Numbered from the stretch's first letter, positions 1 through 64,000 are shown. The stretch is DNA of 64,000 bases from an uncultured Gemmatimonadaceae bacterium (GCA_963781585.1 CAWAGQ010000005.1:192001-256000); one strand, 5' to 3'. Numbers and translations: made by a program. Notes: generated by a model from the sequence alone, not told the origin.

Positions 1-480
1 CGCTGCGGCCTGCCCGATCAGCTTGAACACCGCGATCATCTGGGGATCGTGCCCGGCAAGATCACCCAGCGCGAGCGAGCCCTCGGCGCGCACCGGGGCA
101 CCGGCGCGCGTGCGCCGGTCCTCGAATACCCGGTCCATCACCCGCCGCAGCTGATGCAGGTCGAGCGGCTTGACGAGAAACTCGACTGCTCCTTCGCGCA
201 TCGCCGACACCACCGTCGGCATGTCGTCATATGCCGTCATCAGGATCACGTCCACCGACGGTGCCCGTTCCCGCAGGAGGCGCAGGAACGAGACGCCGTC
301 CAGGTGCGGCATCCGGACGTCGGAGAGGATGACGTCCGGCATTGCGGTCCCCAGCATCGTCAGGGCACCATGCGCACCCTCGGCGGTGCTGACGAGCGTG
401 GACCCATTGTCGGCCAGCGCTTCGGCGAGCGAAGCGCGGATCGTTGCGTCATCGTCGACGATCAGAATGCGGCGCGGCAT
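1..480 (-). CDS. Sigma-54-dependent (NtrC/AtoC-like) response regulator, N-terminal part; runs off the window edge
   Basis: Not in the ORF track. Manual translation from ATG 480: MPRRILIVDDDATIR...DVILSDVRMPHLDG...VILMTAY...AVEFLVKPLD...LAGHDPQMIAVFKLIGQAAA. This is a receiver domain followed by the start of the AAA+ domain. Confidence 0.9.
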   Translation of the reverse strand, partial: MPRRILIVDDDATIRASLAEALADNGSTLVSTAEGAHGALTMLGTAMPDVILSDVRMPHLDGVSFLRLLRERAPSVDVILMTAYDDMPTVVSAMREGAVEFLVKPLDLHQLRRVMDRVFEDRRTRAGAPVRAEGSLALGDLAGHDPQMIAVFKLIGQAAA

Positions 481-492
481 GGGCCCGTTGAA

Positions 493-2331
493 CTACGGTT
501 TCGAAGCCTGACGCTTGAGGGGACTGAGATCGAGCTCGAAGATCGTGGAATTGGTGGGCCGCTGCGCCGTGTAGAGCACCGTGCGGCCATCTGGAGACAC
601 TTCCATGTGGTCACCGGAAACCACGCCGGGCAGGGAAGCGATCTCCCGGGGTGCATCACCATTCAATGGTACCGAGAAAAGGCGCAGCGTCTTGTCGCCG
701 GCATGGCGCCCGATCATGAGGACGTGACGGCCATCGGGATGAAACGGACCGAAGGGCTCTCCCGAGTTGACCGCTTCGAATGGGAGATCGACCGTGCGGA
801 CGGAGTCGCCGCCTGCCGTCATCACCTGGATTCTGCCGCGGCGACCTTCACCGGCCGACAGCAGGAAAAGCAGGCGTGCGCCGTCCAGCGACGGGTGACC
901 GGCAACAAGCGGCAGCGACACCGGCAGACGGGTGGTTGCGCCGCTTTCGACGTTGAAGACGTACTCGCCCTCGGCGGTGCCGAATTCCAGGAGCCCGTCC
1001 GTCATGAAGAACCCTCGCTTCGTCATCTGTGCGGGCAGCTCGCGCAAGGGGTGCTCGGCACCGTCCAGCGTGACCTCGAACACCGTGCGAATGCCGCCTT
1101 CGAACGCTCGCCAGAATCGAACGGCCTTCGAGTCGCGACGCCAGTGGATGGCGCCGAGCATCGCCGAGCCGGCGCTCAGAACGCGCGCTCGCCCTGTCGC
1201 GGCCTCCAGCAGGCCCAGTGCAGTGCGCCCGTCGGCCCACGTGACGATCCATCGCGAATCTGGTGACCAGCGCAACCGCGGCGAGCCTGGCGCGAACGGC
1301 AGCGCATATGTGCGAGGAACGGTGCCATCGGCATTCATCACGGTGATTGTGAACCGATCGCCGATTCGCGTCTCCACCGCAAGCTTGTGGCCATCCGGCG
1401 AGTAGTACGGTGTGCGCGAATCGGCGTCACCGGGAAGCAGTTTCCTGACGTTGCCAGTCGCCAGGTCGACCGCGACGACGGAGGTTGGCGTGGTGCCGGC
1501 AACCGCGAAGCGCCGCATTCGGCCTTGCACGGGATCGATTCTCGACCACGACCCGGGCTGGAGCGCGAACTGGCCGGTCTCTCCACTGGGACCCCGATAG
1601 CTCATGCGGCCTACCGCCTGATCACCTCGGACGGCATGATAGAACGTGAATTCGCCATCGTAGCTCGCACGCTGGCCCACCACGGCCGGGACCGACAAGA
1701 GCGTCTCGGGTTTCCCACCCTCGATCGACACGCGCTCCACGACTGAACCGGTCTTTGCCGTCGCGGGCAGGTGCGTATACAGATGCTTCCCGTCGGCGGT
1801 CCAGTCCACGTACGAGAGACTCAGCTCGTAGTGCGCGACGACCCGTTCCGGGCCTCCACTCGCGGGGACGATCGCCAAGTCATGGCTCTGTGACGCCGTA
1901 CCAACCACAAAGGCGATCATCTTCCCATCCGGGGAGAATCGCGGCTCATGCCCGGGGCTCACGCTCACCCGCTGCGCCGTTCCCCGCGCGGCGCCGGTCG
2001 CGGGATCCACCGGCAGCGTCCAGATGTGTGATGCGGTACCGTCTTCATTCTCACGGTCGAAGACGATGCGGTCGCCCTGGTACGAGACCGAGAAATCGTC
2101 GAATTCGCCGCGCGCCACGAAGGACGCTCGTTTGGCCGCGACGTTGAAGGCATACAACGTATCGTTGGTCACATAATACACCGCGCGCCCGTTAGGCATC
2201 GGCGCGAAGTCCCAGACTTCGACGCCGGGTAGCGAGGCAACCTCGCGCAGCACAGGCTTCTGCGCGCCTGCGGCGAGGGGGATCATGGCGCACACAAGCA
2301 TGATGGTGCGATTCACGGCTCGGGGCTTCAT
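493..2331 (-). CDS. Secreted TolB-like/PD40 beta-propeller protein
   Basis: Signal peptide (…IPLAAGA-Q) after a GGAGG RBS. Repeated SPDG/WSPD/FHPDG blades. Confidence 0.8.
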   Translation of the reverse strand: MKPRAVNRTIMLVCAMIPLAAGAQKPVLREVASLPGVEVWDFAPMPNGRAVYYVTNDTLYAFNVAAKRASFVARGEFDDFSVSYQGDRIVFDRENEDGTASHIWTLPVDPATGAARGTAQRVSVSPGHEPRFSPDGKMIAFVVGTASQSHDLAIVPASGGPERVVAHYELSLSYVDWTADGKHLYTHLPATAKTGSVVERVSIEGGKPETLLSVPAVVGQRASYDGEFTFYHAVRGDQAVGRMSYRGPSGETGQFALQPGSWSRIDPVQGRMRRFAVAGTTPTSVVAVDLATGNVRKLLPGDADSRTPYYSPDGHKLAVETRIGDRFTITVMNADGTVPRTYALPFAPGSPRLRWSPDSRWIVTWADGRTALGLLEAATGRARVLSAGSAMLGAIHWRRDSKAVRFWRAFEGGIRTVFEVTLDGAEHPLRELPAQMTKRGFFMTDGLLEFGTAEGEYVFNVESGATTRLPVSLPLVAGHPSLDGARLLFLLSAGEGRRGRIQVMTAGGDSVRTVDLPFEAVNSGEPFGPFHPDGRHVLMIGRHAGDKTLRLFSVPLNGDAPREIASLPGVVSGDHMEVSPDGRTVLYTAQRPTNSTIFELDLSPLKRQASKP

Positions 2332-2553
2332 GGGGGCTGCCTCCGGGGAGGGAATGAGCGCCCGGGGTTGGGCGCGTCGCTCCCTTCTCCCAGTCACGCC
2401 GCGTACCACCGTGGCGGCGCCACGTAACTTGCGGCCGGCACGTGTGTTGGAGAATACCGCGCCCGTTCGGCGCAGTGGGCTGGCGTCACGGTCCGTGTCG
2501 TTCGCCCGCGCCGGTCGTTACGCAGCCATCACGGGCGAGTGCGCGCCCTGCGG

Positions 2554-4641
2554 CTACTGGATCACCCGCGTCGGCACCGTCCGATTCGTGAACGTCCCGT
2601 CCCCCACGAACCCCTGTTCGTTGTCCCCCCAACAGTAGATTGCACCCGCCGTCGTCAGGCCGCACACCCCGATCGCGCCGGCCTGGATACTCGCCCACGT
2701 GCTCCCCGGCGGAGCCGCCAGCGGAGTGGGAACGTTAGTGTTCGGGCCACCGCCGTTCCCCAGTTGGCCGTAGGAATTCTGGCCCCAGCAGTACCCCTGT
2801 CCACCGCTCACGCCGCAGCCGACGAACACCCCGGCCGATATCATGCTCCATCCCACGACACCGGTCACCTGGACGGGCACGATGCTCACACCACCAGGTG
2901 CACTCCCGTCGCCCAACTGCCCGAACAGATCGCTCCCCCAGCAGTACGCCACCATTCCCGACGTGAGTCCGCACATCGTCCCGAATATCGACGTCAGGCT
3001 CGCGAACTGCAGCGGCGCCACGCCCGTCCCCTGCGTCTTCACGACAGCAAGCGAGCCGGTCTGCGTGCCGTCGCCCAGCATCCCGCCGGAGTTGTCGCCC
3101 CAGCAGTACACCGCACGCGTGGTGTTCACGATCCCGCAGGTCGCGAGCTCACTCGCTTCGACCGCGACGAACAACAGCGGCGCCACGCCGCTCCCCACCA
3201 CTTTCGTCGGAGTGCTGCGATCGGTGGTCGTGCCGTCGCCGAGTTGCCCGAAATCGTTACGCCCCCAGCAGTAGATCGCCTGATCGGTCGCCAGTCCACA
3301 GGTGTGATCGCCTCCCGCGCTGATCCGCGTGATCACCAGCCCGCCCGGCCCGGTCCCCGGCACCTTCGTCGGATTCGCCACGACCTGCGCGCCCGGCACC
3401 CCGGTCTCTCCGTTGAAGTTTGCGCCCCAGCAGTACACCGAGCCGTCGTTCACACGGCCGCACCCGTGCGCCTTTCCCAGATCCACCTGGATGTAGCGCT
3501 CCGTCTCGTTCATCATGTACGGCGCGGTTTCCACGTTCGCCGCCGCCGATGACCCGAGCTGGCCGTTGTAGTTCGGTCCCCAGCAGTACCACGCGTGTAC
3601 CGAGCGACCGCACGCGAACGCGATGCCAAACGTGTTGCTGCCGCCCGTAGCCACCGCATCGAACGTGGCGTGCGCGTCGAACGCCGCACTCTCGGCGTTC
3701 ACCGTCCCGGAGGTCGCCTTGAGCGTGTACCCCGGTCCCGGGTGACGCACCTTCACGTTGGTGAACGTGGCAACTCCATCGGGCAGCAGGGCCGTCGAGT
3801 TGATGTCGGCATCGAGCGTCCGTCCGTCTGCGAACGCATGTCCGATGCTCACGCTGACCGTGGCGCCGCCGACGGGATTGTCGTACGCGTCGAGCGCCTT
3901 GACCTTCACGTCAGGCATCGGATCGAGCACCTCCACGTCCACCGGCTGCGTCACCCAGGACAGATGCGCCACCGGACCGGCCACGATGTCGAACGCCTGG
4001 CTCGTCGCGTCCAGCAGCCCCGATGACGTTGCGGCCAGCGTATAGCCCGTGGCGGCCTTCGTCATCGACAATCCGGAAAACGTCGCCACGCCGCCCACGG
4101 CTTGCTGCATGGAAGTCCCACCGAGCGTGGCGCCGCCGGGATTGGCGCCGAGTGCCAGCGTCACCGTCGCGGTCGACGATGTCACCAGCACGTCCTGTGC
4201 ATCGCGCACCTCGACCTTGATCGCCGGCGCGATGTTTTGTCCTGCCGCCGTGGCCGATGGCTGTACTGAGAAGACGAGATGCGTGCCATTCAGCTGCACG
4301 GTGATCTGCGCCGAGCCGTTCTTGTTGTCGGCGGTTGCGGTGATGGTGGCCGTCCCCTCAGTGACCGCCGTGACCAGCCCGCCTGACGAGACCGTCGCCA
4401 CGCCCGTGGCTGAGGAACTCCACGAAAACACCTTGCCGGTCAAAACCGCGCCCTGCGCGTTCTTCGCCAGGGCGCCCAACTGCTGCGTGCCGCCGATCGT
4501 GGTGATCGTCGCCTGCGAGGGCGAGACGTCGACCGTGGCCACGGCATTGGCGTCGGGACCGGAGCCGCCGTCGCCATGCGAACACGCGGCGGCACAGAGC
4601 ACGAGGCTCGTTACGACAACCCGACTGGCGGACCGGATCAT
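2554..4641 (-). CDS. Lipoprotein with Ig-like (Big_2) domains and a C-terminal RCC1/BLIP-II repeat propeller
   Basis: AGGAG RBS, lipobox AAAC, Big_2 motif WSSSATGVATVSSGGLVTAV, and seven (Y)CWGxNxxGQLG repeats. Confidence 0.88.
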   Translation of the reverse strand: MIRSASRVVVTSLVLCAAACSHGDGGSGPDANAVATVDVSPSQATITTIGGTQQLGALAKNAQGAVLTGKVFSWSSSATGVATVSSGGLVTAVTEGTATITATADNKNGSAQITVQLNGTHLVFSVQPSATAAGQNIAPAIKVEVRDAQDVLVTSSTATVTLALGANPGGATLGGTSMQQAVGGVATFSGLSMTKAATGYTLAATSSGLLDATSQAFDIVAGPVAHLSWVTQPVDVEVLDPMPDVKVKALDAYDNPVGGATVSVSIGHAFADGRTLDADINSTALLPDGVATFTNVKVRHPGPGYTLKATSGTVNAESAAFDAHATFDAVATGGSNTFGIAFACGRSVHAWYCWGPNYNGQLGSSAAANVETAPYMMNETERYIQVDLGKAHGCGRVNDGSVYCWGANFNGETGVPGAQVVANPTKVPGTGPGGLVITRISAGGDHTCGLATDQAIYCWGRNDFGQLGDGTTTDRSTPTKVVGSGVAPLLFVAVEASELATCGIVNTTRAVYCWGDNSGGMLGDGTQTGSLAVVKTQGTGVAPLQFASLTSIFGTMCGLTSGMVAYCWGSDLFGQLGDGSAPGGVSIVPVQVTGVVGWSMISAGVFVGCGVSGGQGYCWGQNSYGQLGNGGGPNTNVPTPLAAPPGSTWASIQAGAIGVCGLTTAGAIYCWGDNEQGFVGDGTFTNRTVPTRVIQ

Positions 4642-4985
4642 GGCACCCTCTCCTTTCGCGATATCGCGTCCAAGGTGGTTGAGCCCACGCCAATGATCAG
4701 TGTGCCCGGTCACCACCGGAGGTCCGGACACGGGCTGGTTCCTCCGCGCCGGCGAGGTGCCGGCAACGCCGGCAAGGTGCCGGTAACGCCGGCGACATAT
4801 GTCACGAAGGTGCGCCGCGACATTCGGATATGATACCTCACCGACCCGCGATTCCCTGGTCGCCTGCAGCCTGAGGGGGCGAAACTGAGAATGACAAACA
4901 GGTATCGGGCCGTCCCCCGCGGCTTGTACTTCTCCGACGGCCGGTGCCATGTTGGTGTCGTCTTCCACACCCGAAGGAGCGGAAC

Positions 4986-7900
4986 GTGTTGAAACTCCCC
5001 CTGGCGCACCGTTCAGCCGGTCGCCCGTTCGCCTGGCCGGTGCTCGCACTCCTGGCCGCACTCCCGATCCTCCTCCCGCTGGCCTCCACGCCCGCCCAGG
5101 GCGGCGCGACCGCCGGTGCGCAGACCGCGCCGCTCACCGCCTCCAACGGCAAGAAGATCCTGACGGTCAACGACTACGCCCGGTGGCGCAACATCGAGGG
5201 CGCCCAGATCTCCGGCGACGGCAACTGGGTGGCCTACGTCCTCCGCTTGACCAATACGCTGCCTAACGACTCGAAGCCGGTGCTCCACGTCCTCAACCTC
5301 GCCTCCAACCAGGACGTGGCGATCACCAACGCGAGCAACCCGACGATCTCGCCGGACGCCCGGTGGATCGTCTACCAGGTGGATTCCATGCCGCCGCGAG
5401 GCGGACGCGGCGGACGCGGCGGTGCTCCCGGCGGGAATCCGCCCGGTGACACCACCGGCGTCACGCCCCCCACCGCACCGGCGCCCGCTCCCTCGCCCAC
5501 CCCCGGGGCACCGCCCGCCCAGGGCCGGGCCGGCGGCGCGGCCGGCCCCCAGCCCATCCACCGCATGGAGCTGCGTGAGCTCTCCACCGGCCGCACCCAG
5601 CGATGGCAGGACATGCAGTCCGCGATCTTTTCTGCGGCGTCCACCCACCTGCTGCTGCGTCGCCGCCCGGGAGGACCCACCGGCGGCCGCGGCGGACGCC
5701 CCGGCGGACCGGGCGGTCCGCCTAACGCCGGCGGCGGCGCGGGCAATGAAACCAACACCCCGGCCGGCACCGATGCCGTGCTGCACAACCTCACCACCGG
5801 ACGCAGCCAGTTTCTGGGCAGCGTGGGGGATGCTGCCTTCAATAGAAAAGGCGACCTGCTCGCCTACACGGTCGATGCCGCCGTCCGGGACGGCAACGGC
5901 GTCTTCGTGGTCGATCTCCACACCGGCGCCACCTTTCCGCTCGACAATGACGACCGGACCTACAACCATCTGGCGTGGAGCGACGACGGCTCGGGCCTGG
6001 CCGTGCTCAAGGGCAAGGCAGCCGACAAGATGCGTGAACGGCAGAACGTGCTGATGGTCTTCCCCGACCTCCGCAGCTCGTTAGGTGAACCGGAGCTGGC
6101 TCCGGCCATTCTCGACCCGGCGGCCGCACCCGACTTCCCGAAAGGATGGGTGGTGAGCGACCGCGCTCCGCTCTCCTGGAGCGAAGACAACAAGCGCGTC
6201 TTCTTCGGCGCCATGCCCGAGACGCCGGCCCAGGATACCACCCGGCGCCGCAGTACCGACTCCATCCCCGACGTGGACGTGTGGCGCACCCAGGACGAAC
6301 GCATCCAGTCGGTGCAGATGATCCGCGCCAACGCCGACCGGAATCTCACGTTCCGGCAGGCGTTCGACGTCGCCGCCGCGAAGTTCGTCGCGCTGTCCGA
6401 CTCCACCATGCGTGACCTCGAGGTCGCGCCCGACGGCCGCTGGGCGGTGGGCCGCGATCCGCGCCCCTATCATCTCCGACTACAAAGCCCCCGCAGCCGA
6501 CATCTATCGGGTGAATACATCGACCGGCGAGCGCACACTGATGCTCAAGGACCAGCTCACCGGACAGCACATCTTCGGGATCTCGCCCGACGGAAAGCAG
6601 TTCCTCTACTGGAAGGACGACAAGTTCCAGGCCTACGATCTCGACGCGGGGACATCGAGAACACTGGGAACCGGCGCACCGAGCTTCGTCGACGCGGACT
6701 ACGACCATCCGGGCCCCAGGCCATCCTATGGCCTCGAGGGCTACGCCAGCGACGGCAGCGGCGTCGTGGTCGCACACAAGTATGACCTCTGGCTCCTCCC
6801 CCTCGACGGCGCCGCGCCGGCACGGAATCTGACCAACGGCGTCGGCAGTCGCGGCGAGATCCGGTTCCGCTACGTCCGCACCGAACCGATCGACTCGATG
6901 GCCCCCCGGCGTGTCCGCACCGGTGACGAGATCGACCTGTCGAAACCGGTCACCCTCTCCGCGTACGGCGAGTACACCAAGAAGGCCGGCTTCTATCAGC
7001 TCGCCAACGGCCAGCTGAAGGAGATCGTCTACGACGACGCGGCCTTCAGCACGCCGAACCGCGCCACCCACGCCGACAAGTTCCTGTTCACCCGGCAGAC
7101 GTTCGTCGAATTCCCCGACCTCCGCGTCTCGGGGCCGGACTTCAAGGACGCCAAGAAGATCACCGACGCCAATCCCCAGCAGGCCGAATACAACTGGGGG
7201 CACCGCATCCTGTTCGACTTCAGGAACAAGGACGGCCGCCGGCTCCAGGGCATTCTCGCACTGCCTGACGACTACAAGCCGGGCGAGAAGCGCCCGATGA
7301 TCGTCAACTTCTACGAGAAGAACTCGCAGAACCTCCACCGCTACTCCGCGCCGTCGTTCCTCGCCAGCATGGGTTCGTCGCCGATCGAGGCGGTGAGCCG
7401 CGGGTATATCACGATGCTCCCCGACGTCTACTTCCACACCGGCATGTCCCACAGCGACATGCTCGATTGCGTCGAGGCCGCGACCCGGAAAGTGATCGAG
7501 ATGGGCTACGTCGATCCGAAGCACATCGGCATCAACGGCCACAGTTATGGTGGAGAGGGCGTGGCGTTCATCGGGACCCGTTCGCGCCTGTTCGCCGCGG
7601 TCGGCATGGGCGCCGGCGTGACCGACCTGTTCACCGACTTCAGCCAGAGCTGGGGATGGTCGTACCAGGTCACCGGCGGGAGCGGCGCCAACGGCAACCA
7701 GTACTATCTCTATGGCCAGGGACGGTGGGGCGTGTCGCCGTGGGACAAGCCCGAGCTGTTCCACTTCGAATCCGCCCTCACCCACGTCCGCGAGGTCACC
7801 GCGCCGTTCCTCATCATGCACGGCACCGCCGACCCCACCGTGTCGTTCAGCGAAGGGATGAATTTCTACAACGCCCTCCGCTACAACGGCAAGAACGCCA

Positions 7901-8076
7901 TCCTGCTCGCCTACCCCGGCGAGGGACACGGACTCCGCGGACTGGCGAACCGGAGAGATCTCACTATCCGGTTCTTCCAGTTCTTCGACCACTACCTCAA
8001 GGGCGCGCCCGCTCCGAAGTGGATGACCGACGAGATGCCGTTCCTCAGGAAGGACATGACGAAGGACCCCGGCTAG
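4986..8076 (+). CDS. Secreted S9 family (prolyl oligopeptidase-like) peptidase, split by one frameshift near 6470
   Basis: ORF 4944..6785 gives the signal peptide and propeller. ORF 6412..8076 gives GHSYGG, HGTAD and YPGEGHG (catalytic triad motifs). Removing one base near 6470 joins them as GRDPRPY-ISDYKAP. Confidence 0.88.
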
Positions 8077-8145
8077 CCGAAGATACCGGGGCATGATCGC
8101 GGAGCGAGTTGCTCGCCCCACTCGCTCCGCTGTCCGGGAGGCTCC

Positions 8146-11100
8146 ATGACCGGTACGACCGCCGTCCCGCGAAGCAACTGGGTCACCCGAAGCGCCGATG
8201 CGTTGCGCCGGCGCTTCGATGCCCTCCAGCTCAAGCCGGTGGTCACGGTCGGATTGCTCGGCGCGATCGCCGGCGGAGCGGCCTGGCTCACACAGCGCCA
8301 GGCGCGCGGCTCCTGCGACGCGCTCCCCTTCTCGTTCATCGACTTCGAGCTCACGTTCTCCCGGCAGTCCTTCCTTGCCCTGCTGCACTCGGCCAGGCCG
8401 TGCGGCACCGGCGCCGTGAACAGCCTGGTCTCGTCCGATCTCCTGTTCGCGCTCACCTACGCGTTGTTCCTGAGCGCGCTGTATCTCTGGGGCGAACGCT
8501 TCCTCCGGCGCTCACCCAATAACGAGCCACTCGGCACTCCCCTCTCGTTCTCGTCCTCGGCGCTCGTCATCCTTCCGTTCGTCATCGCGCTGCTGGACGG
8601 AGTCGCCGAAAACATCCCGCTGTGGGTCGCCGCCCAGCCGCTGGATTCGTCGGGCGCGACGCAGTGGCTGGTGGAGCTCGGCTCGATCGGCGCCGCGCTC
8701 AAGTGGACTGGTCTCGGCATCTTCGGCCTGGGATTCATCGGGATCCTCGCACGCGGCGCACGCGGTCGCGTTCTCTGGCGGCTCCGCTACAGCGTGATCG
8801 CCGTCGCCGCCGGCGCCCTGGCGCTGCTCGCCGTGTCGCAGGGGCAGGACATGCTGCAGCGGCTCGTCGAGGGACTCCACCCGCTCCCCCGGGTGCTGTT
8901 TGCCGTCGCCAGCCTGACGCTGACGGCCATCGTGGTCTGGTACAGCGCCCGGGTGATCACCCTTGTTCGGCTGGCGCGCGAGTCCGGGACGGATGCCCCG
9001 CATCGGGACGCCGCGGCGCGCGCCATCGATCCCTGGGAGCGCTTCTTCGAGCGGTACCTCCCGCGCATTCTGGGCGTGGCGGTCCTCGTGCTGGCCGGTG
9101 CGGCGTTTGCCAGAGCGGCACTCGCGCCGGTCCAGTTCGTTGTCGCGGCGGTGGTCTCGTACTTCGTGCCGACTGGAATCCACCTCGCGCAGCGCCGGCG
9201 CGCCGCCCGGTATTCCCCGCCGGAGGCGGTCGCGGTCGCGCCGGCTGCTCCCGGCGGGGCCGCTCGGGGCGTCGGATCGGTGCACCGCCACGGACCGGAG
9301 ACGCCGGACGACGACCCCGATCGCGGTCAGGATACGGCGGCCATGCTGCGAAGCCGTGCGCGGATCGCGCTCGCCGGCGCCGCGTTAGGCATCATCGTCG
9401 TCTGGCCAAGTCGAGTGTGGCCGTGGACCTGGCGCTACGAAGCGGTCGATCTCCTCATGCTGCGCCTCGGTGCGTGGTTCGCGCTCGTCGCCAGCTGGCT
9501 GCTGTACTACCTGATTACCTATCGGCGCGCGCTCATGGCCCGATACCTCCCCCGTGCCCGCCCGCGCGAGGAACTGGAGCGCCAGCTGGTCACCGGCTAC
9601 GCCGCGGATCACCTGCCGCCCGTCGTGAAGCGGGTCGCCGCGACCGCTGTAGTCGTGAGCCTCCTCATCCTGCTGATCACGACCTGGCGCGCGGTGCCGC
9701 TCGGCCGCGCGCTGGGCCCGCTCCCGGTGGTGGCCTTCGCGGTCGCCAACGCCGTGTTCATTGGCAGCCTGATCGCATACCTCGCCCGCAAGCATCGCCT
9801 CCCCCTGGTTTCGATGCTGCTCGCGCTGGCGGCGCTGTTCAGCCGATGGAACGACAATCACGACATGCGCCGGATCGCCGGGAGCGCGCCACCCGACACG
9901 GTGCATCGCTCGGGCCACCTGCGCGCCCGCTTCGACGCGTGGCTGCGCGCCCGCGCCGCCGAAGACCCGGGCCGAGACACCATCCCCGTGATCCTGGTGG
10001 CGGCGGCCGGCGGCGGACTCCGGGCCGCCTACTGGACCGCGCTCACCCTGGCGACCCTGCAGGATCGCGATTCCGGCAACGGCTTCGCCCGCCACGTCTT
10101 TGCCATCTCCTCCGTCTCCGGCGGGAGCGTCGGTGGTGCCCTGTTCACCGCGCTGGTCCACGACCGGAGCGAGAGCGCGGAGAATCTGTGTGTGACCGGC
10201 GACAGTCTCCCCCGCCGAATGATCCGCCCGGGACGAGGGCGAGCGCGGCGCGTCGGTCCCATGGTGCGGTGCGTGCATCGCTTCATGAACGACGACTTCC
10301 TCTCGCCGGTGCTGCTCAAGACTGCCGCGCCCGACTTCGTGCAGGGATTCCTGCCTTTCCCCATCGGAGCGTTCGATCGCGCGACCGCCCTGGAGCAATC
10401 GTGGGAGCAATCCTACGAGCAGATGACGCGACATCCGACCTTCGGCCAGGGCTACCTGTCGCTCTACACGCGCGACAGTACCGAGACGCCGTTGCTGCTC
10501 CTCAATACCACGCACGTGCAGACCGGACGGCGCTACGTGACCGCGCCGTTCGTCGACGACGGGGTGTTTCTCGATGCGCGCAGCGTGCACCAGGCGCTCG
10601 GCGCGGACCTCCCGCTCTCCACGGCGGTCCACAACAGCGCGCGGTTTCCCTTCGTGAGCCCGGCCGGACGCATCGAACGGCGCGACGGGCAGAGCTATGG
10701 ATCGCTGGTGGACGGCGGGTATTTCGAGAACTCCGGGCTGACCACCCTCGGCGACGTCAGGCGCGAGGTAGACTCGCTGCTGCAGCAGCACCGAAACGCG
10801 GACGGTGATCTGCTGGCGGCAGCCGCGATGCGCGCACGGGTCGTCGTCCTCTATCTCTGCAACGATCCGCTCGCCTGCCGGCGCGACCTCGCAGCCGACA
10901 CGTCCCTTTCCACCGATCGGAGCATAGCGGCCGAATGGCTCTCCCCGTTGCTGACGCTCCTCAACACGCGAGATGCACGCGGAACGCTCGCCCGGGCGCA
11001 GACAGAGCATGCACGCGGCGAGGATTTCTTCCAGATCAACGTCTGCGACAGTATTCCACTGGCGCGCGAACCGGCCTCACCCACCGAGACGGAGCGGCTG

Positions 11101-11289
11101 AAGGTTGGACACACTCGGGTGGTGAATCCGCCGCTTGGCTGGCTCCTGTCGCGCATGGCGCGCGACTGGATGGATTCCTCGCTCGCCCCGGGCGCGATGC
11201 AGGACACCGCGAGGTCCCCTGTGCTGAGCTGCCGGCGGCGCAACGCGAATGAGCTCGAGACGCTGCTGGCGTTGCTGAGCCGGAGGTAG
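8146..11289 (+). CDS. Multi-pass membrane protein with a C-terminal patatin-like phospholipase domain
   Basis: Many hydrophobic helices, then the oxyanion loop AAAGGGLRAAYW, nucleophile elbow SVSGGS and DGGYFEN. Confidence 0.8.
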   Translation: MTGTTAVPRSNWVTRSADALRRRFDALQLKPVVTVGLLGAIAGGAAWLTQRQARGSCDALPFSFIDFELTFSRQSFLALLHSARPCGTGAVNSLVSSDLLFALTYALFLSALYLWGERFLRRSPNNEPLGTPLSFSSSALVILPFVIALLDGVAENIPLWVAAQPLDSSGATQWLVELGSIGAALKWTGLGIFGLGFIGILARGARGRVLWRLRYSVIAVAAGALALLAVSQGQDMLQRLVEGLHPLPRVLFAVASLTLTAIVVWYSARVITLVRLARESGTDAPHRDAAARAIDPWERFFERYLPRILGVAVLVLAGAAFARAALAPVQFVVAAVVSYFVPTGIHLAQRRRAARYSPPEAVAVAPAAPGGAARGVGSVHRHGPETPDDDPDRGQDTAAMLRSRARIALAGAALGIIVVWPSRVWPWTWRYEAVDLLMLRLGAWFALVASWLLYYLITYRRALMARYLPRARPREELERQLVTGYAADHLPPVVKRVAATAVVVSLLILLITTWRAVPLGRALGPLPVVAFAVANAVFIGSLIAYLARKHRLPLVSMLLALAALFSRWNDNHDMRRIAGSAPPDTVHRSGHLRARFDAWLRARAAEDPGRDTIPVILVAAAGGGLRAAYWTALTLATLQDRDSGNGFARHVFAISSVSGGSVGGALFTALVHDRSESAENLCVTGDSLPRRMIRPGRGRARRVGPMVRCVHRFMNDDFLSPVLLKTAAPDFVQGFLPFPIGAFDRATALEQSWEQSYEQMTRHPTFGQGYLSLYTRDSTETPLLLLNTTHVQTGRRYVTAPFVDDGVFLDARSVHQALGADLPLSTAVHNSARFPFVSPAGRIERRDGQSYGSLVDGGYFENSGLTTLGDVRREVDSLLQQHRNADGDLLAAAAMRARVVVLYLCNDPLACRRDLAADTSLSTDRSIAAEWLSPLLTLLNTRDARGTLARAQTEHARGEDFFQINVCDSIPLAREPASPTETERLKVGHTRVVNPPLGWLLSRMARDWMDSSLAPGAMQDTARSPVLSCRRRNANELETLLALLSRR

Positions 11290-11290
11290 A

Positions 11291-11743
11291 GTGGCTGCCC
11301 GGAAGATCATTCCCTGCGTCATGCATCGCGCCCGCGGCCTCACCCTGATCGAACTGCTCATCGTTCTCGCCGTCATGTCGCTTCTGGCCGCGATCGCCTT
11401 CGGGTCGTATCGCAACGCCAAGTCGAAGGCGTACATGGCGACCATGGAGGCGGACCTCAACCGCCTGCGCACCGCCGAAGAGAGCTGGTTCATCGAGAAC
11501 CACGCCTACTCGATGAGCACCACCGCGCTCGGCTTCACGCCGTCGGCGGGGATCAGTATCGTCCTGGCCAGTTCCAATCCGGCCATGGGATACGCCGCCA
11601 TCGCCACGGTAACCGCGTTCGGCGGAGGCCAGTGCGGATTGTTTGTCGGTGAAGAAGCGGTGACCTCCACATCCGGCACGACCGTCTGCACTCAGGAGAA
11701 CACGGGGTCGCAAGCCGCTGGTGCATCGGGAACGAAGAAGTGA
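11291..11743 (+). CDS. Type IV pilin-like protein (prepilin N-methylation motif)
   Basis: RG-LTLIELLIVLAVMSLLAAIA, plus a C-terminal Cys pair. Alternative start at ATG 11321. Confidence 0.85.
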   Translation: MAARKIIPCVMHRARGLTLIELLIVLAVMSLLAAIAFGSYRNAKSKAYMATMEADLNRLRTAEESWFIENHAYSMSTTALGFTPSAGISIVLASSNPAMGYAAIATVTAFGGGQCGLFVGEEAVTSTSGTTVCTQENTGSQAAGASGTKK

Positions 11744-12051
11744 CCCGGATGCCGAATCCGCTGGACCCCCTCGACGGCAGTCCTGACAGCACGCTCGACC
11801 TCCACGGATTCGGCGCCACCGAGGCTGCGGCCGCGTTCGAGCAGTTCCTCTCGCGGGAAGCGCGCCGCGAGCCGGGCGCGCTCCTCCATGTCATCACCGG
11901 AAAGGGCCGTAACTCGCCCAACGGCCCGGTGCTGCAACGCGTCATCCGGCGCATTATCCTCGGCGACCACACTCGCCGCATCGTCGCCTGGGGCCGCGAC
12001 GATGACGAAGGGGGGTTCCTGGTGCGCCTCAGCCGCGGCCGGGCACGTTGA
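11740..12051 (+). CDS. Stand-alone Smr/MutS2-domain protein
   Basis: LDLHG and HVITGKGRNS motifs and a terminal GGFLVRL strand. Confidence 0.88.
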   Translation: MTRMPNPLDPLDGSPDSTLDLHGFGATEAAAAFEQFLSREARREPGALLHVITGKGRNSPNGPVLQRVIRRIILGDHTRRIVAWGRDDDEGGFLVRLSRGRAR

Positions 12052-13759
12052 AAAGCGCGATTGGTATCGTCGCGCACCTCACGATCCTGGCCGCGGCGCT
12101 GATCGGGGGCGCGTGTACGCAGTCGCAAGCGGGACCAGATCTCATCTTGCACCACGCCGCGGTGCACACCATGGACCCGCGCCAGCCGTTTGCCGAGGCG
12201 GTCGCGGTTACCGGCGGGCGCATCACGTTCGTCGGCTCCGACAGCGACGCCCTGAAGCTGGTGTCGCGCAACACACGGGTCATCGACGCGGGCGGTCGCC
12301 TGCTGCTTCCGGGATTCATCGACACCCACGTCCATCCGGTGGAGGGGGGGCTGAGGCTGGGCGAGTGCGATCTGCACGACATCATGACGCGCGACTCGCT
12401 CTTCCGCGCGATCGTGGAATGCGCCCGGCGAAATCCCACGGCCGCCTGGGTGCGGGGCGGCGGATTCGAGCTCCCTCTGTTCCCAGACGGGAATCCGTCG
12501 CGCCTGCTGCTCGACTCGCTCGTGCCTGACCGCCCGGCGTTTCTCACGTCGACCGACGAGCACAATGCCTGGGCGAACTCGCGCGCGTTGGCGGTTTCCG
12601 GCGTCACGCGCGACGCGAAGGATCCGCCCCACGGACGCATCGAGCGCGACGCGGCCGGGAATCCGTCGGGTACGCTGCGTGAAGCCGCTCAGGATCTGGT
12701 CGCGAGCCATCTGCCCGCATACGCCGATGCGGATCACGACGCGGCGCTCGAGCGGGCGATGGCACTGGCCAATCGCTTCGGCATCACCACCTGGCACGAG
12801 GCCAACGCCGACGAGGCGATCGTTCGCGCTTATCATCGGGCCGACTCGCTGGGCACGCTCACGGTTCGGACGGTCGTGGCCCTTCATGTCGATCCCGATC
12901 GCGGCACCGCACAGATCCCCATCCTCGATTCACTGCGGCGCCGGTACGGAACGTCTCTCGTGCAGGTGACGGCGGCCAAGATCTTCGTCGATGGTGTCAT
13001 CGAGGGACACACCGCCGTGGTGCTCCAGCCCTATCTCGACCGGCCCGGCTTTCGCGGTCAGCTCAAGGTGTCGCCCGGCCGAGCTCGACACGCTCGTGCA
13101 CGCGCTCGATTCCGCCGGGATTCAAGGTGCACGTGCACGCCATCGGCGACCGGGCCATCCGCACCACGCTCGACGCATTCGAGAAACAGCACGCCATCGA
13201 CGGCGGCGCCGGGCCACGCCACATCATCGCCCATCTCCAGCTCTTCGATCCCGCGGACATTCCCCGACTCGCCAGGCTCGGTGTTGCGGCCTCATTCCAG
13301 CCGCTCTGGGCATTTCGCGACACGTACATGAGGGATCTCACCGAGCCGCGTCTCGGGCCGCGACGTTCGCGCTGGCAGTATCCCATCGCCAGCGTCGTGC
13401 GGACCGGTGCAATCGTCGCTGGGGGGAGTGACTGGCCGGTCACGTCGATGGATCCGCTCCAGGCGATCCAGGTGGCGGTGACGCGCCAGCGTCCGACCGA
13501 TTCGACGGACGCGCCGTTCTATCCCGAGGAACGCGTCGACGTGCCGACGGCGATCGGCATGTACACCAGCGCAGCGGCGATGGCAGTCGATCAGGACTCA
13601 CTCACCGGCACGATTGCCGTGGGCAAGGCCGCCGATCTCATCGTGCTGTCGGACGACCTGTTCGCGGAGTCCGTGTACCGCATCGCCAGTACCCACGTGA
13701 TCCTGACGCTGATGAGTGGTCGCGAGGTCTTTCGCGATTCCGTGCTGTTCCGCCCGTAA
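12048..13759 (+). CDS. Exported amidohydrolase 3 (YtcJ-like), split by two frameshifts at about 13075 and 13118
   Basis: PGFIDTHVH, KIFVDG, HAIGDRA and GGSDWPV motifs spread over three frames (ORFs 12048.., 12991.., 13127..). Lipobox-like GGAC. Confidence 0.88.
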
Positions 13760-13986
13760 TTGGGGTCAGACTCGAATTTCCCAGCGCGCCGGCAAACGCT
13801 GCTCGATTCTGCGAGAGCCGCCCGCGAGTTCGTCGCCCACGTCGCGGCAGGGCGAGTGCGAGGATTCGGTGCCATTCACGCGGGTGACCAGCCGACGCTG
13901 CGGCGCACCTCGTGCGGGTGTGGTTCCACCCGGGTGTCTGTAGCATTGAGCAACCGGGGATCCGTACACTGCAACCGAGAGGACAC

Positions 13987-15504
13987 ATGCGACCATCCGG
14001 GGTGAGTCAGGTCGCGGCCAGATGGCCGAGCTTCAGGTTACGCGCGTTCGCCGCCGCGACCGTCCTGCTCGTGGCCGCCGCATCGGCGTCAGGCGCGCAG
14101 CTCATTACGCCGAAGACGGTGCCAGTCCGTCAGGCGCAGCAGTTCGAGATCTTCCCGTCCGATCGGGCGGGGATGGCCGGAGTATCGATCGCGCTCGACG
14201 ACACGGTGCTCGATCCGTTCGCAAATCCCGCAAAGACCGTCCGCGTCCCGGGAGGCCTCGTCCAGATCTCGCCGTTCGTTCACTCAGTGAGTCTCGCGGG
14301 TGGAGGTGGGCGCACCATTCCGGTGAGCGCGTTCGCCTCGTCAGGCGGGTGGTCCGGCGCCGCCCTGGTCTCGCTCCAGGAGCTCGACCGGCCCACGCGG
14401 AGCACCGGCGCCCCGCTCAGCGAGCAGCACGGCACCAACGAGTACCTGGCCGGTACCCTGGCGCTCCGGCTCTCTCCTGGATTCTCCGTCGGCCTCGGCG
14501 TCCACTGGGCCGACCTGAGCGCGGTCGACGGCGTCGACAAGCTGTACAGCGGGAGCGACAGCCTGCGCGAGGCGGGTCACCAGCTCGACCTGCGCCTTGG
14601 TCTGCTCAGGCAGTGGGGCGTTGGACGGTCGTTCGAGCTGCTGGTGCTCCGAAACACCTATGACATGCGCCACGATGTGCACTACCCGGCCCTCTATCGG
14701 TACACGCCGTGCTGCCCGGGGCCGCCCCCCGAGATCTTCCCGGAGCACGAAGAGCACAACGCGGACCGTACCAATACGTGGGGCGTGCACACGGCATACT
14801 CGCAGCCGGTGGGCGCTCATGGCTGGCGTGTGGGCTGGCTGGCCACCATGAACAAGCTCACCCATCCCCGCATCCCCAACTATACGCTGGTCAGCCTTCC
14901 CCGCGATCCGGGGTTCACCAACGCCTTCAATGCCGGCGCCGGGATCGCCCGCCTCTCCGGCGGAACCACGTTAGGCATCGATGTCGTGCTCGAGCCGATG
15001 TGGAGTCACACCTGGGCAACCGCCGCGCACGACACCATGACCGCGGTGGACGGCATCATTCACGCCGGAGCACGCACCGTCGATAATCACTTCCGGTTCG
15101 CGAACACGCACCTGCGGGTGGGGTTCGGCCAGGACATCCCCATCACCGCGGATTCCGCGACCACGCTCGGCCTCCAGGCCGGCCTCGGCCTCTACTCCAT
15201 CAAATACCGGCTCAACCAACAGAACTACGTGTCGTACGTCTCGCGAACCCAGGATGAGAACTGGATCGAGTGGACGCCCACCCTCGGCGCTCGCCTGCGC
15301 AGCCGGAATGTGGAGGTGGCCTACACCTTCAGCATGACATGCGGGCCGGATTGCAGCCGAAACCACGAGCCCGTGTTCTACCCGCCCCCGGTGCCGCTCG
15401 AGGGGGACGGGGGCGGTGTCATCGCGGCGCCTAACGCACCGCTCACCTTCGACGGCGGGCGCGCAACCATGCATCGGATCACCGTGTCTTTCCGGATGCG
15501 CTGA
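13987..15504 (+). CDS. Secreted, probable outer-membrane beta-barrel protein
   Basis: GAGGA RBS, signal peptide ending ASGA-Q, many amphipathic strands and a C-terminal ITVSFRMR. Confidence 0.6.
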   Translation: MRPSGVSQVAARWPSFRLRAFAAATVLLVAAASASGAQLITPKTVPVRQAQQFEIFPSDRAGMAGVSIALDDTVLDPFANPAKTVRVPGGLVQISPFVHSVSLAGGGGRTIPVSAFASSGGWSGAALVSLQELDRPTRSTGAPLSEQHGTNEYLAGTLALRLSPGFSVGLGVHWADLSAVDGVDKLYSGSDSLREAGHQLDLRLGLLRQWGVGRSFELLVLRNTYDMRHDVHYPALYRYTPCCPGPPPEIFPEHEEHNADRTNTWGVHTAYSQPVGAHGWRVGWLATMNKLTHPRIPNYTLVSLPRDPGFTNAFNAGAGIARLSGGTTLGIDVVLEPMWSHTWATAAHDTMTAVDGIIHAGARTVDNHFRFANTHLRVGFGQDIPITADSATTLGLQAGLGLYSIKYRLNQQNYVSYVSRTQDENWIEWTPTLGARLRSRNVEVAYTFSMTCGPDCSRNHEPVFYPPPVPLEGDGGGVIAAPNAPLTFDGGRATMHRITVSFRMR

Positions 15505-15611
15505 CGGTCGCAGGGCGGAGAGGATTGGGGGCAGTCCCGGAAGGCGAACGACGACGCATCCCCCGAGGCAGAGCCGGGAAGAACGATGAGGCGCGGGAGC
15601 GAACGACTCGG

Positions 15612-17753
15612 TTACCTCCCCGCTTTCCCTCCAATCGTCGCCTGGGTCTCGAGCCGGATCGGCAACCGCCGCACGCGCGTTCCCGTCAACCGGAAGATCG
15701 CGTTCGCCACCGCCGGACCGATCTGCGGCACCCCGGGCTCACCGGCTCCCCCGGGCTCTTCCTCGCTATCGACAAGGAAGATGTCGTATTCCGGCGCCTC
15801 GGTGATCCGCACCATCCGGTAGTCGTTGAAGTTCCCCTGCTTCACGCGGCCGTTCTCGATCGTGATCTCGCCATACAGCGCCGCCGTGAGACCGCCAATG
15901 ATTGCCCCCATCAGCTGCGCTTCGACTATCCCCGGGTGCATGACGCGGCCACAGTCGGCCACGCACCACACCTTGTGTACGCGCACCCGATTGTTCTGCA
16001 CCGACACCTCGGCCACCTCGGCCACATACGACCCATCCAGCTCGGCGATCGCCAGCCCGCGTGCCCGGCCGGCCGGCGCCGGGGTCTTCCATGCCGAGCG
16101 CTGCGCCGCCACCTCCAGCACGTGTTTCATCCGCGGCGCGCCCGACAGCAGTTCGAGCCGCACATCGAGCGGGTCGCGATTGGCCGCGTGGGCCAGCTCG
16201 TCCATGAAACTCTCGATGAAGAACGCGTTCTGCGACGGACCCACCGACCGCCAGTAGCCCACCGGCACCGCGATGTCGGGCTTGCTGTAGTCCACGTGGA
16301 GATTGGGAATGGCGTATGGCGTATTGGAGATGGCGTCCACCGCCGGGCCGTCCACGCCCCCGCGTCCGCCGGAAATCGGCGGCGTGGCAACGCGCGCGCG
16401 CAGCGCGACCACCTTCCCCTGTGCGTCCAGCCCACCCTGGAATTCCACGTGGGCCGCCGGCCGGTACTGGTCGTGCTGCATGTCCTCCTCGCGTGTCCAC
16501 AGCACCTGCACCGGCGCGCCGATCTTCTTCGACGTCTCGACCGCGTCCTCGACGAAATCGGTGCGCGAGCGCCGCCCCCAGCCACAGCCCAGGTACGGCA
16601 CGTGCACCGTCACTTTGTCGATCGGCAGACCGGTGATCTGCGCTGCCGCGCTCTGGGTCCCCTGCGGGTTCTGCGTCGGCGCCCAGATCTCGCAGCGGTC
16701 GGCGCGCACGTCGGCCGTACAGTTCATCGGCTCCATCGTCGCATGGGCGAGATACGGCGCCTGATACGTGGCGTCGATGCGATGCGCCGCGCCCGACAGC
16801 GCGGAGTCGACGTTTCCTTCACTCCGCGCCTGCGTCCCGGGTTGCCGAACGAGCTGAGCGAGGTTGCTGAAGATCTCGTCGCTGTTCATCGCGAAGCCGC
16901 CGCTCTGCCACTGCACGCTCAGTGCGCGTGCTCCCTTGATCGCCGCCCAGGTGTTCTCGGCCACCACCGCCACACCCTGCGAGACCTGGACGACCTGCTT
17001 CACGCCGGGCACCGCGCGCGTCTTCGTGTCGTCGAACGAGCGGACCGAATCACCGAACACCGGGGGATGCACCACGGTGGCGAACAGCATGCCGGGAACG
17101 CGCGCGTCGATCCCGTAGGCGGCACGCCCGGAGACCTTCTCCTTCGTGTCGACCAGCGGGATCCGCTTGCCGATCAGCTTGAACTCTTTCGGATCCTTGA
17201 GCTGCGGCTGTGACGGTACCGCCATGGCCGATGCGGCGTCGGCCACCTCGCCGTATCCCACCGACCGTTTCGAGGCATCGTGGTACACCCGGCCGGCCTC
17301 GGTCCGACAGGCGGACGCGCTCACGCCCCATTTCGCGGCCGCCGCGGCCACCAGCATCTGACGGGCAGTCGCGCCGGCCTGCCGCAGCGCCATCCATGCG
17401 TTCCCGCGCACACTGGAGCTCCCCACCGTCATCATGCGGCCGTATTTCCGCGGGTCCGCATCCGCCTGCACGATGCGCACCTTGCTCCAGTCCGCGTCGA
17501 GCTCCTCGGCCACGATCATCGGCATGGCAGTCCGGACGCCCTGTCCCATGTCGGAGCGCCCGGACCAGATCGTCACTGACCCGTCGGTGTCGACCCGCAC
17601 GAAGGCGTTAGGCTGAAGCGGCGCCGCGGTGCGCGTACTGCGTTCCGGCCGTCGCGCCACATCGGGGAAATAGACGCCGAGGAACAGACCGCCACCGGCG
17701 ACCGCGCCGAGCTTCAGGAAATCGCGGCGGTCGAGCTTGGAGATCGTGGTCAT
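15612..17753 (-). CDS. iorB: Isoquinoline 1-oxidoreductase beta-like molybdopterin subunit (xanthine dehydrogenase family), Tat-exported
   Basis: Tat motif DRRDFLK; DMGQGVRT, HATMEPMNC, GYWRSVG and GGAGEPG motifs. Confidence 0.92.
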   Translation of the reverse strand: MTTISKLDRRDFLKLGAVAGGGLFLGVYFPDVARRPERSTRTAAPLQPNAFVRVDTDGSVTIWSGRSDMGQGVRTAMPMIVAEELDADWSKVRIVQADADPRKYGRMMTVGSSSVRGNAWMALRQAGATARQMLVAAAAAKWGVSASACRTEAGRVYHDASKRSVGYGEVADAASAMAVPSQPQLKDPKEFKLIGKRIPLVDTKEKVSGRAAYGIDARVPGMLFATVVHPPVFGDSVRSFDDTKTRAVPGVKQVVQVSQGVAVVAENTWAAIKGARALSVQWQSGGFAMNSDEIFSNLAQLVRQPGTQARSEGNVDSALSGAAHRIDATYQAPYLAHATMEPMNCTADVRADRCEIWAPTQNPQGTQSAAAQITGLPIDKVTVHVPYLGCGWGRRSRTDFVEDAVETSKKIGAPVQVLWTREEDMQHDQYRPAAHVEFQGGLDAQGKVVALRARVATPPISGGRGGVDGPAVDAISNTPYAIPNLHVDYSKPDIAVPVGYWRSVGPSQNAFFIESFMDELAHAANRDPLDVRLELLSGAPRMKHVLEVAAQRSAWKTPAPAGRARGLAIAELDGSYVAEVAEVSVQNNRVRVHKVWCVADCGRVMHPGIVEAQLMGAIIGGLTAALYGEITIENGRVKQGNFNDYRMVRITEAPEYDIFLVDSEEEPGGAGEPGVPQIGPAVANAIFRLTGTRVRRLPIRLETQATIGGKAGR

Positions 17754-17756
17754 CGC

Positions 17757-18215
17757 TTAGCCCTCCCGCACGGCGCGATGGATCGCGCGCCGGATCCGAT
17801 CGTAGGTTCCGCAGCGACAGATGTTGCCTGACATGGCGCGATCGATGTCGGCATCGGTCGGACTCCTGTTCGCGGCGAGGAGCGCCGCGGCCGACATGAT
17901 CTGTCCCGACTGGCAGTAGCCGCACTGCGGGACCTCCTCGGCGATCCAGGCCTTCTGGACCGCGTGCGTCACGTCGGGCGACAGCCCTTCTATTGTAGTG
18001 ATCGCGCGATCACCGACGTCGGACACCGGCGTGCGGCAGGAATGCACCGCCTTGCCCTCGAGGTGGACGGTGCAGGCGCCGCACTGCCCGATGCCGCAGC
18101 CGTACTTGGTGCCGGTGAGGCCGGCGGCGTCGCGGAGGACCCAGAGCAATGGCGTATCGGGCTCGACATTGAGCTGCCGGGAGCGTCCGTTGATGCGCAG
18201 GGTGATCGCTGCCAT
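17757..18215 (-). CDS. iorA: (2Fe-2S)-binding small subunit
   Basis: [26 protein letters not shown] and NICRCGTY; lies directly upstream of iorB. Confidence 0.95.
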
Positions 18216-18366
18216 GTGTCTCTCCGTTTGAGACGGGATCAGATCTCCACGCTACATCGAGAGCGGCGCGAGGTCCAGAGTTTCGAGGCGCTTGGGGCGC
18301 AGCACCACGCGGCGAGCCCTGCGAAGCGCGCAACTGCGCGCTCCTCGACGGCCGCCTGCCGGCGCA

Positions 18367-18780
18367 TCAGGGGCGCAGCACGAATGCGCGGACGTGTCTC
18401 GGACGCACAGTGCCAAAGTGCCGTCGATCGGTCGTGAGCAGTTCGCGCGACTCCAGCCGTTCGGCAGTGGCCACGATCACGGCAGCGACGAATCCGATGG
18501 GGAAATCCGCGTACTGACGCATGACGTCGGCCGCGCGATTCACATCCTCCATCTCCAGATCCTCGAGCACGAATTCGCCCTCGGCCACGGATCGCACGAA
18601 GGCCTCTTCCGCGATGGGACCGATGCGCGTCTCCAGGAGATAGGCGACCTCCGGCAGGACGACGACAGGTACCACGACCGAAGCCCCGTGGTCCGCCCAC
18701 CAATTCAGCGTCCGCTCGTGCCACGCGTCGCTCCTGTCGGCGAGCGCGTAGAGGGCCCCCGAGTCCGCGATGATGGTCAC
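18367..18780 (-). CDS. vapC: PIN-domain toxin (VapC family)
   Basis: IIADSGALYA, VLPEVAYLL and LLTTDRRHF; lies downstream of a small RHH gene. Confidence 0.88.
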   Translation of the reverse strand: MTIIADSGALYALADRSDAWHERTLNWWADHGASVVVPVVVLPEVAYLLETRIGPIAEEAFVRSVAEGEFVLEDLEMEDVNRAADVMRQYADFPIGFVAAVIVATAERLESRELLTTDRRHFGTVRPRHVRAFVLRP

Positions 18781-18786
18781 CGCCTG

Positions 18787-19017
18787 CTACGCGTGCGGAT
18801 CACGCCAGAGGAGCTCGTCGACGCGGGCCGATGTATCGTGCTCGCCGCTCGCGAAACGTCCGGCTATCGACGGCAGCGTGCCGGAGCCGCCGGGCCGCGC
18901 AACGTACTGGGCGAGCGCCTCGCGCACGAGGTGCGCAAAGCTCGTCCCGCGTCGTGCGGCCAGACGCTGCAGGCGGCGCCGAAGTTTGTCGTCAAGGAAG
19001 ATGGTCGTGCGCCTCAT
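18787..19017 (-). CDS. CopG/ribbon-helix-helix antitoxin (VapB-like)
   Basis: MRRTTIFLDDKLRRRLQRLAARRGTSFAHLVREALAQY fits an RHH fold; 76 aa. Confidence 0.88.
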   Translation of the reverse strand: MRRTTIFLDDKLRRRLQRLAARRGTSFAHLVREALAQYVARPGGSGTLPSIAGRFASGEHDTSARVDELLWRDPHA

Positions 19018-19052
19018 GTCATATATATTACATACAGTATATGCTACGTCAA
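19018..19052 (-). promoter_or_regulatory. Sigma-70-type promoter and inverted-repeat operator of the TA operon (probably leaderless)
   Basis: Minus strand TTGACG-N16-TAATAT-N7-ATG in an AT-rich patch. Inverted repeat CATATA-N12-TATATG at 19020-19043. Confidence 0.7.
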
Positions 19053-19183
19053 TGGACGCTCTGTGGGCAGGGACGAGCAATACCTCGGAGCGCTTCGCGA
19101 CTGGTCAGGCGCCTCTGACTGACGCGCGCTCCTGTGACCAGCGGCCCGCCGCCGCTGGCAAAGCACGGGACCCGGCGACCCGC

Positions 19184-20632
19184 TCAGCTGATCGGCTTCT
19201 TGTCCCCCGTCACGCTCCGAACCAGCCGGTACATGAACTCCAGGCTCTCGTAGAACGCCCGCACTGGAATGTGCTCGTTCATCCCGTGGGCATTCGTTTC
19301 ACCGTAGAACTGTCCCGCCACCCCGTACGTCGCGATTCCGCCCAGGCGGAGCGATACCCCATCGGTCGCTCCTGTGCTCATCGTCGGAATCACCGGCACA
19401 CCGGGCCACAGCTCGTTCGTGATCCGCTCGATCTGCGCCATCAGCGCCGGCGTCAGCGGCGACGGCGGCGAGTTGCGCGCCGAGCCGCGCGCCGTGACGT
19501 GCACGCCTGTATCAGCCACCACTCTTTCGAGCACGCCCTTCACGGACTCCGCGGTCTCGTCAGGCAGCACGCGGCAGTTGATCGTCGCCCGCGCCCGCTG
19601 CGGCAGCGCGTTGCTGGCGTGCCCGCCCTCCAGCATCGTCGCGACACACGTCGTACGCAGCTGCGAGTTGTACCTGGGGTCCGCGGACAGCGTCGCCGCC
19701 GCCATGGCGTCGCCCGGATTCGCGACAATGGCCGTCATCGCCGCCGCCATCCCCGGATCCTCGGACTTGAGCGTCGGCGCCAGACGCGTGAAGTACGCGC
19801 GCGTGACGTCGTTGAGATGCACCGGAAAGATCGACGGCGTCACCTTCACCAGCGCCGCCGCCAGCTCGGTGATGGCGTTGTCGGGACGCGGCACCGAGCT
19901 GTGCCCGCCCGGATTGAACGACTCCAGATAGAACGTCTGGACCTTTTTCTCGCTCGCCTGCACGTCGTGCGATACCTTCACCGTGTCGCGCAGCCGCCCG
20001 CCGCCCCCCTCGTTGAACGCGAATTCGGCGTCGATGAGGTCGCGGTGCTCGCGCATCAGCCATCCTGCCCCGTTCGCCCCCCCGCCTTCCTCGTCCGTCG
20101 TCGCCGCCATGATGATGTCGCGGTCCGGCGAATACCCCTCGGCCTTGAGCCGCATCAGGATCGTGAGATCGATCGCCGCGTCGTCCTTGTTGTCCGATAC
20201 GCCGCGTCCGTAGAACGTCCCGTCCTTCTCGATGAACTGGAACGGCGGCAGCGTCCAGTCGGCCGGTTTGGCTTCCACCACGTCGATGTGCGAGAGCAGC
20301 AGAATCGGCTTCTTCCCCGTGTTTCTGCCGTGCAGTCGCGCCACGATGTTGCCCTTTCGCGGGGCGTTCGACAGCACAACGACGTCGGAGTCCGGAAACC
20401 CCGCCGCCTTGAGCCGAGCCGCCATCGCCTCCGCCACCTTCAGCGTCGAGCCGTCGCTGTCCTCGGAATTGATCTCGATCAGTTCCTTGAAGACGTCGCG
20501 CGCGACCGAGTCCCAGTGGGCGGTGGTGCCCGCCTGAGCGTGCAGCGAAAGGGGAGCGCCTGCGAGGGCTATGACAGTGAGTATCGCGGTCAGACGCGCG
20601 AGCAACAGCGGGCAGAGCATCGAGGGACGCAT
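19184..20632 (-). CDS. Secreted M20/M25/M40 family metallopeptidase
   Basis: Signal peptide (LHA-Q); SHIDVV, GRGVSDNK, DEEGG, NEGG and AHGMNE motifs. Confidence 0.92.
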   Translation of the reverse strand: MRPSMLCPLLLARLTAILTVIALAGAPLSLHAQAGTTAHWDSVARDVFKELIEINSEDSDGSTLKVAEAMAARLKAAGFPDSDVVVLSNAPRKGNIVARLHGRNTGKKPILLLSHIDVVEAKPADWTLPPFQFIEKDGTFYGRGVSDNKDDAAIDLTILMRLKAEGYSPDRDIIMAATTDEEGGGANGAGWLMREHRDLIDAEFAFNEGGGGRLRDTVKVSHDVQASEKKVQTFYLESFNPGGHSSVPRPDNAITELAAALVKVTPSIFPVHLNDVTRAYFTRLAPTLKSEDPGMAAAMTAIVANPGDAMAAATLSADPRYNSQLRTTCVATMLEGGHASNALPQRARATINCRVLPDETAESVKGVLERVVADTGVHVTARGSARNSPPSPLTPALMAQIERITNELWPGVPVIPTMSTGATDGVSLRLGGIATYGVAGQFYGETNAHGMNEHIPVRAFYESLEFMYRLVRSVTGDKKPIS

Positions 20633-20699
20633 GGGTGTGGTCGCGAAGGAAGTTGGTGGCAGGATCGTGCGCTGTCGGTCATACCGTGTCAACGGTTCC

Positions 20700-20775
20700 G
20701 GCCTCGACCTCTGGCCTCTGACCTCCTTTGGCGTTTGGCCTTTGGCCTTTGGCCTCTGGTATCTGGCCTCTGACG
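20700..20775 (+). repeat. Degenerate heptamer tandem array (TGGCCTY-like)
   Basis: …TGGCCTC TGACCTC…TGGCGTT TGGCCTT TGGCCTT TGGCCTC TGGTATC TGGCCTC…. Confidence 0.85.
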
Positions 20776-20862
20776 TCTCTCCGCCCCCTCTAGCGCACCG
20801 GCCACCAAACGCATTGACTAGAGCAGGCCGAACGTTTCCAAGACACCCCCGCGCTTCTCCCC

Positions 20863-21792
20863 ATGGATCCCAATTCGGGCAACTCCCTCGCCAAGCTCCT
20901 CCTCCTCGTCGCGCTGGGAGGGTTCACCCTCTACTACCTGGTGATCTTCGTCCGGGCGATCGCGAAGAAGCGGCACGAAGCGGCCGGCGAGAGCAACACC
21001 CCGACTCCCATCGGGCTCGGGACAGGATTCATCACCAATTTCTTCGATACGCTCGGGATCGGCTCGTACGCCCCCACCACCTCCATCTTCCGCTTTCTCA
21101 AGATGGTGCCTGACGAGTGGATCCCCGGTACGCTCACCATCGGGCACACCCTTCCAACGATCGCCGAAGCCTACATCTTCACCCGGATCGTCCCCGTGGA
21201 TCCCACCACGCTGATGGCCATGATCGGGGCCTCGATTCTGGGCGCCTGGCTTGGCGCCGGCGTGGTCTCGAAATGGCCGCGGCGGATGGTTCAGCTCGGA
21301 ATGGGTTTCTGCCTGCTGGCGGCCGCCGGCTTGATGGCGGCCTATGCGCTTCGTGGGCAGCCCGTGGGAGGACAGGCAATCGGGGTCACCGGGGTTTTGC
21401 TTGGCGTCGCAATCGCCGGCAATTTCGTCCTCGGCGCCCTCATGACCATCGGCATCGGACTCTACGCGCCCTGCATGATCCTGATCAGCCTCGTCGGCAT
21501 GAATGTGAAAGCGGCCTTCCCGATCATGATGTGCTCCTGCGCGTTCCTGATGCCGGTGGCCAGCGCGCGCTTTGCCCGCACCGGAGCCTTCCACCTCAAG
21601 ACCGCACTCGGCCTGGCAATTGGCGGCGTCCCGGCGGTCCTGATCGCCGCTTTCATCGTGAAGTCGCTGCCCCTCAATGCGGTGCAGTGGCTGGTCGTCG
21701 TGGTCGTGCTGTACACGTCCTGGTCGCTGTTGCGAGCGGCGCGGCGCGAGCGCGCCACGGGGTCGGCGCCTGCGACCGAGACCGCGATGTAG
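20863..21792 (+). CDS. TauE/SafE (TSUP) family permease
   Basis: Hydrophobic protein with NFFDTLGIGSYAPTT and GALMTIGIGLYAP motifs. Confidence 0.85.
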   Translation: MDPNSGNSLAKLLLLVALGGFTLYYLVIFVRAIAKKRHEAAGESNTPTPIGLGTGFITNFFDTLGIGSYAPTTSIFRFLKMVPDEWIPGTLTIGHTLPTIAEAYIFTRIVPVDPTTLMAMIGASILGAWLGAGVVSKWPRRMVQLGMGFCLLAAAGLMAAYALRGQPVGGQAIGVTGVLLGVAIAGNFVLGALMTIGIGLYAPCMILISLVGMNVKAAFPIMMCSCAFLMPVASARFARTGAFHLKTALGLAIGGVPAVLIAAFIVKSLPLNAVQWLVVVVVLYTSWSLLRAARRERATGSAPATETAM

Positions 21793-22000
21793 CGTTGATC
21801 AATCGGCCGGTCTGTCGTCACGTACCGGCCACGGCTGTCGCCCTCGCCGGCGGTCATACCTGCCAGTAGTGCAGTACGGGTATGCAATCCTCGACCAGGT
21901 GCGTCGGAGACAGCCCGCGCCGGTTGTTGACGAACGCTCCGGGCGGAGCTATGTAAATAGGCCATTCGCATTACCCAACCTCGTACATAGGAGCTGCACC

Positions 22001-22462
22001 ATGCGCCGTTTCGCTCTCCTCACTTCTGCCGCGCTTCTCGTAGCCTGCGCGAAGTCGGAGCAGCAGCCCGCTGCCGATTCCGGCATGGCGGCCGCGATGA
22101 TGCCGGCATCGATTTCCGTCGCTGACGTCGCCGGTACCTGGGACGTGAAGGGACTCAATGAAGCGGGCGACAGCACGCTCGCGACGTACGTCCTGACGGC
22201 CACCGCTGACACAACGTCGTGGATGGCGAAATTCCCCGATCGCGACGCGATCCCGGTGAAGATCATGTCCGTGAGCGGGGACAGCATCGTCACGTCGATG
22301 GGACCGTACGAGAGCGTACTCCGCAAGGGTGTGATGGTCACCACGAATGCCGTGATGCGGCTGCAGGATGGGAAGCTGGTGGGAACCTTCGATGCGCACT
22401 ACACCACCACCGGCCCCGATTCCGTGCTCCACGGGAAGGTTGACGCGACAAAGCAACCCTGA
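22001..22462 (+). CDS. Hypothetical lipoprotein
   Basis: AGGAG RBS; MRRFALLTSAALLVAC lipobox. Confidence 0.85.
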   Translation: MRRFALLTSAALLVACAKSEQQPAADSGMAAAMMPASISVADVAGTWDVKGLNEAGDSTLATYVLTATADTTSWMAKFPDRDAIPVKIMSVSGDSIVTSMGPYESVLRKGVMVTTNAVMRLQDGKLVGTFDAHYTTTGPDSVLHGKVDATKQP

Positions 22463-22507
22463 CGAGTGACAGGGGCCGGCGAACACCGGTCCTGATCGCG
22501 GTGACCC

Positions 22508-22534
22508 CGGGGAGCGAGTCAGACTCGCTCCCCG
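22508..22534. terminator. Perfect 13-bp inverted repeat, probable terminator between convergent units
   Basis: CGGGGAGCGAGTC-A-GACTCGCTCCCCG followed by TTCG. Confidence 0.65.
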
Positions 22535-22548
22535 TTCGCGTTGGCGGG

Positions 22549-22682
22549 TCAGTGCCGCAGCGCCACCAGCGGATCGACCCGCATCGCGCGACGCGCGGGC
22601 ACCCAGCTCGCTACCAGCGACACGACGAGCTGTGCCGCGTCAGGTTGCGCCACCCACTGGCAAGACGTGCGAACAGCGGCAC
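22549..22682 (-). pseudogene. Remnant of an ADOP/MacB-FtsX-type ABC permease (N- and C-termini only)
   Basis: GTG-PLFARLASGWRNLTRH is joined out of frame to LVVSLVASWVPARRAMRVDPLVALRH*, the signature C-terminus of this family. Confidence 0.75.
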
Positions 22683-22732
22683 GCGCCGACTTCCTACAGG
22701 CACGTTCGTATAGAATGTCATGAGCCAGCCAT

Positions 22733-22802
22733 TGGCCTGTGAGCTATGGCCTGTGAGCTATGGTCCATGGCCTGTGGTCTTTGACCTATGGCCCATGGCC
22801 TT
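22733..22802 (+). repeat. Heptamer tandem array (10 units)
   Basis: TGGCCTG TGAGCTA TGGCCTG TGAGCTA TGGTCCA TGGCCTG TGGTCTT TGACCTA TGGCCCA TGGCCTT. Confidence 0.9.
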
Positions 22803-22859
22803 CTCCCTATAGCTTGTCATGGGTACCCGAGCCTGCCGCACCGAACCTGCTGCACCGCC

Positions 22860-23993
22860 ATGCCGACATTTCCGTCCGTTCGTCTCGCCCATGGCCGCGT
22901 CGTCGCGGCCATCGCCGTTTTCGTTACCACTGCCTGCACCGGAAACACGAACGACCGCGCGGGGGCAGTCTCCGATTATCGCGGCGTCGCCCTGAGCGCC
23001 CCGCTCAGCAAACCGTCCTTTACGCTCACCGACTTCAACGGGCATCCGTACGACTTCGTGCGCGAAACTCAGGGCAAGGTGGCGCTGCTGTTCTTTGGCT
23101 ACACCCACTGCCCCGACGTCTGCCCACTGCATATGGCGAACATCGCGGCCGTGATGAAGCAGATGCCCTGGGAGGAGCGCGGAGTCATCCAGTTGGTCTT
23201 CGTGACCACCGATCCGGACCGCGACACGCCACAGCGCCTCAAGGAATGGCTCGGGAACTTCGATCCGTCGTTTGTGGGACTCACCGGCACGAAGGACGAG
23301 CTCAGGAAGGTGCAGCTGATGCTTGGCGTCGCCCCCGCGCAGCGTGAGGACGCCCCCGGCGACAGCGCCGACTACTTCGTGGGACACGCGGCGCAGGTGT
23401 TCGCTTTCGCGCGCGATGGATACGGCTACCTGGAGTATCCCTTCGGCATCCGCCAGGAGGATTGGGCGAACGACCTCCCGAAGCTGGCACGCGACTCGAC
23501 GGGCGCAACCATCCGCCGGGAGCTGGCGGCGGCCGCCCGTGCGAACCGGGTCGCCGTGGCACCTCCACCCGGAGTGGCGCCCGAGGTGAAGATGGGCGGC
23601 ATGGTCGTGACCCAGGCGGTGATTCCCGAACCGGCGGCCCAGAGCGAAGCGGCGCTCTACCTCACCATCAGGAACGACACGCCCCAGGAGGACACGCTCG
23701 TCGCCGTGGCCACCGAGGTGGCGATGCGTGCCGAACTGCACGAGTCGATGCAGACCGGGTCCATGGAGAAGATGGTGCCGCTCACCATGATTCCCATTCC
23801 GGCCCACACCGAAACGCGGTTGGTACCCGGTGCGCGCCATGTGATGCTGATGTCGCTGCGCCAGAAGCTCGCTGCCGGCGACTCGGCCACGCTGTATCTG
23901 TCCTTTGCGCGCGCCGGTTCCGTGGAGGCGCGCGCCCACGTCGTGAAATACGCCGACCTGGAAGCCGCGCTGGCCGAGCATCGCCCCCGCTGA
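22860..23993 (+). CDS. Sco1/SenC domain fused to a PCu(A)C copper-chaperone domain, lipoprotein
   Basis: Lipobox TTAC; FGYTHCPDVCP plus a downstream His (Sco). ELHESM…M…LVPGARHVMLM (PCuAC). Confidence 0.9.
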   Translation: MPTFPSVRLAHGRVVAAIAVFVTTACTGNTNDRAGAVSDYRGVALSAPLSKPSFTLTDFNGHPYDFVRETQGKVALLFFGYTHCPDVCPLHMANIAAVMKQMPWEERGVIQLVFVTTDPDRDTPQRLKEWLGNFDPSFVGLTGTKDELRKVQLMLGVAPAQREDAPGDSADYFVGHAAQVFAFARDGYGYLEYPFGIRQEDWANDLPKLARDSTGATIRRELAAAARANRVAVAPPPGVAPEVKMGGMVVTQAVIPEPAAQSEAALYLTIRNDTPQEDTLVAVATEVAMRAELHESMQTGSMEKMVPLTMIPIPAHTETRLVPGARHVMLMSLRQKLAAGDSATLYLSFARAGSVEARAHVVKYADLEAALAEHRPR

Positions 23994-24793
23994 TGCAGTG
24001 GTGGTGCAGCGCGTCCAACCTGCCGTGGTCGTGGACCTGGCGTCCCTACCCGGGCGTCTGGCTGTTCATCGGGCTCGTCTTCATCCTCGTCTGGTTGTGG
24101 AACAGGACCGCCGCAGACCGATCGGGACAGCGCCCGCCGCCCTTGCACCCCTTCTTCCTGCTCGGACTGGTGCTGCTCTGGATCGCGCTCGACTGGCCAC
24201 TCGGCACGTTAGGCGCGGGCTATCTCGCCAGTGCGCACATGCTGCAGTTCCTGCTCATGTGTCTGGTCGCGCCGCCGCTGCTCCTGCGCGGCCTCTCCCA
24301 CGATGCCCTCGCGATCCTCGACCGGGAATCCCGCTTCGCGAGGGCGTTCTGCCGCCTGACAGCGCCCGGTCGTTCGTTGATCCTGTTCAATGCGGTGGTG
24401 CTCGTGACCCACCTGCCACCGGTCGTCGACACCCTGATGCGGACCCAGTTCGGCTCGCTCGCCATCGACCTCGTCTGGATCGCCGCCGGGCTGCTCTTCT
24501 GGTGGCCGGTCATTCTCGATTCGCCGGCCCACCCGCGGTTCTCGCCGCCGCTCAAGATCGGCTATCTGGTCGTCGGCATGATGTTCAGCCCCATCATGTT
24601 CGGTCTGGTCGGCTTCCTCGTCTACAGCGACCACCCGCTGTACGGCATCTTCGAGCTGGCGCCTCCGTTCCCCGGCATCACCTCGCACGATGATCATCAG
24701 CTCGCCGGGGTCATGATGAGCGTGGGCGGCGCCGTGATCGCGTTCACCGCCATCAGCGTGATCTTCTTCAAGTGGAGCAAGGCCGAGGCGTAG
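23993..24793 (+). CDS. ctaG: Cytochrome c oxidase assembly factor, caa3-type CtaG family
   Basis: TGATG coupling with the Sco gene; ALDWPL…SAHMLQFLL…APPLLL, FWWPVI and DHQLAGVMM motifs. Confidence 0.85.
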   Translation: MQWWCSASNLPWSWTWRPYPGVWLFIGLVFILVWLWNRTAADRSGQRPPPLHPFFLLGLVLLWIALDWPLGTLGAGYLASAHMLQFLLMCLVAPPLLLRGLSHDALAILDRESRFARAFCRLTAPGRSLILFNAVVLVTHLPPVVDTLMRTQFGSLAIDLVWIAAGLLFWWPVILDSPAHPRFSPPLKIGYLVVGMMFSPIMFGLVGFLVYSDHPLYGIFELAPPFPGITSHDDHQLAGVMMSVGGAVIAFTAISVIFFKWSKAEA

Positions 24794-24797
24794 CCGG

Positions 24798-26423
24798 TCA
24801 GCGCTCCTTCCCCGTCCGCCATTGCTCGAGCGCCTTCACCCGGGATTCGAGCGCGGCAAGGCGGTGCCCGGTCACCTGTACCGGCGCCGCGGGCGTGGCG
24901 CCCGCAACCGCTCGCCCCGTCCCGCCGTGTGCGCTTCCCACTCCGCGCGCCGACACCCGGATGAACGCCCGGCCGATCGGCCCCAGCCACACCAGCCGGA
25001 ACAGGCGCTCGCCGATCGGCATGCGGAACGGACCGCGTACCAGGAGCAGGAAGCTGACGCCAAGGAGGCTCAGTCCCGACGCCGCCATCACGAAGCGACC
25101 TAACGACGCCCCCCCCACCGCTCCCGGATCGCCGCTCCGGTTGACGCTGGCGCCCGTGCCCAGCGAGATCCGCACGTTCAGTGAGGCCCGGATGAGCACG
25201 AATGCCACCGGGAGCAACAGCACCGCGATCACGACCGTTCTGCGCCGCCGGCGTCTGGTGTCGGGATCGGCCCGCAGCTGCTGCCGGAGATTCTCGCGTT
25301 CGTCGACCACGGCGTGCAGCCCCCTGGACACATCGGCGGGCCGAAACCCCAGCACCGCCAGCCGGCGGGCGGCAGACGACACCAGCAGCGCCCGGGTCAT
25401 GGCAATCACGAACAGAATGATCGTCGGAAGGAGGGCGTAGGTCGCTCCGACCTCCTTGCGAAGGGTCCGAAGGGTGAGCCAGCTGGTGAGCGCCAGAAAC
25501 ACCAGCACCAGGCCGAGCGTCCCCGCTTCCTGTGCGAACAGCCGGATGGGAACCGGGATCTCGGCCGCCGCCAGCTGGGCGACGTCGATCGCCTCGACCA
25601 GTGCCTCGGCCGAGGCGAACCGGTCGTCGGGCCTTTTCGCCACGCAGCGGTCGATCGCCTCGCCTAACGCTTCCGGGAGATCCGGTCGGAGCGTCCGCGC
25701 GGGGGGCGGCATCTCGGTGAGCTGCCTGACGAGAATCTGCTGCGTCGAGTCTCCGGTGATCGCCGGACGACCGGTGAGCGCGTACAGCGCCACCAGGCCG
25801 AGCGAATAGAGGTCGCTCCGCCCGTCCACCGTGTCTCCCGACGCCTGCTCCGGGCTCATGTACTCGGGCGTGCCGACCACTTCGCCCACCCGCGTCATCC
25901 CCTGCGTGCCGACCGGGGCGGTGATGGGCCGCGAGATGCCGAAGTCCATGAGTTGGGCACGGCCGGTGGCACGCTCGAGCATCACGTTGTCGGGCTTGAT
26001 GTCGCGATGCACCACACCCCGGCCGTTCGCGTACGCCAGCGCGTAGCCGATGTCCTGCAGCAGGCGCACGATCCCGCGCACGTCGAGGGGCCCGGCGCGC
26101 CGCATGCGCTCCGCCAGACTCTCCCCCTCCACGTACCCCATCGCGAATGCCAGCAGTCCGTCACGCTCCTCGACCGCGTGCACCGGAACGATGTTGGGAT
26201 GCGAGAACGACGCCGCCGTCCGCGTCTCCCGCAGGAAGCGCTCCCTCAGGGTGGCATCGCCCGCGAACTCGGGTGGAAGCACCTTCAGCGCGACCGGCCG
26301 ATCCAGCCGCAGGTCGCGGGCGAGATACACCGCGCCCATGCCGCCGCGACCGAGCTCGCGCTCGATCTCGTAGCGGTCGCCGAGTCGCCTGCGAATCTCG
26401 TCGAGGGAAGTCTGGTCGGTCAC
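24798..26423 (-). CDS. Hanks-type Ser/Thr protein kinase with C-terminal membrane helices
   Basis: LGRGGMGAVY, VALK, HRDIKPDN, DFG, GTPEYMSPEQ and SDLYSLG. Confidence 0.95.
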   Translation of the reverse strand: MTDQTSLDEIRRRLGDRYEIERELGRGGMGAVYLARDLRLDRPVALKVLPPEFAGDATLRERFLRETRTAASFSHPNIVPVHAVEERDGLLAFAMGYVEGESLAERMRRAGPLDVRGIVRLLQDIGYALAYANGRGVVHRDIKPDNVMLERATGRAQLMDFGISRPITAPVGTQGMTRVGEVVGTPEYMSPEQASGDTVDGRSDLYSLGLVALYALTGRPAITGDSTQQILVRQLTEMPPPARTLRPDLPEALGEAIDRCVAKRPDDRFASAEALVEAIDVAQLAAAEIPVPIRLFAQEAGTLGLVLVFLALTSWLTLRTLRKEVGATYALLPTIILFVIAMTRALLVSSAARRLAVLGFRPADVSRGLHAVVDERENLRQQLRADPDTRRRRRRTVVIAVLLLPVAFVLIRASLNVRISLGTGASVNRSGDPGAVGGASLGRFVMAASGLSLLGVSFLLLVRGPFRMPIGERLFRLVWLGPIGRAFIRVSARGVGSAHGGTGRAVAGATPAAPVQVTGHRLAALESRVKALEQWRTGKER

Positions 26424-26618
26424 CGGGCTGGGCTGCGCTCGCGGCGAAGATGCGGCCGGCGGCGGGCTTTCGCTATGTTTCCGCGCCGCGGACCGTCACC
26501 GGACAGCACGGGCCCCTGCTGACCCATTGCTGCTTCCGACTCCACAGATCCGGTGGGCTGCAAGCACTCGAAGCCGATGGGCACCGGCACGATTCTCGAG
26601 CACGGGTGAGGTACCACG

Positions 26619-27149
26619 ATGGCACGGATTGAACCGCTCCGCTGCGAGAGTGCACCGCCGGAGGCGCGCGCGGCGTGCGATGAGCACGAGCGACGCTATG
26701 GACGCATGACGAACATGAAGCGCACCCTGCTTCACTCGCTGCCTGCGTTTCATGCACTCATGGAATGGTATCCGCTTCGCGACACCGTGCGGCCATTCCT
26801 CGGCGAACGGGCCACAACCATCTTCGCGCACGCCATTTCCACCGAGGTGGACTGTCTCATCTGCTCCACCTTCTTCCGCCGAATCCTCATCGATGCCGGC
26901 GAGGATCCCGATGCGTTGATCTTCGACGACCGCGAGGAATTGCTCGTCGCCTTCGGCCGCCAGATGGCGAAGAACGCGAAAGGGGTGTCAGACGACCTCT
27001 ACGCCCGGCTGGCTTCGCGGTTCTCCCCGCAGGAGATCGTCGCCCTGACCGCGTTCGGCTGTATCATGCTCGCCACCAACCTGTTCAATGATGCGCTGCG
27101 CGTCGATCTCGATGGTTATCTGGAACCCTACCGGCGCACCGGAACCTGA
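26619..27149 (+). CDS. AhpD/carboxymuconolactone decarboxylase-like protein
   Basis: GAGG RBS; CLIC motif in the AhpD position; VSDDLYARL…FSPQEIVALT. Confidence 0.75.
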   Translation: MARIEPLRCESAPPEARAACDEHERRYGRMTNMKRTLLHSLPAFHALMEWYPLRDTVRPFLGERATTIFAHAISTEVDCLICSTFFRRILIDAGEDPDALIFDDREELLVAFGRQMAKNAKGVSDDLYARLASRFSPQEIVALTAFGCIMLATNLFNDALRVDLDGYLEPYRRTGT

Positions 27150-27196
27150 TTGATCGCGCCGCCATCTCACAGGACGGAATGCCAGGGAGTCACACG

Positions 27197-28000
27197 ATGG
27201 CAGAATTCACCGGACGAGTGGCCTTCATCACCGGCGCGGCCCACGGACAGGGTCGTGCGACGGCGCTCGCGCTCGCGGCCGCAGGGGCGCACATCGCCGC
27301 CTATGACGTCGCACGTCCGCTGGAGTATCCCGGGTATCCGCTCGCCTCGTCCGATGATCTCGCTTCCCTCGCGAGCGCGTGCGCGGAACTGGGCTCCACG
27401 TGCCTGACCTTCGCCGGTGACGTGCGTGACGATGCCGCGATCACCGCGGCGGTGTCGGCCACCGTCGATCGTCTGGGACGCATCGACATTCTGTTCAACA
27501 ACGCCGGAATCTGCGCGTACGGTCTCGCCCACGAGCTTTCCGAGGAAGCCTGGGACAGCATGATCGACATCAACCTCAAGGGAAGCTGGCTCGTTGCGCG
27601 GCGCGTGATTCCGGTGATGATCGCCCAGCGCGCGGGCGTGATCATCAACAACGCGTCGATCGCCAGCTTTCGCGGGATGAACCGGCTCAGCCACTATGCC
27701 GCGTCGAAGTGGGGGCTCACCGGCCTCACCAAATCGTGGGCCATCGAGCTCGCGCCGTACAACATCCGCGTCAACTCGGTGCACCCCACCGGCGTGAACA
27801 CCCCCATGAACGATGGACTCGCGATGCTCGAGGGAACCACGCCACGCGAAGTCGCCGAGCGATCGGCTGGCAACCTGTTGCCCGTACCATGGATCGAACC
27901 GGAAGACGTGGCCAATGCGGTGCTCTTTCTCGCCTCGGATCGCGCTCGCTATGTCACCGGTGCGCAGTTCGTCATCGACGCAGGTGTGCTCACGCGTTGA
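27197..28000 (+). CDS. SDR oxidoreductase resembling the mycofactocin-coupled/carveol dehydrogenase subfamily
   Basis: ITGAAHGQGRA, insertion DVARPLEYPGYPLASSDDL, NNAG, YAASK and VNSVHPTGVNTPM. Confidence 0.85.
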   Translation: MAEFTGRVAFITGAAHGQGRATALALAAAGAHIAAYDVARPLEYPGYPLASSDDLASLASACAELGSTCLTFAGDVRDDAAITAAVSATVDRLGRIDILFNNAGICAYGLAHELSEEAWDSMIDINLKGSWLVARRVIPVMIAQRAGVIINNASIASFRGMNRLSHYAASKWGLTGLTKSWAIELAPYNIRVNSVHPTGVNTPMNDGLAMLEGTTPREVAERSAGNLLPVPWIEPEDVANAVLFLASDRARYVTGAQFVIDAGVLTR

Positions 28001-28748
28001 TCGCGCTCCTGATCACCTCGTCAGCGTAGTCGATCCCCCGCGGGGTGCGCGATCCGTGCCAGGAAAGCAGCTCGCCGTCAACGATCCGGAACCGGTCGCG
28101 CCGAAGGCCAGTCATTGAAGCGAGTTCCTCCACGTGTCGCTCGGTGAAGGGAAAGGGCTCGGTGGACAGCAGCACCAGATCCGGATCGGCCCCCGCGATC
28201 TCGGACGGGTCCACCGTCGGATAGCGGTCATCGCGCGCCCCGAACGCGTTCACGCCGCCGGAAAGCTGAAGCAGCGAGCTCACGAACGTATCCGAGCTCA
28301 CCGACATCCAGGGCTTCCGCCAGATGAGATAGACGAACCGCGCGGGCGCCCGATCGCTGGCGGCGTCGCGCACGCGTTGGGCCCGGGTCTCGATGTCGTG
28401 CGCGATCACCTCGCCCGCGTCCGAGCGACCCACCGCGGCGGCGATCGATCGCACCATCGCTGCGGTCTCGGCCGGAGTGCGCGGCAGGGACGAGTGCACG
28501 TGAATTCCGGCGCGTTCCAGCGCTCGCGCATCCTCGACCCGATTCTCTTCCGCGTTCATGAACACCAGATCGGGTACCAGCTCGATGATACGTTCGATCT
28601 TCGGGTTCTTCGTTCCGCCCACTTTTTCAACCTGACCGACGCGATCGGCCGGATGAACGCAGAATTTCGTGCGCCCCACCACGTGGTCGCCGACGCCCAG
28701 GTCGAACAGGAGCTCGGTCAGGGAAGGACAGAGGGAAACGAGGCGCAT
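27990..28748 (-). CDS. Helical-backbone metal receptor (BtuF-like) protein
   Basis: RLVSLCPSLTELLFDLG, GRTKFCVHP, VGGTKNP and VDGELLSWHGSR. Confidence 0.88.
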   Translation of the reverse strand: MRLVSLCPSLTELLFDLGVGDHVVGRTKFCVHPADRVGQVEKVGGTKNPKIERIIELVPDLVFMNAEENRVEDARALERAGIHVHSSLPRTPAETAAMVRSIAAAVGRSDAGEVIAHDIETRAQRVRDAASDRAPARFVYLIWRKPWMSVSSDTFVSSLLQLSGGVNAFGARDDRYPTVDPSEIAGADPDLVLLSTEPFPFTERHVEELASMTGLRRDRFRIVDGELLSWHGSRTPRGIDYADEVIRSAINA

Positions 28749-28786
28749 CAGGGAGCGAGAGCAAGCCCGTGAGCGAGCGACACGAA

Positions 28787-29365
28787 CTACTTCAGCTTGA
28801 GCCGATCCAACTCCGCATTCACCACATCGGGATTGAACCGCACCTGCGGATGACGCTCAGCGACGCCCTCCAGTTCCGCAAGTTCTCCCCGGACAGTGCC
28901 CCCGGCATCCAAACCGTCGCCGCTGCGCCACTCCTCGTACGCCCAAGGACCTCCCACGTCGACCGGCGGCGTGCTTCCTTCACCGCTCACGCAGAGGGGC
29001 GTGCGTGCCGCATCGTCTGGTGGGAGCAGTCGCTCCAGCCGCACCATCAGGTGCCACACGTGACCGTTCCCATACTCGAATTCGAGCTCGGAACCCGCGT
29101 CCGGCAGTAGCTGGCGGAGTCGCACCTGGATCCCGAGCTCGCGCCACTCCCCGCGGGCTCCCTTCCCCTGATAGCGGAGCGCACCAACCGTGAACGCGTA
29201 CGGGCGCCCGGCGGTCCACCCCATCGCCACGGCGAACACCCGCGCGACCCGCTCGAGCGTGGCGCCCGACGACACCCGTAGACGCCGCCAAACTGCCGGC
29301 TCCACGTCGCTTAGCCTGATTGTCAGTTCGTGAATTCGGGGAGGCGATCGCCTGGTTGCGCGCAT
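28787..29365 (-). CDS. Plasmid pRiA4b ORF-3 family protein (divergent)
   Basis: LTIRLSDVEPAVWRRLRV, AMGW, PPVDVGGPWAY and FNPDVVNAEL. Confidence 0.75.
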   Translation of the reverse strand: MRATRRSPPRIHELTIRLSDVEPAVWRRLRVSSGATLERVARVFAVAMGWTAGRPYAFTVGALRYQGKGARGEWRELGIQVRLRQLLPDAGSELEFEYGNGHVWHLMVRLERLLPPDDAARTPLCVSGEGSTPPVDVGGPWAYEEWRSGDGLDAGGTVRGELAELEGVAERHPQVRFNPDVVNAELDRLKLK

Positions 29366-29534
29366 GCTGACTCCGATCCGTGGAGTGTCGTGGCACACCG
29401 CCCTGCCGATGGAGGCGCGGCCGCTGCCGTCCCGACGCAACGTTGAAGGTGAGGCATCGCGACCTGCCTCATCCTTGCACAGAATGCTCCAACACCTTTC
29501 CTACACATTACTGATAACGTACCCTCTGCATACG

Positions 29535-31313
29535 ATGTCTTCACGTCCGGTACGACATGGTCTCGTGGCGGTGCTGGGGATCGCGGTACTTGCTCCTCCG
29601 GCCGTACTGCCCGCCCAGGTGCTCGATGTTCGTCCGGTGGCGCCTCCGGCGACCGCCCCATCCCTGGGTGCGCTGCAGAACGCCCAGGAAGACTTCGAGT
29701 TCTACCGTCGGCAGCATCTCCCGTCATGGCACAGCTGGCGCGCACCGCAGAACACCTGTGACGTGCGAATCGGTCGATTCTGTTACTGGTACGATGAGTC
29801 CGAGCCTGATCCGCCGCCCGAACCTCGCTCCATCAGCGACGCGCGGACCCGCCTGATTCTCCGACTCGACTCGGCGGATCGCGCCTTCCCCAACGACCGG
29901 TGGATCTCGGGACAGCTCGTTCGCTATCTGACCGAGTCGGAGCGATTCGACGAAGCCGTGGCCGTGGCGCGCTCGTGCACCCTGCGGGAATGGTGGTGCA
30001 GCGCCCTGCAAGGTTTCGCCTTGCACGTCGCGGGACGCTACGCCGCTGCGGACACTGCATTCACGGTCGCCCTTGCTCGCATGGGATCGCGCGAGAGCTG
30101 CGACTTTCGCGACATGAAGCTTCTGCTCGACGACGCCATGCTCCGGCAGTACGGCGATTCGTCCTGCACCGCTCGCCTCGCGCTGGAGCGGCGCCTCTGG
30201 TGGCTCGCCAGGCCGATGCTGTCGTCGCCAGGGAACGACGCCCGCACGGAATACTACGCCCGCGAGATGATGGCCTTCTTCGTCACCGACGCACCGTCGA
30301 CGTATCAGTCGGACTACACGGATGACGAGCGGGAGATGCTGCTGCGCTATGGCTGGCCCACTGCCTGGAGCCGACGAGGGGATTCAGGAGGCGCCTGGGG
30401 ACCGATGCAGGTATCCGTTGTCGGACACGAGCCCATGCCGGCGCATCCCTACATTCCCGCGGAACGGGTGCTCGACAATCCCGCCGCGAGCGATTCCGAG
30501 GAATGGCGCAGCAAGGGCATTCCGCCGGTGCCGGCTCGCTACGCGCCGGCGTACGCCAGACGGCTTCTGCCCCTCAGACATCAGGAGGCCCTTTTCAGAC
30601 GCGGGGACTCGGCGCTGGTCGTCGTGGCGTGGTCCGTTGCCGCAGACTCGGCGCTCTCCGCGGCAGCCAGAATTCCGGGGCAGCTGAGTGCCTCCCTCGT
30701 CCTGACCAAAGGCGATCCCGCCGACGCCACCATCGTGCACGCCGAGCATCCGACTGATCGCGGTGTGCTCACCGCCACGACGGCGTGGGGATCCATGCTG
30801 ATGAGCACCGAGGTCGCCGCCACGACGCGAAAGACGCTGGCGCGGGCGCGCTACGGTGTCCGGGGAAGCGATCAGCTCAACTCGCGCGTGCAGATCTCCG
30901 ACCTGCTCCTCTTCGAGCCATATGATGGCATGCCGAACCGGCTCGACGATGCACTCCCGCACATGCTCTCATCCCGCCGCGTCCCCCAGGGCGGGCGCGT
31001 GGGCGTCTACTGGGAGGCCTACAACACCAGCCCGGCGGGTGAACAGATCGCGGTGTCCATCACCGTGGCTCCCCAGGACGCATCCGGCGGATGGCTCCGG
31101 CGTGGACTCATCGCCCTGCGCCTCGTCCGCGAGGCAAAGCCGGTCACGGTCGGCATTCAGGACGTGTCGGCCAGAGGCACGTCCCTGTCACCGCGATCGG
31201 TGGTGGTCGATCTCTCGACGCTGGGACCAGGCTCCTACCTCATGGAACTCGAGCTGGATGCCGGCGGTGGGAATGTCGTCCGGGCAGAGAAGGCCATCAC
31301 GGTGGAGAAGTAA
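29535..31313 (+). CDS. Large secreted hypothetical protein (helical N-terminus, beta-sandwich C-terminus; GWxTD-protein-like architecture)
   Basis: Signal peptide (LPA-Q), CDVRIGRFCYW, DEREMLLRYGWP and ISDLLLF…VGVYWEAYN. The family call is tentative. Confidence 0.6.
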   Translation: MSSRPVRHGLVAVLGIAVLAPPAVLPAQVLDVRPVAPPATAPSLGALQNAQEDFEFYRRQHLPSWHSWRAPQNTCDVRIGRFCYWYDESEPDPPPEPRSISDARTRLILRLDSADRAFPNDRWISGQLVRYLTESERFDEAVAVARSCTLREWWCSALQGFALHVAGRYAAADTAFTVALARMGSRESCDFRDMKLLLDDAMLRQYGDSSCTARLALERRLWWLARPMLSSPGNDARTEYYAREMMAFFVTDAPSTYQSDYTDDEREMLLRYGWPTAWSRRGDSGGAWGPMQVSVVGHEPMPAHPYIPAERVLDNPAASDSEEWRSKGIPPVPARYAPAYARRLLPLRHQEALFRRGDSALVVVAWSVAADSALSAAARIPGQLSASLVLTKGDPADATIVHAEHPTDRGVLTATTAWGSMLMSTEVAATTRKTLARARYGVRGSDQLNSRVQISDLLLFEPYDGMPNRLDDALPHMLSSRRVPQGGRVGVYWEAYNTSPAGEQIAVSITVAPQDASGGWLRRGLIALRLVREAKPVTVGIQDVSARGTSLSPRSVVVDLSTLGPGSYLMELELDAGGGNVVRAEKAITVEK

Positions 31314-31464
31314 AGCGGCCGAAGCCGATGCTCGGCGCGAGCGACTCGGATGCGGCCCGCGAGCGCACCGACCAGCAAATCGCTATGCTTTACGCGCTCG
31401 CGTCTGCTGTTCGTTGAGCTCGTGTGGTTCCTCCTGGCCCTCGGCCCTTCCCCCTTTCTCCACC

Positions 31465-34400
31465 ATGCCGCGCTCGCCTTTCCTCAGATCCATCGTCATC
31501 GGTGCACTCGTGACCGCTACGGTCTCGCCCGTGTTCGCACAGAACGGCGGGATGCCCTTCGAGTTCGACTCCACGACCATTGCCTCGTTCCGATGGCGTA
31601 ACGTCGGGCCGGCGAACACACTGGGTCGAATCTCCGACGTGACCGGGCTTCCCTCGCCCTCCAAGACGTTTTTCGCCGCGGCTGCGGGAGGAGGGATCTG
31701 GAAGTCGACCAGCAACGGCGTCACCTGGCGACCGGTCTTCGATACCCAGCGCGTGGTGGCGATGGGCATGCTCGCGATCGCGCCGAGTGACACCATGCAG
31801 GTGTGGGCCGGCACCGGCGAGCCGAACTCCCGGAACACGATCTCACCCGGAGGCGGGGTCTACAAGTCGATGGACGGCGGCATCACCTGGAAACTGATGG
31901 GGCTCGAGCGGACCCAGGCCATCGGCCGCATCGTGGTCCATCCCACCAACCCGGACATCGTCTACGTCGCCGCGTTAGGCGCGCCGTGGAGCGCCAGTCC
32001 TGAGCGCGGGCTCTACAAGACCGGGGACGGCGGGCAGACGTGGCAGCTGGTGAAGTTCATTTCGGACAGGGCCGGCGTGGTGGATGTGGCGCTCGACCCG
32101 TCCAATCCCGATGTGGTCTGGGCCGCCAGCTGGCAACGGGTGCGTGGCCCGTACTTCCTGAATTCCGGCGGGCCGGGCTCGGCACTGTGGAAGTCGGCCG
32201 ATGCCGGCAAGACCTGGACCGAGGTCAAGGGCGGCGGCTTCCCCGAAACCACCAAGGGGCGCATCTCCATCGCCATCGCGCTCTCGAATCCAAAGATCAT
32301 GTACACCATGGTCGAGGCCGATACGGCGCCTAACGCCAAGCCGGCACCCGGGAAGCCGCGACAGGAGGCGCCCAGTGGGCTGTACCGCTCCGACGACGGC
32401 GGCGCCACCTGGACCCGCACCAGCAACCAGAATACGCGGCCGTTCTACTACTCACAGGTGCGAGTCCACCCGAAGAACCCCGATCGCGTGTACTGGTCGT
32501 CCACTCCGGTGCTCGTCTCGAACGACGGCGGACGCACCCCGATGAATGCGACGGTCGGCATCCACGTCGACCACCACGCGATGTGGATCGATCCCGTCGA
32601 TCCCGACCGCATGATCGTTGGCGACGATGGAGGCGTCGCCATCTCCTTCGACCAGGGTGGAACGTACGTCTTCCCCAACGTCTTCCCCATCGGGCAGCTC
32701 TACAACATCAGCTTCGACATGCAGGTGCCGTATCGCGTCTGCGGCGGACTCCAGGACAACGGATCGTGGTGCGGGCCCAGCCGGCGCCGGCAAGGCCCCA
32801 TCACCAACAGCATGTGGTTCAACGTCGGCGGTGGAGACGGGTTCGTCACCCAGCAGGACCCCACGGACCCCAACATCATCTACAGCGAATCACAGGGGGG
32901 ATCGGTCGGGCGCCTGAACTACGCGACCGGTGAACGGGTCAGCCTCGTGAAACCGCAGTGGCGCCCTGCGTACGACATGTGGGAGGATTCCCTCCTCGTC
33001 GACTTCCCGGATACCACCAAGCCGGCGACGAAGGCGCAGAAGAAGCAGGTCGCCGGGATCCGTGCCCGTCAGCGCGCCGATTCCACCGCCCTCGACCTGC
33101 GCTGGAACTGGAATTCGCCCTATTTCATCTCCCCGCACAACCCGCAGACCCTGTACTTCGGCGCGAATCGTGTACTCAAGTCCACGAAGCGGGGCGATGA
33201 CATGTTTCCGATCTCGCCCGATCTCACCACCGCGGACACCATGAAGATCCGCGTCTCGATGAGAACCACCGGCGGCATCACCAATGACGCTACCGGCGCC
33301 GAGACTTATTGCACGATCGTCTCGCTCAACGAGTCGCCGATCCGGCCGGGGATTCTGTTCGCCGGCACCGACGACGGCCGCGTCTGGCTCACCCGCAATG
33401 ACGGCGGCACGTGGGAGGAACTCACCGGGCGGTTCCCGGGAGTCCCCGCCGGCACGTACGTCACGCGCATCGAGCCGTCACCGCACGATTCGATGACCTT
33501 CTTCGTCACCTTCGACAACCACCGGAACGGCGACTTTACACCCTACGCATACCTGACGACGGACTTCGGCAGGACCTTCAGGTCCATCGTGGCAAACCTG
33601 CCGAGAGGGGGGCCGGATTACGTCCACGTCATCCGGCAGGACCTCGTCAACAGGAACCTGCTCTTCCTCGGCACCGATGTCGGCGCATACGTCTCGGCCA
33701 ACCTGGGACAGACGTGGCAGCGATTCATGACCGGACTGCCCACTGTGCCCGTACACGATCTCCGCATTCATCCGCGCGATCACGAGCTGATCGCAGCGAC
33801 ACACGGTCGTGGAATCTGGATCGTCGACATCTCGGCGCTCGAGCAGGTCACGCCCCAGATCATGGCCCAGGATGCCCACCTGTTCGAACCACTCACCTCG
33901 TACGAGTTCGGCGACGTGCCCGTGGAGGGACAATCCACCGGGAACATGGTCTTCGAGGGAACGAGCCCGCCCTACGGCGCTGTCATCGCGTATCGACTGG
34001 CTACGCGCCAGTCACAGGTCCGCGTGGCGATCATCGACGCCGCCGGCGACACGATGCAGGTGCTCAACGGACCGGGGGCGCCCGGAATCAGCCGCGTCGC
34101 GTGGGGGTTCCAGGGCAAGCCACCAAAGCGTCCGCCGCTGTCCATAGCGCAGCACCGTGACTCAGTCGCACAGATGCAGCGGATCGTGTTCGTGCTCGAT
34201 TCCCTCGAGAAGGCTGGCATGAACACGATGATGCTCGGGATGATGCGGCAACTGGCGAAGACCGGCGACCTCACGCCGTTGTTCGCAATGTTCGGCGGGG
34301 GCGGACGCGCAGCGGGACCGGGGGGCTTCGGACCGCCACCGCCATGGAACCCAAGGCCGGCCGAACAGGCGGGCCGTGGGGGTGGTCGCGGCGGCGCCGC

Positions 34401-34704
34401 AGGCGGCGGTCGTGCGGGCGGGGCCGGCACGCCCGGCATGGATCAGAACGGTCTCCTCCAGGTGATCCAGCTCTTCCAGCTCCCTGGAAAGCCCGCTGCC
34501 AGTGGATTCGCGGCCTTCAACTTCCTCACGAATCTTGGTCTTGGACCCGTCGGCTTCGGCGGCGCAGCGGGTGGCGGCGCCGTGGCCCCCGGTGACTACA
34601 TCGTCTCCGTGACCGCTGGCGGCCAGACGATGCGGCAGAAGGTCCGGGTTGAGCGCGCGAACACCACGGGCGCCGCGACCTCGCCCTTCCAGGAGCGGCC
34701 CTGA
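31465..34704 (+). CDS. Secreted BNR/Asp-box (VPS10/sortilin-like) beta-propeller glycosyl hydrolase-like protein
   Basis: WRNVGPA…GRISD, repeated SxDGGxTW Asp-boxes, HVDHHAMWIDP, GGLQDNGSW and ATHGRGIWI. Confidence 0.88.
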   Translation: MPRSPFLRSIVIGALVTATVSPVFAQNGGMPFEFDSTTIASFRWRNVGPANTLGRISDVTGLPSPSKTFFAAAAGGGIWKSTSNGVTWRPVFDTQRVVAMGMLAIAPSDTMQVWAGTGEPNSRNTISPGGGVYKSMDGGITWKLMGLERTQAIGRIVVHPTNPDIVYVAALGAPWSASPERGLYKTGDGGQTWQLVKFISDRAGVVDVALDPSNPDVVWAASWQRVRGPYFLNSGGPGSALWKSADAGKTWTEVKGGGFPETTKGRISIAIALSNPKIMYTMVEADTAPNAKPAPGKPRQEAPSGLYRSDDGGATWTRTSNQNTRPFYYSQVRVHPKNPDRVYWSSTPVLVSNDGGRTPMNATVGIHVDHHAMWIDPVDPDRMIVGDDGGVAISFDQGGTYVFPNVFPIGQLYNISFDMQVPYRVCGGLQDNGSWCGPSRRRQGPITNSMWFNVGGGDGFVTQQDPTDPNIIYSESQGGSVGRLNYATGERVSLVKPQWRPAYDMWEDSLLVDFPDTTKPATKAQKKQVAGIRARQRADSTALDLRWNWNSPYFISPHNPQTLYFGANRVLKSTKRGDDMFPISPDLTTADTMKIRVSMRTTGGITNDATGAETYCTIVSLNESPIRPGILFAGTDDGRVWLTRNDGGTWEELTGRFPGVPAGTYVTRIEPSPHDSMTFFVTFDNHRNGDFTPYAYLTTDFGRTFRSIVANLPRGGPDYVHVIRQDLVNRNLLFLGTDVGAYVSANLGQTWQRFMTGLPTVPVHDLRIHPRDHELIAATHGRGIWIVDISALEQVTPQIMAQDAHLFEPLTSYEFGDVPVEGQSTGNMVFEGTSPPYGAVIAYRLATRQSQVRVAIIDAAGDTMQVLNGPGAPGISRVAWGFQGKPPKRPPLSIAQHRDSVAQMQRIVFVLDSLEKAGMNTMMLGMMRQLAKTGDLTPLFAMFGGGGRAAGPGGFGPPPPWNPRPAEQAGRGGGRGGAAGGGRAGGAGTPGMDQNGLLQVIQLFQLPGKPAASGFAAFNFLTNLGLGPVGFGGAAGGGAVAPGDYIVSVTAGGQTMRQKVRVERANTTGAATSPFQERP

Positions 34705-34826
34705 GCGGAGTACCCGAGCGCGTGTCACCCCTCGCTCGTCGTGGCGAAACGACGCATCCAGGGAGCGCTTCGGGACTGGCGTGGGTTATGGTAGCTGGCG
34801 GGTATGGGCGGAGGGTTGCACCCTCA

Positions 34827-34881
34827 CAGCTGATGGCTGTCCGCTGACAACTGTTCGCTGCTGTTCACAGCCGATAGCTGG
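34827..34881 (+). repeat. Degenerate heptamer array (NNGCTGW type)
   Basis: CAGCTGA TGGCTGT CCGCTGA CAACTGT TCGCTG…CAGCCGA TAGCTGG. Confidence 0.6.
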
Positions 34882-34931
34882 TATCTTGCTACCAATCGGC
34901 CCATGCCGGGGTATGCCGGCGGGGGCTGGAC

Positions 34932-35014
34932 TGTCACTGGCCAGGTGAGGGCCGGTTTGTCACTGGCCAGGTGGGGGCCGGTTTGTCACTGGCCAGGTGG
35001 GGGCCGGTTTGTCA
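34932..35014 (+). repeat. 26-bp tandem direct repeat, three copies plus a partial fourth
   Basis: TGTCACTGGCCAGGTG(A/G)GGGCCGGTT starts at 34932, 34958 and 34984; a partial TGTCA starts at 35010. Confidence 0.92.
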
Positions 35015-35056
35015 ATCTTGGAAGTATCCGCGAACCCGCAGCCCGATCAGCTCGAG

Positions 35057-36676
35057 ATGTCAGCACTGTCCTCGTATCGCCAATCGCGCACATCGCCCTT
35101 CGAACGCCGCCTGGCGTCCGTCGTGCTCGCAGCGTTGTTCTTGAGCGCCGGTGGAAATCTCGGCGCGCAGGGCGGCAAACCCCCCTCCAAGCCGCCCGCT
35201 CAACCACCCACGTCCCCTACGGCACCGCCCGCGGACAGCGCTCAGCCCCGATCTGACAGCACCCAGGCGCCGGAGAGTGCGCTCGCCTCGATCACCGGAT
35301 CGGTCTACGACAGCGTGCATATGGCCCCGCTCCAGAGCGCTGCCGTGCACGTCGTCGGCACCACCCGCATGTCATTCACCAACGAGTCCGGGCGCTATCG
35401 CATCGACAGCGTCCCTCCGGGAATGCATCGCGTGGGTGTCGAGCACGCCCTGCTCGATTCCATCGGGGTGACGATGGTGACGGATTCCTTTGAACTCCAC
35501 GAGAACGACAGCAAGATCCTCGATCTCGCGGTTCCATCGAGCGAGACGCTGGTCGCTGTCTCCTGTCCTCCGGCGCGGCGCGCGCTGGGACCGACGGCAA
35601 TCATCGGACGGCTCCTCGATGCGGACACCGATGCGCCGGTCCAGGGAAGCCGCGTCTCCTTCGCCTGGTCGGAGATCTCGATCACGTCGGGGTTGCGGCG
35701 TGTTCCCCGGGTCATGGATGCCACCACCGGAGCCGATGGTGTCTTCCGGGTGTGCGGGCTGCCCAAGGACGTCGAGGGGACGCTTCAGGCTGAGATGAAG
35801 GGGATCACCACCGCCGAAGTGCCGATTCGGATCGAGGCGACGCCGCTCAGGATTCAGGGGCTGCGCATCGGCAACGCCAAGACGGTCGCGCAGGTGGATA
35901 GCTCCGTGTCCAAGCCGGGTACCAGCGACAAGGCGACCGGTCAGCGTTTCTCTGCGCTCAATCTCCAGCGAGGCGATGCGGTCCTGCAGGGACGAGTGGT
36001 TTTCGCCAACGGGCAGCCTGTGGTTGGCGCGCGCGTGGACGTTCGGAATGCCGTGAGCGCCACGCTGACGAAGGAGAACGGGGAATTCACGCTTTCGGAG
36101 CTGCCGCCTGGTACCCAGACCGTGATCGCCCGCCAGATCGGGTTCGCCCCGGTTGAGGTCCCCGTCGACCTCTCCACCCGCGCCACCAGGACTGTGACCA
36201 TCACGATGAGCAAGCCGGCGGCTCAGCCGCTTCCCACCGTGGAGGTGAAAGCCGAACAGGACAAGGGCCTGGACAACCTCGGATTCATCTCGCGGCAGCG
36301 CATAGGAAACGGGTATTTCGTGACCGGCGACGACGTGATGAAGCGTGCACCGAACGTTCTCACCGACGTGTTCCGTACCATTCCGTTGCTGCGCGTTACC
36401 CCAGGCGGAGCGTATGGCAATGAGTACATCGTCGAGGAGACGCGCAGGCAGGGATTGACCAGTTGTGTGCGCTATGTAGTGGACAACGCACCGTGGGAAG
36501 CCCTGTATCCGGGTGATCTCGACCGCCTCATGCCCCCGTGGGAAGTCGGCGCAATCGAGGTCTACTCGTCAGCAAGCGTGCCGATCCAGTTCACCGGCGC
36601 TGGTCAGTCGGCCTGTACGGTCATCGTGATTTGGTCGAAGTCCAGCGTTGACGCGGCGAGCAGGCGGAAGAAGTAG
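35057..36676 (+). CDS. Secreted protein with carboxypeptidase-regulatory-like domains and a C-terminal TonB-plug-like domain
   Basis: Signal peptide, repeated G-V-D…G-Y/F beta-sandwich modules and a terminal VGAIEVYS…PIQF…CTVIVIWSK. Confidence 0.7.
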   Translation: MSALSSYRQSRTSPFERRLASVVLAALFLSAGGNLGAQGGKPPSKPPAQPPTSPTAPPADSAQPRSDSTQAPESALASITGSVYDSVHMAPLQSAAVHVVGTTRMSFTNESGRYRIDSVPPGMHRVGVEHALLDSIGVTMVTDSFELHENDSKILDLAVPSSETLVAVSCPPARRALGPTAIIGRLLDADTDAPVQGSRVSFAWSEISITSGLRRVPRVMDATTGADGVFRVCGLPKDVEGTLQAEMKGITTAEVPIRIEATPLRIQGLRIGNAKTVAQVDSSVSKPGTSDKATGQRFSALNLQRGDAVLQGRVVFANGQPVVGARVDVRNAVSATLTKENGEFTLSELPPGTQTVIARQIGFAPVEVPVDLSTRATRTVTITMSKPAAQPLPTVEVKAEQDKGLDNLGFISRQRIGNGYFVTGDDVMKRAPNVLTDVFRTIPLLRVTPGGAYGNEYIVEETRRQGLTSCVRYVVDNAPWEALYPGDLDRLMPPWEVGAIEVYSSASVPIQFTGAGQSACTVIVIWSKSSVDAASRRKK

Positions 36677-36679
36677 CCC

Positions 36680-37561
36680 TCAGACCCGTTCTTCGTGCGG
36701 CTCCATGTGGATCAGCACGCCCTGCACCGCCGGAATCGCGCCCATGATTGCCCGCTTCACCTTGCCGCTCACGATGTGGGCATCGTGCAGTGACATCTCG
36801 GGCGCCGCTTGAACGTGGAGGTCCACGAAGTACCCCGGGCCGGCGCGTCGTACCTTGAGCTTTTCGATTGCCTGAACGTCGTCCACGCCGCGTGAGATCC
36901 GTGTAATGCGCTCGAGCAGTTCCGGCTCGGCGGTTCGGTCCATGAGCGCTTGTACGGCGGGTCGAATGAGTCGGGTCGCACTCCATCCGATCACCGCGGA
37001 TGCCGCGAGAGCCGCCCAGTCGTCGGCAGACTCCCAACCCGGGCCCTTCCACAGCGCGACGCTGATGCCGATGAACGCTGCCGCCGAAGTCAGCGCGTCG
37101 CTGCGATGGTGCCAGGCGTCCGCGGTGATGGCCGCACTGCCCACGTCTCTGCCGACGGCGGCCACCCGGCGATAGAGAACCTCTTTCACCACCACCACCC
37201 CTACCAGTACCACGAGCGTGAATGGCGCGGGGGCGTGCTGTGGAGTGATGATCTCGCGGACGGCTTCGATCGCGATACCCGCGGCCGCGCCGAACATCAT
37301 CAGCGACACCGTCGCGGCGGCGAGGGATTCGGCCTTGCCGTAGCCGAAGGGATACACATCGTCCGCTTCACGCGACGCGATGCGCAGACCGCTCCAGACG
37401 ATCACCGACGACAGGATGTCGCCGGTGGATTCCACGCCGTCGGCGATCAGCGCATAGGAGTTCCCCACCACACCGGCGACGAGCTTGAAGACCGCGAGCG
37501 CAGCGTTGATGAGGAGCCCGAGTTGGGCGAATCGGATGCCGCGGGCGATGTCGAGAGGCAT
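36680..37561 (-). CDS. Cation diffusion facilitator (FieF-like) transporter
   Basis: SYALIADGVES, YPFGYGKAE, ADAWHHRSD and IHMEP. Confidence 0.93.
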   Translation of the reverse strand: MPLDIARGIRFAQLGLLINAALAVFKLVAGVVGNSYALIADGVESTGDILSSVIVWSGLRIASREADDVYPFGYGKAESLAAATVSLMMFGAAAGIAIEAVREIITPQHAPAPFTLVVLVGVVVVKEVLYRRVAAVGRDVGSAAITADAWHHRSDALTSAAAFIGISVALWKGPGWESADDWAALAASAVIGWSATRLIRPAVQALMDRTAEPELLERITRISRGVDDVQAIEKLKVRRAGPGYFVDLHVQAAPEMSLHDAHIVSGKVKRAIMGAIPAVQGVLIHMEPHEERV

Positions 37562-37668
37562 GGTGCGCGACGTGGCCGGTGTGTAATGGCCCGCGCGCGG
37601 CAGCGTGGCAAGGGAGTCCCCACGGTGTGGGGGACGGTCACCTATGCCCGATTCTCGGTTCCAACCAC

Positions 37669-37701
37669 GCGGTGAACCGGGGGCGACCGCCGGTTCACCG
37701 C
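37669..37701. terminator. GC-rich hairpin just downstream of the beta-barrel gene
   Basis: GCGGTGAACCGG…CCGGTTCACCGC, a 12-bp stem. There is no U-tract on the minus-strand 3' side. Confidence 0.55.
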
Positions 37702-37715
37702 AAAACTTACAGCCT

Positions 37716-38315
37716 CTACTGCCCGCCCTTCATCTTGAAGGTCAGCCCGACGTTGAGCGTGGCAGCGCCGGCTCCCACGTCCCCGTAAAGCGCCATGCTC
37801 TGACTCATGAAGTAGCGGGCGCCGAGCCGACCAATGAAGTAAAGGCCCGAGGAGTATGCCCCGCAATAATTCGACAGCGCTCCGGAGCAGCTCACGACTT
37901 CAAAGCCCAGACCCAACCCGATAAACGGATCGAACTTGGTGTTGTTCTCGAGATGGAAATGGTAGTTGGCGGTGGCGCCAATGGGGATGTAGCTGACACT
38001 GCAGTCGTAGGGATTGCAGCCGTTCCAATGCCACCAGTCCGCGCTCACTTCGAAGCCCAGGACGCCGTTGCTCAGGCTTGGAAGCGTCTTGATGCCGTGT
38101 TCGAAGCGTCCGCCAATGGAAATGCTGGCCGAGCCGATGCCGCCCAGCCCGATCACCGGGCCAATGTCCGTGTAGCCGGGCCTGAAGCCTCCTCCGGCAG
38201 ACGCGCCTTGCGCGGCCGCCGTCGTGCTCCCGCGACTTGCCTGTGCGTGGGTCGTCGAGTTGAGCACGAACGTCAGTGCGGCGGCGACACCCAATACACG
38301 CGTCATTCTCGGCAT
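37716..38315 (-). CDS. Small outer-membrane beta-barrel protein (OmpA/OmpW-like fold)
   Basis: GAGGAGG RBS, signal peptide, DPFIGLGLG, GARYF and LNVGLTFKM. Confidence 0.8.
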   Translation of the reverse strand: MPRMTRVLGVAAALTFVLNSTTHAQASRGSTTAAAQGASAGGGFRPGYTDIGPVIGLGGIGSASISIGGRFEHGIKTLPSLSNGVLGFEVSADWWHWNGCNPYDCSVSYIPIGATANYHFHLENNTKFDPFIGLGLGFEVVSCSGALSNYCGAYSSGLYFIGRLGARYFMSQSMALYGDVGAGAATLNVGLTFKMKGGQ

Positions 38316-38660
38316 ATCTCGCTCCTCCTCGACATGAGTGGAAACGTGCGCGGACCCCACGCACCCAGGGCGGCACATGTGACGGCTCTAACGGCCCACA
38401 CAATACAGTGCGAAAGACCAATTCGCCACACGTCATTTCGGGCCGATCGGTGGCATGTTGCCGTTCTCGCTTGCTGCCTATGCGCAAATGTCGGGTGATA
38501 CCTCTCAGCCGGTGATCGTCCAGCCAAATCGCTCGGCTTGTTCCCCGCGGGACGGGTCTCGCGCGTCAGGCGCGTCACTTTGTTCGGTCCCGACACATTC
38601 TCCGGGAACGGTCCGCTCTTGGTGGAACCATCACGAGGATGGTCAACCGGGCGTGTCGTA

Positions 38661-38797
38661 TGACCTTTGGCCTTTGGCCTTTGCCTTTGGCCTTTGAGCC
38701 TTTGGCCTTTGACCTTTGGCCTTTGCCTTTGGCCTTTGGCCTTGGCCTTTGACCTTTGGCCTTTGACCTTTGGCCTTTGCCTTTGACCTTTGGCCCT
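38661..38797 (+). repeat. Long heptamer tandem array (about 20 units of TG(G/A)CCTT)
   Basis: TGACCTT TGGCCTT TGGCCTT TGCCTT… immediately downstream of the M48 gene stop. Confidence 0.95.
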
Positions 38798-38802
38798 ATC
38801 GC

Positions 38803-40251
38803 CTACTCCACCACCCGCTTCACGATGGTCCCGGCCGCGAGCGACTCGTTCACTTCCACGCCGTTGATCAGCGCCACCTCGGCAAGGGGGATGACCGACG
38901 GGTAGGTCTGATTGAACTCCGTCACCGTCATGGCCCGCGGCAACGTCACGAGTGTGATGCGCTGAGGCTTCACGTTCAGTGCCTGCGGATCGGTCAGTTG
39001 CTGGAACGAGGACATCGTCTGTCGGAACGCTGCATCGTACCGGCTCTCCATCGCCGTCGTGGAATAGCCGAGGATCCGGTACGTACTCCCGCTCAGACTC
39101 ACGAACGCCACCCATCCACTCAGGGCCCCCTGGTCGGTCTGGGCAGTGAACGAGCCGACAGCAGACGGCAGACCGTTGATGCTCGAGGTGCCGGTGCGCT
39201 GTCCGCTCAGGCCCTGCTGGCCAAGGAACGTCGTGAGGGCCTCGGACGGAGGCGTGGTTCCCGCCAGTGAGAGCACCAGCACCGCATCCTGCGCCGAGCT
39301 GACCCCCACCACCTGGTCCGCCTGGTTCGCGGTCTTCCATCCGCTGGGAAAATCAAGACGGAATCGCAGCGTTGGGTGGAGGAATGTCGTGCCGCGGAAG
39401 TATCCCAGACGCGGGTCCTCCCCGAAAACGAGTCCTCCGATGTGCTGAAGGTATTGGTCGCGGTCGATCTTCAGCCCGCTGGGGAGTGGGCTCGCGGCGG
39501 CGATGCGCTGCTCTGTCCTGGCGACCCGGTCACCGGGGTCTGGATGGGTCGATAGCCAGCCCGGGGTCTTTCCGCCGCTCGCGTCGCTGATGCGCTGCAG
39601 GGTCTCGAACATGCGTTCCATGGCGTGCGGGTCATACTGCGCCTGCAGCGTGTAGCGGAATCCCAGGTCGTCGGCCTGCGTTTCCTGATCCCGGCTGAAC
39701 TTCAGGAAGAGGACGTTCATGGCGTCGCTGGCCAGATTGCCGAACTGTTGGAGTTGCGGACTCACGATCATCCCGACCCCGAGAGCAAGTCCGGCGAGTT
39801 GCTGCCGCGACATTTCGTGCACCTGATGCTTCGCGGTGATGTGCCCGGTTTCGTGTCCCAGCACGGACACCAGCTGTGCCTCGGAATTCGCGTAGGTCAG
39901 CAGCCCCCGGGTGACGAACACGGGGCCGCCGGGCAGCGCAAAGGCATTCACCGACGCATCCTCGACCACCTGGTACGACCACGGCAGGCCGGGACGCTCC
40001 GATTTCGGCCCCAGCAGCATGCCTAACGACGACACGTACGCCTGCAGCGCCTGATCATCGGTGAGCCCGATGGTCCGAACCACCTCCTCCTTCCCCTGCT
40101 GGCCGAGGGCGATCTCGTCCGACTCCGAGATGAGCGACAGCTCCCGCTTCCCGGTGACCGGATTGGTTGCGCACGCCGCCAGGGCGAGGGTGAAAGCGAC
40201 ACCGCGGAACGCGGGACGAATCAGCAAGCGAGAGCCCTGAGACATGCGCAT
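38803..40251 (-). CDS. M48 family metalloprotease lipoprotein (BepA/LoiP-like) with C-terminal extension
   Basis: Lipobox LAAC-ATNPVTG; VNAFALPGG, HETGH, FSRDQETQAD and LSTHP. Confidence 0.92.
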   Translation of the reverse strand: MRMSQGSRLLIRPAFRGVAFTLALAACATNPVTGKRELSLISESDEIALGQQGKEEVVRTIGLTDDQALQAYVSSLGMLLGPKSERPGLPWSYQVVEDASVNAFALPGGPVFVTRGLLTYANSEAQLVSVLGHETGHITAKHQVHEMSRQQLAGLALGVGMIVSPQLQQFGNLASDAMNVLFLKFSRDQETQADDLGFRYTLQAQYDPHAMERMFETLQRISDASGGKTPGWLSTHPDPGDRVARTEQRIAAASPLPSGLKIDRDQYLQHIGGLVFGEDPRLGYFRGTTFLHPTLRFRLDFPSGWKTANQADQVVGVSSAQDAVLVLSLAGTTPPSEALTTFLGQQGLSGQRTGTSSINGLPSAVGSFTAQTDQGALSGWVAFVSLSGSTYRILGYSTTAMESRYDAAFRQTMSSFQQLTDPQALNVKPQRITLVTLPRAMTVTEFNQTYPSVIPLAEVALINGVEVNESLAAGTIVKRVVE

Positions 40252-40552
40252 GGTGACCTCGTGCAGGCGTGTCGGTTTCGGCGTACGCGAGCCGGCGGGC
40301 AGGCGGACGCGCGGCCCTTGGGCGATCAGCGTCCCGCGGCGAATCCGTGTGGACGAGCGCATCCATCGCGTGGGCCACCAGTACGATACTACGATCCGGG
40401 GCTCGAGGTTCGCGCCTCCTGGCGTCCGTCCACCGGCCTTGGGTATGCACGTCACATCCATGACGGGCTCGTGCGATCTCCATCCGCCGACGGCTAATCT
40501 TCCGCTCCGGCCTGCTGCGGCCTACGTTGGATCGACCTTGACCTTCCTGATC

Positions 40553-41314
40553 ATGCTGCCCTCTTCCGCTCGCACAGGATTCCGGCGGGTGCGTCCCCTC
40601 CGCCTGGCCGCACTGGCGTGGCTGGGCGCCATCTCCTGCTCGCACCGCGCAACCAACGGTATGTCAGCTGTAGCGCCGGACGTCGATCCGCAATCTCCGC
40701 GCAACCAGCAGGGCGCATCCTGGCGCGCGCTGTTCGACGGGACGTCGCTCGAGGCCTGGCGGGGGTACCAGTCGGCCGCGATTCCCGACGGCTGGACGAT
40801 CGTGGACGGCACACTGGCCAAGGACCATACCACCGGCGACATCATGACGAAGGACCAGTTCGGCAATTTCGAACTGGAGTTCGAATGGAAGATCGGGACC
40901 GGGGGCAATGGGGGCGTGTTCTATCGCGCCACGGAGGAATACGACCACATCTACTGGAGTGCGCCCGAATACCAGCTGCTCGACGACGCCAATGCGCCCG
41001 ACGGCCGGAGCCGCCTGACGTCGGCGGGTTCGGACTACGGGCTGTATCCCGCGCCGGCAGGCATGGTGAAACCGGCGGGTGAATGGAACGCCTCACGCAT
41101 CGTCGTGAACGGCCCCCACGTGGAGCACTGGCTCAACGGCACCAGGCTGCTCGAGTACGATCTCTGGAGCCCTGACTGGGAGGCGAAGGTGAAGGCAAGC
41201 AAGTTCGCACCCTGGGCCAACTACGGACGGGCGAAGACGGGATACATCGGGATGCAGGGCGATCACAATGGAACGCTGGCCTTTCGCAACATCCGGATCC
41301 GCGTCCTGAAGTAG
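40553..41314 (+). CDS. DUF1080 / 3-keto-disaccharide hydrolase family lipoprotein
   Basis: [32 protein letters not shown]…VEHWLNG and GYIGMQGDH…FRNIRIR. Confidence 0.9.
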
Positions 41315-41320
41315 CACGCC

Positions 41321-41348
41321 TGGCCCATGGCCTGTGGCCTCTGGCCTC
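41321..41348 (+). repeat. Short heptamer array (4 units)
   Basis: TGGCCCA TGGCCTG TGGCCTC TGGCCTC. Confidence 0.75.
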
Positions 41349-41366
41349 TACACCTGTCTCCACTGC

Positions 41367-42617
41367 ATGCCCACTCGACTGAAGCTCTCGACGATGATGT
41401 TCCTCCAGTACTTCATCTGGGGAGCATGGTTCGTCACCATGGGCACGTACCTGAGCCAGACCCTCCACTTCAGTGACCCGCAGGTCGGACTGGCGTACGG
41501 AGCGACGGCGATTGCCGCGCTTGTCTCGCCGTTCTTCATGGGAATCGTCGCCGATCGGTTCTTTGCCACCGAGAAACTGCTGGCAGCCCTCCACATCATC
41601 GGTGGCGGCGTGATGTGGCTCGTCTCCACCCAGACGACCTTCGCGACGTTCTATCCGCTGCTGATCGTGTATGCGCTGTGCTACATGCCCACGCTGAGCC
41701 TCACCAATTCCATCTCGTTTCACCACGTGGAGGACGCGGCGCGCGATTTCCCGTTCATCCGGGTCCTCGGAACCATTGGATGGATTGTTGCCGGCACGCT
41801 CATCGGGAAGGTGCTCCACGTGGAACCGCTCGCCACACCAATGCGGATCGCGGCAGGGGCCTCGTTCGTCCTTGGCCTCTATTCCCTGATGCTGCCGCAT
41901 ACGCCCCCCAAGGCCGCCGGTGCCCCGTTCAGCGTACGTGACGCCCTCGGCCTCGACGCCCTGCAGCTCCTCGAGCAGCGTGACTTCTCGATCTTCGTCC
42001 TGGGCTCCTTCCTGCTCTGCATTCCGCTGCAGTTCTACTACACATTCGCCAATCCTTTCCTGAACGAGATCCGCGCGCCCGAGCCGGCGTTCATCCAGAC
42101 GTTCGGCCAGTGGTCCGAGATCTTCTTCATGCTGCTCCTGCCCTTCTTCCTGAAGCGGTACGGCATCAAGGCGATCATGCTCGGGGGAATGCTCGCCTGG
42201 TCCCTCCGGTATTTCGCCTTCGGCGCAGGGGATGTGGGGACGGGGATGTGGCTCATCTACGCAGGAATCGTTCTCCACGGCGCCTGCTATGATTTCTTCT
42301 TCGTCGCCGGACAGATCTACACCGATGAGCGTGCCGGCCCGCGCATTCGCGCCGCGGCGCAGGGACTCATCAACTTCGTCACCAACGGGGTCGGGTACTT
42401 CGTGGGTGCGTTCGTGTCCGGGGCCGTGGTCAGTCGGTATGCGGTCGCCAATCCCGCGTGCAGCGACGCCGCCGCCGCTGCCAATCAGTGTCTGCAGACC
42501 GTGCACGACTGGCATGGGGTGTGGCAGGTGCCAGCCCTGGGTGCGCTCGCCGTGCTGATTCTCTTCCTGATCCTGTTCCGTCCTCGTCGCAGCGCCGGCG
42601 CTCCCGCTCCCGTGTAG
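41367..42617 (+). CDS. NupG-like MFS nucleoside/glycoside:H+ symporter
   Basis: [27 protein letters not shown] and [11 protein letters not shown]. Confidence 0.92.
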
Positions 42618-42619
42618 GA

Positions 42620-43555
42620 ATGGCAGGCGAGCGCCCGCGTCCAAGTATCGATACTCACACCCTCCGGCAGGTCGCGGCCGTGACGGCCCGGCCCCCAGTC
42701 GTCATCGCCGCCCATGGACGTCACGCGCAATGCGTCGCGTTCACCCGGACCGGGCGAATCCTGCTGTCAGGTGGCCAGGACGCCCAGATCCGCCTCTGGT
42801 CCGTGCCCGGCTTTCATGCCGTGGGCACGATCGTCGGACATCGCAACAGTGTGAATGGTATCTCCTTCTCGCCTGACGAGAAATGGCTCGCCACCAGTTC
42901 GAGCGATGGGACGGTCCGGATCTGGTCGTTTCCGGAAGGCCATGCCGACCGCATTCTCCAGAAACAGATCTGGTCCGGTTTCTCACCGTCAGGGCGTCTG
43001 CTTGCGACCATTTCAACCAGGCGCGTCGTCACGCTCTGGGAGGTCGAATCAGGCAGGGAGGTGACGCGGGTGAGCGCGCTCGATCGAAGGATCCTCAACG
43101 CGGCATTCACGCCTGACGAGCGCACGCTCCTGCTGGGCGGCACCGGTCGCATCCATCGCGTGGCAATTCCGGATGGTGGCGTGGAAGGATCGTTCCCCGC
43201 GCATCAGGGCGTGGTCGCGAATCTCCGCGTCGCGCCGGACGGCTCGACGCTCGCGTCGAGCGGGCCGCCGGGCGAGGTCCGGTTCTGGTCCCCGCGCGAC
43301 TGGGCTCTCCAGGGCGAGGTCGCCCTCGACGCGGCAGGAATGCTGTCAATGGCCTTTGCGCCCGATTCTTCCGAGGTGACCGTCGGTGTCGACTTCAACC
43401 TGCTGACGGTGAACCTGGCCGAGCGCGCGATCACAGCTCGCCGCCGCGTCGGCGTGAAGGGCGTCTATGGGATCGCCTATTCGCCCGACGGCCGATACCT
43501 CGCCAACGCCGCCGCCGACGGAAAGGTGCGCGTCTGGGAACTGGAGCGGCCATGA
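42620..43555 (+). CDS. WD40-repeat protein
   Basis: SGGQDAQIRLW, GHRNSVNGISFSPD…SDGTVRIW and ADGKVRVWE. Start uncertain (alternative GTG near 42680). Confidence 0.88.
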   Translation: MAGERPRPSIDTHTLRQVAAVTARPPVVIAAHGRHAQCVAFTRTGRILLSGGQDAQIRLWSVPGFHAVGTIVGHRNSVNGISFSPDEKWLATSSSDGTVRIWSFPEGHADRILQKQIWSGFSPSGRLLATISTRRVVTLWEVESGREVTRVSALDRRILNAAFTPDERTLLLGGTGRIHRVAIPDGGVEGSFPAHQGVVANLRVAPDGSTLASSGPPGEVRFWSPRDWALQGEVALDAAGMLSMAFAPDSSEVTVGVDFNLLTVNLAERAITARRRVGVKGVYGIAYSPDGRYLANAAADGKVRVWELERP

Positions 43556-43614
43556 GCTATGGCCTGTGAGCTATGGCCTGTGAGCTATGGCCTATGGCCT
43601 TCCCCTATGGCCTG
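43553..43614 (+). repeat. Heptamer array filling the gap between two convergent genes
   Basis: TGAGCTA TGGCCTG TGAGCTA TGGCCTG TGAGCTA TGGCCTA TGGCCTT. Confidence 0.9.
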
Positions 43615-44837
43615 AATCTCCCCCGCGCCACCGCCGGAACGAACTTCTCGATGCCTCTCGGGGGAAAGGCCAGCGTCCTTCCCTCTTCCGCACTCTGATA
43701 CGCGGTCATCAGCAGCTTCACCACCTCCACACCGTCACCAAAGCTGAGCCGCGGTTTCTCCTTGCCGAGAAACGCGCGCACGAAATGCTGATCCTCGTTG
43801 GAGTAGCCATAGGCGGCCCATTCCTCGGGGACCACCGGCATCAGCCCCACCTCCGCATTCTGCTTTTCCACCAGATCCTCGCCCGCCTTCCCCTGCACCT
43901 CTCGGCTGAAAAAGAGCGACAAGCCGCTGTCCAGCGAATTCCACTTCATCGAATACTCCGGGCCGAGCAGCTCCGCTGAGAGACGCAGGCCTGCACCCAC
44001 GAAGCTCCACGAGGTCGTGGCCTCGCCAACCACGCGGTAGCCGTCGCTGGTGTCGAATTCGATGGTCAGGCTCGCGAAGTCCTCGGCAGGCGCCTTTCGA
44101 TAGTTCACCTCGCTGCCCATCGTCTTCTTCAGGCGCTTCACGTACTCCGGACGCGTCCACTTCAGCGACGCAATGTGGCCCGTCACGCGCGCCGGGCGCA
44201 CCGAGTCCAGGGACTCGCCGGGCGCGGTCAACAGATGCCTGACGACCAGCGCCGAGTGACACATCATGTCGTTCAGCACGCCGCCGCCCTGCAACCGCCC
44301 CTGCCAGAACCAGGGCATGTGGGGCCCCGAGTGCTCCTCGGCCGCTCTTGCCAGGTATGGACGGCCCGTCGTGGCCGCTCCGCGTGCCCACAGCAGCGCC
44401 TTCCCTGCCTCGATGTGCGGCGCGAAGAGCTGATTCTCCAGATACCCGGTTACCAACCCTGCTGACTCCGCAAGGCGACGCACCTCCATGGCTTCGCGCA
44501 CGTTACGCGCGAGTGGTTTTTCGCAGGCAATCGCCCGGAGTCTGCCGCGGCCGCGTCTGAGCGTATCGACGATTTCCTCCACGTTCTCGACCCGGACGTG
44601 GTTCGGCCCACAAAGCCAGATCGCGTCGATCGCCGGATCCGCCACCATACTGGCGATGCTCGCGAACGGCTTTGCGTCCCCCACATCCAGGTCGCGGGCG
44701 AGCCGGGCGGCAGCGGCGGCCCGCTTGGCGTTCGGGCTCCAGACGCCGCGGATGTCCGCGTCGCGTACGCTGCGCCATGCCTTGAAATGAAACTGTGCGT
44801 TGAAGCCCGAACCGATGAAGCCGACGCCGAGAGTCAT
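43605..44837 (-). CDS. Gfo/Idh/MocA family oxidoreductase
   Basis: VGFIGSGFNAQFH, ACEKPLA and GGGVLNDMMCH. Confidence 0.92.
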   Translation of the reverse strand: MTLGVGFIGSGFNAQFHFKAWRSVRDADIRGVWSPNAKRAAAAARLARDLDVGDAKPFASIASMVADPAIDAIWLCGPNHVRVENVEEIVDTLRRGRGRLRAIACEKPLARNVREAMEVRRLAESAGLVTGYLENQLFAPHIEAGKALLWARGAATTGRPYLARAAEEHSGPHMPWFWQGRLQGGGVLNDMMCHSALVVRHLLTAPGESLDSVRPARVTGHIASLKWTRPEYVKRLKKTMGSEVNYRKAPAEDFASLTIEFDTSDGYRVVGEATTSWSFVGAGLRLSAELLGPEYSMKWNSLDSGLSLFFSREVQGKAGEDLVEKQNAEVGLMPVVPEEWAAYGYSNEDQHFVRAFLGKEKPRLSFGDGVEVVKLLMTAYQSAEEGRTLAFPPRGIEKFVPAVARGRFRP

Positions 44838-44992
44838 TGGGATGGGTATTGGTGATGGCCGCGAAAGCGCAGGACACGCCCGGTCACGAACATGTCGCCC
44901 CGACGACCCGCCGAGAAGACCGCGCACCCGTGGAAATCACCACCCCACCTCCTCCATGTTTCGGGTATCGACTTTCCCCGGGGCCGCGCTGC

Positions 44993-46117
44993 ATGCCGCC
45001 TGCGCTCACCACGCCTCCCCCCGATTCCGCAGACCGGTTCACCGCGTCCACGGCGTTCTGGCATCGCCTGGATGATGGCCGCGTACAGTGCGATATCTGC
45101 CCCCGGGCCTGCCGGCTTCACGAAGGGCAGCGCGGGCTGTGCTTCGTGCGCGCGCGGCACGGCGGCGAGATCGTCCTCACCAGCTACGGTCGCTCGAGCG
45201 GATTCTGCGTCGACCCCGTCGAGAAGAAGCCGCTCAATCACTTTCTTCCCGGCACTCCGGTGCTCTCGTTCGGGACGGCTGGTTGCAACCTGGCGTGCAA
45301 GTTCTGCCAGAACTGGGACATCAGCAAATCCCGCGAGATCGACACGCTCGCTGATTCCGCCTCACCTGCGCGCATCGCCCAGGTCGCGATCGACTTGGGC
45401 TGCCGGAGCGTGGCGTTCACCTACAACGACCCCGTCATCTTCCACGAGTACGCCATCGACGTGGCGCAGGCATGTCACGCCCGCGGTCTCCGCAGCGTTG
45501 CCGTCACCGCGGGATATCAGAACCCGGCGCCACGCGCCGAGTTCTATCGGCACATGGACGCCGCGAACGTCGACTTGAAAGCCTTTACCGAGAAGTTCTA
45601 CCACGACATCTGCGCCGGCCACCTGACCGCAGTGCTCGAGACGCTCGAGTACCTCAGGCACGAGACCACCGTGTGGTTCGAGATCACCAACCTCGTCATT
45701 CCCGGCCTCAACGACAGCGATGAAGAATTCCACGCCATGACCACCTGGATCGTCGAGCGGCTCGGCCCCGACATTCCCATTCACTTTACGGCCTTTCATC
45801 CGGACTGGAAGATGCGGGACCGGCCTCCAACCCCGCCGGCTACCCTCGCGCGCGCCCGCCGTATCGCGATGCAGAACGGAATCCGCTACGCGTACATGGG
45901 CAACGTGCACGACGTGACCGGCGGTACGACCCGATGCCACGCCTGCGATGCCGCGTTGATCGAGCGCGACTGGTACGAGATCCGAGGCTGGCACCTGACG
46001 AGCACTGGGCAATGCGAACGCTGCGGCACCCCGTGCGCCGGAGTGTTTGACGGTGTCCCGGGAACCTGGGGAGCACGCAGACGCCCCGTGTGGATGGGTG
46101 GCACGCATCCCCGCTGA
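44993..46117 (+). CDS. amrS: AmmeMemoRadiSam system radical SAM enzyme
   Basis: N-terminal CDICPRAC…C, DPVEKKPLNHF, CNLACKFC and AFHPDWKM. Confidence 0.93.
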   Translation: MPPALTTPPPDSADRFTASTAFWHRLDDGRVQCDICPRACRLHEGQRGLCFVRARHGGEIVLTSYGRSSGFCVDPVEKKPLNHFLPGTPVLSFGTAGCNLACKFCQNWDISKSREIDTLADSASPARIAQVAIDLGCRSVAFTYNDPVIFHEYAIDVAQACHARGLRSVAVTAGYQNPAPRAEFYRHMDAANVDLKAFTEKFYHDICAGHLTAVLETLEYLRHETTVWFEITNLVIPGLNDSDEEFHAMTTWIVERLGPDIPIHFTAFHPDWKMRDRPPTPPATLARARRIAMQNGIRYAYMGNVHDVTGGTTRCHACDAALIERDWYEIRGWHLTSTGQCERCGTPCAGVFDGVPGTWGARRRPVWMGGTHPR

Positions 46118-46196
46118 GGCGGAGCCGCATGGCGACGGGCGCGGTTGTGTCCAGCGGATTTGCGAGTGCCCATCGCGGCGCGCAGGATTGCCATCC

Positions 46197-46745
46197 ATGA
46201 CCTCCGACCGCCGACTCCCCGCCGTGGCAGGTCGCTTCTATCCGGCCGATCCCGGCGAACTCCGCCGGACCGTGGCCCGTCATGACGCCAGTGCACACCG
46301 CTTCGAACACGCCATCGAAGTCGAACTGCCCTTCATTCAGGTGCTGGAAACGGCGGTGCGCATCGTGCCACTGGTTCTCGCGTGGGATGACTGGGACCGG
46401 TCCGAGAAACTCGCCGCCGCGCTGACGCAGGTGATCGCCACATCGCCCCAGCCGGTGTTGCTCCTCGCCTCATCAGACATGACCCATTACGAGAGTGCTC
46501 GCTCGGCGGCCCGAAAGGACCGCATCGCTCTCGACGCGATCGATCGGCTCGACGGGCAGGCCCTGCTCGCGGCCTGCGAGCGCGAACGCATCTCCATGTG
46601 TGGACGAGCGCCCGCGGCGGTAGCGATCGAAGCCGCACGCCAACTCGGGGCCACCGCGGCTGAGTTGGTGGACTACCGCCATTCGGGTATGGCCTCGGGC
46701 GACGATCACACCGTCGTCGCCTACGCCAGCGTCCTGATCCCGTAG
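46197..46745 (+). pseudogene. amrB: AmmeMemoRadiSam protein B (MEMO1 family) with an apparent in-frame internal deletion
   Basis: PAVAGRFYP, AHRFEHAIEVELPF, ASSDMTHY and SMCG are present. The PHAG, GPNH and TPLG segment is missing, and the protein is only 182 aa. Confidence 0.7.
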
Positions 46746-46770
46746 GGCGAGGCGATTCGGAGCAGACGAC

Positions 46771-47658
46771 TCAAGCCGGTGGAAGCTGCAGCACCACGAC
46801 CGTGACGTTGTCCTTGCCACCGCGCTCCAGGGCGAGATTGAGCAGATCGCGGCTGATTGTTTCTGCCTTGCCGCCCGCCTTGAACCGGTTCTGAATCTCA
46901 TCGTCGTTGACGTGCCGCGTGAGCCCATCGGTGCAGAGCAGTACCCCGTCGCCCCACTCGATGTCGGTCACCGCGAGTTCCGGTTCCAGCTGTGGACTCC
47001 CCAGGGCGCTCACCAGCACGTGCTTCCAGTGTGTCGCCTCCGCCACCTCCTTCTTCATCACGCCCGAGTCGACCATCGCCTGGGCCATGGTCTGATCCGT
47101 CGTCAGGCACTGGAGCGCCCCGTGACGGAAGCGGTACGCCCGGCTGTCCCCCACGTTGATGAGGAACCACCGAGGCCAGAAGCCCATCAGCATCGTGAAC
47201 GTGGTGGCGTTGGATCCCGGCGCCTCCGGCTTGTTGTCTCCCCGCAGCACCTCGTGCGCCTTGAGCACGAATGCGCGCATCCGCTCCGCCACCTCCGCCT
47301 CCCGAGCGGGGTCGGTCTGCATCGAGACCTCTCCCATGTCCAGGATATGCTGCGACACCTCGCGAATGGCCTGCGCACTCCCCTCCGCTGCGTCCGCCAA
47401 AGCACCCACGCCATCGGCCACCAGCATCAGGAAGCCGCGGGTGTAGGTCGAGAGCGACGGGAACGTGCCGGCCTCGATGCTCGACGAGACCACCTCCATG
47501 GCACGATAGAACTTTGCCACCAGGAAGTGATCGGCGTTGCGCGGCCGGATCTTCCCCGGATGCGTCAGGCCGAAAACGTCGGGCTCATGAGGTAGCGGCT
47601 TCTGCATGGGCAGTCTACTGCTCTTGCTCGTCTCGGCGGCGGGTGCGAAGGTCTTCAT
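46771..47658 (-). CDS. PP2C/PPM family protein phosphatase
   Basis: THPGKIRPRNAD, VADGVG, NVGDSRAY, LLCTDGL and GGKDNVTV. Confidence 0.92.
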   Translation of the reverse strand: MKTFAPAAETSKSSRLPMQKPLPHEPDVFGLTHPGKIRPRNADHFLVAKFYRAMEVVSSSIEAGTFPSLSTYTRGFLMLVADGVGALADAAEGSAQAIREVSQHILDMGEVSMQTDPAREAEVAERMRAFVLKAHEVLRGDNKPEAPGSNATTFTMLMGFWPRWFLINVGDSRAYRFRHGALQCLTTDQTMAQAMVDSGVMKKEVAEATHWKHVLVSALGSPQLEPELAVTDIEWGDGVLLCTDGLTRHVNDDEIQNRFKAGGKAETISRDLLNLALERGGKDNVTVVVLQLPPA

Positions 47659-47682
47659 GGTCGGCGGTCTCCCTGCGGACGA

Positions 47683-48306
47683 TCACCACCGACAGCATGG
47701 CGCGCGGAGTCGTCGCGCGCCAGAGTCGGCAGGCCGCCCCTGGCGCTCCTGCAGCCGAGCCCGCCCTGGCTGCTGATCGTCACGCACCGCCGTGGAGTTA
47801 CGGCGCACCACCAGGTGGCCGGTGAGCGGCATCTCGACGTCCACCCACTCTCCCCGCCAGCGAACACAAACCTGCCGCGCGCCGCGCGATGTGTACTGCT
47901 CGCAGACGTCCTTCCGCTGTCGCGTGATGATTGCGGTGCGCCAGGTGCTGGCACGCGTGGGATCCCTGAGGCTGATCGTATACACGACCCGCTGAAATCC
48001 CTTCGTCCCCTCGCAGAGATAGTGCGCTGCGATCGTCGGATCGGATGACTCTCCCTCCGAGGTGGGGCGGCATGAGCCATCCGACGCCTCGAAGACAACC
48101 ACTTTCCCGCCGATGATGAATCGACCATGAACTTCGCTTCGGTCCATGAATGCGACGAAATCGAATGACCCCCGTGAGCTCCCGGCGTCGGAGCCGGGTG
48201 GAGAAGTGTGATGACAACCGACACCGGCACACAGCACGAGAGTCGCGGGGGAGAACGTCCAACCAGACGCCTGGCGCAATGCAAATGAACGCGTCTTGCG
48301 AAACAC
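47683..48306 (-). CDS. Hypothetical putative lipoprotein
   Basis: Hydrophobic stretch ending GVGC and paired cysteines. Start and C-terminus are uncertain. Confidence 0.5.
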   Translation of the reverse strand: MFRKTRSFALRQASGWTFSPATLVLCAGVGCHHTSPPGSDAGSSRGSFDFVAFMDRSEVHGRFIIGGKVVVFEASDGSCRPTSEGESSDPTIAAHYLCEGTKGFQRVVYTISLRDPTRASTWRTAIITRQRKDVCEQYTSRGARQVCVRWRGEWVDVEMPLTGHLVVRRNSTAVRDDQQPGRARLQERQGRPADSGARRLRAPCCRW

Positions 48307-48318
48307 GAATCGGTCTGG

Positions 48319-48399
48319 TCAGCTATCAGTTATCAGATATCTGCGGTCAGCGGTTAGCCATATGAGCCATGACCTTATGAGCTATCGCCCTATGACCTC
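48319..48399 (+). repeat. Mixed heptamer array (TCAGNTA, then TGAGCTA/TGACCT)
   Basis: TCAGCTA TCAGTTA TCAGATA TCTGCGG TCAGCGG TTAGCCA…TGAGCCA…TGAGCTA…TGACCTC. Confidence 0.75.
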
Positions 48400-48402
48400 C
48401 TC

Positions 48403-49425
48403 TCAGCGCCCACCAAGCAGCGCCTTCGGCACCATCATGTGCACGCCCACGTTACCATCCACCAGTTCCGTGATCCGGAGGTCGGCCGCGATGCTCGCCA
48501 GTTGATAGGCAGCCATTTGCGTCAGATCCTTCTTTTCCATCAGCAGCTTCACCATCTGGTCGATGGCAATGCGCGTCGCCCTGGTGAGCGAGGTATCCGT
48601 CCCCATCGTGATCCAGTGGGTTGGCGTCTCCGCTCGGGGCCAGTCCAGTTTCATGTCCTTGCGCACGGTCAGCTGCAGTCGACCGCGAAGGCTGGTTTCG
48701 ATAGCGGTCTGGTCCACCTCGCCGTCACCCTGCGCTGCGTGCCCATCACCGACTTCGAACAGCGCTCCCTTCACGAAAACCGGGATGTAGAGCGTCGTGC
48801 CCGCCACCAGCTCCTTGTTGTCGAGGTTCCCGGCGTGAGTGCTCGGGGGGTTGCTGCTCACCCGGCCCAGGCTGGCCGCCGGCGCTACCCCCATGCTCCC
48901 GAAGAACGGGCGCAGCGGCACCTCGATGCCGGGGGCGAATATCCCCACCTTGCGCTTGGCATCCAGTCGGATGATACGGGTCGCTGTGGGGTCTCCCCTC
49001 ACGCATAGGTCCCGCGCGAAGCCGCTGCAGCCGTTGTACCCGTATGGGATCTTGAGGTCGATCGAAACAATCCTGACCTCCAGCACGTCGCCCGAGTCGG
49101 CCCCCTCCACGAAGATCGGACCCGTGAGGATGTGACCGCCTGGTCCACGCGCGCTCCCCGTCACCTGCGCCACGATGTCTCGAAGCTCCGGCTCCACCTC
49201 GGCGGCTGGCACTCCCGCTGCCTCCAGCCGGTTCGGCGAGTTCGTGAGCATCGTGGTGACATCGACCAGGTCGCCTGAAGCGATCGTCAGAGCGGGCTTG
49301 GCTTCTGACCAGTAGTAGCCGTAGGCCACCGTTTGCGGTGTGGCAGGGAGCTTGTGGACCTTCTGCGCGCCACCCCGGGCGATCGGTAGGCCAAGCATGG
49401 CCAGCCACATGAGGTTTCGGATCAT
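48403..49425 (-). CDS. Secreted acetamidase/formamidase family protein
   Basis: AGGAG RBS, signal peptide, GHILTGPIFVEGA, AGNLDNKEL and GDGHAAQGDGEV. Confidence 0.92.
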   Translation of the reverse strand: MIRNLMWLAMLGLPIARGGAQKVHKLPATPQTVAYGYYWSEAKPALTIASGDLVDVTTMLTNSPNRLEAAGVPAAEVEPELRDIVAQVTGSARGPGGHILTGPIFVEGADSGDVLEVRIVSIDLKIPYGYNGCSGFARDLCVRGDPTATRIIRLDAKRKVGIFAPGIEVPLRPFFGSMGVAPAASLGRVSSNPPSTHAGNLDNKELVAGTTLYIPVFVKGALFEVGDGHAAQGDGEVDQTAIETSLRGRLQLTVRKDMKLDWPRAETPTHWITMGTDTSLTRATRIAIDQMVKLLMEKKDLTQMAAYQLASIAADLRITELVDGNVGVHMMVPKALLGGR

Positions 49426-49757
49426 ACCGCAACATCTCCTGTCGGATACGGATTTGTCCTCGATCATACCGCACACCCGACTTCGGCGCCATTTGACGCT
49501 TGCCCCTCGGTCTCCCTCCGGTCCCGTACGGTCGGCCTCGGCACCACGGCGACCACCAGGGACTTCCGCGCGATCAGCGGTCCCGGCTTACCCTCCCGGC
49601 GCCACCACGTACCCTTCGCCGCCTCTCTCCCACCCCCCACCCCCAACCCCCCACCGGGGCCACCCACTGGCGGATTGGGATCGCCCCCTAACATTTCAGA
49701 GACATCAACATCGTCCACGGCGGCTTTCGCGCCGCCTTCATTCCGGAGTGACATCGT

Positions 49758-50246
49758 ATGCGACGTACCGCACTGTTCCTGAGCGTGGCGGCCCTCACGC
49801 TCGCGTCCACCACTGCTATTCATGCGCAGGCTGCGAATTTCGCGGGCAAGTGGACCATGGTTCCCGATCCCAATGCAGCGGGTGGTGGTGGTCGAGGGGG
49901 CCGCGGCGGTCTCGGTCAGGAAGTCACCATCGCGCAGGATGCGAAGACGCTTACCATCACTCGCACCACGCAGATGGGCGAGACGAAAAGCGTCTACAAT
50001 CTTGACGGGTCCGACAGCAAGAACACCATGACCATGGGTGGCAACTCGGTCGATCAGATTTCGCAGGCCAAGTGGGATGGCAGCAAGCTTGTCATCAACT
50101 CGAGCATGCAGATGGGCGACCAGGAGAGAAAGACCTCGATGACGTTGTCGCTCGATTCCTCGGGTAGCCTCGTCGTGGAATCGACGTCACCCGGACGTGG
50201 CGGCGGCGAGCCTGTGACCAGGACATCGACCTACAAGAAGAGCTGA
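49758..50246 (+). CDS. Secreted hypothetical beta-barrel-like protein with a GGRGG loop
   Basis: GGAG RBS, signal peptide (IHA-Q), NFAGKW, YNLDGS and AKWDGSKLVI. Confidence 0.8.
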   Translation: MRRTALFLSVAALTLASTTAIHAQAANFAGKWTMVPDPNAAGGGGRGGRGGLGQEVTIAQDAKTLTITRTTQMGETKSVYNLDGSDSKNTMTMGGNSVDQISQAKWDGSKLVINSSMQMGDQERKTSMTLSLDSSGSLVVESTSPGRGGGEPVTRTSTYKKS

Positions 50247-50265
50247 GGACAATCCGAACACACGC

Positions 50266-50306
50266 GAGGGCCCGGTGCCGCATGGTACCGGGCCCTCTTG
50301 CTATTT
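50266..50306 (+). terminator. Rho-independent terminator
   Basis: GAGGGCCCGGT…ACCGGGCCCTC stem followed by TTGCTATTT. Confidence 0.75.
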
Positions 50307-50334
50307 CTCGGAGGAGACGGCGAGCTTCGGCCCG

Positions 50335-51309
50335 CTAATAGCGGTCCAGGTCCCTGGCGACCACCACCCGGCCGCCGAATCCGCCGCGCCTCACGCCGGC
50401 AAGCAGCTCGTCAGGCGTACCTCCCATCCAGACGATGTGAGTGAGTACCAGCAGCCTCGGTCTCGACCTGGCTGCCAGCCTGCCCACCTCCACGTCCGAT
50501 GTGTGGAACGAACGCATGTAGCGCGGCCAGTCTTCTCCTCCCGGACGCTGCTCCGCTTGCAGCCGCACTTCGGGATAGACCTCGTGGACGAGCACGTCCA
50601 CGCCGCTCGCGGCGTTCGCCAGCGCGTCGCTGTAGCGCGTGTCTCCGGAGATGACGATGGTCCGTCGGGGCGTATCGATGCGATACCCGAAGGCGTGCGG
50701 CCAGCTTCCGTGCGGCACCGCAATGGCTGTCACGCGCACGCCGCCACTGTCGTAGGCCACTCCCGGCTTCACTTCGTGCACCGCCACGCGATACCCTCCG
50801 GGCGCGGCGTGCTCCAGCCCTTGTACGCGAATCAGCGTGTCCTCGGCCCAGGCCGCCATGAGATGGTCGGTCATCTGCTGCAGCCCCGGCGGGCCGTATA
50901 CCTGCAGGGGCAGGTGCCGTCTCATCACCCACGAGGTGAAGATGAGATCCGGGTAGCCCAGCGTGTGATCGCTGTGGAGGTGCGTGATGAACACGGCAGT
51001 CACGCCATCGATGGGAAGTCCGGCCGCGGCTATCCGGCGCATCACCCCCGGCCCGGCGTCGAACAGGAAGACGCGGTGTCCCACAACCACGGCTGTCGCG
51101 GGACCCGAGGCCGCGGGGTCGGGGAACGGCATTCCGGTTCCCAGCATCACGACAACCGTGCTGTCGCCCTCCGGCATCGGCGGCCCGCCGGGGACGATCC
51201 GCTGCGCGTTCACCGGGGTGCCTGCGAATGCGAGCCCGGCAAACGGTATCAGGATCCGCCGAGCGACCCCGCGCGCGACCCGCCTGTCTACTCGATGCAT
51301 CCGATCCAT
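50335..51309 (-). CDS. Secreted MBL-fold metallo-hydrolase (RNase Z/arylsulfatase-like)
   Basis: LGTGMP, LFDAGPG, THLHSDH, ISGDT, LVHE and SFHT. Confidence 0.9.
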   Translation of the reverse strand: MDRMHRVDRRVARGVARRILIPFAGLAFAGTPVNAQRIVPGGPPMPEGDSTVVVMLGTGMPFPDPAASGPATAVVVGHRVFLFDAGPGVMRRIAAAGLPIDGVTAVFITHLHSDHTLGYPDLIFTSWVMRRHLPLQVYGPPGLQQMTDHLMAAWAEDTLIRVQGLEHAAPGGYRVAVHEVKPGVAYDSGGVRVTAIAVPHGSWPHAFGYRIDTPRRTIVISGDTRYSDALANAASGVDVLVHEVYPEVRLQAEQRPGGEDWPRYMRSFHTSDVEVGRLAARSRPRLLVLTHIVWMGGTPDELLAGVRRGGFGGRVVVARDLDRY

Positions 51310-51320
51310 CCCTCGTCGCG

Positions 51321-51929
51321 TCAGGTTCCCGGGTACCGGACCCCCAGTTTGCGCAGTGCCGGCGCCGGACAGCCATTCCACACGGTGGCCGTATTCCCGA
51401 TGTAGCCCAGATCCTGCACACCGATCCGGCTCGACCAGAATCCGGACGCCGTGAAATCACGGAATCGTGAGAAGAACCGGACACCGGCCTCCATCCCCGC
51501 GGGCGCCCGCTTTGGCCAGGCAATATCGTCGAGAACCGCTTTGCGCTGCGCCGCGGTGCAGGCCGCAAAGGGCTGTCCGAACCGCTTCCCGCACTCGCCC
51601 CCGAGCCAGGCCAGCCCGTCGTGCATCCAGCGCTGCATCGACGTCCGGTCGCCAAGAATGAAATCCATGAACTCCGGCACGCCCGCGTCGGTGGCACTCC
51701 CCGATCGCGCATCGCGTGGAATCACCAGGTCGACCAGGATGCGGACCACGCGCCATTCGTCCGCCGAAAAGTTCTTGGGCTGATACGCTTGGCCCCGTCG
51801 GGCGAGGGCTTCCAGCGTGTCGCGCGTGAGCCCCGCCGCCCGATCGATGTCGAGCGCGCTCACCGCGAACTCGGCCAGCGACGCCGCAGCCAGGAATTTC
51901 AGTACGTCGCGTCTCGTGACGTCATCCAT
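51321..51929 (-). CDS. Gluconate 2-dehydrogenase subunit 3-like (Tat) partner of the GMC oxidoreductase
   Basis: TRRDVLKFL Tat motif; VIPRD…SATDAGVPEFMD and GFWSSRIGVQDLGYIGN. Confidence 0.88.
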   Translation of the reverse strand: MDDVTRRDVLKFLAAASLAEFAVSALDIDRAAGLTRDTLEALARRGQAYQPKNFSADEWRVVRILVDLVIPRDARSGSATDAGVPEFMDFILGDRTSMQRWMHDGLAWLGGECGKRFGQPFAACTAAQRKAVLDDIAWPKRAPAGMEAGVRFFSRFRDFTASGFWSSRIGVQDLGYIGNTATVWNGCPAPALRKLGVRYPGT

Positions 51930-51954
51930 GCCGTTGATACCTCTGGACTCTGGA

Positions 51955-53640
51955 CTAGACTTCTCCCGCCTTGCGAATCTCCATGATCCGATCCGCGGTT
52001 CGCATCGCCAGGGCGAGAATCGTCCACGTGGGGTTCTTGTCCGCCTGCGAGACAAACGGTCCGCCGTCGGCGACAAACAGATTCTTGCAGTCCCACGCCT
52101 GCGACCAGGAATTCAGCACCGACGACTTCGGATCGCTCCCCATCCGCACTGTGCCCAGCTCGTGAATGATCGAGCCCCCGGTGCTGATGCCGTATCCGCG
52201 CTCTTGCGACGGCATCGGGGAGAACACTTCGCCGCCCATCTCCGACACCAGCGCGCGGAATGTCTCCTGCATGTGTTTCACCTGGTTGATCTCGTAATCG
52301 CTCCACTTCCAGTGGAAGCGCAGCACCGGGATTCCCCAGATATCCGTGCGCTCGGGATCCAGCTCGCAGTAGCAGTCCTCGTTGGGAATCTGCTCGCCGC
52401 GGCCGGAGAATCCGATGGTGGAGCCGTAGTAGCGTCGATAGTCGTTCTTCAGCGACGCGCCGTAGCCGCCGCCCGGTTCATACCGTTCGATCCCCCCCAT
52501 GAACCCGTACGACGGCACTCCCAGTCCGCCCCACACTTCGATGTGATAGCCCCGCGGAAAATCGAGCTTCTTGTTGTCCACCCACCACGGCATGTAGATG
52601 TGCCCGCCACCCACGCCATCGCAGTTGTGCGACACGTGATCCATCAGTTTCGGAATGAAGCCTGATACATCCGTCCCCGTGGTGTCGGTCAGATATCTGC
52701 CCACCATCCCGCTCGAGTTGGCCAGCCCCTGCGGAAACGCCGACGACCTGGAGTTGAGCAGCAGACGCGCCGATTCGCACGCGCTCGCCGCGAGCACCAC
52801 CACCCGGGCCCGCACCGTCCGGTCGCGCCCCGACGTCTTGTCGATGTACGACACGCCCGACGCCAGTCCGCGACTGTCGACCGTGACCTCGTGGACCATC
52901 GCGTTCGTGATGATCTTCAGTCGTCCGGTCTGCATGGCCGGAAAGAGCAGGACGTTCGGCGATGTGAAGTTCGAGTTCGTCATGCACCCGCGATTGCACT
53001 CGCCACAGTAGTGACACGGCGCGCGATTGCCTAACGGCTTGGTGATGATCGACAGGCGCCCGGGGATGCACCAGATGCCCAGTTTGTCGGCTGCCTGCTT
53101 CACGTAGAGCTCGTAGCACCTCGGCTTCGGCGGAGGCTGGAAGATTCCGTCGGGATGGTTCGGCAGGTTCTCCCTGCTGCCGAAGATGCCGATCAGTCGG
53201 TCGATCCGGTCGTAATACGGCCGTACGTCCTCATACGAGATCGGCCAGTCCTCGCCCAGACCGTCCAGGCTCTTGCGCCGGAAGTCGTCCGGGCCGAAAC
53301 GGAGCGAGATGCGTCCCCAGTGATTGGTGCGTCCGCCCAGCATCCGGGCGCGCCACCACGAGAAGTTCGTCCCCGGGGCCCGCGTATAGGGCTCCCCCTC
53401 CACGTCCCAGCCGCCAATGCACGCATCGAACTCGCCGAACGGACGCTCCGGCGTCGATGCGCCGCGGCGCGGTGACTGGTACGGCCAGCGAAACATCGCG
53501 CTGTCCTTGGTATTGTCCCACCAGTCTCCTGCCTCCAGCACGACCACCCGCGCGCCCGCCTGGGTCAGTCGGTACGCCGCCATCCCGCCGCCGGCACCAG
53601 AACCGACGATGCAGACATCGTAGATTTCGTTCTGGATCAT
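51955..53640 (-). CDS. GMC family FAD oxidoreductase (glycoside 3-dehydrogenase-like)
   Basis: VGSGAGGG, RMLGGRTNHWGR, IHELGTVRMG and KNPTWTILALA. Alternative start at 53649. Confidence 0.9.
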   Translation of the reverse strand: MIQNEIYDVCIVGSGAGGGMAAYRLTQAGARVVVLEAGDWWDNTKDSAMFRWPYQSPRRGASTPERPFGEFDACIGGWDVEGEPYTRAPGTNFSWWRARMLGGRTNHWGRISLRFGPDDFRRKSLDGLGEDWPISYEDVRPYYDRIDRLIGIFGSRENLPNHPDGIFQPPPKPRCYELYVKQAADKLGIWCIPGRLSIITKPLGNRAPCHYCGECNRGCMTNSNFTSPNVLLFPAMQTGRLKIITNAMVHEVTVDSRGLASGVSYIDKTSGRDRTVRARVVVLAASACESARLLLNSRSSAFPQGLANSSGMVGRYLTDTTGTDVSGFIPKLMDHVSHNCDGVGGGHIYMPWWVDNKKLDFPRGYHIEVWGGLGVPSYGFMGGIERYEPGGGYGASLKNDYRRYYGSTIGFSGRGEQIPNEDCYCELDPERTDIWGIPVLRFHWKWSDYEINQVKHMQETFRALVSEMGGEVFSPMPSQERGYGISTGGSIIHELGTVRMGSDPKSSVLNSWSQAWDCKNLFVADGGPFVSQADKNPTWTILALAMRTADRIMEIRKAGEV

Positions 53641-53872
53641 CCCTGTCATTGTGCTCGCGAGTCGCTCGGATCCTGGGTTCGCTGTCCCTCGCGGCGGATC
53701 GCCACGAGTCGCGCGCCAGGGCGCACCGCGCCATGGGCTACTCTCCAATCCTCGCCTATTGAAGCCGGGGACGCTACCCTGACGCCCCCTTTTCGGCCGG
53801 AGACGGGTCCGCGTGAATGCAACGACGCGACCCAGGCCGCTCCACATGACTCCCGCCGGCCGATCACGTCAA

Positions 53873-54898
53873 CTAGAACTCGATCGAGAGACCAAGCCGG
53901 GTTGGCGTCATGATCGGCGCAATGCGGACTCCCCTGGCCTCACTGAATTCTCCCCGCGATCCCGGCTTGAGACGCGTGCGGCCCCGCGCCACCGCCGCGT
54001 CCGCCACCGTGGCTCCGATGCCGATGGCCAGCGGATAGTCGCTCGCCCAGTGCACCCCGGTGTTCACCATCGCGAACGACAGAATTCCCAGCAACGCGTA
54101 CCCCACCGGCCGCACGAACCGGTTCTCCGGATAGTTGCCCGCCACCACCCACACCGTCGCCACCGCGGCCGCCAGATGACCTGACGGAAACGCGTCGAAC
54201 GCCGGGGTGTTGCGCGCGTAGGCCGCGAGGCTGGGGAACGGACGCCACCGCCCGCGCCGCACCGTGGCTTCTGATGGTGTCTGCCGCCCGAACGTGTGCT
54301 TCAGGCCCTGCGTGATGATGCCTAACGTGAAAAGCGACTCGGTGATCTCGCTCGCGGTCCGCAGCGCCCGGTAGTCGTTGTGCCAGACCCCGACCACGAA
54401 GAAATGCCCCGCCACCGCCATGCTCATCCACCCATCACCGAGGAAATACATCGCCGACGAAATGGTCGTGGGAAACGGCAGCACCTTCACGCCGGCGACC
54501 ACCAGGTTCGCCGACGGATGCGTCGGTGGAATGTCCAGATGTCGCGCGACGTTGCGTGTCTTGTCCAGGACCCACTCGTCGGCCGCGATCAGACCCAGCG
54601 TGCTGGTGGTGATCACCGCCCACCCTCTCACCCGATCGCGACGGAAGGCGAGATCCATCGTCCGCCCAAGCGTCCCGGGAACGTTCCGAAACGCCTGCAG
54701 GCGTCCCGGCCGCGTATACGCAAACCGGCCGAACGCCCCCAGGTCCACCTCCTGGGCCGCCCGTGACCCGTGCGACCCGTTGGGCTTCACGCACGGCGCC
54801 GTGGAATCCGCGTCCGGGCAGCTGTCCTGAGCCGCGAGGACCCCCGGTACCAGGATCCAGACCACCAGTACGGACGCAAGGCGCCGTGCGATACGCAT
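53873..54898 (-). CDS. PAP2 family phosphatase-like protein
   Basis: KHTFGRQTP, FPSGH and HWASD. The true start appears to be ATG 54898, inside ORF 53873..55810. Confidence 0.85.
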   Translation of the reverse strand: MRIARRLASVLVVWILVPGVLAAQDSCPDADSTAPCVKPNGSHGSRAAQEVDLGAFGRFAYTRPGRLQAFRNVPGTLGRTMDLAFRRDRVRGWAVITTSTLGLIAADEWVLDKTRNVARHLDIPPTHPSANLVVAGVKVLPFPTTISSAMYFLGDGWMSMAVAGHFFVVGVWHNDYRALRTASEITESLFTLGIITQGLKHTFGRQTPSEATVRRGRWRPFPSLAAYARNTPAFDAFPSGHLAAAVATVWVVAGNYPENRFVRPVGYALLGILSFAMVNTGVHWASDYPLAIGIGATVADAAVARGRTRLKPGSRGEFSEARGVRIAPIMTPTRLGLSIEF

Positions 54899-54969
54899 GC
54901 TGCGATGTCCTTCAAGGGCCACTGCCGGCAGGCTCGAACGAAAGCGCGGCGACGCCAGAAACGTCAAGC

Positions 54970-55728
54970 CTACCGCCGGCTGGTCGAACCGGCGGCCGGC
55001 GGAAGGCTCCGCAGCACGCTCTCCGCGCTCAACACGCCTAACGCCGCACCCGAAAGTACGTCGCTCGTCCAGTGATCGTTCTGATAGATGCGCGACACCC
55101 CCACCAGCGTTGCCGCACCGAAGAACACCGCCCGCAGCATCGTCCGGTGACGCGGGTGAGCACGGCCCAGCTGGCTGGCCAGCGCCGTCGCCGCCGCGAA
55201 CGCCCCGCTCGTGTGCCCGGACGGAAACGACGTTTGGCTCCCGTCGAAGAAGCCGCGCCCCGGAATGTACATGTCCGGGTCCCCGGGATGACTCTTCGGC
55301 CGTCCTCGACCGATCAGCCCCTTCGTCAGCTCCGTCAGCACCGCGCTCAGCAGTACCGCGTGAGTCGTCACCGCTCCCAGATGCTGCATTACACTGTCGT
55401 GACCCACACGACCCACCAGCCAGAGCGTACCGCCCGTCACCAGCGGCGCCGCACCACCGATCGAACTCACGTCCAGCGAGACGTGGCGCAGCGTCGCTCC
55501 CCCGTGCACGTTCAGCTTCTGCGACTCGTCCGACAGCCGCACATCGAACAGTGACACCGTCGCCGACGCCGCCAGCGAGATCGCGCCCACCACGAGCAGG
55601 GGACGCACGCTCGCAGCCGCCGGAGCCGGGAGGCGCGTCGTGACCGTGTCGCCGCCCTGCGCCGCAACATCTCGGCCCAGGACGGCTCCCACCACTACCA
55701 ACGTCAGACCGCAGCGCCTCACATTCAT
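54970..55728 (-). CDS. PAP2 family phosphatase
   Basis: KGLIGRGRP, SFPSGH and SRIYQNDHWTSD. Confidence 0.92.
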   Translation of the reverse strand: MNVRRCGLTLVVVGAVLGRDVAAQGGDTVTTRLPAPAAASVRPLLVVGAISLAASATVSLFDVRLSDESQKLNVHGGATLRHVSLDVSSIGGAAPLVTGGTLWLVGRVGHDSVMQHLGAVTTHAVLLSAVLTELTKGLIGRGRPKSHPGDPDMYIPGRGFFDGSQTSFPSGHTSGAFAAATALASQLGRAHPRHRTMLRAVFFGAATLVGVSRIYQNDHWTSDVLSGAALGVLSAESVLRSLPPAAGSTSRR

Positions 55729-55837
55729 GACCACCTCGTCGGACGAGCTCAGCCAAGCCTGCTACACTCCTAAGACTCGGCCCTCTCGCGCCGCCTCGCA
55801 ATGGCGGCATCCCCGAAACAGGGCGTCCCTCCTGGGT

Positions 55838-58333
55838 TCACCTCCACCGCAGCACGCTGAGGATGTCGGAATAGTCATCCGTCCACACCCGCGTTGCCGG
55901 CTCCGGCGGCAGCGGCGTCCAGTCGGGCTGCCGGAGCAGCGTCGCAAGCGTTGCCGGTTTGTTCGCCAACACCACCCAGCGGCTCCCGTAGTAGAGCTTG
56001 AGCCGCTCCTCCGCGGTGACGTCGCGGTCGCCCACGGCACCCGGAATGCGCGCATCGTCCGCCAACCCGGTCAGGACCGGGCGCAAATCGACGTAGCGGT
56101 TGCTGATGTGGAACGCCACTGCTCCCCCGTCGCGCAGCTTCCGTCGGTAGAGGGCCAGCGCCTCGCGGGTGAGCAGATGCGCCGGGATCGCATCCGACGT
56201 GAATGCATCCAGAATGATCAGGTCGAACTCGGAGTCCGGCGCCTGTGCCAGCGAGAGCCTCGCGTCTCCCAGAACGATGTCTATCGTCGGCGGGCAGTCG
56301 CGTATGTAGGAGAACAACGACGGAGAGCGGGCAATCCGCACCACCAGCGGATCGATCTCGTAGTACGTCCAGCGCTCACCCGTCCTGCCGTAGCATGCCG
56401 TCGTCCCCGTTCCCAGTCCCACCACGGCAACCCGTCGCAGCGGACGCGACGTCGCCACGGTCTCGAAGATCTGGCCCAGCGGACCGCCCCGGAAATAGTA
56501 CGTGATGGGCTCGAGCCGCCGTTCAGGATTCGTGCTCTCGGCACCGTGCGTCGTCGTGCCGTTCTGGAGCACCGTGTATTCGAGGATCTGCCGCACCCGA
56601 TAGATGCCGAAGAAGCTGCGCCGCTGGAAAATGATGTCGCTGTTGGCGGCATCCGCGAACCGCGCCCCCCCGTATATGGCGAACGCGCCGAGCGCCAGCC
56701 GGAACGGTCGCTTCCAGAAGAGTGCCACCACCAGCCCCGCCACCCCAAGGAAGATCTGCGTGCCGTACGTCCCCCACTCGTCAGGCGGCTTCGGAAGCCG
56801 GTACCCGCCCCAGACCGCCGCGCACACCAGCGCTGGAAGCAGAAGGTCCAGCAGCAGCGCACGGCGACTGCCGAACTGACGCGAGAACGACGGTCGCAAT
56901 CCGAGCGCGATCACCAGCGCAAACGGATACTCGATCAGCGTGTCGTAGAGTTGCGGCGCCAGGATCACGTTGAACACGCCACCCAGCACCCCACCCAGCG
57001 ACATCCACAGATAGAACTCGGTCAGATGCTCGGCCCGGGGCCGGCTGTCGGCCAGCTCCCGGTGACACACCATCGCCGTCACGAAGAACGCCAGGAGATG
57101 CAGCGCTGCCTGCGTCGTGATCCGGCGCCCTGGGCCAATGCAGATGGACACCATCAGCGCCAGCCCCAACGCCAGCTGTAGAAGCAGCATGAAACCCCGC
57201 CCCAGGGGAGGCCGTCGCGCAAACACCAGCACGAACGTCAGCAGGTAGAGCGCCAGCGGAATGACCCAGAGAAACGGGACTGACGCGATATCGGTGCTGA
57301 GATACGTCGTCACCCCGATGAGCAGACTCGACGGCGCAAACGCCAGCAGCACCCAGCGCAGTCGCCAGTGTCGATTGGGGATGATCGTGGGTCGGCCGGG
57401 GGCCTTCGCGCTGGCGTCAGGCATGCCGCTGGCGCCGGGTATGGTCGTGCTCGCGGCTGCCTCGCCACCACCGGTTGCGTCGCGTACGTCGCCGCTGCTG
57501 ACGAACGGCGCGCTTCCCTTCGTCTGCCGCGTCACCACACCCGCGTCGACACTCGCGACCGACGGGGGCACCATGACCGCCGCCTCCGGAGCGCTCGCCG
57601 CAACCGAAACCATCGGTCCTGTTGCCCGCGCCCCTCGCAGCAGGTACGTCATCAGCGCGCAGAGCGCGAGCAGCGCGATCAGGAAATAGTAGATCTCCAG
57701 CCACGAGACCGTCTGCTCGGAAACGCGCAGCCGCGGCTCGATCAGGAAAGGATACGCCAGCAGCGCCGCAAAGCTTCCGAGATTGCTGGCCGCGTACAGG
57801 AAGTACGGATTGTCCGCTGCCCGATGGCGCGTGGACGCAAACCAGCGCTGCAGCATCGGCGCTCCCGCCGCCAGCAGAAAGAACGGGGCTCCCAGCGACA
57901 CCGTCAGGAGACCCAGCAGCCACGGAATCGGCAGCACCGTCCCGGTCGGGTGGGACCAAGCCGATGGTACGCGAATCGGCAGCAGCGCCAGGGAACCCAG
58001 GAGCAGCACCAGGTGCACTCCGGCTTGCACCTTCGGTGACCAGATACGCGACGTCAGGTGTGCGTAGAGATACCCGGCCAGCAAGGCGGTCTGGAAGAAC
58101 AGCAGGCAGGTGTTCCAGATCGCCGGAGACCCGCCCAGCAGCGGCAGTACCATCTTCGTGAACATCGGCTGCACGGCGAACAGGAGCGCCGCGTTGAGGA
58201 AGATGGCCGAGGCAAACGTGACCAGCAGCAGGACCGCGCTGGCTCCCGACAGAGAGCCGGCATGCTCCCCGGTGGTGGGCCCAGTGTGAATCTGCGGGGC
58301 CGTTTCGGCCACCACCGGCGTTACCTCCGACAT
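55838..58333 (-). CDS. Fused membrane domain / spermidine synthase-like SAM methyltransferase
   Basis: Multi-TM N-terminus (NPYFLYAASNLGS), VVGLGTGT, YEIDP, LGDARL and DAFTSDAIPAHLLT. Confidence 0.9.
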   Translation of the reverse strand: MSEVTPVVAETAPQIHTGPTTGEHAGSLSGASAVLLLVTFASAIFLNAALLFAVQPMFTKMVLPLLGGSPAIWNTCLLFFQTALLAGYLYAHLTSRIWSPKVQAGVHLVLLLGSLALLPIRVPSAWSHPTGTVLPIPWLLGLLTVSLGAPFFLLAAGAPMLQRWFASTRHRAADNPYFLYAASNLGSFAALLAYPFLIEPRLRVSEQTVSWLEIYYFLIALLALCALMTYLLRGARATGPMVSVAASAPEAAVMVPPSVASVDAGVVTRQTKGSAPFVSSGDVRDATGGGEAAASTTIPGASGMPDASAKAPGRPTIIPNRHWRLRWVLLAFAPSSLLIGVTTYLSTDIASVPFLWVIPLALYLLTFVLVFARRPPLGRGFMLLLQLALGLALMVSICIGPGRRITTQAALHLLAFFVTAMVCHRELADSRPRAEHLTEFYLWMSLGGVLGGVFNVILAPQLYDTLIEYPFALVIALGLRPSFSRQFGSRRALLLDLLLPALVCAAVWGGYRLPKPPDEWGTYGTQIFLGVAGLVVALFWKRPFRLALGAFAIYGGARFADAANSDIIFQRRSFFGIYRVRQILEYTVLQNGTTTHGAESTNPERRLEPITYYFRGGPLGQIFETVATSRPLRRVAVVGLGTGTTACYGRTGERWTYYEIDPLVVRIARSPSLFSYIRDCPPTIDIVLGDARLSLAQAPDSEFDLIILDAFTSDAIPAHLLTREALALYRRKLRDGGAVAFHISNRYVDLRPVLTGLADDARIPGAVGDRDVTAEERLKLYYGSRWVVLANKPATLATLLRQPDWTPLPPEPATRVWTDDYSDILSVLRWR

Positions 58334-58688
58334 GCTCGCGAATGTGATGTCCGGCCCGCGCCACGTCCATCGGCGGATGTCCGAGTAGCCACCGTCGCCA
58401 ACAGCGTCGCCGGTATTCCAGGGCTGAACGCACCAGTTGCCCACTGCACACCACCTTCGCCCCTCTCCACCACGCGGCCAGGTTGCCCCGGCCAGTCGCC
58501 GGACGGCCGCGAGTCATCACAACGATACCGCGCCTTGTCCCGTCGCTCTGGCCGTTGCGCATCCTGGTCTGTCTTCTTCGCTCGACCTGATCCAACCAAA
58601 TACCGCCGGCGACCGGCTTCCGCCGAACCGCATTCGGTCCTAGTCTCCCTCACTCGGATCCGCCGTCGTCTCCAATCCACCTCCTCCG

Positions 58689-60323
58689 ATGCCTTCTCGC
58701 CGGGACTTTCTTCAGCAAGGCGGGGCCGCGGTCGGCGCCATTGCCCTTGGCGGAGCTCTTCGCGCCGCGCACGCCACCGCTCCCGCTCCGCCAGCCGCGC
58801 CACGTGGCCCGCATGCCGCCGACATGGACGCAGCGGTCAAGGAGCTTCTCATGGAGGCGCTCAACGCCGCCAGGATGGCCGGAGCGACCTACGCGGATGC
58901 CCGCATCGCCCGCTACCTCCAGCAGTTCATCCAGACCCGCGAACAGCAGATCCAGACGGTCGCCGATACGGATTCCATCGGGTGCGGCGTCCGCGTGCTG
59001 ATCGCCGGAACCTGGGGCTTCTCCGCCACTCGCGAGCTCACGAAAGCCGGCGTTGCCGGTGCTGCCCGCGAGGCGGCCGCGATCGCCCGCGCCGATCGCG
59101 TGGCGCGCGATCGCGCCGTCGAACTCGCCCCTGCGCCGCCGGTAGCGGACGCCTCCTGGAAGAGCGCCTGCGAGATCGATCCCTGGTCCATCCCGCTCGA
59201 GCAGAAAATCGACGTGCTCCTCAGGGCGAATGCCGAAGGCATGAAGGCGAAGAATGTGAAGTACGTGTTCAGCGGGATGTTCTTCCGCAAGACGCAGCGC
59301 GACTACGCCGACACAAACGGCTCGCTGATTTCCCAGACGGTTGTGCAGAGTTGGGCGCCCCTGCAGTTCACCGCCGTGGCGTCGGATTTCTCCGACTTCC
59401 AGAACCGCGCCAACATGACGCCGCCCATGGGGCGCGGCTATGAGTATGTCACCGCCCTGGATCTGGTCGGGAACGCCGGCAAGTGGGGTGACGAAGCAAG
59501 TCAGAAGCTCTCGGCCAAGCCCGTTGACGTGGGACGGTATGACCTGGTGCTCCACCCCTCGCACCTCTGGCTGACGGTGCATGAGTCCATCGCGCATCCC
59601 ACCGAACTGGACCGCGCGTTGGGATACGAGGCGAACTACGCCGGCACCAGCTTCGTCGCGCCTCCCGAGAAGTTCCTCGGCACCTTCCGGTACGGTCCCG
59701 AATTCATGAACATTCGCGGCGATCGGTCCCAGCCCGGCACCCTCGGCGAGATCGGCTACGACGACGAGGGCGTGGCGCCGGATGACTTTCTCATCATCCG
59801 CAACGGCGTCGTCAACGACTACCAGACCACCCGCGAGCAGGCCACCTGGCTGAAGTGGTGGTACGACGCGCAGAAGCGGCCGGTGCGTTCCCATGGTTGC
59901 TCCTACGCCGATAACTGGTCCAGCGTGCAGTTCCAACGCATGCCAAACGTCTCGCTTCTGCCTGGCGAAAAGGACTTGTCGTTCGACGACCTCGTTGCGG
60001 CCACCGACCGCGGCATCGCCATCATCGGCGACGGGTCCTTCTCCATCGACCAGCAGCGCTACAACGCGCAGTTCGGCGGACAGCTCTTCTACGAGATCCG
60101 CGGTGGCAAGATCACCGGCATGCTCAAGGACGTCGCATATCAGATGCGCACCCCGGACTTCTGGAACTCCATGGACATGCTGGGTGGGAAGTCGAGCTAT
60201 GAAATCGGCGGCTCGTTCTTCGACGGGAAGGGACAGCCGGGGCAGATCAACGCCGTCAGTCACGGTGCTGTCCCCGCTCGCTTCCGGAATCAGAACGTGA
60301 TCAACACCGGGAGGAAGACATGA
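58689..60323 (+). CDS. tldD: TldD family metalloprotease with a Tat signal peptide
   Basis: SRRDFLQ plus a hydrophobic stretch and AHA; HESIAH metal motif; YDDEG and RMPN. Confidence 0.9.
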   Translation: MPSRRDFLQQGGAAVGAIALGGALRAAHATAPAPPAAPRGPHAADMDAAVKELLMEALNAARMAGATYADARIARYLQQFIQTREQQIQTVADTDSIGCGVRVLIAGTWGFSATRELTKAGVAGAAREAAAIARADRVARDRAVELAPAPPVADASWKSACEIDPWSIPLEQKIDVLLRANAEGMKAKNVKYVFSGMFFRKTQRDYADTNGSLISQTVVQSWAPLQFTAVASDFSDFQNRANMTPPMGRGYEYVTALDLVGNAGKWGDEASQKLSAKPVDVGRYDLVLHPSHLWLTVHESIAHPTELDRALGYEANYAGTSFVAPPEKFLGTFRYGPEFMNIRGDRSQPGTLGEIGYDDEGVAPDDFLIIRNGVVNDYQTTREQATWLKWWYDAQKRPVRSHGCSYADNWSSVQFQRMPNVSLLPGEKDLSFDDLVAATDRGIAIIGDGSFSIDQQRYNAQFGGQLFYEIRGGKITGMLKDVAYQMRTPDFWNSMDMLGGKSSYEIGGSFFDGKGQPGQINAVSHGAVPARFRNQNVINTGRKT

Positions 60324-61750
60324 GTCCGTCTCGAGACACGGTCGAGTCCGGAGCGCCGCGCCGGCTCCTCGACCGCCCTGCAACCGACCGACCGCTGATT
60401 GCTGTTCCGGCGGGCGCCGTGCTGTCGCGCGATGACGCCCAGGCACTCATCCGGCGCGTCATTGACATGTCGCACGCCGAGACGGTCAAGGTGATCATCG
60501 GCGGCGGGTACAGCGCCAACATCCGCTTCGCAGACAATCAGATTTCCACCGCCGGGAGCAGCACCGACTTCAACATCCAGGTCGAGAGCGCCTATGGCCC
60601 CAAGCACGCGATTGTGGTCACCAACGACACCAGCGACCAGGCCCTGAGTCGTGCCGTCGAACAGTCCGAGCGCCTGGCGCGGCTGTCGCCCGACGACCCC
60701 GAGGCCATGCCACCCCTTGCCTCCCAGACCTATCAACCCGTTGGCGCATACTTCGATTCGGCCGCCGACATGACGCCGGACGAACGTGCACGAGTCGCGC
60801 TCACGGCCCTCGATCCGGCTCGCAGGGCCGGTGACCTCAAAGCGGCTGGCTTCCTCGTTCTCAATGCCGGGTGTACCGCGCTCGGCAACAATCACGGCCT
60901 GTTCGCCTATCACCGCTCCACCAACGCGAACTACACGCTCACCGTCCGCACCGCCGACGGCACCGGTTCCGGCTGGGCCGGCGCCGAGCATAACGACGCC
61001 GGTAAGGTCGCCTTCGACGCCGTGAGCCGGCAGGCCATCGAGAAGGCCAGACTCTCCCGACAGCCGGTCGCGATCGAACCGGGACGCTACACGGTGATCT
61101 TCGAACCCCAGGCCGTCGGTGACCTCTGCCAGCTCATCGGCTTCTACCTGGACGCCCGCTCCAGCGACGAGGGACGAAGTCCGTTCGTCAAGCAGGGCGG
61201 CGGCACCAGGATCGGCGAGAAAATCATCGACGAACGGGTCGATATCTACGCCGACCCCTTCGACCCCATGGTGCTGGCTCAGCCGTTTGACTTCGACGGC
61301 CTGCCGTTAGGCAGACAGGATTTCGTCCGCAAGGGCGTGCTCCGGACGCTGTACTACTCCCGCTTCTGGGCGAAGAAGAAGGGCGTCGATCCCACCGGCG
61401 CACCCACCTCGTTCGTCATGAGCGGCGGACAATCGAGCCTCGAGGAGATGATCGCCAGCACACCCCGCGGCGTCCTCGTCACCCGCCTCTGGTATCTCCG
61501 CGAGGTCGACCCCAGGACCATCCTCTACACCGGCCTCACGCGCGACGGCACCTTCCTCATCGAGAACGGAAAGATCACCAGGGCCATCAAGAACTTCCGG
61601 TTCAACGACTCACCCCTGATCATGCTCAACAACCTCGAGATGATCGGCCGGCCTGTACGACTGGCCGGCACCGAGGCCGGTGGAGCGGTCGTCGTCCCGC
61701 CCATCAAGGTCCGCGACTTCAACTTCACCAGCCTGTCGGACGCGGTCTAG
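60320..61750 (+). CDS. tldE: TldE/PmbA family protein
   Basis: ATGA overlap with tldD; RFADNQI, EPGRYTVIFEP, FDFDG and TGLTRDGTFLIENG. Confidence 0.88.
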   Translation: MSPSRDTVESGAPRRLLDRPATDRPLIAVPAGAVLSRDDAQALIRRVIDMSHAETVKVIIGGGYSANIRFADNQISTAGSSTDFNIQVESAYGPKHAIVVTNDTSDQALSRAVEQSERLARLSPDDPEAMPPLASQTYQPVGAYFDSAADMTPDERARVALTALDPARRAGDLKAAGFLVLNAGCTALGNNHGLFAYHRSTNANYTLTVRTADGTGSGWAGAEHNDAGKVAFDAVSRQAIEKARLSRQPVAIEPGRYTVIFEPQAVGDLCQLIGFYLDARSSDEGRSPFVKQGGGTRIGEKIIDERVDIYADPFDPMVLAQPFDFDGLPLGRQDFVRKGVLRTLYYSRFWAKKKGVDPTGAPTSFVMSGGQSSLEEMIASTPRGVLVTRLWYLREVDPRTILYTGLTRDGTFLIENGKITRAIKNFRFNDSPLIMLNNLEMIGRPVRLAGTEAGGAVVVPPIKVRDFNFTSLSDAV

Positions 61751-61770
61751 TCGGCCACCCCACGGAGCCC

Positions 61771-63396
61771 TCAGCGGCGCGACGCCCTCTCTCGTCGCAG
61801 GGCGCGGCCGGCCAGGACCCCGATCACCCGCCCATCCTCGACCGCCGGCCTGCCATTCACCCACACGTACCGCACCCCGACCGCCAGTCGCTCGGGCTCC
61901 TGATACGTGGCGCGATCCGCGTAGGTCGCGGTGTCCAGCACCACCACATCCGCAAAGTACCCCTCGCGGAGCATCCCGCGCGCCGCCAGCCCCAGCTCCT
62001 CCGCCGCCAGACTGCTGCTGCGTCGAACCGCCTCCGCCAGCGACATCACACCCTTGCCGAATACGTACTCGTGGAATTTCCGCGGAAACGTGCCGTACTT
62101 GCGCGGGTGACCGTCCGATCCGTCCGACCCCGTCATCACGAAATCCTGCCGCATGAAATTCACGATGTCGGACTCCTGCATGTTGAAGCTGGCAATGCCC
62201 GCACCACCCGTCATGATGATGTCGATCGCCGCCTTGATCGGATCTGCTCCTCGTGCTGCCGCGATTTCGGCCAGCGTCTTCCCCACCAGATCCGCCCGCG
62301 ATCGGTCCGTGATCAGAATTGCCGCCGCGCCGCCGCGGCGGCGGAGATTCTCGCGCATCTCTCCTTCCAGTCGCGCACGCGTCGCGCTGTCGGCCACCCG
62401 GCGCCGCAGGGAATCGCGACCCCCGGCTTCCGCCCACCGCGGAAGCAACGACGCGCTCACACTCGACCCGCTCGCGGTGTACGGATACTGATCGGCCGTC
62501 ACTCGCTCCCCCGACGCCCGCGCCGCGCGAATCATCGCGATGATCGAGTCGCTCATTCCCCACACATCCGTTCCGAGCGCCTTGATGTGCGAAATGTGGA
62601 CCGCCACCCTCGCCTCGCGGCCGATCCGCAGGGCCTCCGCGACCGCTCCCGATAACCCGATCGTGTACGAGCTCTCGTCGCGCAGGTGCGAGTCGTAAAT
62701 CCCGTCCGGCGCAATCTCTCGCGTCAGGGCGATAACCTCTTCCGTTGTCGCATAGCTCTGCGGAGCGTAGTACAAACCGGTGCTCATGCCCAATGCACCA
62801 TCGGCCATCGCCCGCCGTACCAGCACACGCATTGAATCGACCTGAGCGCGGGTCGGTGCTGCCGATGACATGCCGAGCAACCGTTGGCGCACGCTGCCGA
62901 ACCCGATATACAGCGCGGCGTTCGTACCGATCCCCTGCCGTTGCCAGCCTGCCAGTGCCTCGCCCACGTCTACCGGACCACCCCCGTCGTTTCCGGTGAT
63001 CGTCGTCGTCACCCCCTGCAGCAGATATGGCGCGTTCACGCGACGGCTATAATCACGGCTCGCCAGATCCGCCATCACGTGCGCGTGTGGATCGATGAAG
63101 CCCGGCACCACCACCAACCCCTCGGCAGGTACCGTCCGCACCGCCGTGATCCCGGCGCGCGCCGCGTCCCCGATGAATGCGATCCGATCATCCCGGATGC
63201 CGACATCCGCGATCCGCGGCGCGGCGCCGCTGCCGTCCACCACCAGACCACCCCGCACCAGGACGTCGAGGCGCCCGGCGCCTTGGGCGTGCAACCCCGC
63301 CGTCACACTCCACAAGGCGAGCGCCATGACCCCGCGTCGGATCGACGCGGGGACACCGGCACACCGACGGAGCGAAAAACGGGTCTGCGCCGACAT
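61771..63396 (-). CDS. Secreted N-acyl-D-amino-acid deacylase family amidohydrolase
   Basis: PGFIDPHAH, STGLYYAP, SHLRDE, HISHIK, GSDG and HPRKYGTFPR. Start uncertain. Confidence 0.9.
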   Translation of the reverse strand: MSAQTRFSLRRCAGVPASIRRGVMALALWSVTAGLHAQGAGRLDVLVRGGLVVDGSGAAPRIADVGIRDDRIAFIGDAARAGITAVRTVPAEGLVVVPGFIDPHAHVMADLASRDYSRRVNAPYLLQGVTTTITGNDGGGPVDVGEALAGWQRQGIGTNAALYIGFGSVRQRLLGMSSAAPTRAQVDSMRVLVRRAMADGALGMSTGLYYAPQSYATTEEVIALTREIAPDGIYDSHLRDESSYTIGLSGAVAEALRIGREARVAVHISHIKALGTDVWGMSDSIIAMIRAARASGERVTADQYPYTASGSSVSASLLPRWAEAGGRDSLRRRVADSATRARLEGEMRENLRRRGGAAAILITDRSRADLVGKTLAEIAAARGADPIKAAIDIIMTGGAGIASFNMQESDIVNFMRQDFVMTGSDGSDGHPRKYGTFPRKFHEYVFGKGVMSLAEAVRRSSSLAAEELGLAARGMLREGYFADVVVLDTATYADRATYQEPERLAVGVRYVWVNGRPAVEDGRVIGVLAGRALRRERASRR

Positions 63397-63523
63397 GCCG
63401 GCCAAACTATGCCCCGGCACCGGCGGGAGTCAGGGGCTCCGGCCGGGAATTCCCACCCGGCCATGGTTGCCTCGTCGCGCACCGCTGCGCATCGTAGCCC
63501 ACTCCCGTGACGAGACCAGCTTG

Positions 63524-64000
63524 ATGCCATCGATCCGATCCACCCATTCACTCACCGCGCTGTCGACATCCCTGGCGCGGTCGACGCAGCGATCACGCGG
63601 CGTCCGCTCCTCCGGTGTCGGCTTGCCCGACCACCAGCTCCGCAAGGGACCCGCGCACCCTTGGCAGCGCGGTTGGCGCTTTCCCGTACTGCTCGTCGCC
63701 GCGCTGCTTGTTGCGCTTCCCGCAGGCCTCCACGCACAGCGACTTCGGGATCGTCTCTCTCAGCTGTTCATCTTCGGCCCGGGCGAGGAACCCTTGTTCC
63801 TGGCCGGAACCGCCACGGCTTCCAACCCGGACATCATCCGCATCCACGGCAATCACTTCGTCCCCTCCGCCGTGGCGGAAAATGGATCGGTCATCGGCTT
63901 CGTGACCGGCGCCCTGGCCTCGCGCGTGGCAAGTGTCCCCATCGGCGCGACCACCAGCGGCGAGACCTTCCGCTTTGAAGGCGGCGTGCCGGTCAGCACC
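63524..64000 (+). CDS. Partial secreted protein, probably outer-membrane transporter-like; runs off the window edge
   Basis: Not in the ORF track. Open frame to the window end: …FPVLLVAALLVALPAGLHA-QRLRDRLSQLFIFG…HGNHFVPSA…SVPIGATTSGETFRFEGGVPVST. Confidence 0.6.
   Translation, partial: MPSIRSTHSLTALSTSLARSTQRSRGVRSSGVGLPDHQLRKGPAHPWQRGWRFPVLLVAALLVALPAGLHAQRLRDRLSQLFIFGPGEEPLFLAGTATASNPDIIRIHGNHFVPSAVAENGSVIGFVTGALASRVASVPIGATTSGETFRFEGGVPVST

Follow-up and report, generated by a model that had tools for sequence, protein, structure and literature searches.

An asymmetric 8-mer over-represented in Gemmatimonadaceae genes resembles a DNA uptake sequence

Results

The word in the genes of the window

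The window, a stretch of 64,000 nucleotides from an uncultured Gemmatimonadaceae bacterium (GCA_963781585.1 CAWAGQ010000005.1:192001-256000), carries the genes listed in Table 1, with coding frames taken from GC3 frame plots and Pfam-supported open reading frames. An exact count found CCTAACG 18 times, 10 on the plus and 8 on the minus strand, with 16 copies reading GCCTAACG and two reading ACCTAACG (heptamers at 6079 on the minus and 25099 on the plus strand), reproducing in number, split, orientation and position what a preliminary description of this DNA had counted by eye. All 18 copies lie within coding sequence, 6 as CCT-AAC-G (Pro-Asn) and 12 as nCG-TTA-GGn (x-Leu-Gly), and both the frame plots and the Pfam-supported ORFs agree with the genic placement and the two readings given in that description.

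The ORF at 4944-~6420 corresponds to the N-terminal propeller portion of an S9 peptidase gene that carries a frameshift. The 1047-aa product of the gene at 8146-11289 has the look of a polytopic membrane protein and, by eye, a patatin-like C-terminus; this gene lies directly upstream of a pilin-like ORF at 11291-11740, a neighbour that led us to set the pilin operon aside as a lead to a receptor. Neither Rfam nor tRNA scanning gave a match in the window. A motif-free 13-kb stretch (40022-53030) was considered as a foreign island and rejected, as it was not significant by a rough estimate based on 17 gaps.

Table 1. Copies of the word in the window, with the gene and the codons in which each is found
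Word	Position	Strand	Gene (strand) and orientation of the word	Codons (residues)
GCCTAACG	2190..2197	-	PD40/TolB-like gene 493-2409(-), sense	ATG CCT AAC GGG (M-P-N-G)
GCCTAACG	5261..5268	+	ORF 4944-~6420(+), sense	CTG CCT AAC GAC (L-P-N-D)
GCCTAACG	5720..5727	+	ORF 4944-~6420(+), sense	CCG CCT AAC GCC (P-P-N-A)
ACCTAACG variant	6079..6086	-	ORF 4944-~6420(+), antisense	TCG TTA GGT on coding strand (S-L-G)
GCCTAACG	9383..9390	-	gene 8146-11289(+), antisense	GCG TTA GGC (A-L-G)
GCCTAACG	14969..14976	-	gene 13912-15504(+), antisense	ACG TTA GGC (T-L-G)
GCCTAACG	15429..15436	+	gene 13912-15504(+), sense	GCG CCT AAC GCA (A-P-N-A)
GCCTAACG	17606..17613	-	molybdopterin-binding dehydrogenase subunit 15612-17753(-), sense	CAG CCT AAC GCC (Q-P-N-A)
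GCCTAACG	24207..24214	-	CtaG-like gene (ORF 23462-24793, +), antisense	ACG TTA GGC (T-L-G)
ACCTAACG variant	25098..25105	+	Ser/Thr kinase gene 24798-26423(-), antisense	TCG TTA GGT (S-L-G)
GCCTAACG	25662..25669	+	Ser/Thr kinase gene 24798-26423(-), antisense	GCG TTA GGC (A-L-G)
GCCTAACG	31973..31980	-	BNR/sortilin-like gene 30856-34704(+), antisense	GCG TTA GGC (A-L-G)
GCCTAACG	32328..32335	+	BNR/sortilin-like gene 30856-34704(+), sense	GCG CCT AAC GCC (A-P-N-A)
GCCTAACG	40021..40028	+	M48 peptidase gene 38803-40461(-), antisense	TCG TTA GGC (S-L-G)
GCCTAACG	53029..53036	+	GMC oxidoreductase gene 51955-53847(-), antisense	CCG TTA GGC (P-L-G)
GCCTAACG	54320..54327	+	PAP2 gene 53873-~54832(-), antisense	ACG TTA GGC (T-L-G)
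GCCTAACG	55036..55043	+	second PAP2 gene 54970-55734(-), antisense	GCG TTA GGC (A-L-G)
GCCTAACG	61305..61312	-	TldD/PmbA gene 60320-61750(+), antisense	CCG TTA GGC (P-L-G, residue ~330)

Abundance in the window and codon use

Dinucleotide shuffles of the window (n = 100) gave CCTAACG a mean of 3.08 copies and a maximum of 8, with none of the 100 reaching 18, and the pentamer CTAAC, present 22 times, was completed to the heptamer in 18 cases, as counted before. The window has one copy of the word per 3.6-4 kb, and for GCCTAACG the 16 copies compare with 0.6 expected from 300 codon-preserving shuffles (z ~19) and 0.3 from an order-2 Markov model. The earlier chance estimate of 2-3 copies per window was therefore too high, and the observation is confirmed and stronger than first estimated.

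Codon use at these sites follows the word. Besides the 12 TTA codons within the motif, the curated genes of the window hold three more (near 14038, 31390 and 62653), so that 12 of 15 are in the motif; the near absence of TTA elsewhere stands, with three other codons and not one as first noticed. Of the 1178 Pro codons in an initial gene list for the window, which includes one gene in the wrong frame, 95 are CCT. TTA accounts for 5.7-11.3% of Leu codons before Gly and 0.2-0.5% elsewhere, and CCT for 18-24% of Pro codons before Asn and 5-8% elsewhere, bearing out the predicted preference for motif-forming codons at Leu-Gly and Pro-Asn; this context-bound rise is absent in motif-negative relatives (TTA at 0/147 L-G sites, CCT at 1/40 P-N sites) and in outgroups. 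The exact 8-mer occupies 37 of 103 x-P-N-[VADEG] sites, about one third of the permissive Pro-Asn sites, and 81 of 450 [SPTA]-L-G sites. Together with the codon shuffles, this supports the earlier proposal of a force acting at the DNA level that overrides codon bias, even at the cost of the rarest codons. Frames in relatives were L-G in 80 cases, P-N in 37, V-R in 9 and L-T in 3, with 20 not assignable, so the confinement to two frames in the window is a sampling effect, the two other open frames being used rarely.

Distribution among relatives and on the megaplasmids of Gemmatirosa kalamazoonensis

Across 512,696 bp of 32 Gemmatimonadota loci, GCCTAACG occurred 133 times, with at least one copy in 26 of the 32, whereas 48 other loci, 854,920 bp in all, contained 8 copies and high-GC outgroups a single one in 203 kb. 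It was the most over-represented 8-mer in single relatives, for example L004 (16 copies in 16.6 kb) and L019 (14 in 21 kb), and also when all were pooled (149 copies, ~5 expected), although the pooled relatives share synteny around a single gene and the counts therefore include shared orthologous sites that are not independent observations. The profile is that of a word shared within the family and missing from the outgroups and from a basal clade (L023, L025 and L026, placed by a quick single-gene tree). Of the 32 Gemmatimonadota loci in which a homolog is present, 11 have CCG TTA GG for P-L-G at the site of TldD residue ~330, 10 ending in GGC and one in GGT, with a patchy distribution among clades of the single-gene tree. 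Conserved P-L-G and P-N sites likewise keep the motif codons in relatives while adjacent synonymous positions vary. The word is thus conserved across the family, with turnover at orthologous sites. A tblastn search of a window protein against plasmids returned no Gemmatimonadota among the best 15 of 1150 matches.

In the cultured Gemmatirosa kalamazoonensis KBS708, sampled as 300 kb from plasmids 1 and 2, GCCTAACG was found 174 times (1 per 1.7 kb) against an expectation of 0.2-1.2 copies under a background trained on sequence in which the core was masked, and chromosome-like contigs and megaplasmids carry the word at similar density. The Gemmatirosa ORFs hold 125 copies, compared with 5.06 under codon shuffling (maximum 12, n = 200), and GCCTAAC makes up 211 of the 224 CTAAC pentamers. 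The word is thus tens to hundreds of times above chance in Gemmatimonadaceae genes. Between 31 and 49 of the 174 copies fell outside the ORF calls, which come from a crude caller and cover 92% of the sequence. The same caller read 18 of the 174 as GCC-TAA stop codons, and it also misplaced window copies that lie inside Pfam-supported genes; a GC-phase check of the stop-codon assignments was noisy. The SMRT methylome of Gemmatirosa lists RGATCY, ATGCAC and CCAGN7TCA as methylated motifs (PMC3974934), and none of these three matches GCCTAACG (they are m6A motifs, m5C being outside that study).

Orientation, spacing and flanks

The word is independent of both the coding and the replication strand. 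Its orientations were 10/8 in the window, where the GC skew is constantly negative, and 79/95 in Gemmatirosa. In pooled loci with |skew| > 0.02, 60 copies lay on the G-rich and 51 on the C-rich strand (p = 0.45), and the plasmid 1 samples of Gemmatirosa gave 29/29 and 29/37 when split on the assumption of an origin near coordinate 1. This agrees with the lack of strand polarity noted at the outset and indicates no replication-strand polarity. Spacing in Gemmatirosa was near-random and close to exponential (CV 0.94), with a largest gap of 8.8 kb, about that expected by chance, and 7 of 8 close motif pairs there were direct, not inverted. In a separate, pseudo-replicated count, gaps below 600 bp were slightly fewer than under randomness (28 vs 37). 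Flanks of the 18 window copies all differ, and no conservation was detected beyond a Y at -1 in the pooled relatives and Gemmatirosa. A dispersed repeat of the REP/MITE type was rejected on two grounds, the missing flank signal past -1 and the genic location of all 18 window copies.

Variants of the word

Enrichment extends to forms altered at position 1 or 8, in which TTA or CCT is preserved. Pooled relatives contain ACCTAACG 26 times (2.5-3.8 expected) and GCCTAACA 13 times (1.6-2.5 expected), and for these deamination-type neighbours the count in Gemmatirosa was 23 against 0.1-0.2 expected. All three position-2 variants were missing from the pooled relatives (0 vs 2-5 expected for each), and the expected counts of other T-for-C neighbours were too low for a test. 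A graded over-representation of mismatched forms is described for uptake sequences by Bakkali 2007 (PMC1939737).

Two other candidates were rejected. GCCTGACG is enriched both in the window (23 vs 5.2) and in the pool (144 vs 35-49) and was considered as a degenerate form (GCCTRACG), but its excess is mainly CCT-GAC (Pro-Asp), which is equal or commoner in motif-negative relatives (20/85 P-D). TCA shows no increase ahead of Gly, and the 33 copies in Gemmatirosa exceed the 13-33 expected slightly or not at all. We treated it as a separate codon-pair effect. GCATAACG, with 47 copies in the pool against 4.7 expected, was considered as a dialect and proved to be a pooling artefact, as 24 of the 47 are one conserved E-H-N-D site across syntenic loci and none is found in Gemmatirosa.

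Discussion

From the window, the 32 loci and the two megaplasmids sampled, the best reading of YGCCTAAC(G) is a lineage-specific, genome-wide tag of a large Gemmatimonadaceae clade. A force on double-stranded DNA, and not on RNA or protein, would create and keep the word, and would be strong enough to impose the rarest Leu codon, TTA, and the disfavoured CCT wherever the protein allows (x-Leu-Gly, Pro-Asn-x). By analogy with known systems, we tentatively take it for a DNA-uptake-sequence-like tag kept by DNA-level drive. A putative surface DNA receptor of the transformation machinery would prefer word-bearing fragments, as in the DUS of Neisseriaceae and the USS of Pasteurellaceae; such fragments from relatives would be taken up and recombined more often, and the word would therefore accumulate by molecular drive until balanced by codon and amino-acid costs. 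Uptake bias as the driver, natural competence and the existence of a receptor are all three what we infer here. More guardedly still, GCCTAACG could extend DNA uptake sequences beyond the Proteobacteria for the first time, serving Gemmatimonadaceae as a self-recognition tag for a putative surface receptor. If so, these abundant and hardly tractable soil bacteria would be naturally transformable with motif-tagged DNA, and the absence of the word in L023, L025 and L026, and perhaps its decay in the L024 lineage, would show where the receptor was gained or lost.

Passages of PMC10581226 and PMC7844134 report type IV pilus genes, the former in Gemmatimonadota of all environments except marine and the latter in G. 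groenlandica, and the window encodes the pilin-like ORF at 11291-11740; such pili are common and are non-specific evidence for uptake. Our literature searches found no uptake or transformation experiment for any Gemmatimonadota and no link of either the word or Gemmatimonad* with uptake sequences or with over-representation. They agree with the preliminary description, in which no described system was known for the motif. Among the matches listed for the raw motif, the contexts looked by title like primers or oligonucleotides, and the supplements of PMC2843746 gave no match to the word.

The shortlist first proposed, namely an uptake sequence, a methylation- or repair-driven motif or a nucleoid protein site, is still the right one, except that m6A or m4C methylation of the word is unlikely given the Gemmatirosa methylome (PMC3974934). 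The word might be the site of an abundant, lineage-specific intracellular DNA-binding protein, whether nucleoid-associated, chromosome-organising or self-DNA-marking, with selection keeping thousands of sites and a reader that is probably monomeric because the site is asymmetric; we consider this possible, if on the unlikely side. Every genomic property cited for uptake fits an abundant chromosomal protein too: strand-symmetric use, family conservation and the similar density on chromosome-like contigs and both megaplasmids fit equally, retention at orthologous sites is compatible with it, and the slight, pseudo-replicated shortage of short gaps could hint at selection on spacing. The near-exponential spacing in Gemmatirosa, with its chance-sized largest gap, speaks against it, as does the fact that we know of no non-polar asymmetric protein site at ~1 per 2 kb in bacterial coding sequence. 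The organising sites parS, matS, NBS and SBS occur in small numbers and are mostly palindromic; KOPS and Chi are abundant, but polar. A polar signal of the Chi or KOPS type, as recognised by RecBCD/AddAB or FtsK, would have comparable length and abundance to this 8-mer, but is highly improbable and already contradicted by the balanced orientations in the window, relative to GC skew in the pooled loci and in the plasmid 1 samples.

A methylation-linked mismatch-repair bias, as has been proposed for cyanobacterial HIP1, would have an m5C methyltransferase mark the site and a Vsr-like nuclease convert near-matches. Several cytosines and a CpG in the motif suit this mechanism, as does the absence of all position-2 variants from the pooled relatives, and SMRT sequencing of that period detected m5C poorly, so that the Gemmatirosa methylome does not speak against m5C. 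We nevertheless consider it improbable, since GCCTAACG is not its own reverse complement and does not match RGATCY, ATGCAC or CCAGN7TCA, the complementary-strand deamination-type neighbours ACCTAACG and GCCTAACA are enriched and not depleted, and the Pfam analysis of the window contains no methyltransferase or Vsr gene. Amino-acid, codon or codon-pair preferences, or pooled orthology, might generate the word without any signal at the DNA level, and two apparent variants, GCATAACG and GCCTGACG, did arise in this way. For GCCTAACG itself, this reading has practically no probability left, as it is already contradicted by the codon shuffles (0.6 vs 16 seen in the window, 5.1 vs 125 in Gemmatirosa ORFs), by the occurrence of the word on coding and template strands in four frames, by the 18 different window flanks, and by the absence of the effect in a sister clade and in outgroups of the same G+C content.

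Comparison with known systems

The phylum is abundant in soils and counts a handful of cultured species. To our knowledge, proven uptake sequences are known in only two bacterial families, and an uptake tag in Gemmatimonadaceae would add a third, unrelated asymmetric word, at comparable or higher saturation, in this soil-abundant phylum, and would let the molecular-drive theory of uptake sequences be tested on an independent case. Constructs could then be tagged with the word as a practical handle for genetics, and as a simple sequence marker it would help to bin Gemmatimonadaceae genomes and to detect foreign DNA in them. Should it not be an uptake signal, it would represent an undescribed kind of protein or repair site, abundant, non-polar and asymmetric, which would be at least as interesting. 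With Gemmatirosa kalamazoonensis KBS708 as a cultured and fully sequenced carrier, the question is directly testable.

Judged by analogy, GCCTAACG most resembles the 'species tags' by which some bacteria recognise DNA of their own kind. The Neisseriaceae DUS is 10-12 nt long, is read by the minor pilin ComP and is about thousand-fold abundant per genome. Like it, GCCTAACG is a short asymmetric word in both orientations and of probably comparable abundance, conserved in a family with variants and frequent in genes; it differs in sequence and phylum, and in that its close pairs are direct, unlike the inverted terminator pairs of Neisseria. The likeness to the Pasteurellaceae USS (9-nt core) lies in a density of ~1 per 1-4 kb, a mostly coding location in the least-cost frames, graded enrichment of some one-mismatch forms, sites shared between species with turnover, and spacing that is roughly random to slightly even. 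Unlike the USS, the word is not flanked by AT-rich segments, its only flank signal being the Y at -1, and in a host of 66-73% G+C its AT-rich core therefore forces rare codons. Chi and KOPS share its length, abundance and genic location, but are strongly oriented with replication, which GCCTAACG is not. With cyanobacterial HIP1 (GCGATCGC), whose function is still debated, it shares the character of a lineage-wide, hyper-abundant 8-mer that sits in coding sequence in spite of codon preference; HIP1 is palindromic and two methylases recognise it, whereas GCCTAACG is asymmetric and matches no methylated motif of Gemmatirosa. HIP1 too has recently been proposed, in a preprint (10.64898/2026.06.24.733823), to serve DNA uptake.

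Abundance of the word in the window

All 18 copies of CCTAACG counted by eye in the preliminary description were recovered in place, 10 on the plus strand and 8 on the minus strand, whereas 100 dinucleotide-preserving shuffles averaged 3.08 copies and never exceeded 8. Sixteen are GCCTAACG and two the variant ACCTAACG, and a recount of CTAAC pentamers likewise gave the full heptamer in 18 of 22. No two copies share their 15-nt flanks. With genes called from third-position G+C and Pfam matches, every copy lies in a coding frame, as had been claimed: in six the coding strand reads CCT-AAC-G (Pro-Asn), and the 12 on the template strand code as nCG-TTA-GGn (x-Leu-Gly). Three copies fall within one ORF that has no Pfam match but clear coding periodicity, and that seems to be the N-terminal portion of an S9 peptidase disrupted by a frameshift. 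In the curated genes, 12 of 15 TTA codons are inside the motif, leaving three outside it rather than the one first noticed.

Synonymous codons were then permuted within each gene in 300 runs, a check that the preliminary description had proposed, keeping the protein sequence and a codon usage that includes the motif's own TTA and CCT codons. Under this shuffle GCCTAACG was the top-ranked 8-mer of the window, with 16 copies seen and 0.6 expected (z ~19); the earlier estimate of 2-3 chance copies was therefore too generous to chance.

Coordinates of features in the window and in related loci
Feature	Sequence	Position	Remarks
S9 (prolyl oligopeptidase family) gene	window	4944-8076	coding periodicity in one frame from ~5000 to ~6420, in the next frame after
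Seeming S9 frameshift	window	near 6410-6440	no long homopolymer at the junction
Word copies in ORF without Pfam match	window	5261, 5720, 6079	
S9 downstream ORF	window	6412-8076	Peptidase_S9 domain
Three tightly packed genes	window	8146-12051	1047-aa polytopic membrane protein; 150-aa type IV pilin-like protein; small Smr-domain protein
Amidohydro_3 gene	window	12048-13759	two overlapping ORFs
Amidohydro_3 ORF 1	window	12048-13331	profile positions 1-263
Amidohydro_3 ORF 2	window	13127-13759	profile positions 278-472
TTA codons outside the motif	window	near 14038, 31390, 62653	
AmmeMemoRadiSam system genes	window	44837-46745	adjoining; radical SAM enzyme (TIGR04337, E 5e-194) and protein B/Memo-like (TIGR04336)
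TldD/PmbA gene	window	60320-61747	
Direct tandem pairs of the word	L081; L083 (KBS708)	e.g. 22094-22113; e.g. 31643-31669	12-19 nt apart; apparently non-coding
GGGTAAAC tandem arrays	L019	~5.1 kb and ~17.6 kb from one end	minus-strand offsets

Distribution among relatives and outgroups

The TldD/PmbA protein of the window is most similar (72-91% identity) to proteins named Gemmatimonadaceae bacterium. A single scan of a species-representative genome collection with this protein gave 80 loci, each at most 21 kb long; 32 belong to Gemmatimonadota MAGs and the other 48 to organisms that include Bacteroidota and Massilia. In the profile across related genomes, which had also been suggested, GCCTAACG occurs 133 times in 512,696 bp of Gemmatimonadota loci, with at least one copy in 26 of the 32, vs 8 times in 854,920 bp of the others and once in 203 kb of high-GC outgroups. 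It is the top 8-mer even in single loci such as L004 (16 copies in 16.6 kb) and L019 (14 in 21 kb). Four Gemmatimonadaceae-labelled loci (L023-L026, 73 kb) contain none; in a quick single-gene TldD tree, L023, L025 and L026 group together with good support as the sister of all motif-positive rows, and L024 is nested within a low-density subclade. The pooled loci hold 149 copies in 503,591 bp vs ~5 expected, a count that includes shared orthologous sites because all of them share synteny about a single gene, and the positive and negative pools were assigned after locus counts were seen.

An independent test was provided by the cultured strain Gemmatirosa kalamazoonensis KBS708, from which six 50-kb samples of two megaplasmids (71-73% G+C) contained 174 copies of GCCTAACG, or 1 per 1.7 kb, vs 0.2-1.2 expected under a background model for whose training the core was masked. 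The ORFs held 125 copies vs 5.06 under codon shuffle (200 shuffles, maximum 12), and 211 of 224 CTAAC pentamers are GCCTAAC. The logo of relatives and Gemmatirosa, Y-G-C-C-T-A-A-C-(G>A>T>C), shows no further signal within 12 nt on either side; with no conserved flanks, the word is not a dispersed repeat. Crude ORF calls covering 92% of the sequence leave out 31-49 of the 174 copies, and 14 of 33 TAA stops of these calls fall within GCC-TAA-CG; because the calls are unreliable, these figures are no more than a hint that the word is enriched in intergenic DNA or near gene ends.

Codon choice and orthologous sites

The two readings described earlier hold for the window but not for the relatives, where all four stop-free frames are read (L-G 80, P-N 37, V-R 9 and L-T 3, assigned by a crude ORF caller that left 20 copies without a frame). 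The exact 8-mer occupies 37 of 103 permissive x-P-N-[VADEG] sites, and 81 of 450 [SPTA]-L-G sites; V-R sites carry it in 9 of 320 cases and L-T sites in 4 of 225. Codon choice depends on the residue that follows, a check suggested earlier: across the window, the motif-positive pool and Gemmatirosa, TTA makes up 5.7-11.3% of Leu codons before Gly vs 0.2-0.5% elsewhere, and CCT 17.6-24.1% of Pro codons before Asn vs 4.7-7.9% where neither Asn nor Asp follows.

Share of motif-forming codons by context
Codon and context	Window	Pool	Gemmatirosa	Motif-negative relatives	Outgroups
TTA of Leu, before Gly	5.7%	8.5%	11.3%	0/147	6/407
TTA of Leu, elsewhere	0.4%	0.5%	0.2%	0.9%	0.8%
CCT of Pro, before Asn	17.6%	21.6%	24.1%	1/40	0/88
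CCT of Pro, next residue neither Asn nor Asp	7.6%	7.9%	4.7%	10.0%	6.1%

At the conserved TldD sequence G-L-P-L-G-R-Q, CCG TTA GG(C/T) is found in the window and in 11 of 32 loci, and the neighboring Gly, Leu and Arg codons are freely variable. In the adjacent PmbA-like gene, M-P-N-V is written G CCT AAC G in 7 of 28 loci with a homolog; the window has CCA. The word is patchy across clades at the TldD site in the quick single-gene tree, so sites turn over. Together, these observations are evidence that the force maintaining the word acts on DNA.

Polarity, spacing and variants

The lack of strand polarity noted earlier was upheld on a larger scale, with 60 copies on the G-rich and 51 on the C-rich strand (p = 0.45, loci with absolute skew >0.02), 79 vs 95 by orientation in KBS708, and 10 vs 8 in the window although GC skew is negative throughout (G+C 64-69%). 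Orientation is unrelated to skew, no replichore pattern was seen in four plasmid-1 samples of KBS708, and the word is not polar. An RNA feature is ruled out by the use of both strands relative to transcription; Rfam and tRNA scans of the window gave no match. Spacing, another suggested check, carried no strong signal, being near random in KBS708 (CV 0.94; largest gap 8.8 kb, about the chance expectation). Gaps below 600 bp numbered 28 vs 37 simulated in the pooled loci, a deficit given little weight because these loci share sites.

In the pool of MAG loci and window, two variants exceed expectation, ACCTAACG (26 vs 2.5-3.8 expected) and GCCTAACA (13 vs 1.6-2.5), and both still contain TTA or CCT. 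KBS708 varies at position 8 only (GCCTAACA 23, GCCTAACT 10, GCCTAACC 4), with no ACCTAACG in its samples. GCATAACG was rejected as a variant, 24 of its 47 copies being one conserved E-H-N-D site counted repeatedly. GCCTGACG is over-represented in the window (23 vs 5.2 under codon shuffle) because CCT-GAC is a frequent spelling of Pro-Asp (relatives use it for 17% of these pairs, motif-negative relatives for 24% and the window for 12%, with CCT elsewhere at ~8-10%); it tracks a codon-pair preference common to motif-negative relatives and was rejected as part of the signal. Gemmatirosa lacks this preference, which does not depend on GCCTAACG.

Other repeated words were also observed. L019 has short tandem arrays (3-4 copies) of the 8-nt unit GGGTAAAC in two places. 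The palindrome GCTCGAGC is frequent in L023, L026, four Gemmatirosa samples (L081-L084) and the window, with single-strand counts of 11 for the window, 7 for each of L023 and L026, and 8-18 per 50 kb for the Gemmatirosa samples; an order-2 Markov null, for L026 only, gave 1.95 expected vs 14 with both strands counted.

Neighboring genes in the window

The S9 gene seems to be split by a frameshift, either as a pseudogene or through an assembly indel. The two Amidohydro_3 ORFs match consecutive parts of the profile, so a frameshift lies around 13083-13127, which brings the disrupted genes in these 64 kb to two. The membrane protein of the three-gene group, patatin-like by eye in its C-terminal part, had no Pfam or NCBIfam match.

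Discussion

We place the word among lineage-wide hyper-abundant short DNA words, with a putative function and, by extrapolation, thousands of copies per genome. A literature search that included supplements, lay mostly outside subscription journals and covered 20 of 478 matches to the raw motif gave no account of the word and no uptake or iterated sequence described for Gemmatimonadota, in line with the earlier statement that no described system was known.

Since its combined profile matches uptake sequences, we tentatively prefer to see the word as an uptake-sequence-like tag kept by molecular drive: fragments carrying it would be taken up from kin, and the word would spread in this way. The same sequence facts would also be accounted for by the binding site of an abundant, so far hypothetical DNA-binding protein, which we consider only somewhat less likely, and by a drive from m5C methylation or repair, which seems improbable. 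The published Gemmatirosa SMRT methylome reports only RGATCY, ATGCAC and CCAGN7TCA (PMC3974934), making an m6A or m4C link unlikely in Gemmatirosa; m5C is outside its scope. For the preferred uptake-like tag, type IV pilus genes are reported in Gemmatimonadota (PMC10581226, PMC7844134). A pilin-like ORF is encoded in the window. Word density is alike on different replicons, and the family shares the word except for the sister clade of the motif-positive Gemmatimonadaceae.

Neisseriaceae and Pasteurellaceae carry uptake sequences with the same overall property profile. Like these sequences, the word is short, asymmetric and present in both orientations, lies in genes in the cheapest frames, and is family-wide with some one-mismatch forms enriched, a comparison that draws partly on PMC1939737. 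The other non-polar hyper-abundant 8-mer is HIP1, now also proposed as an uptake signal in a preprint (10.64898/2026.06.24.733823).
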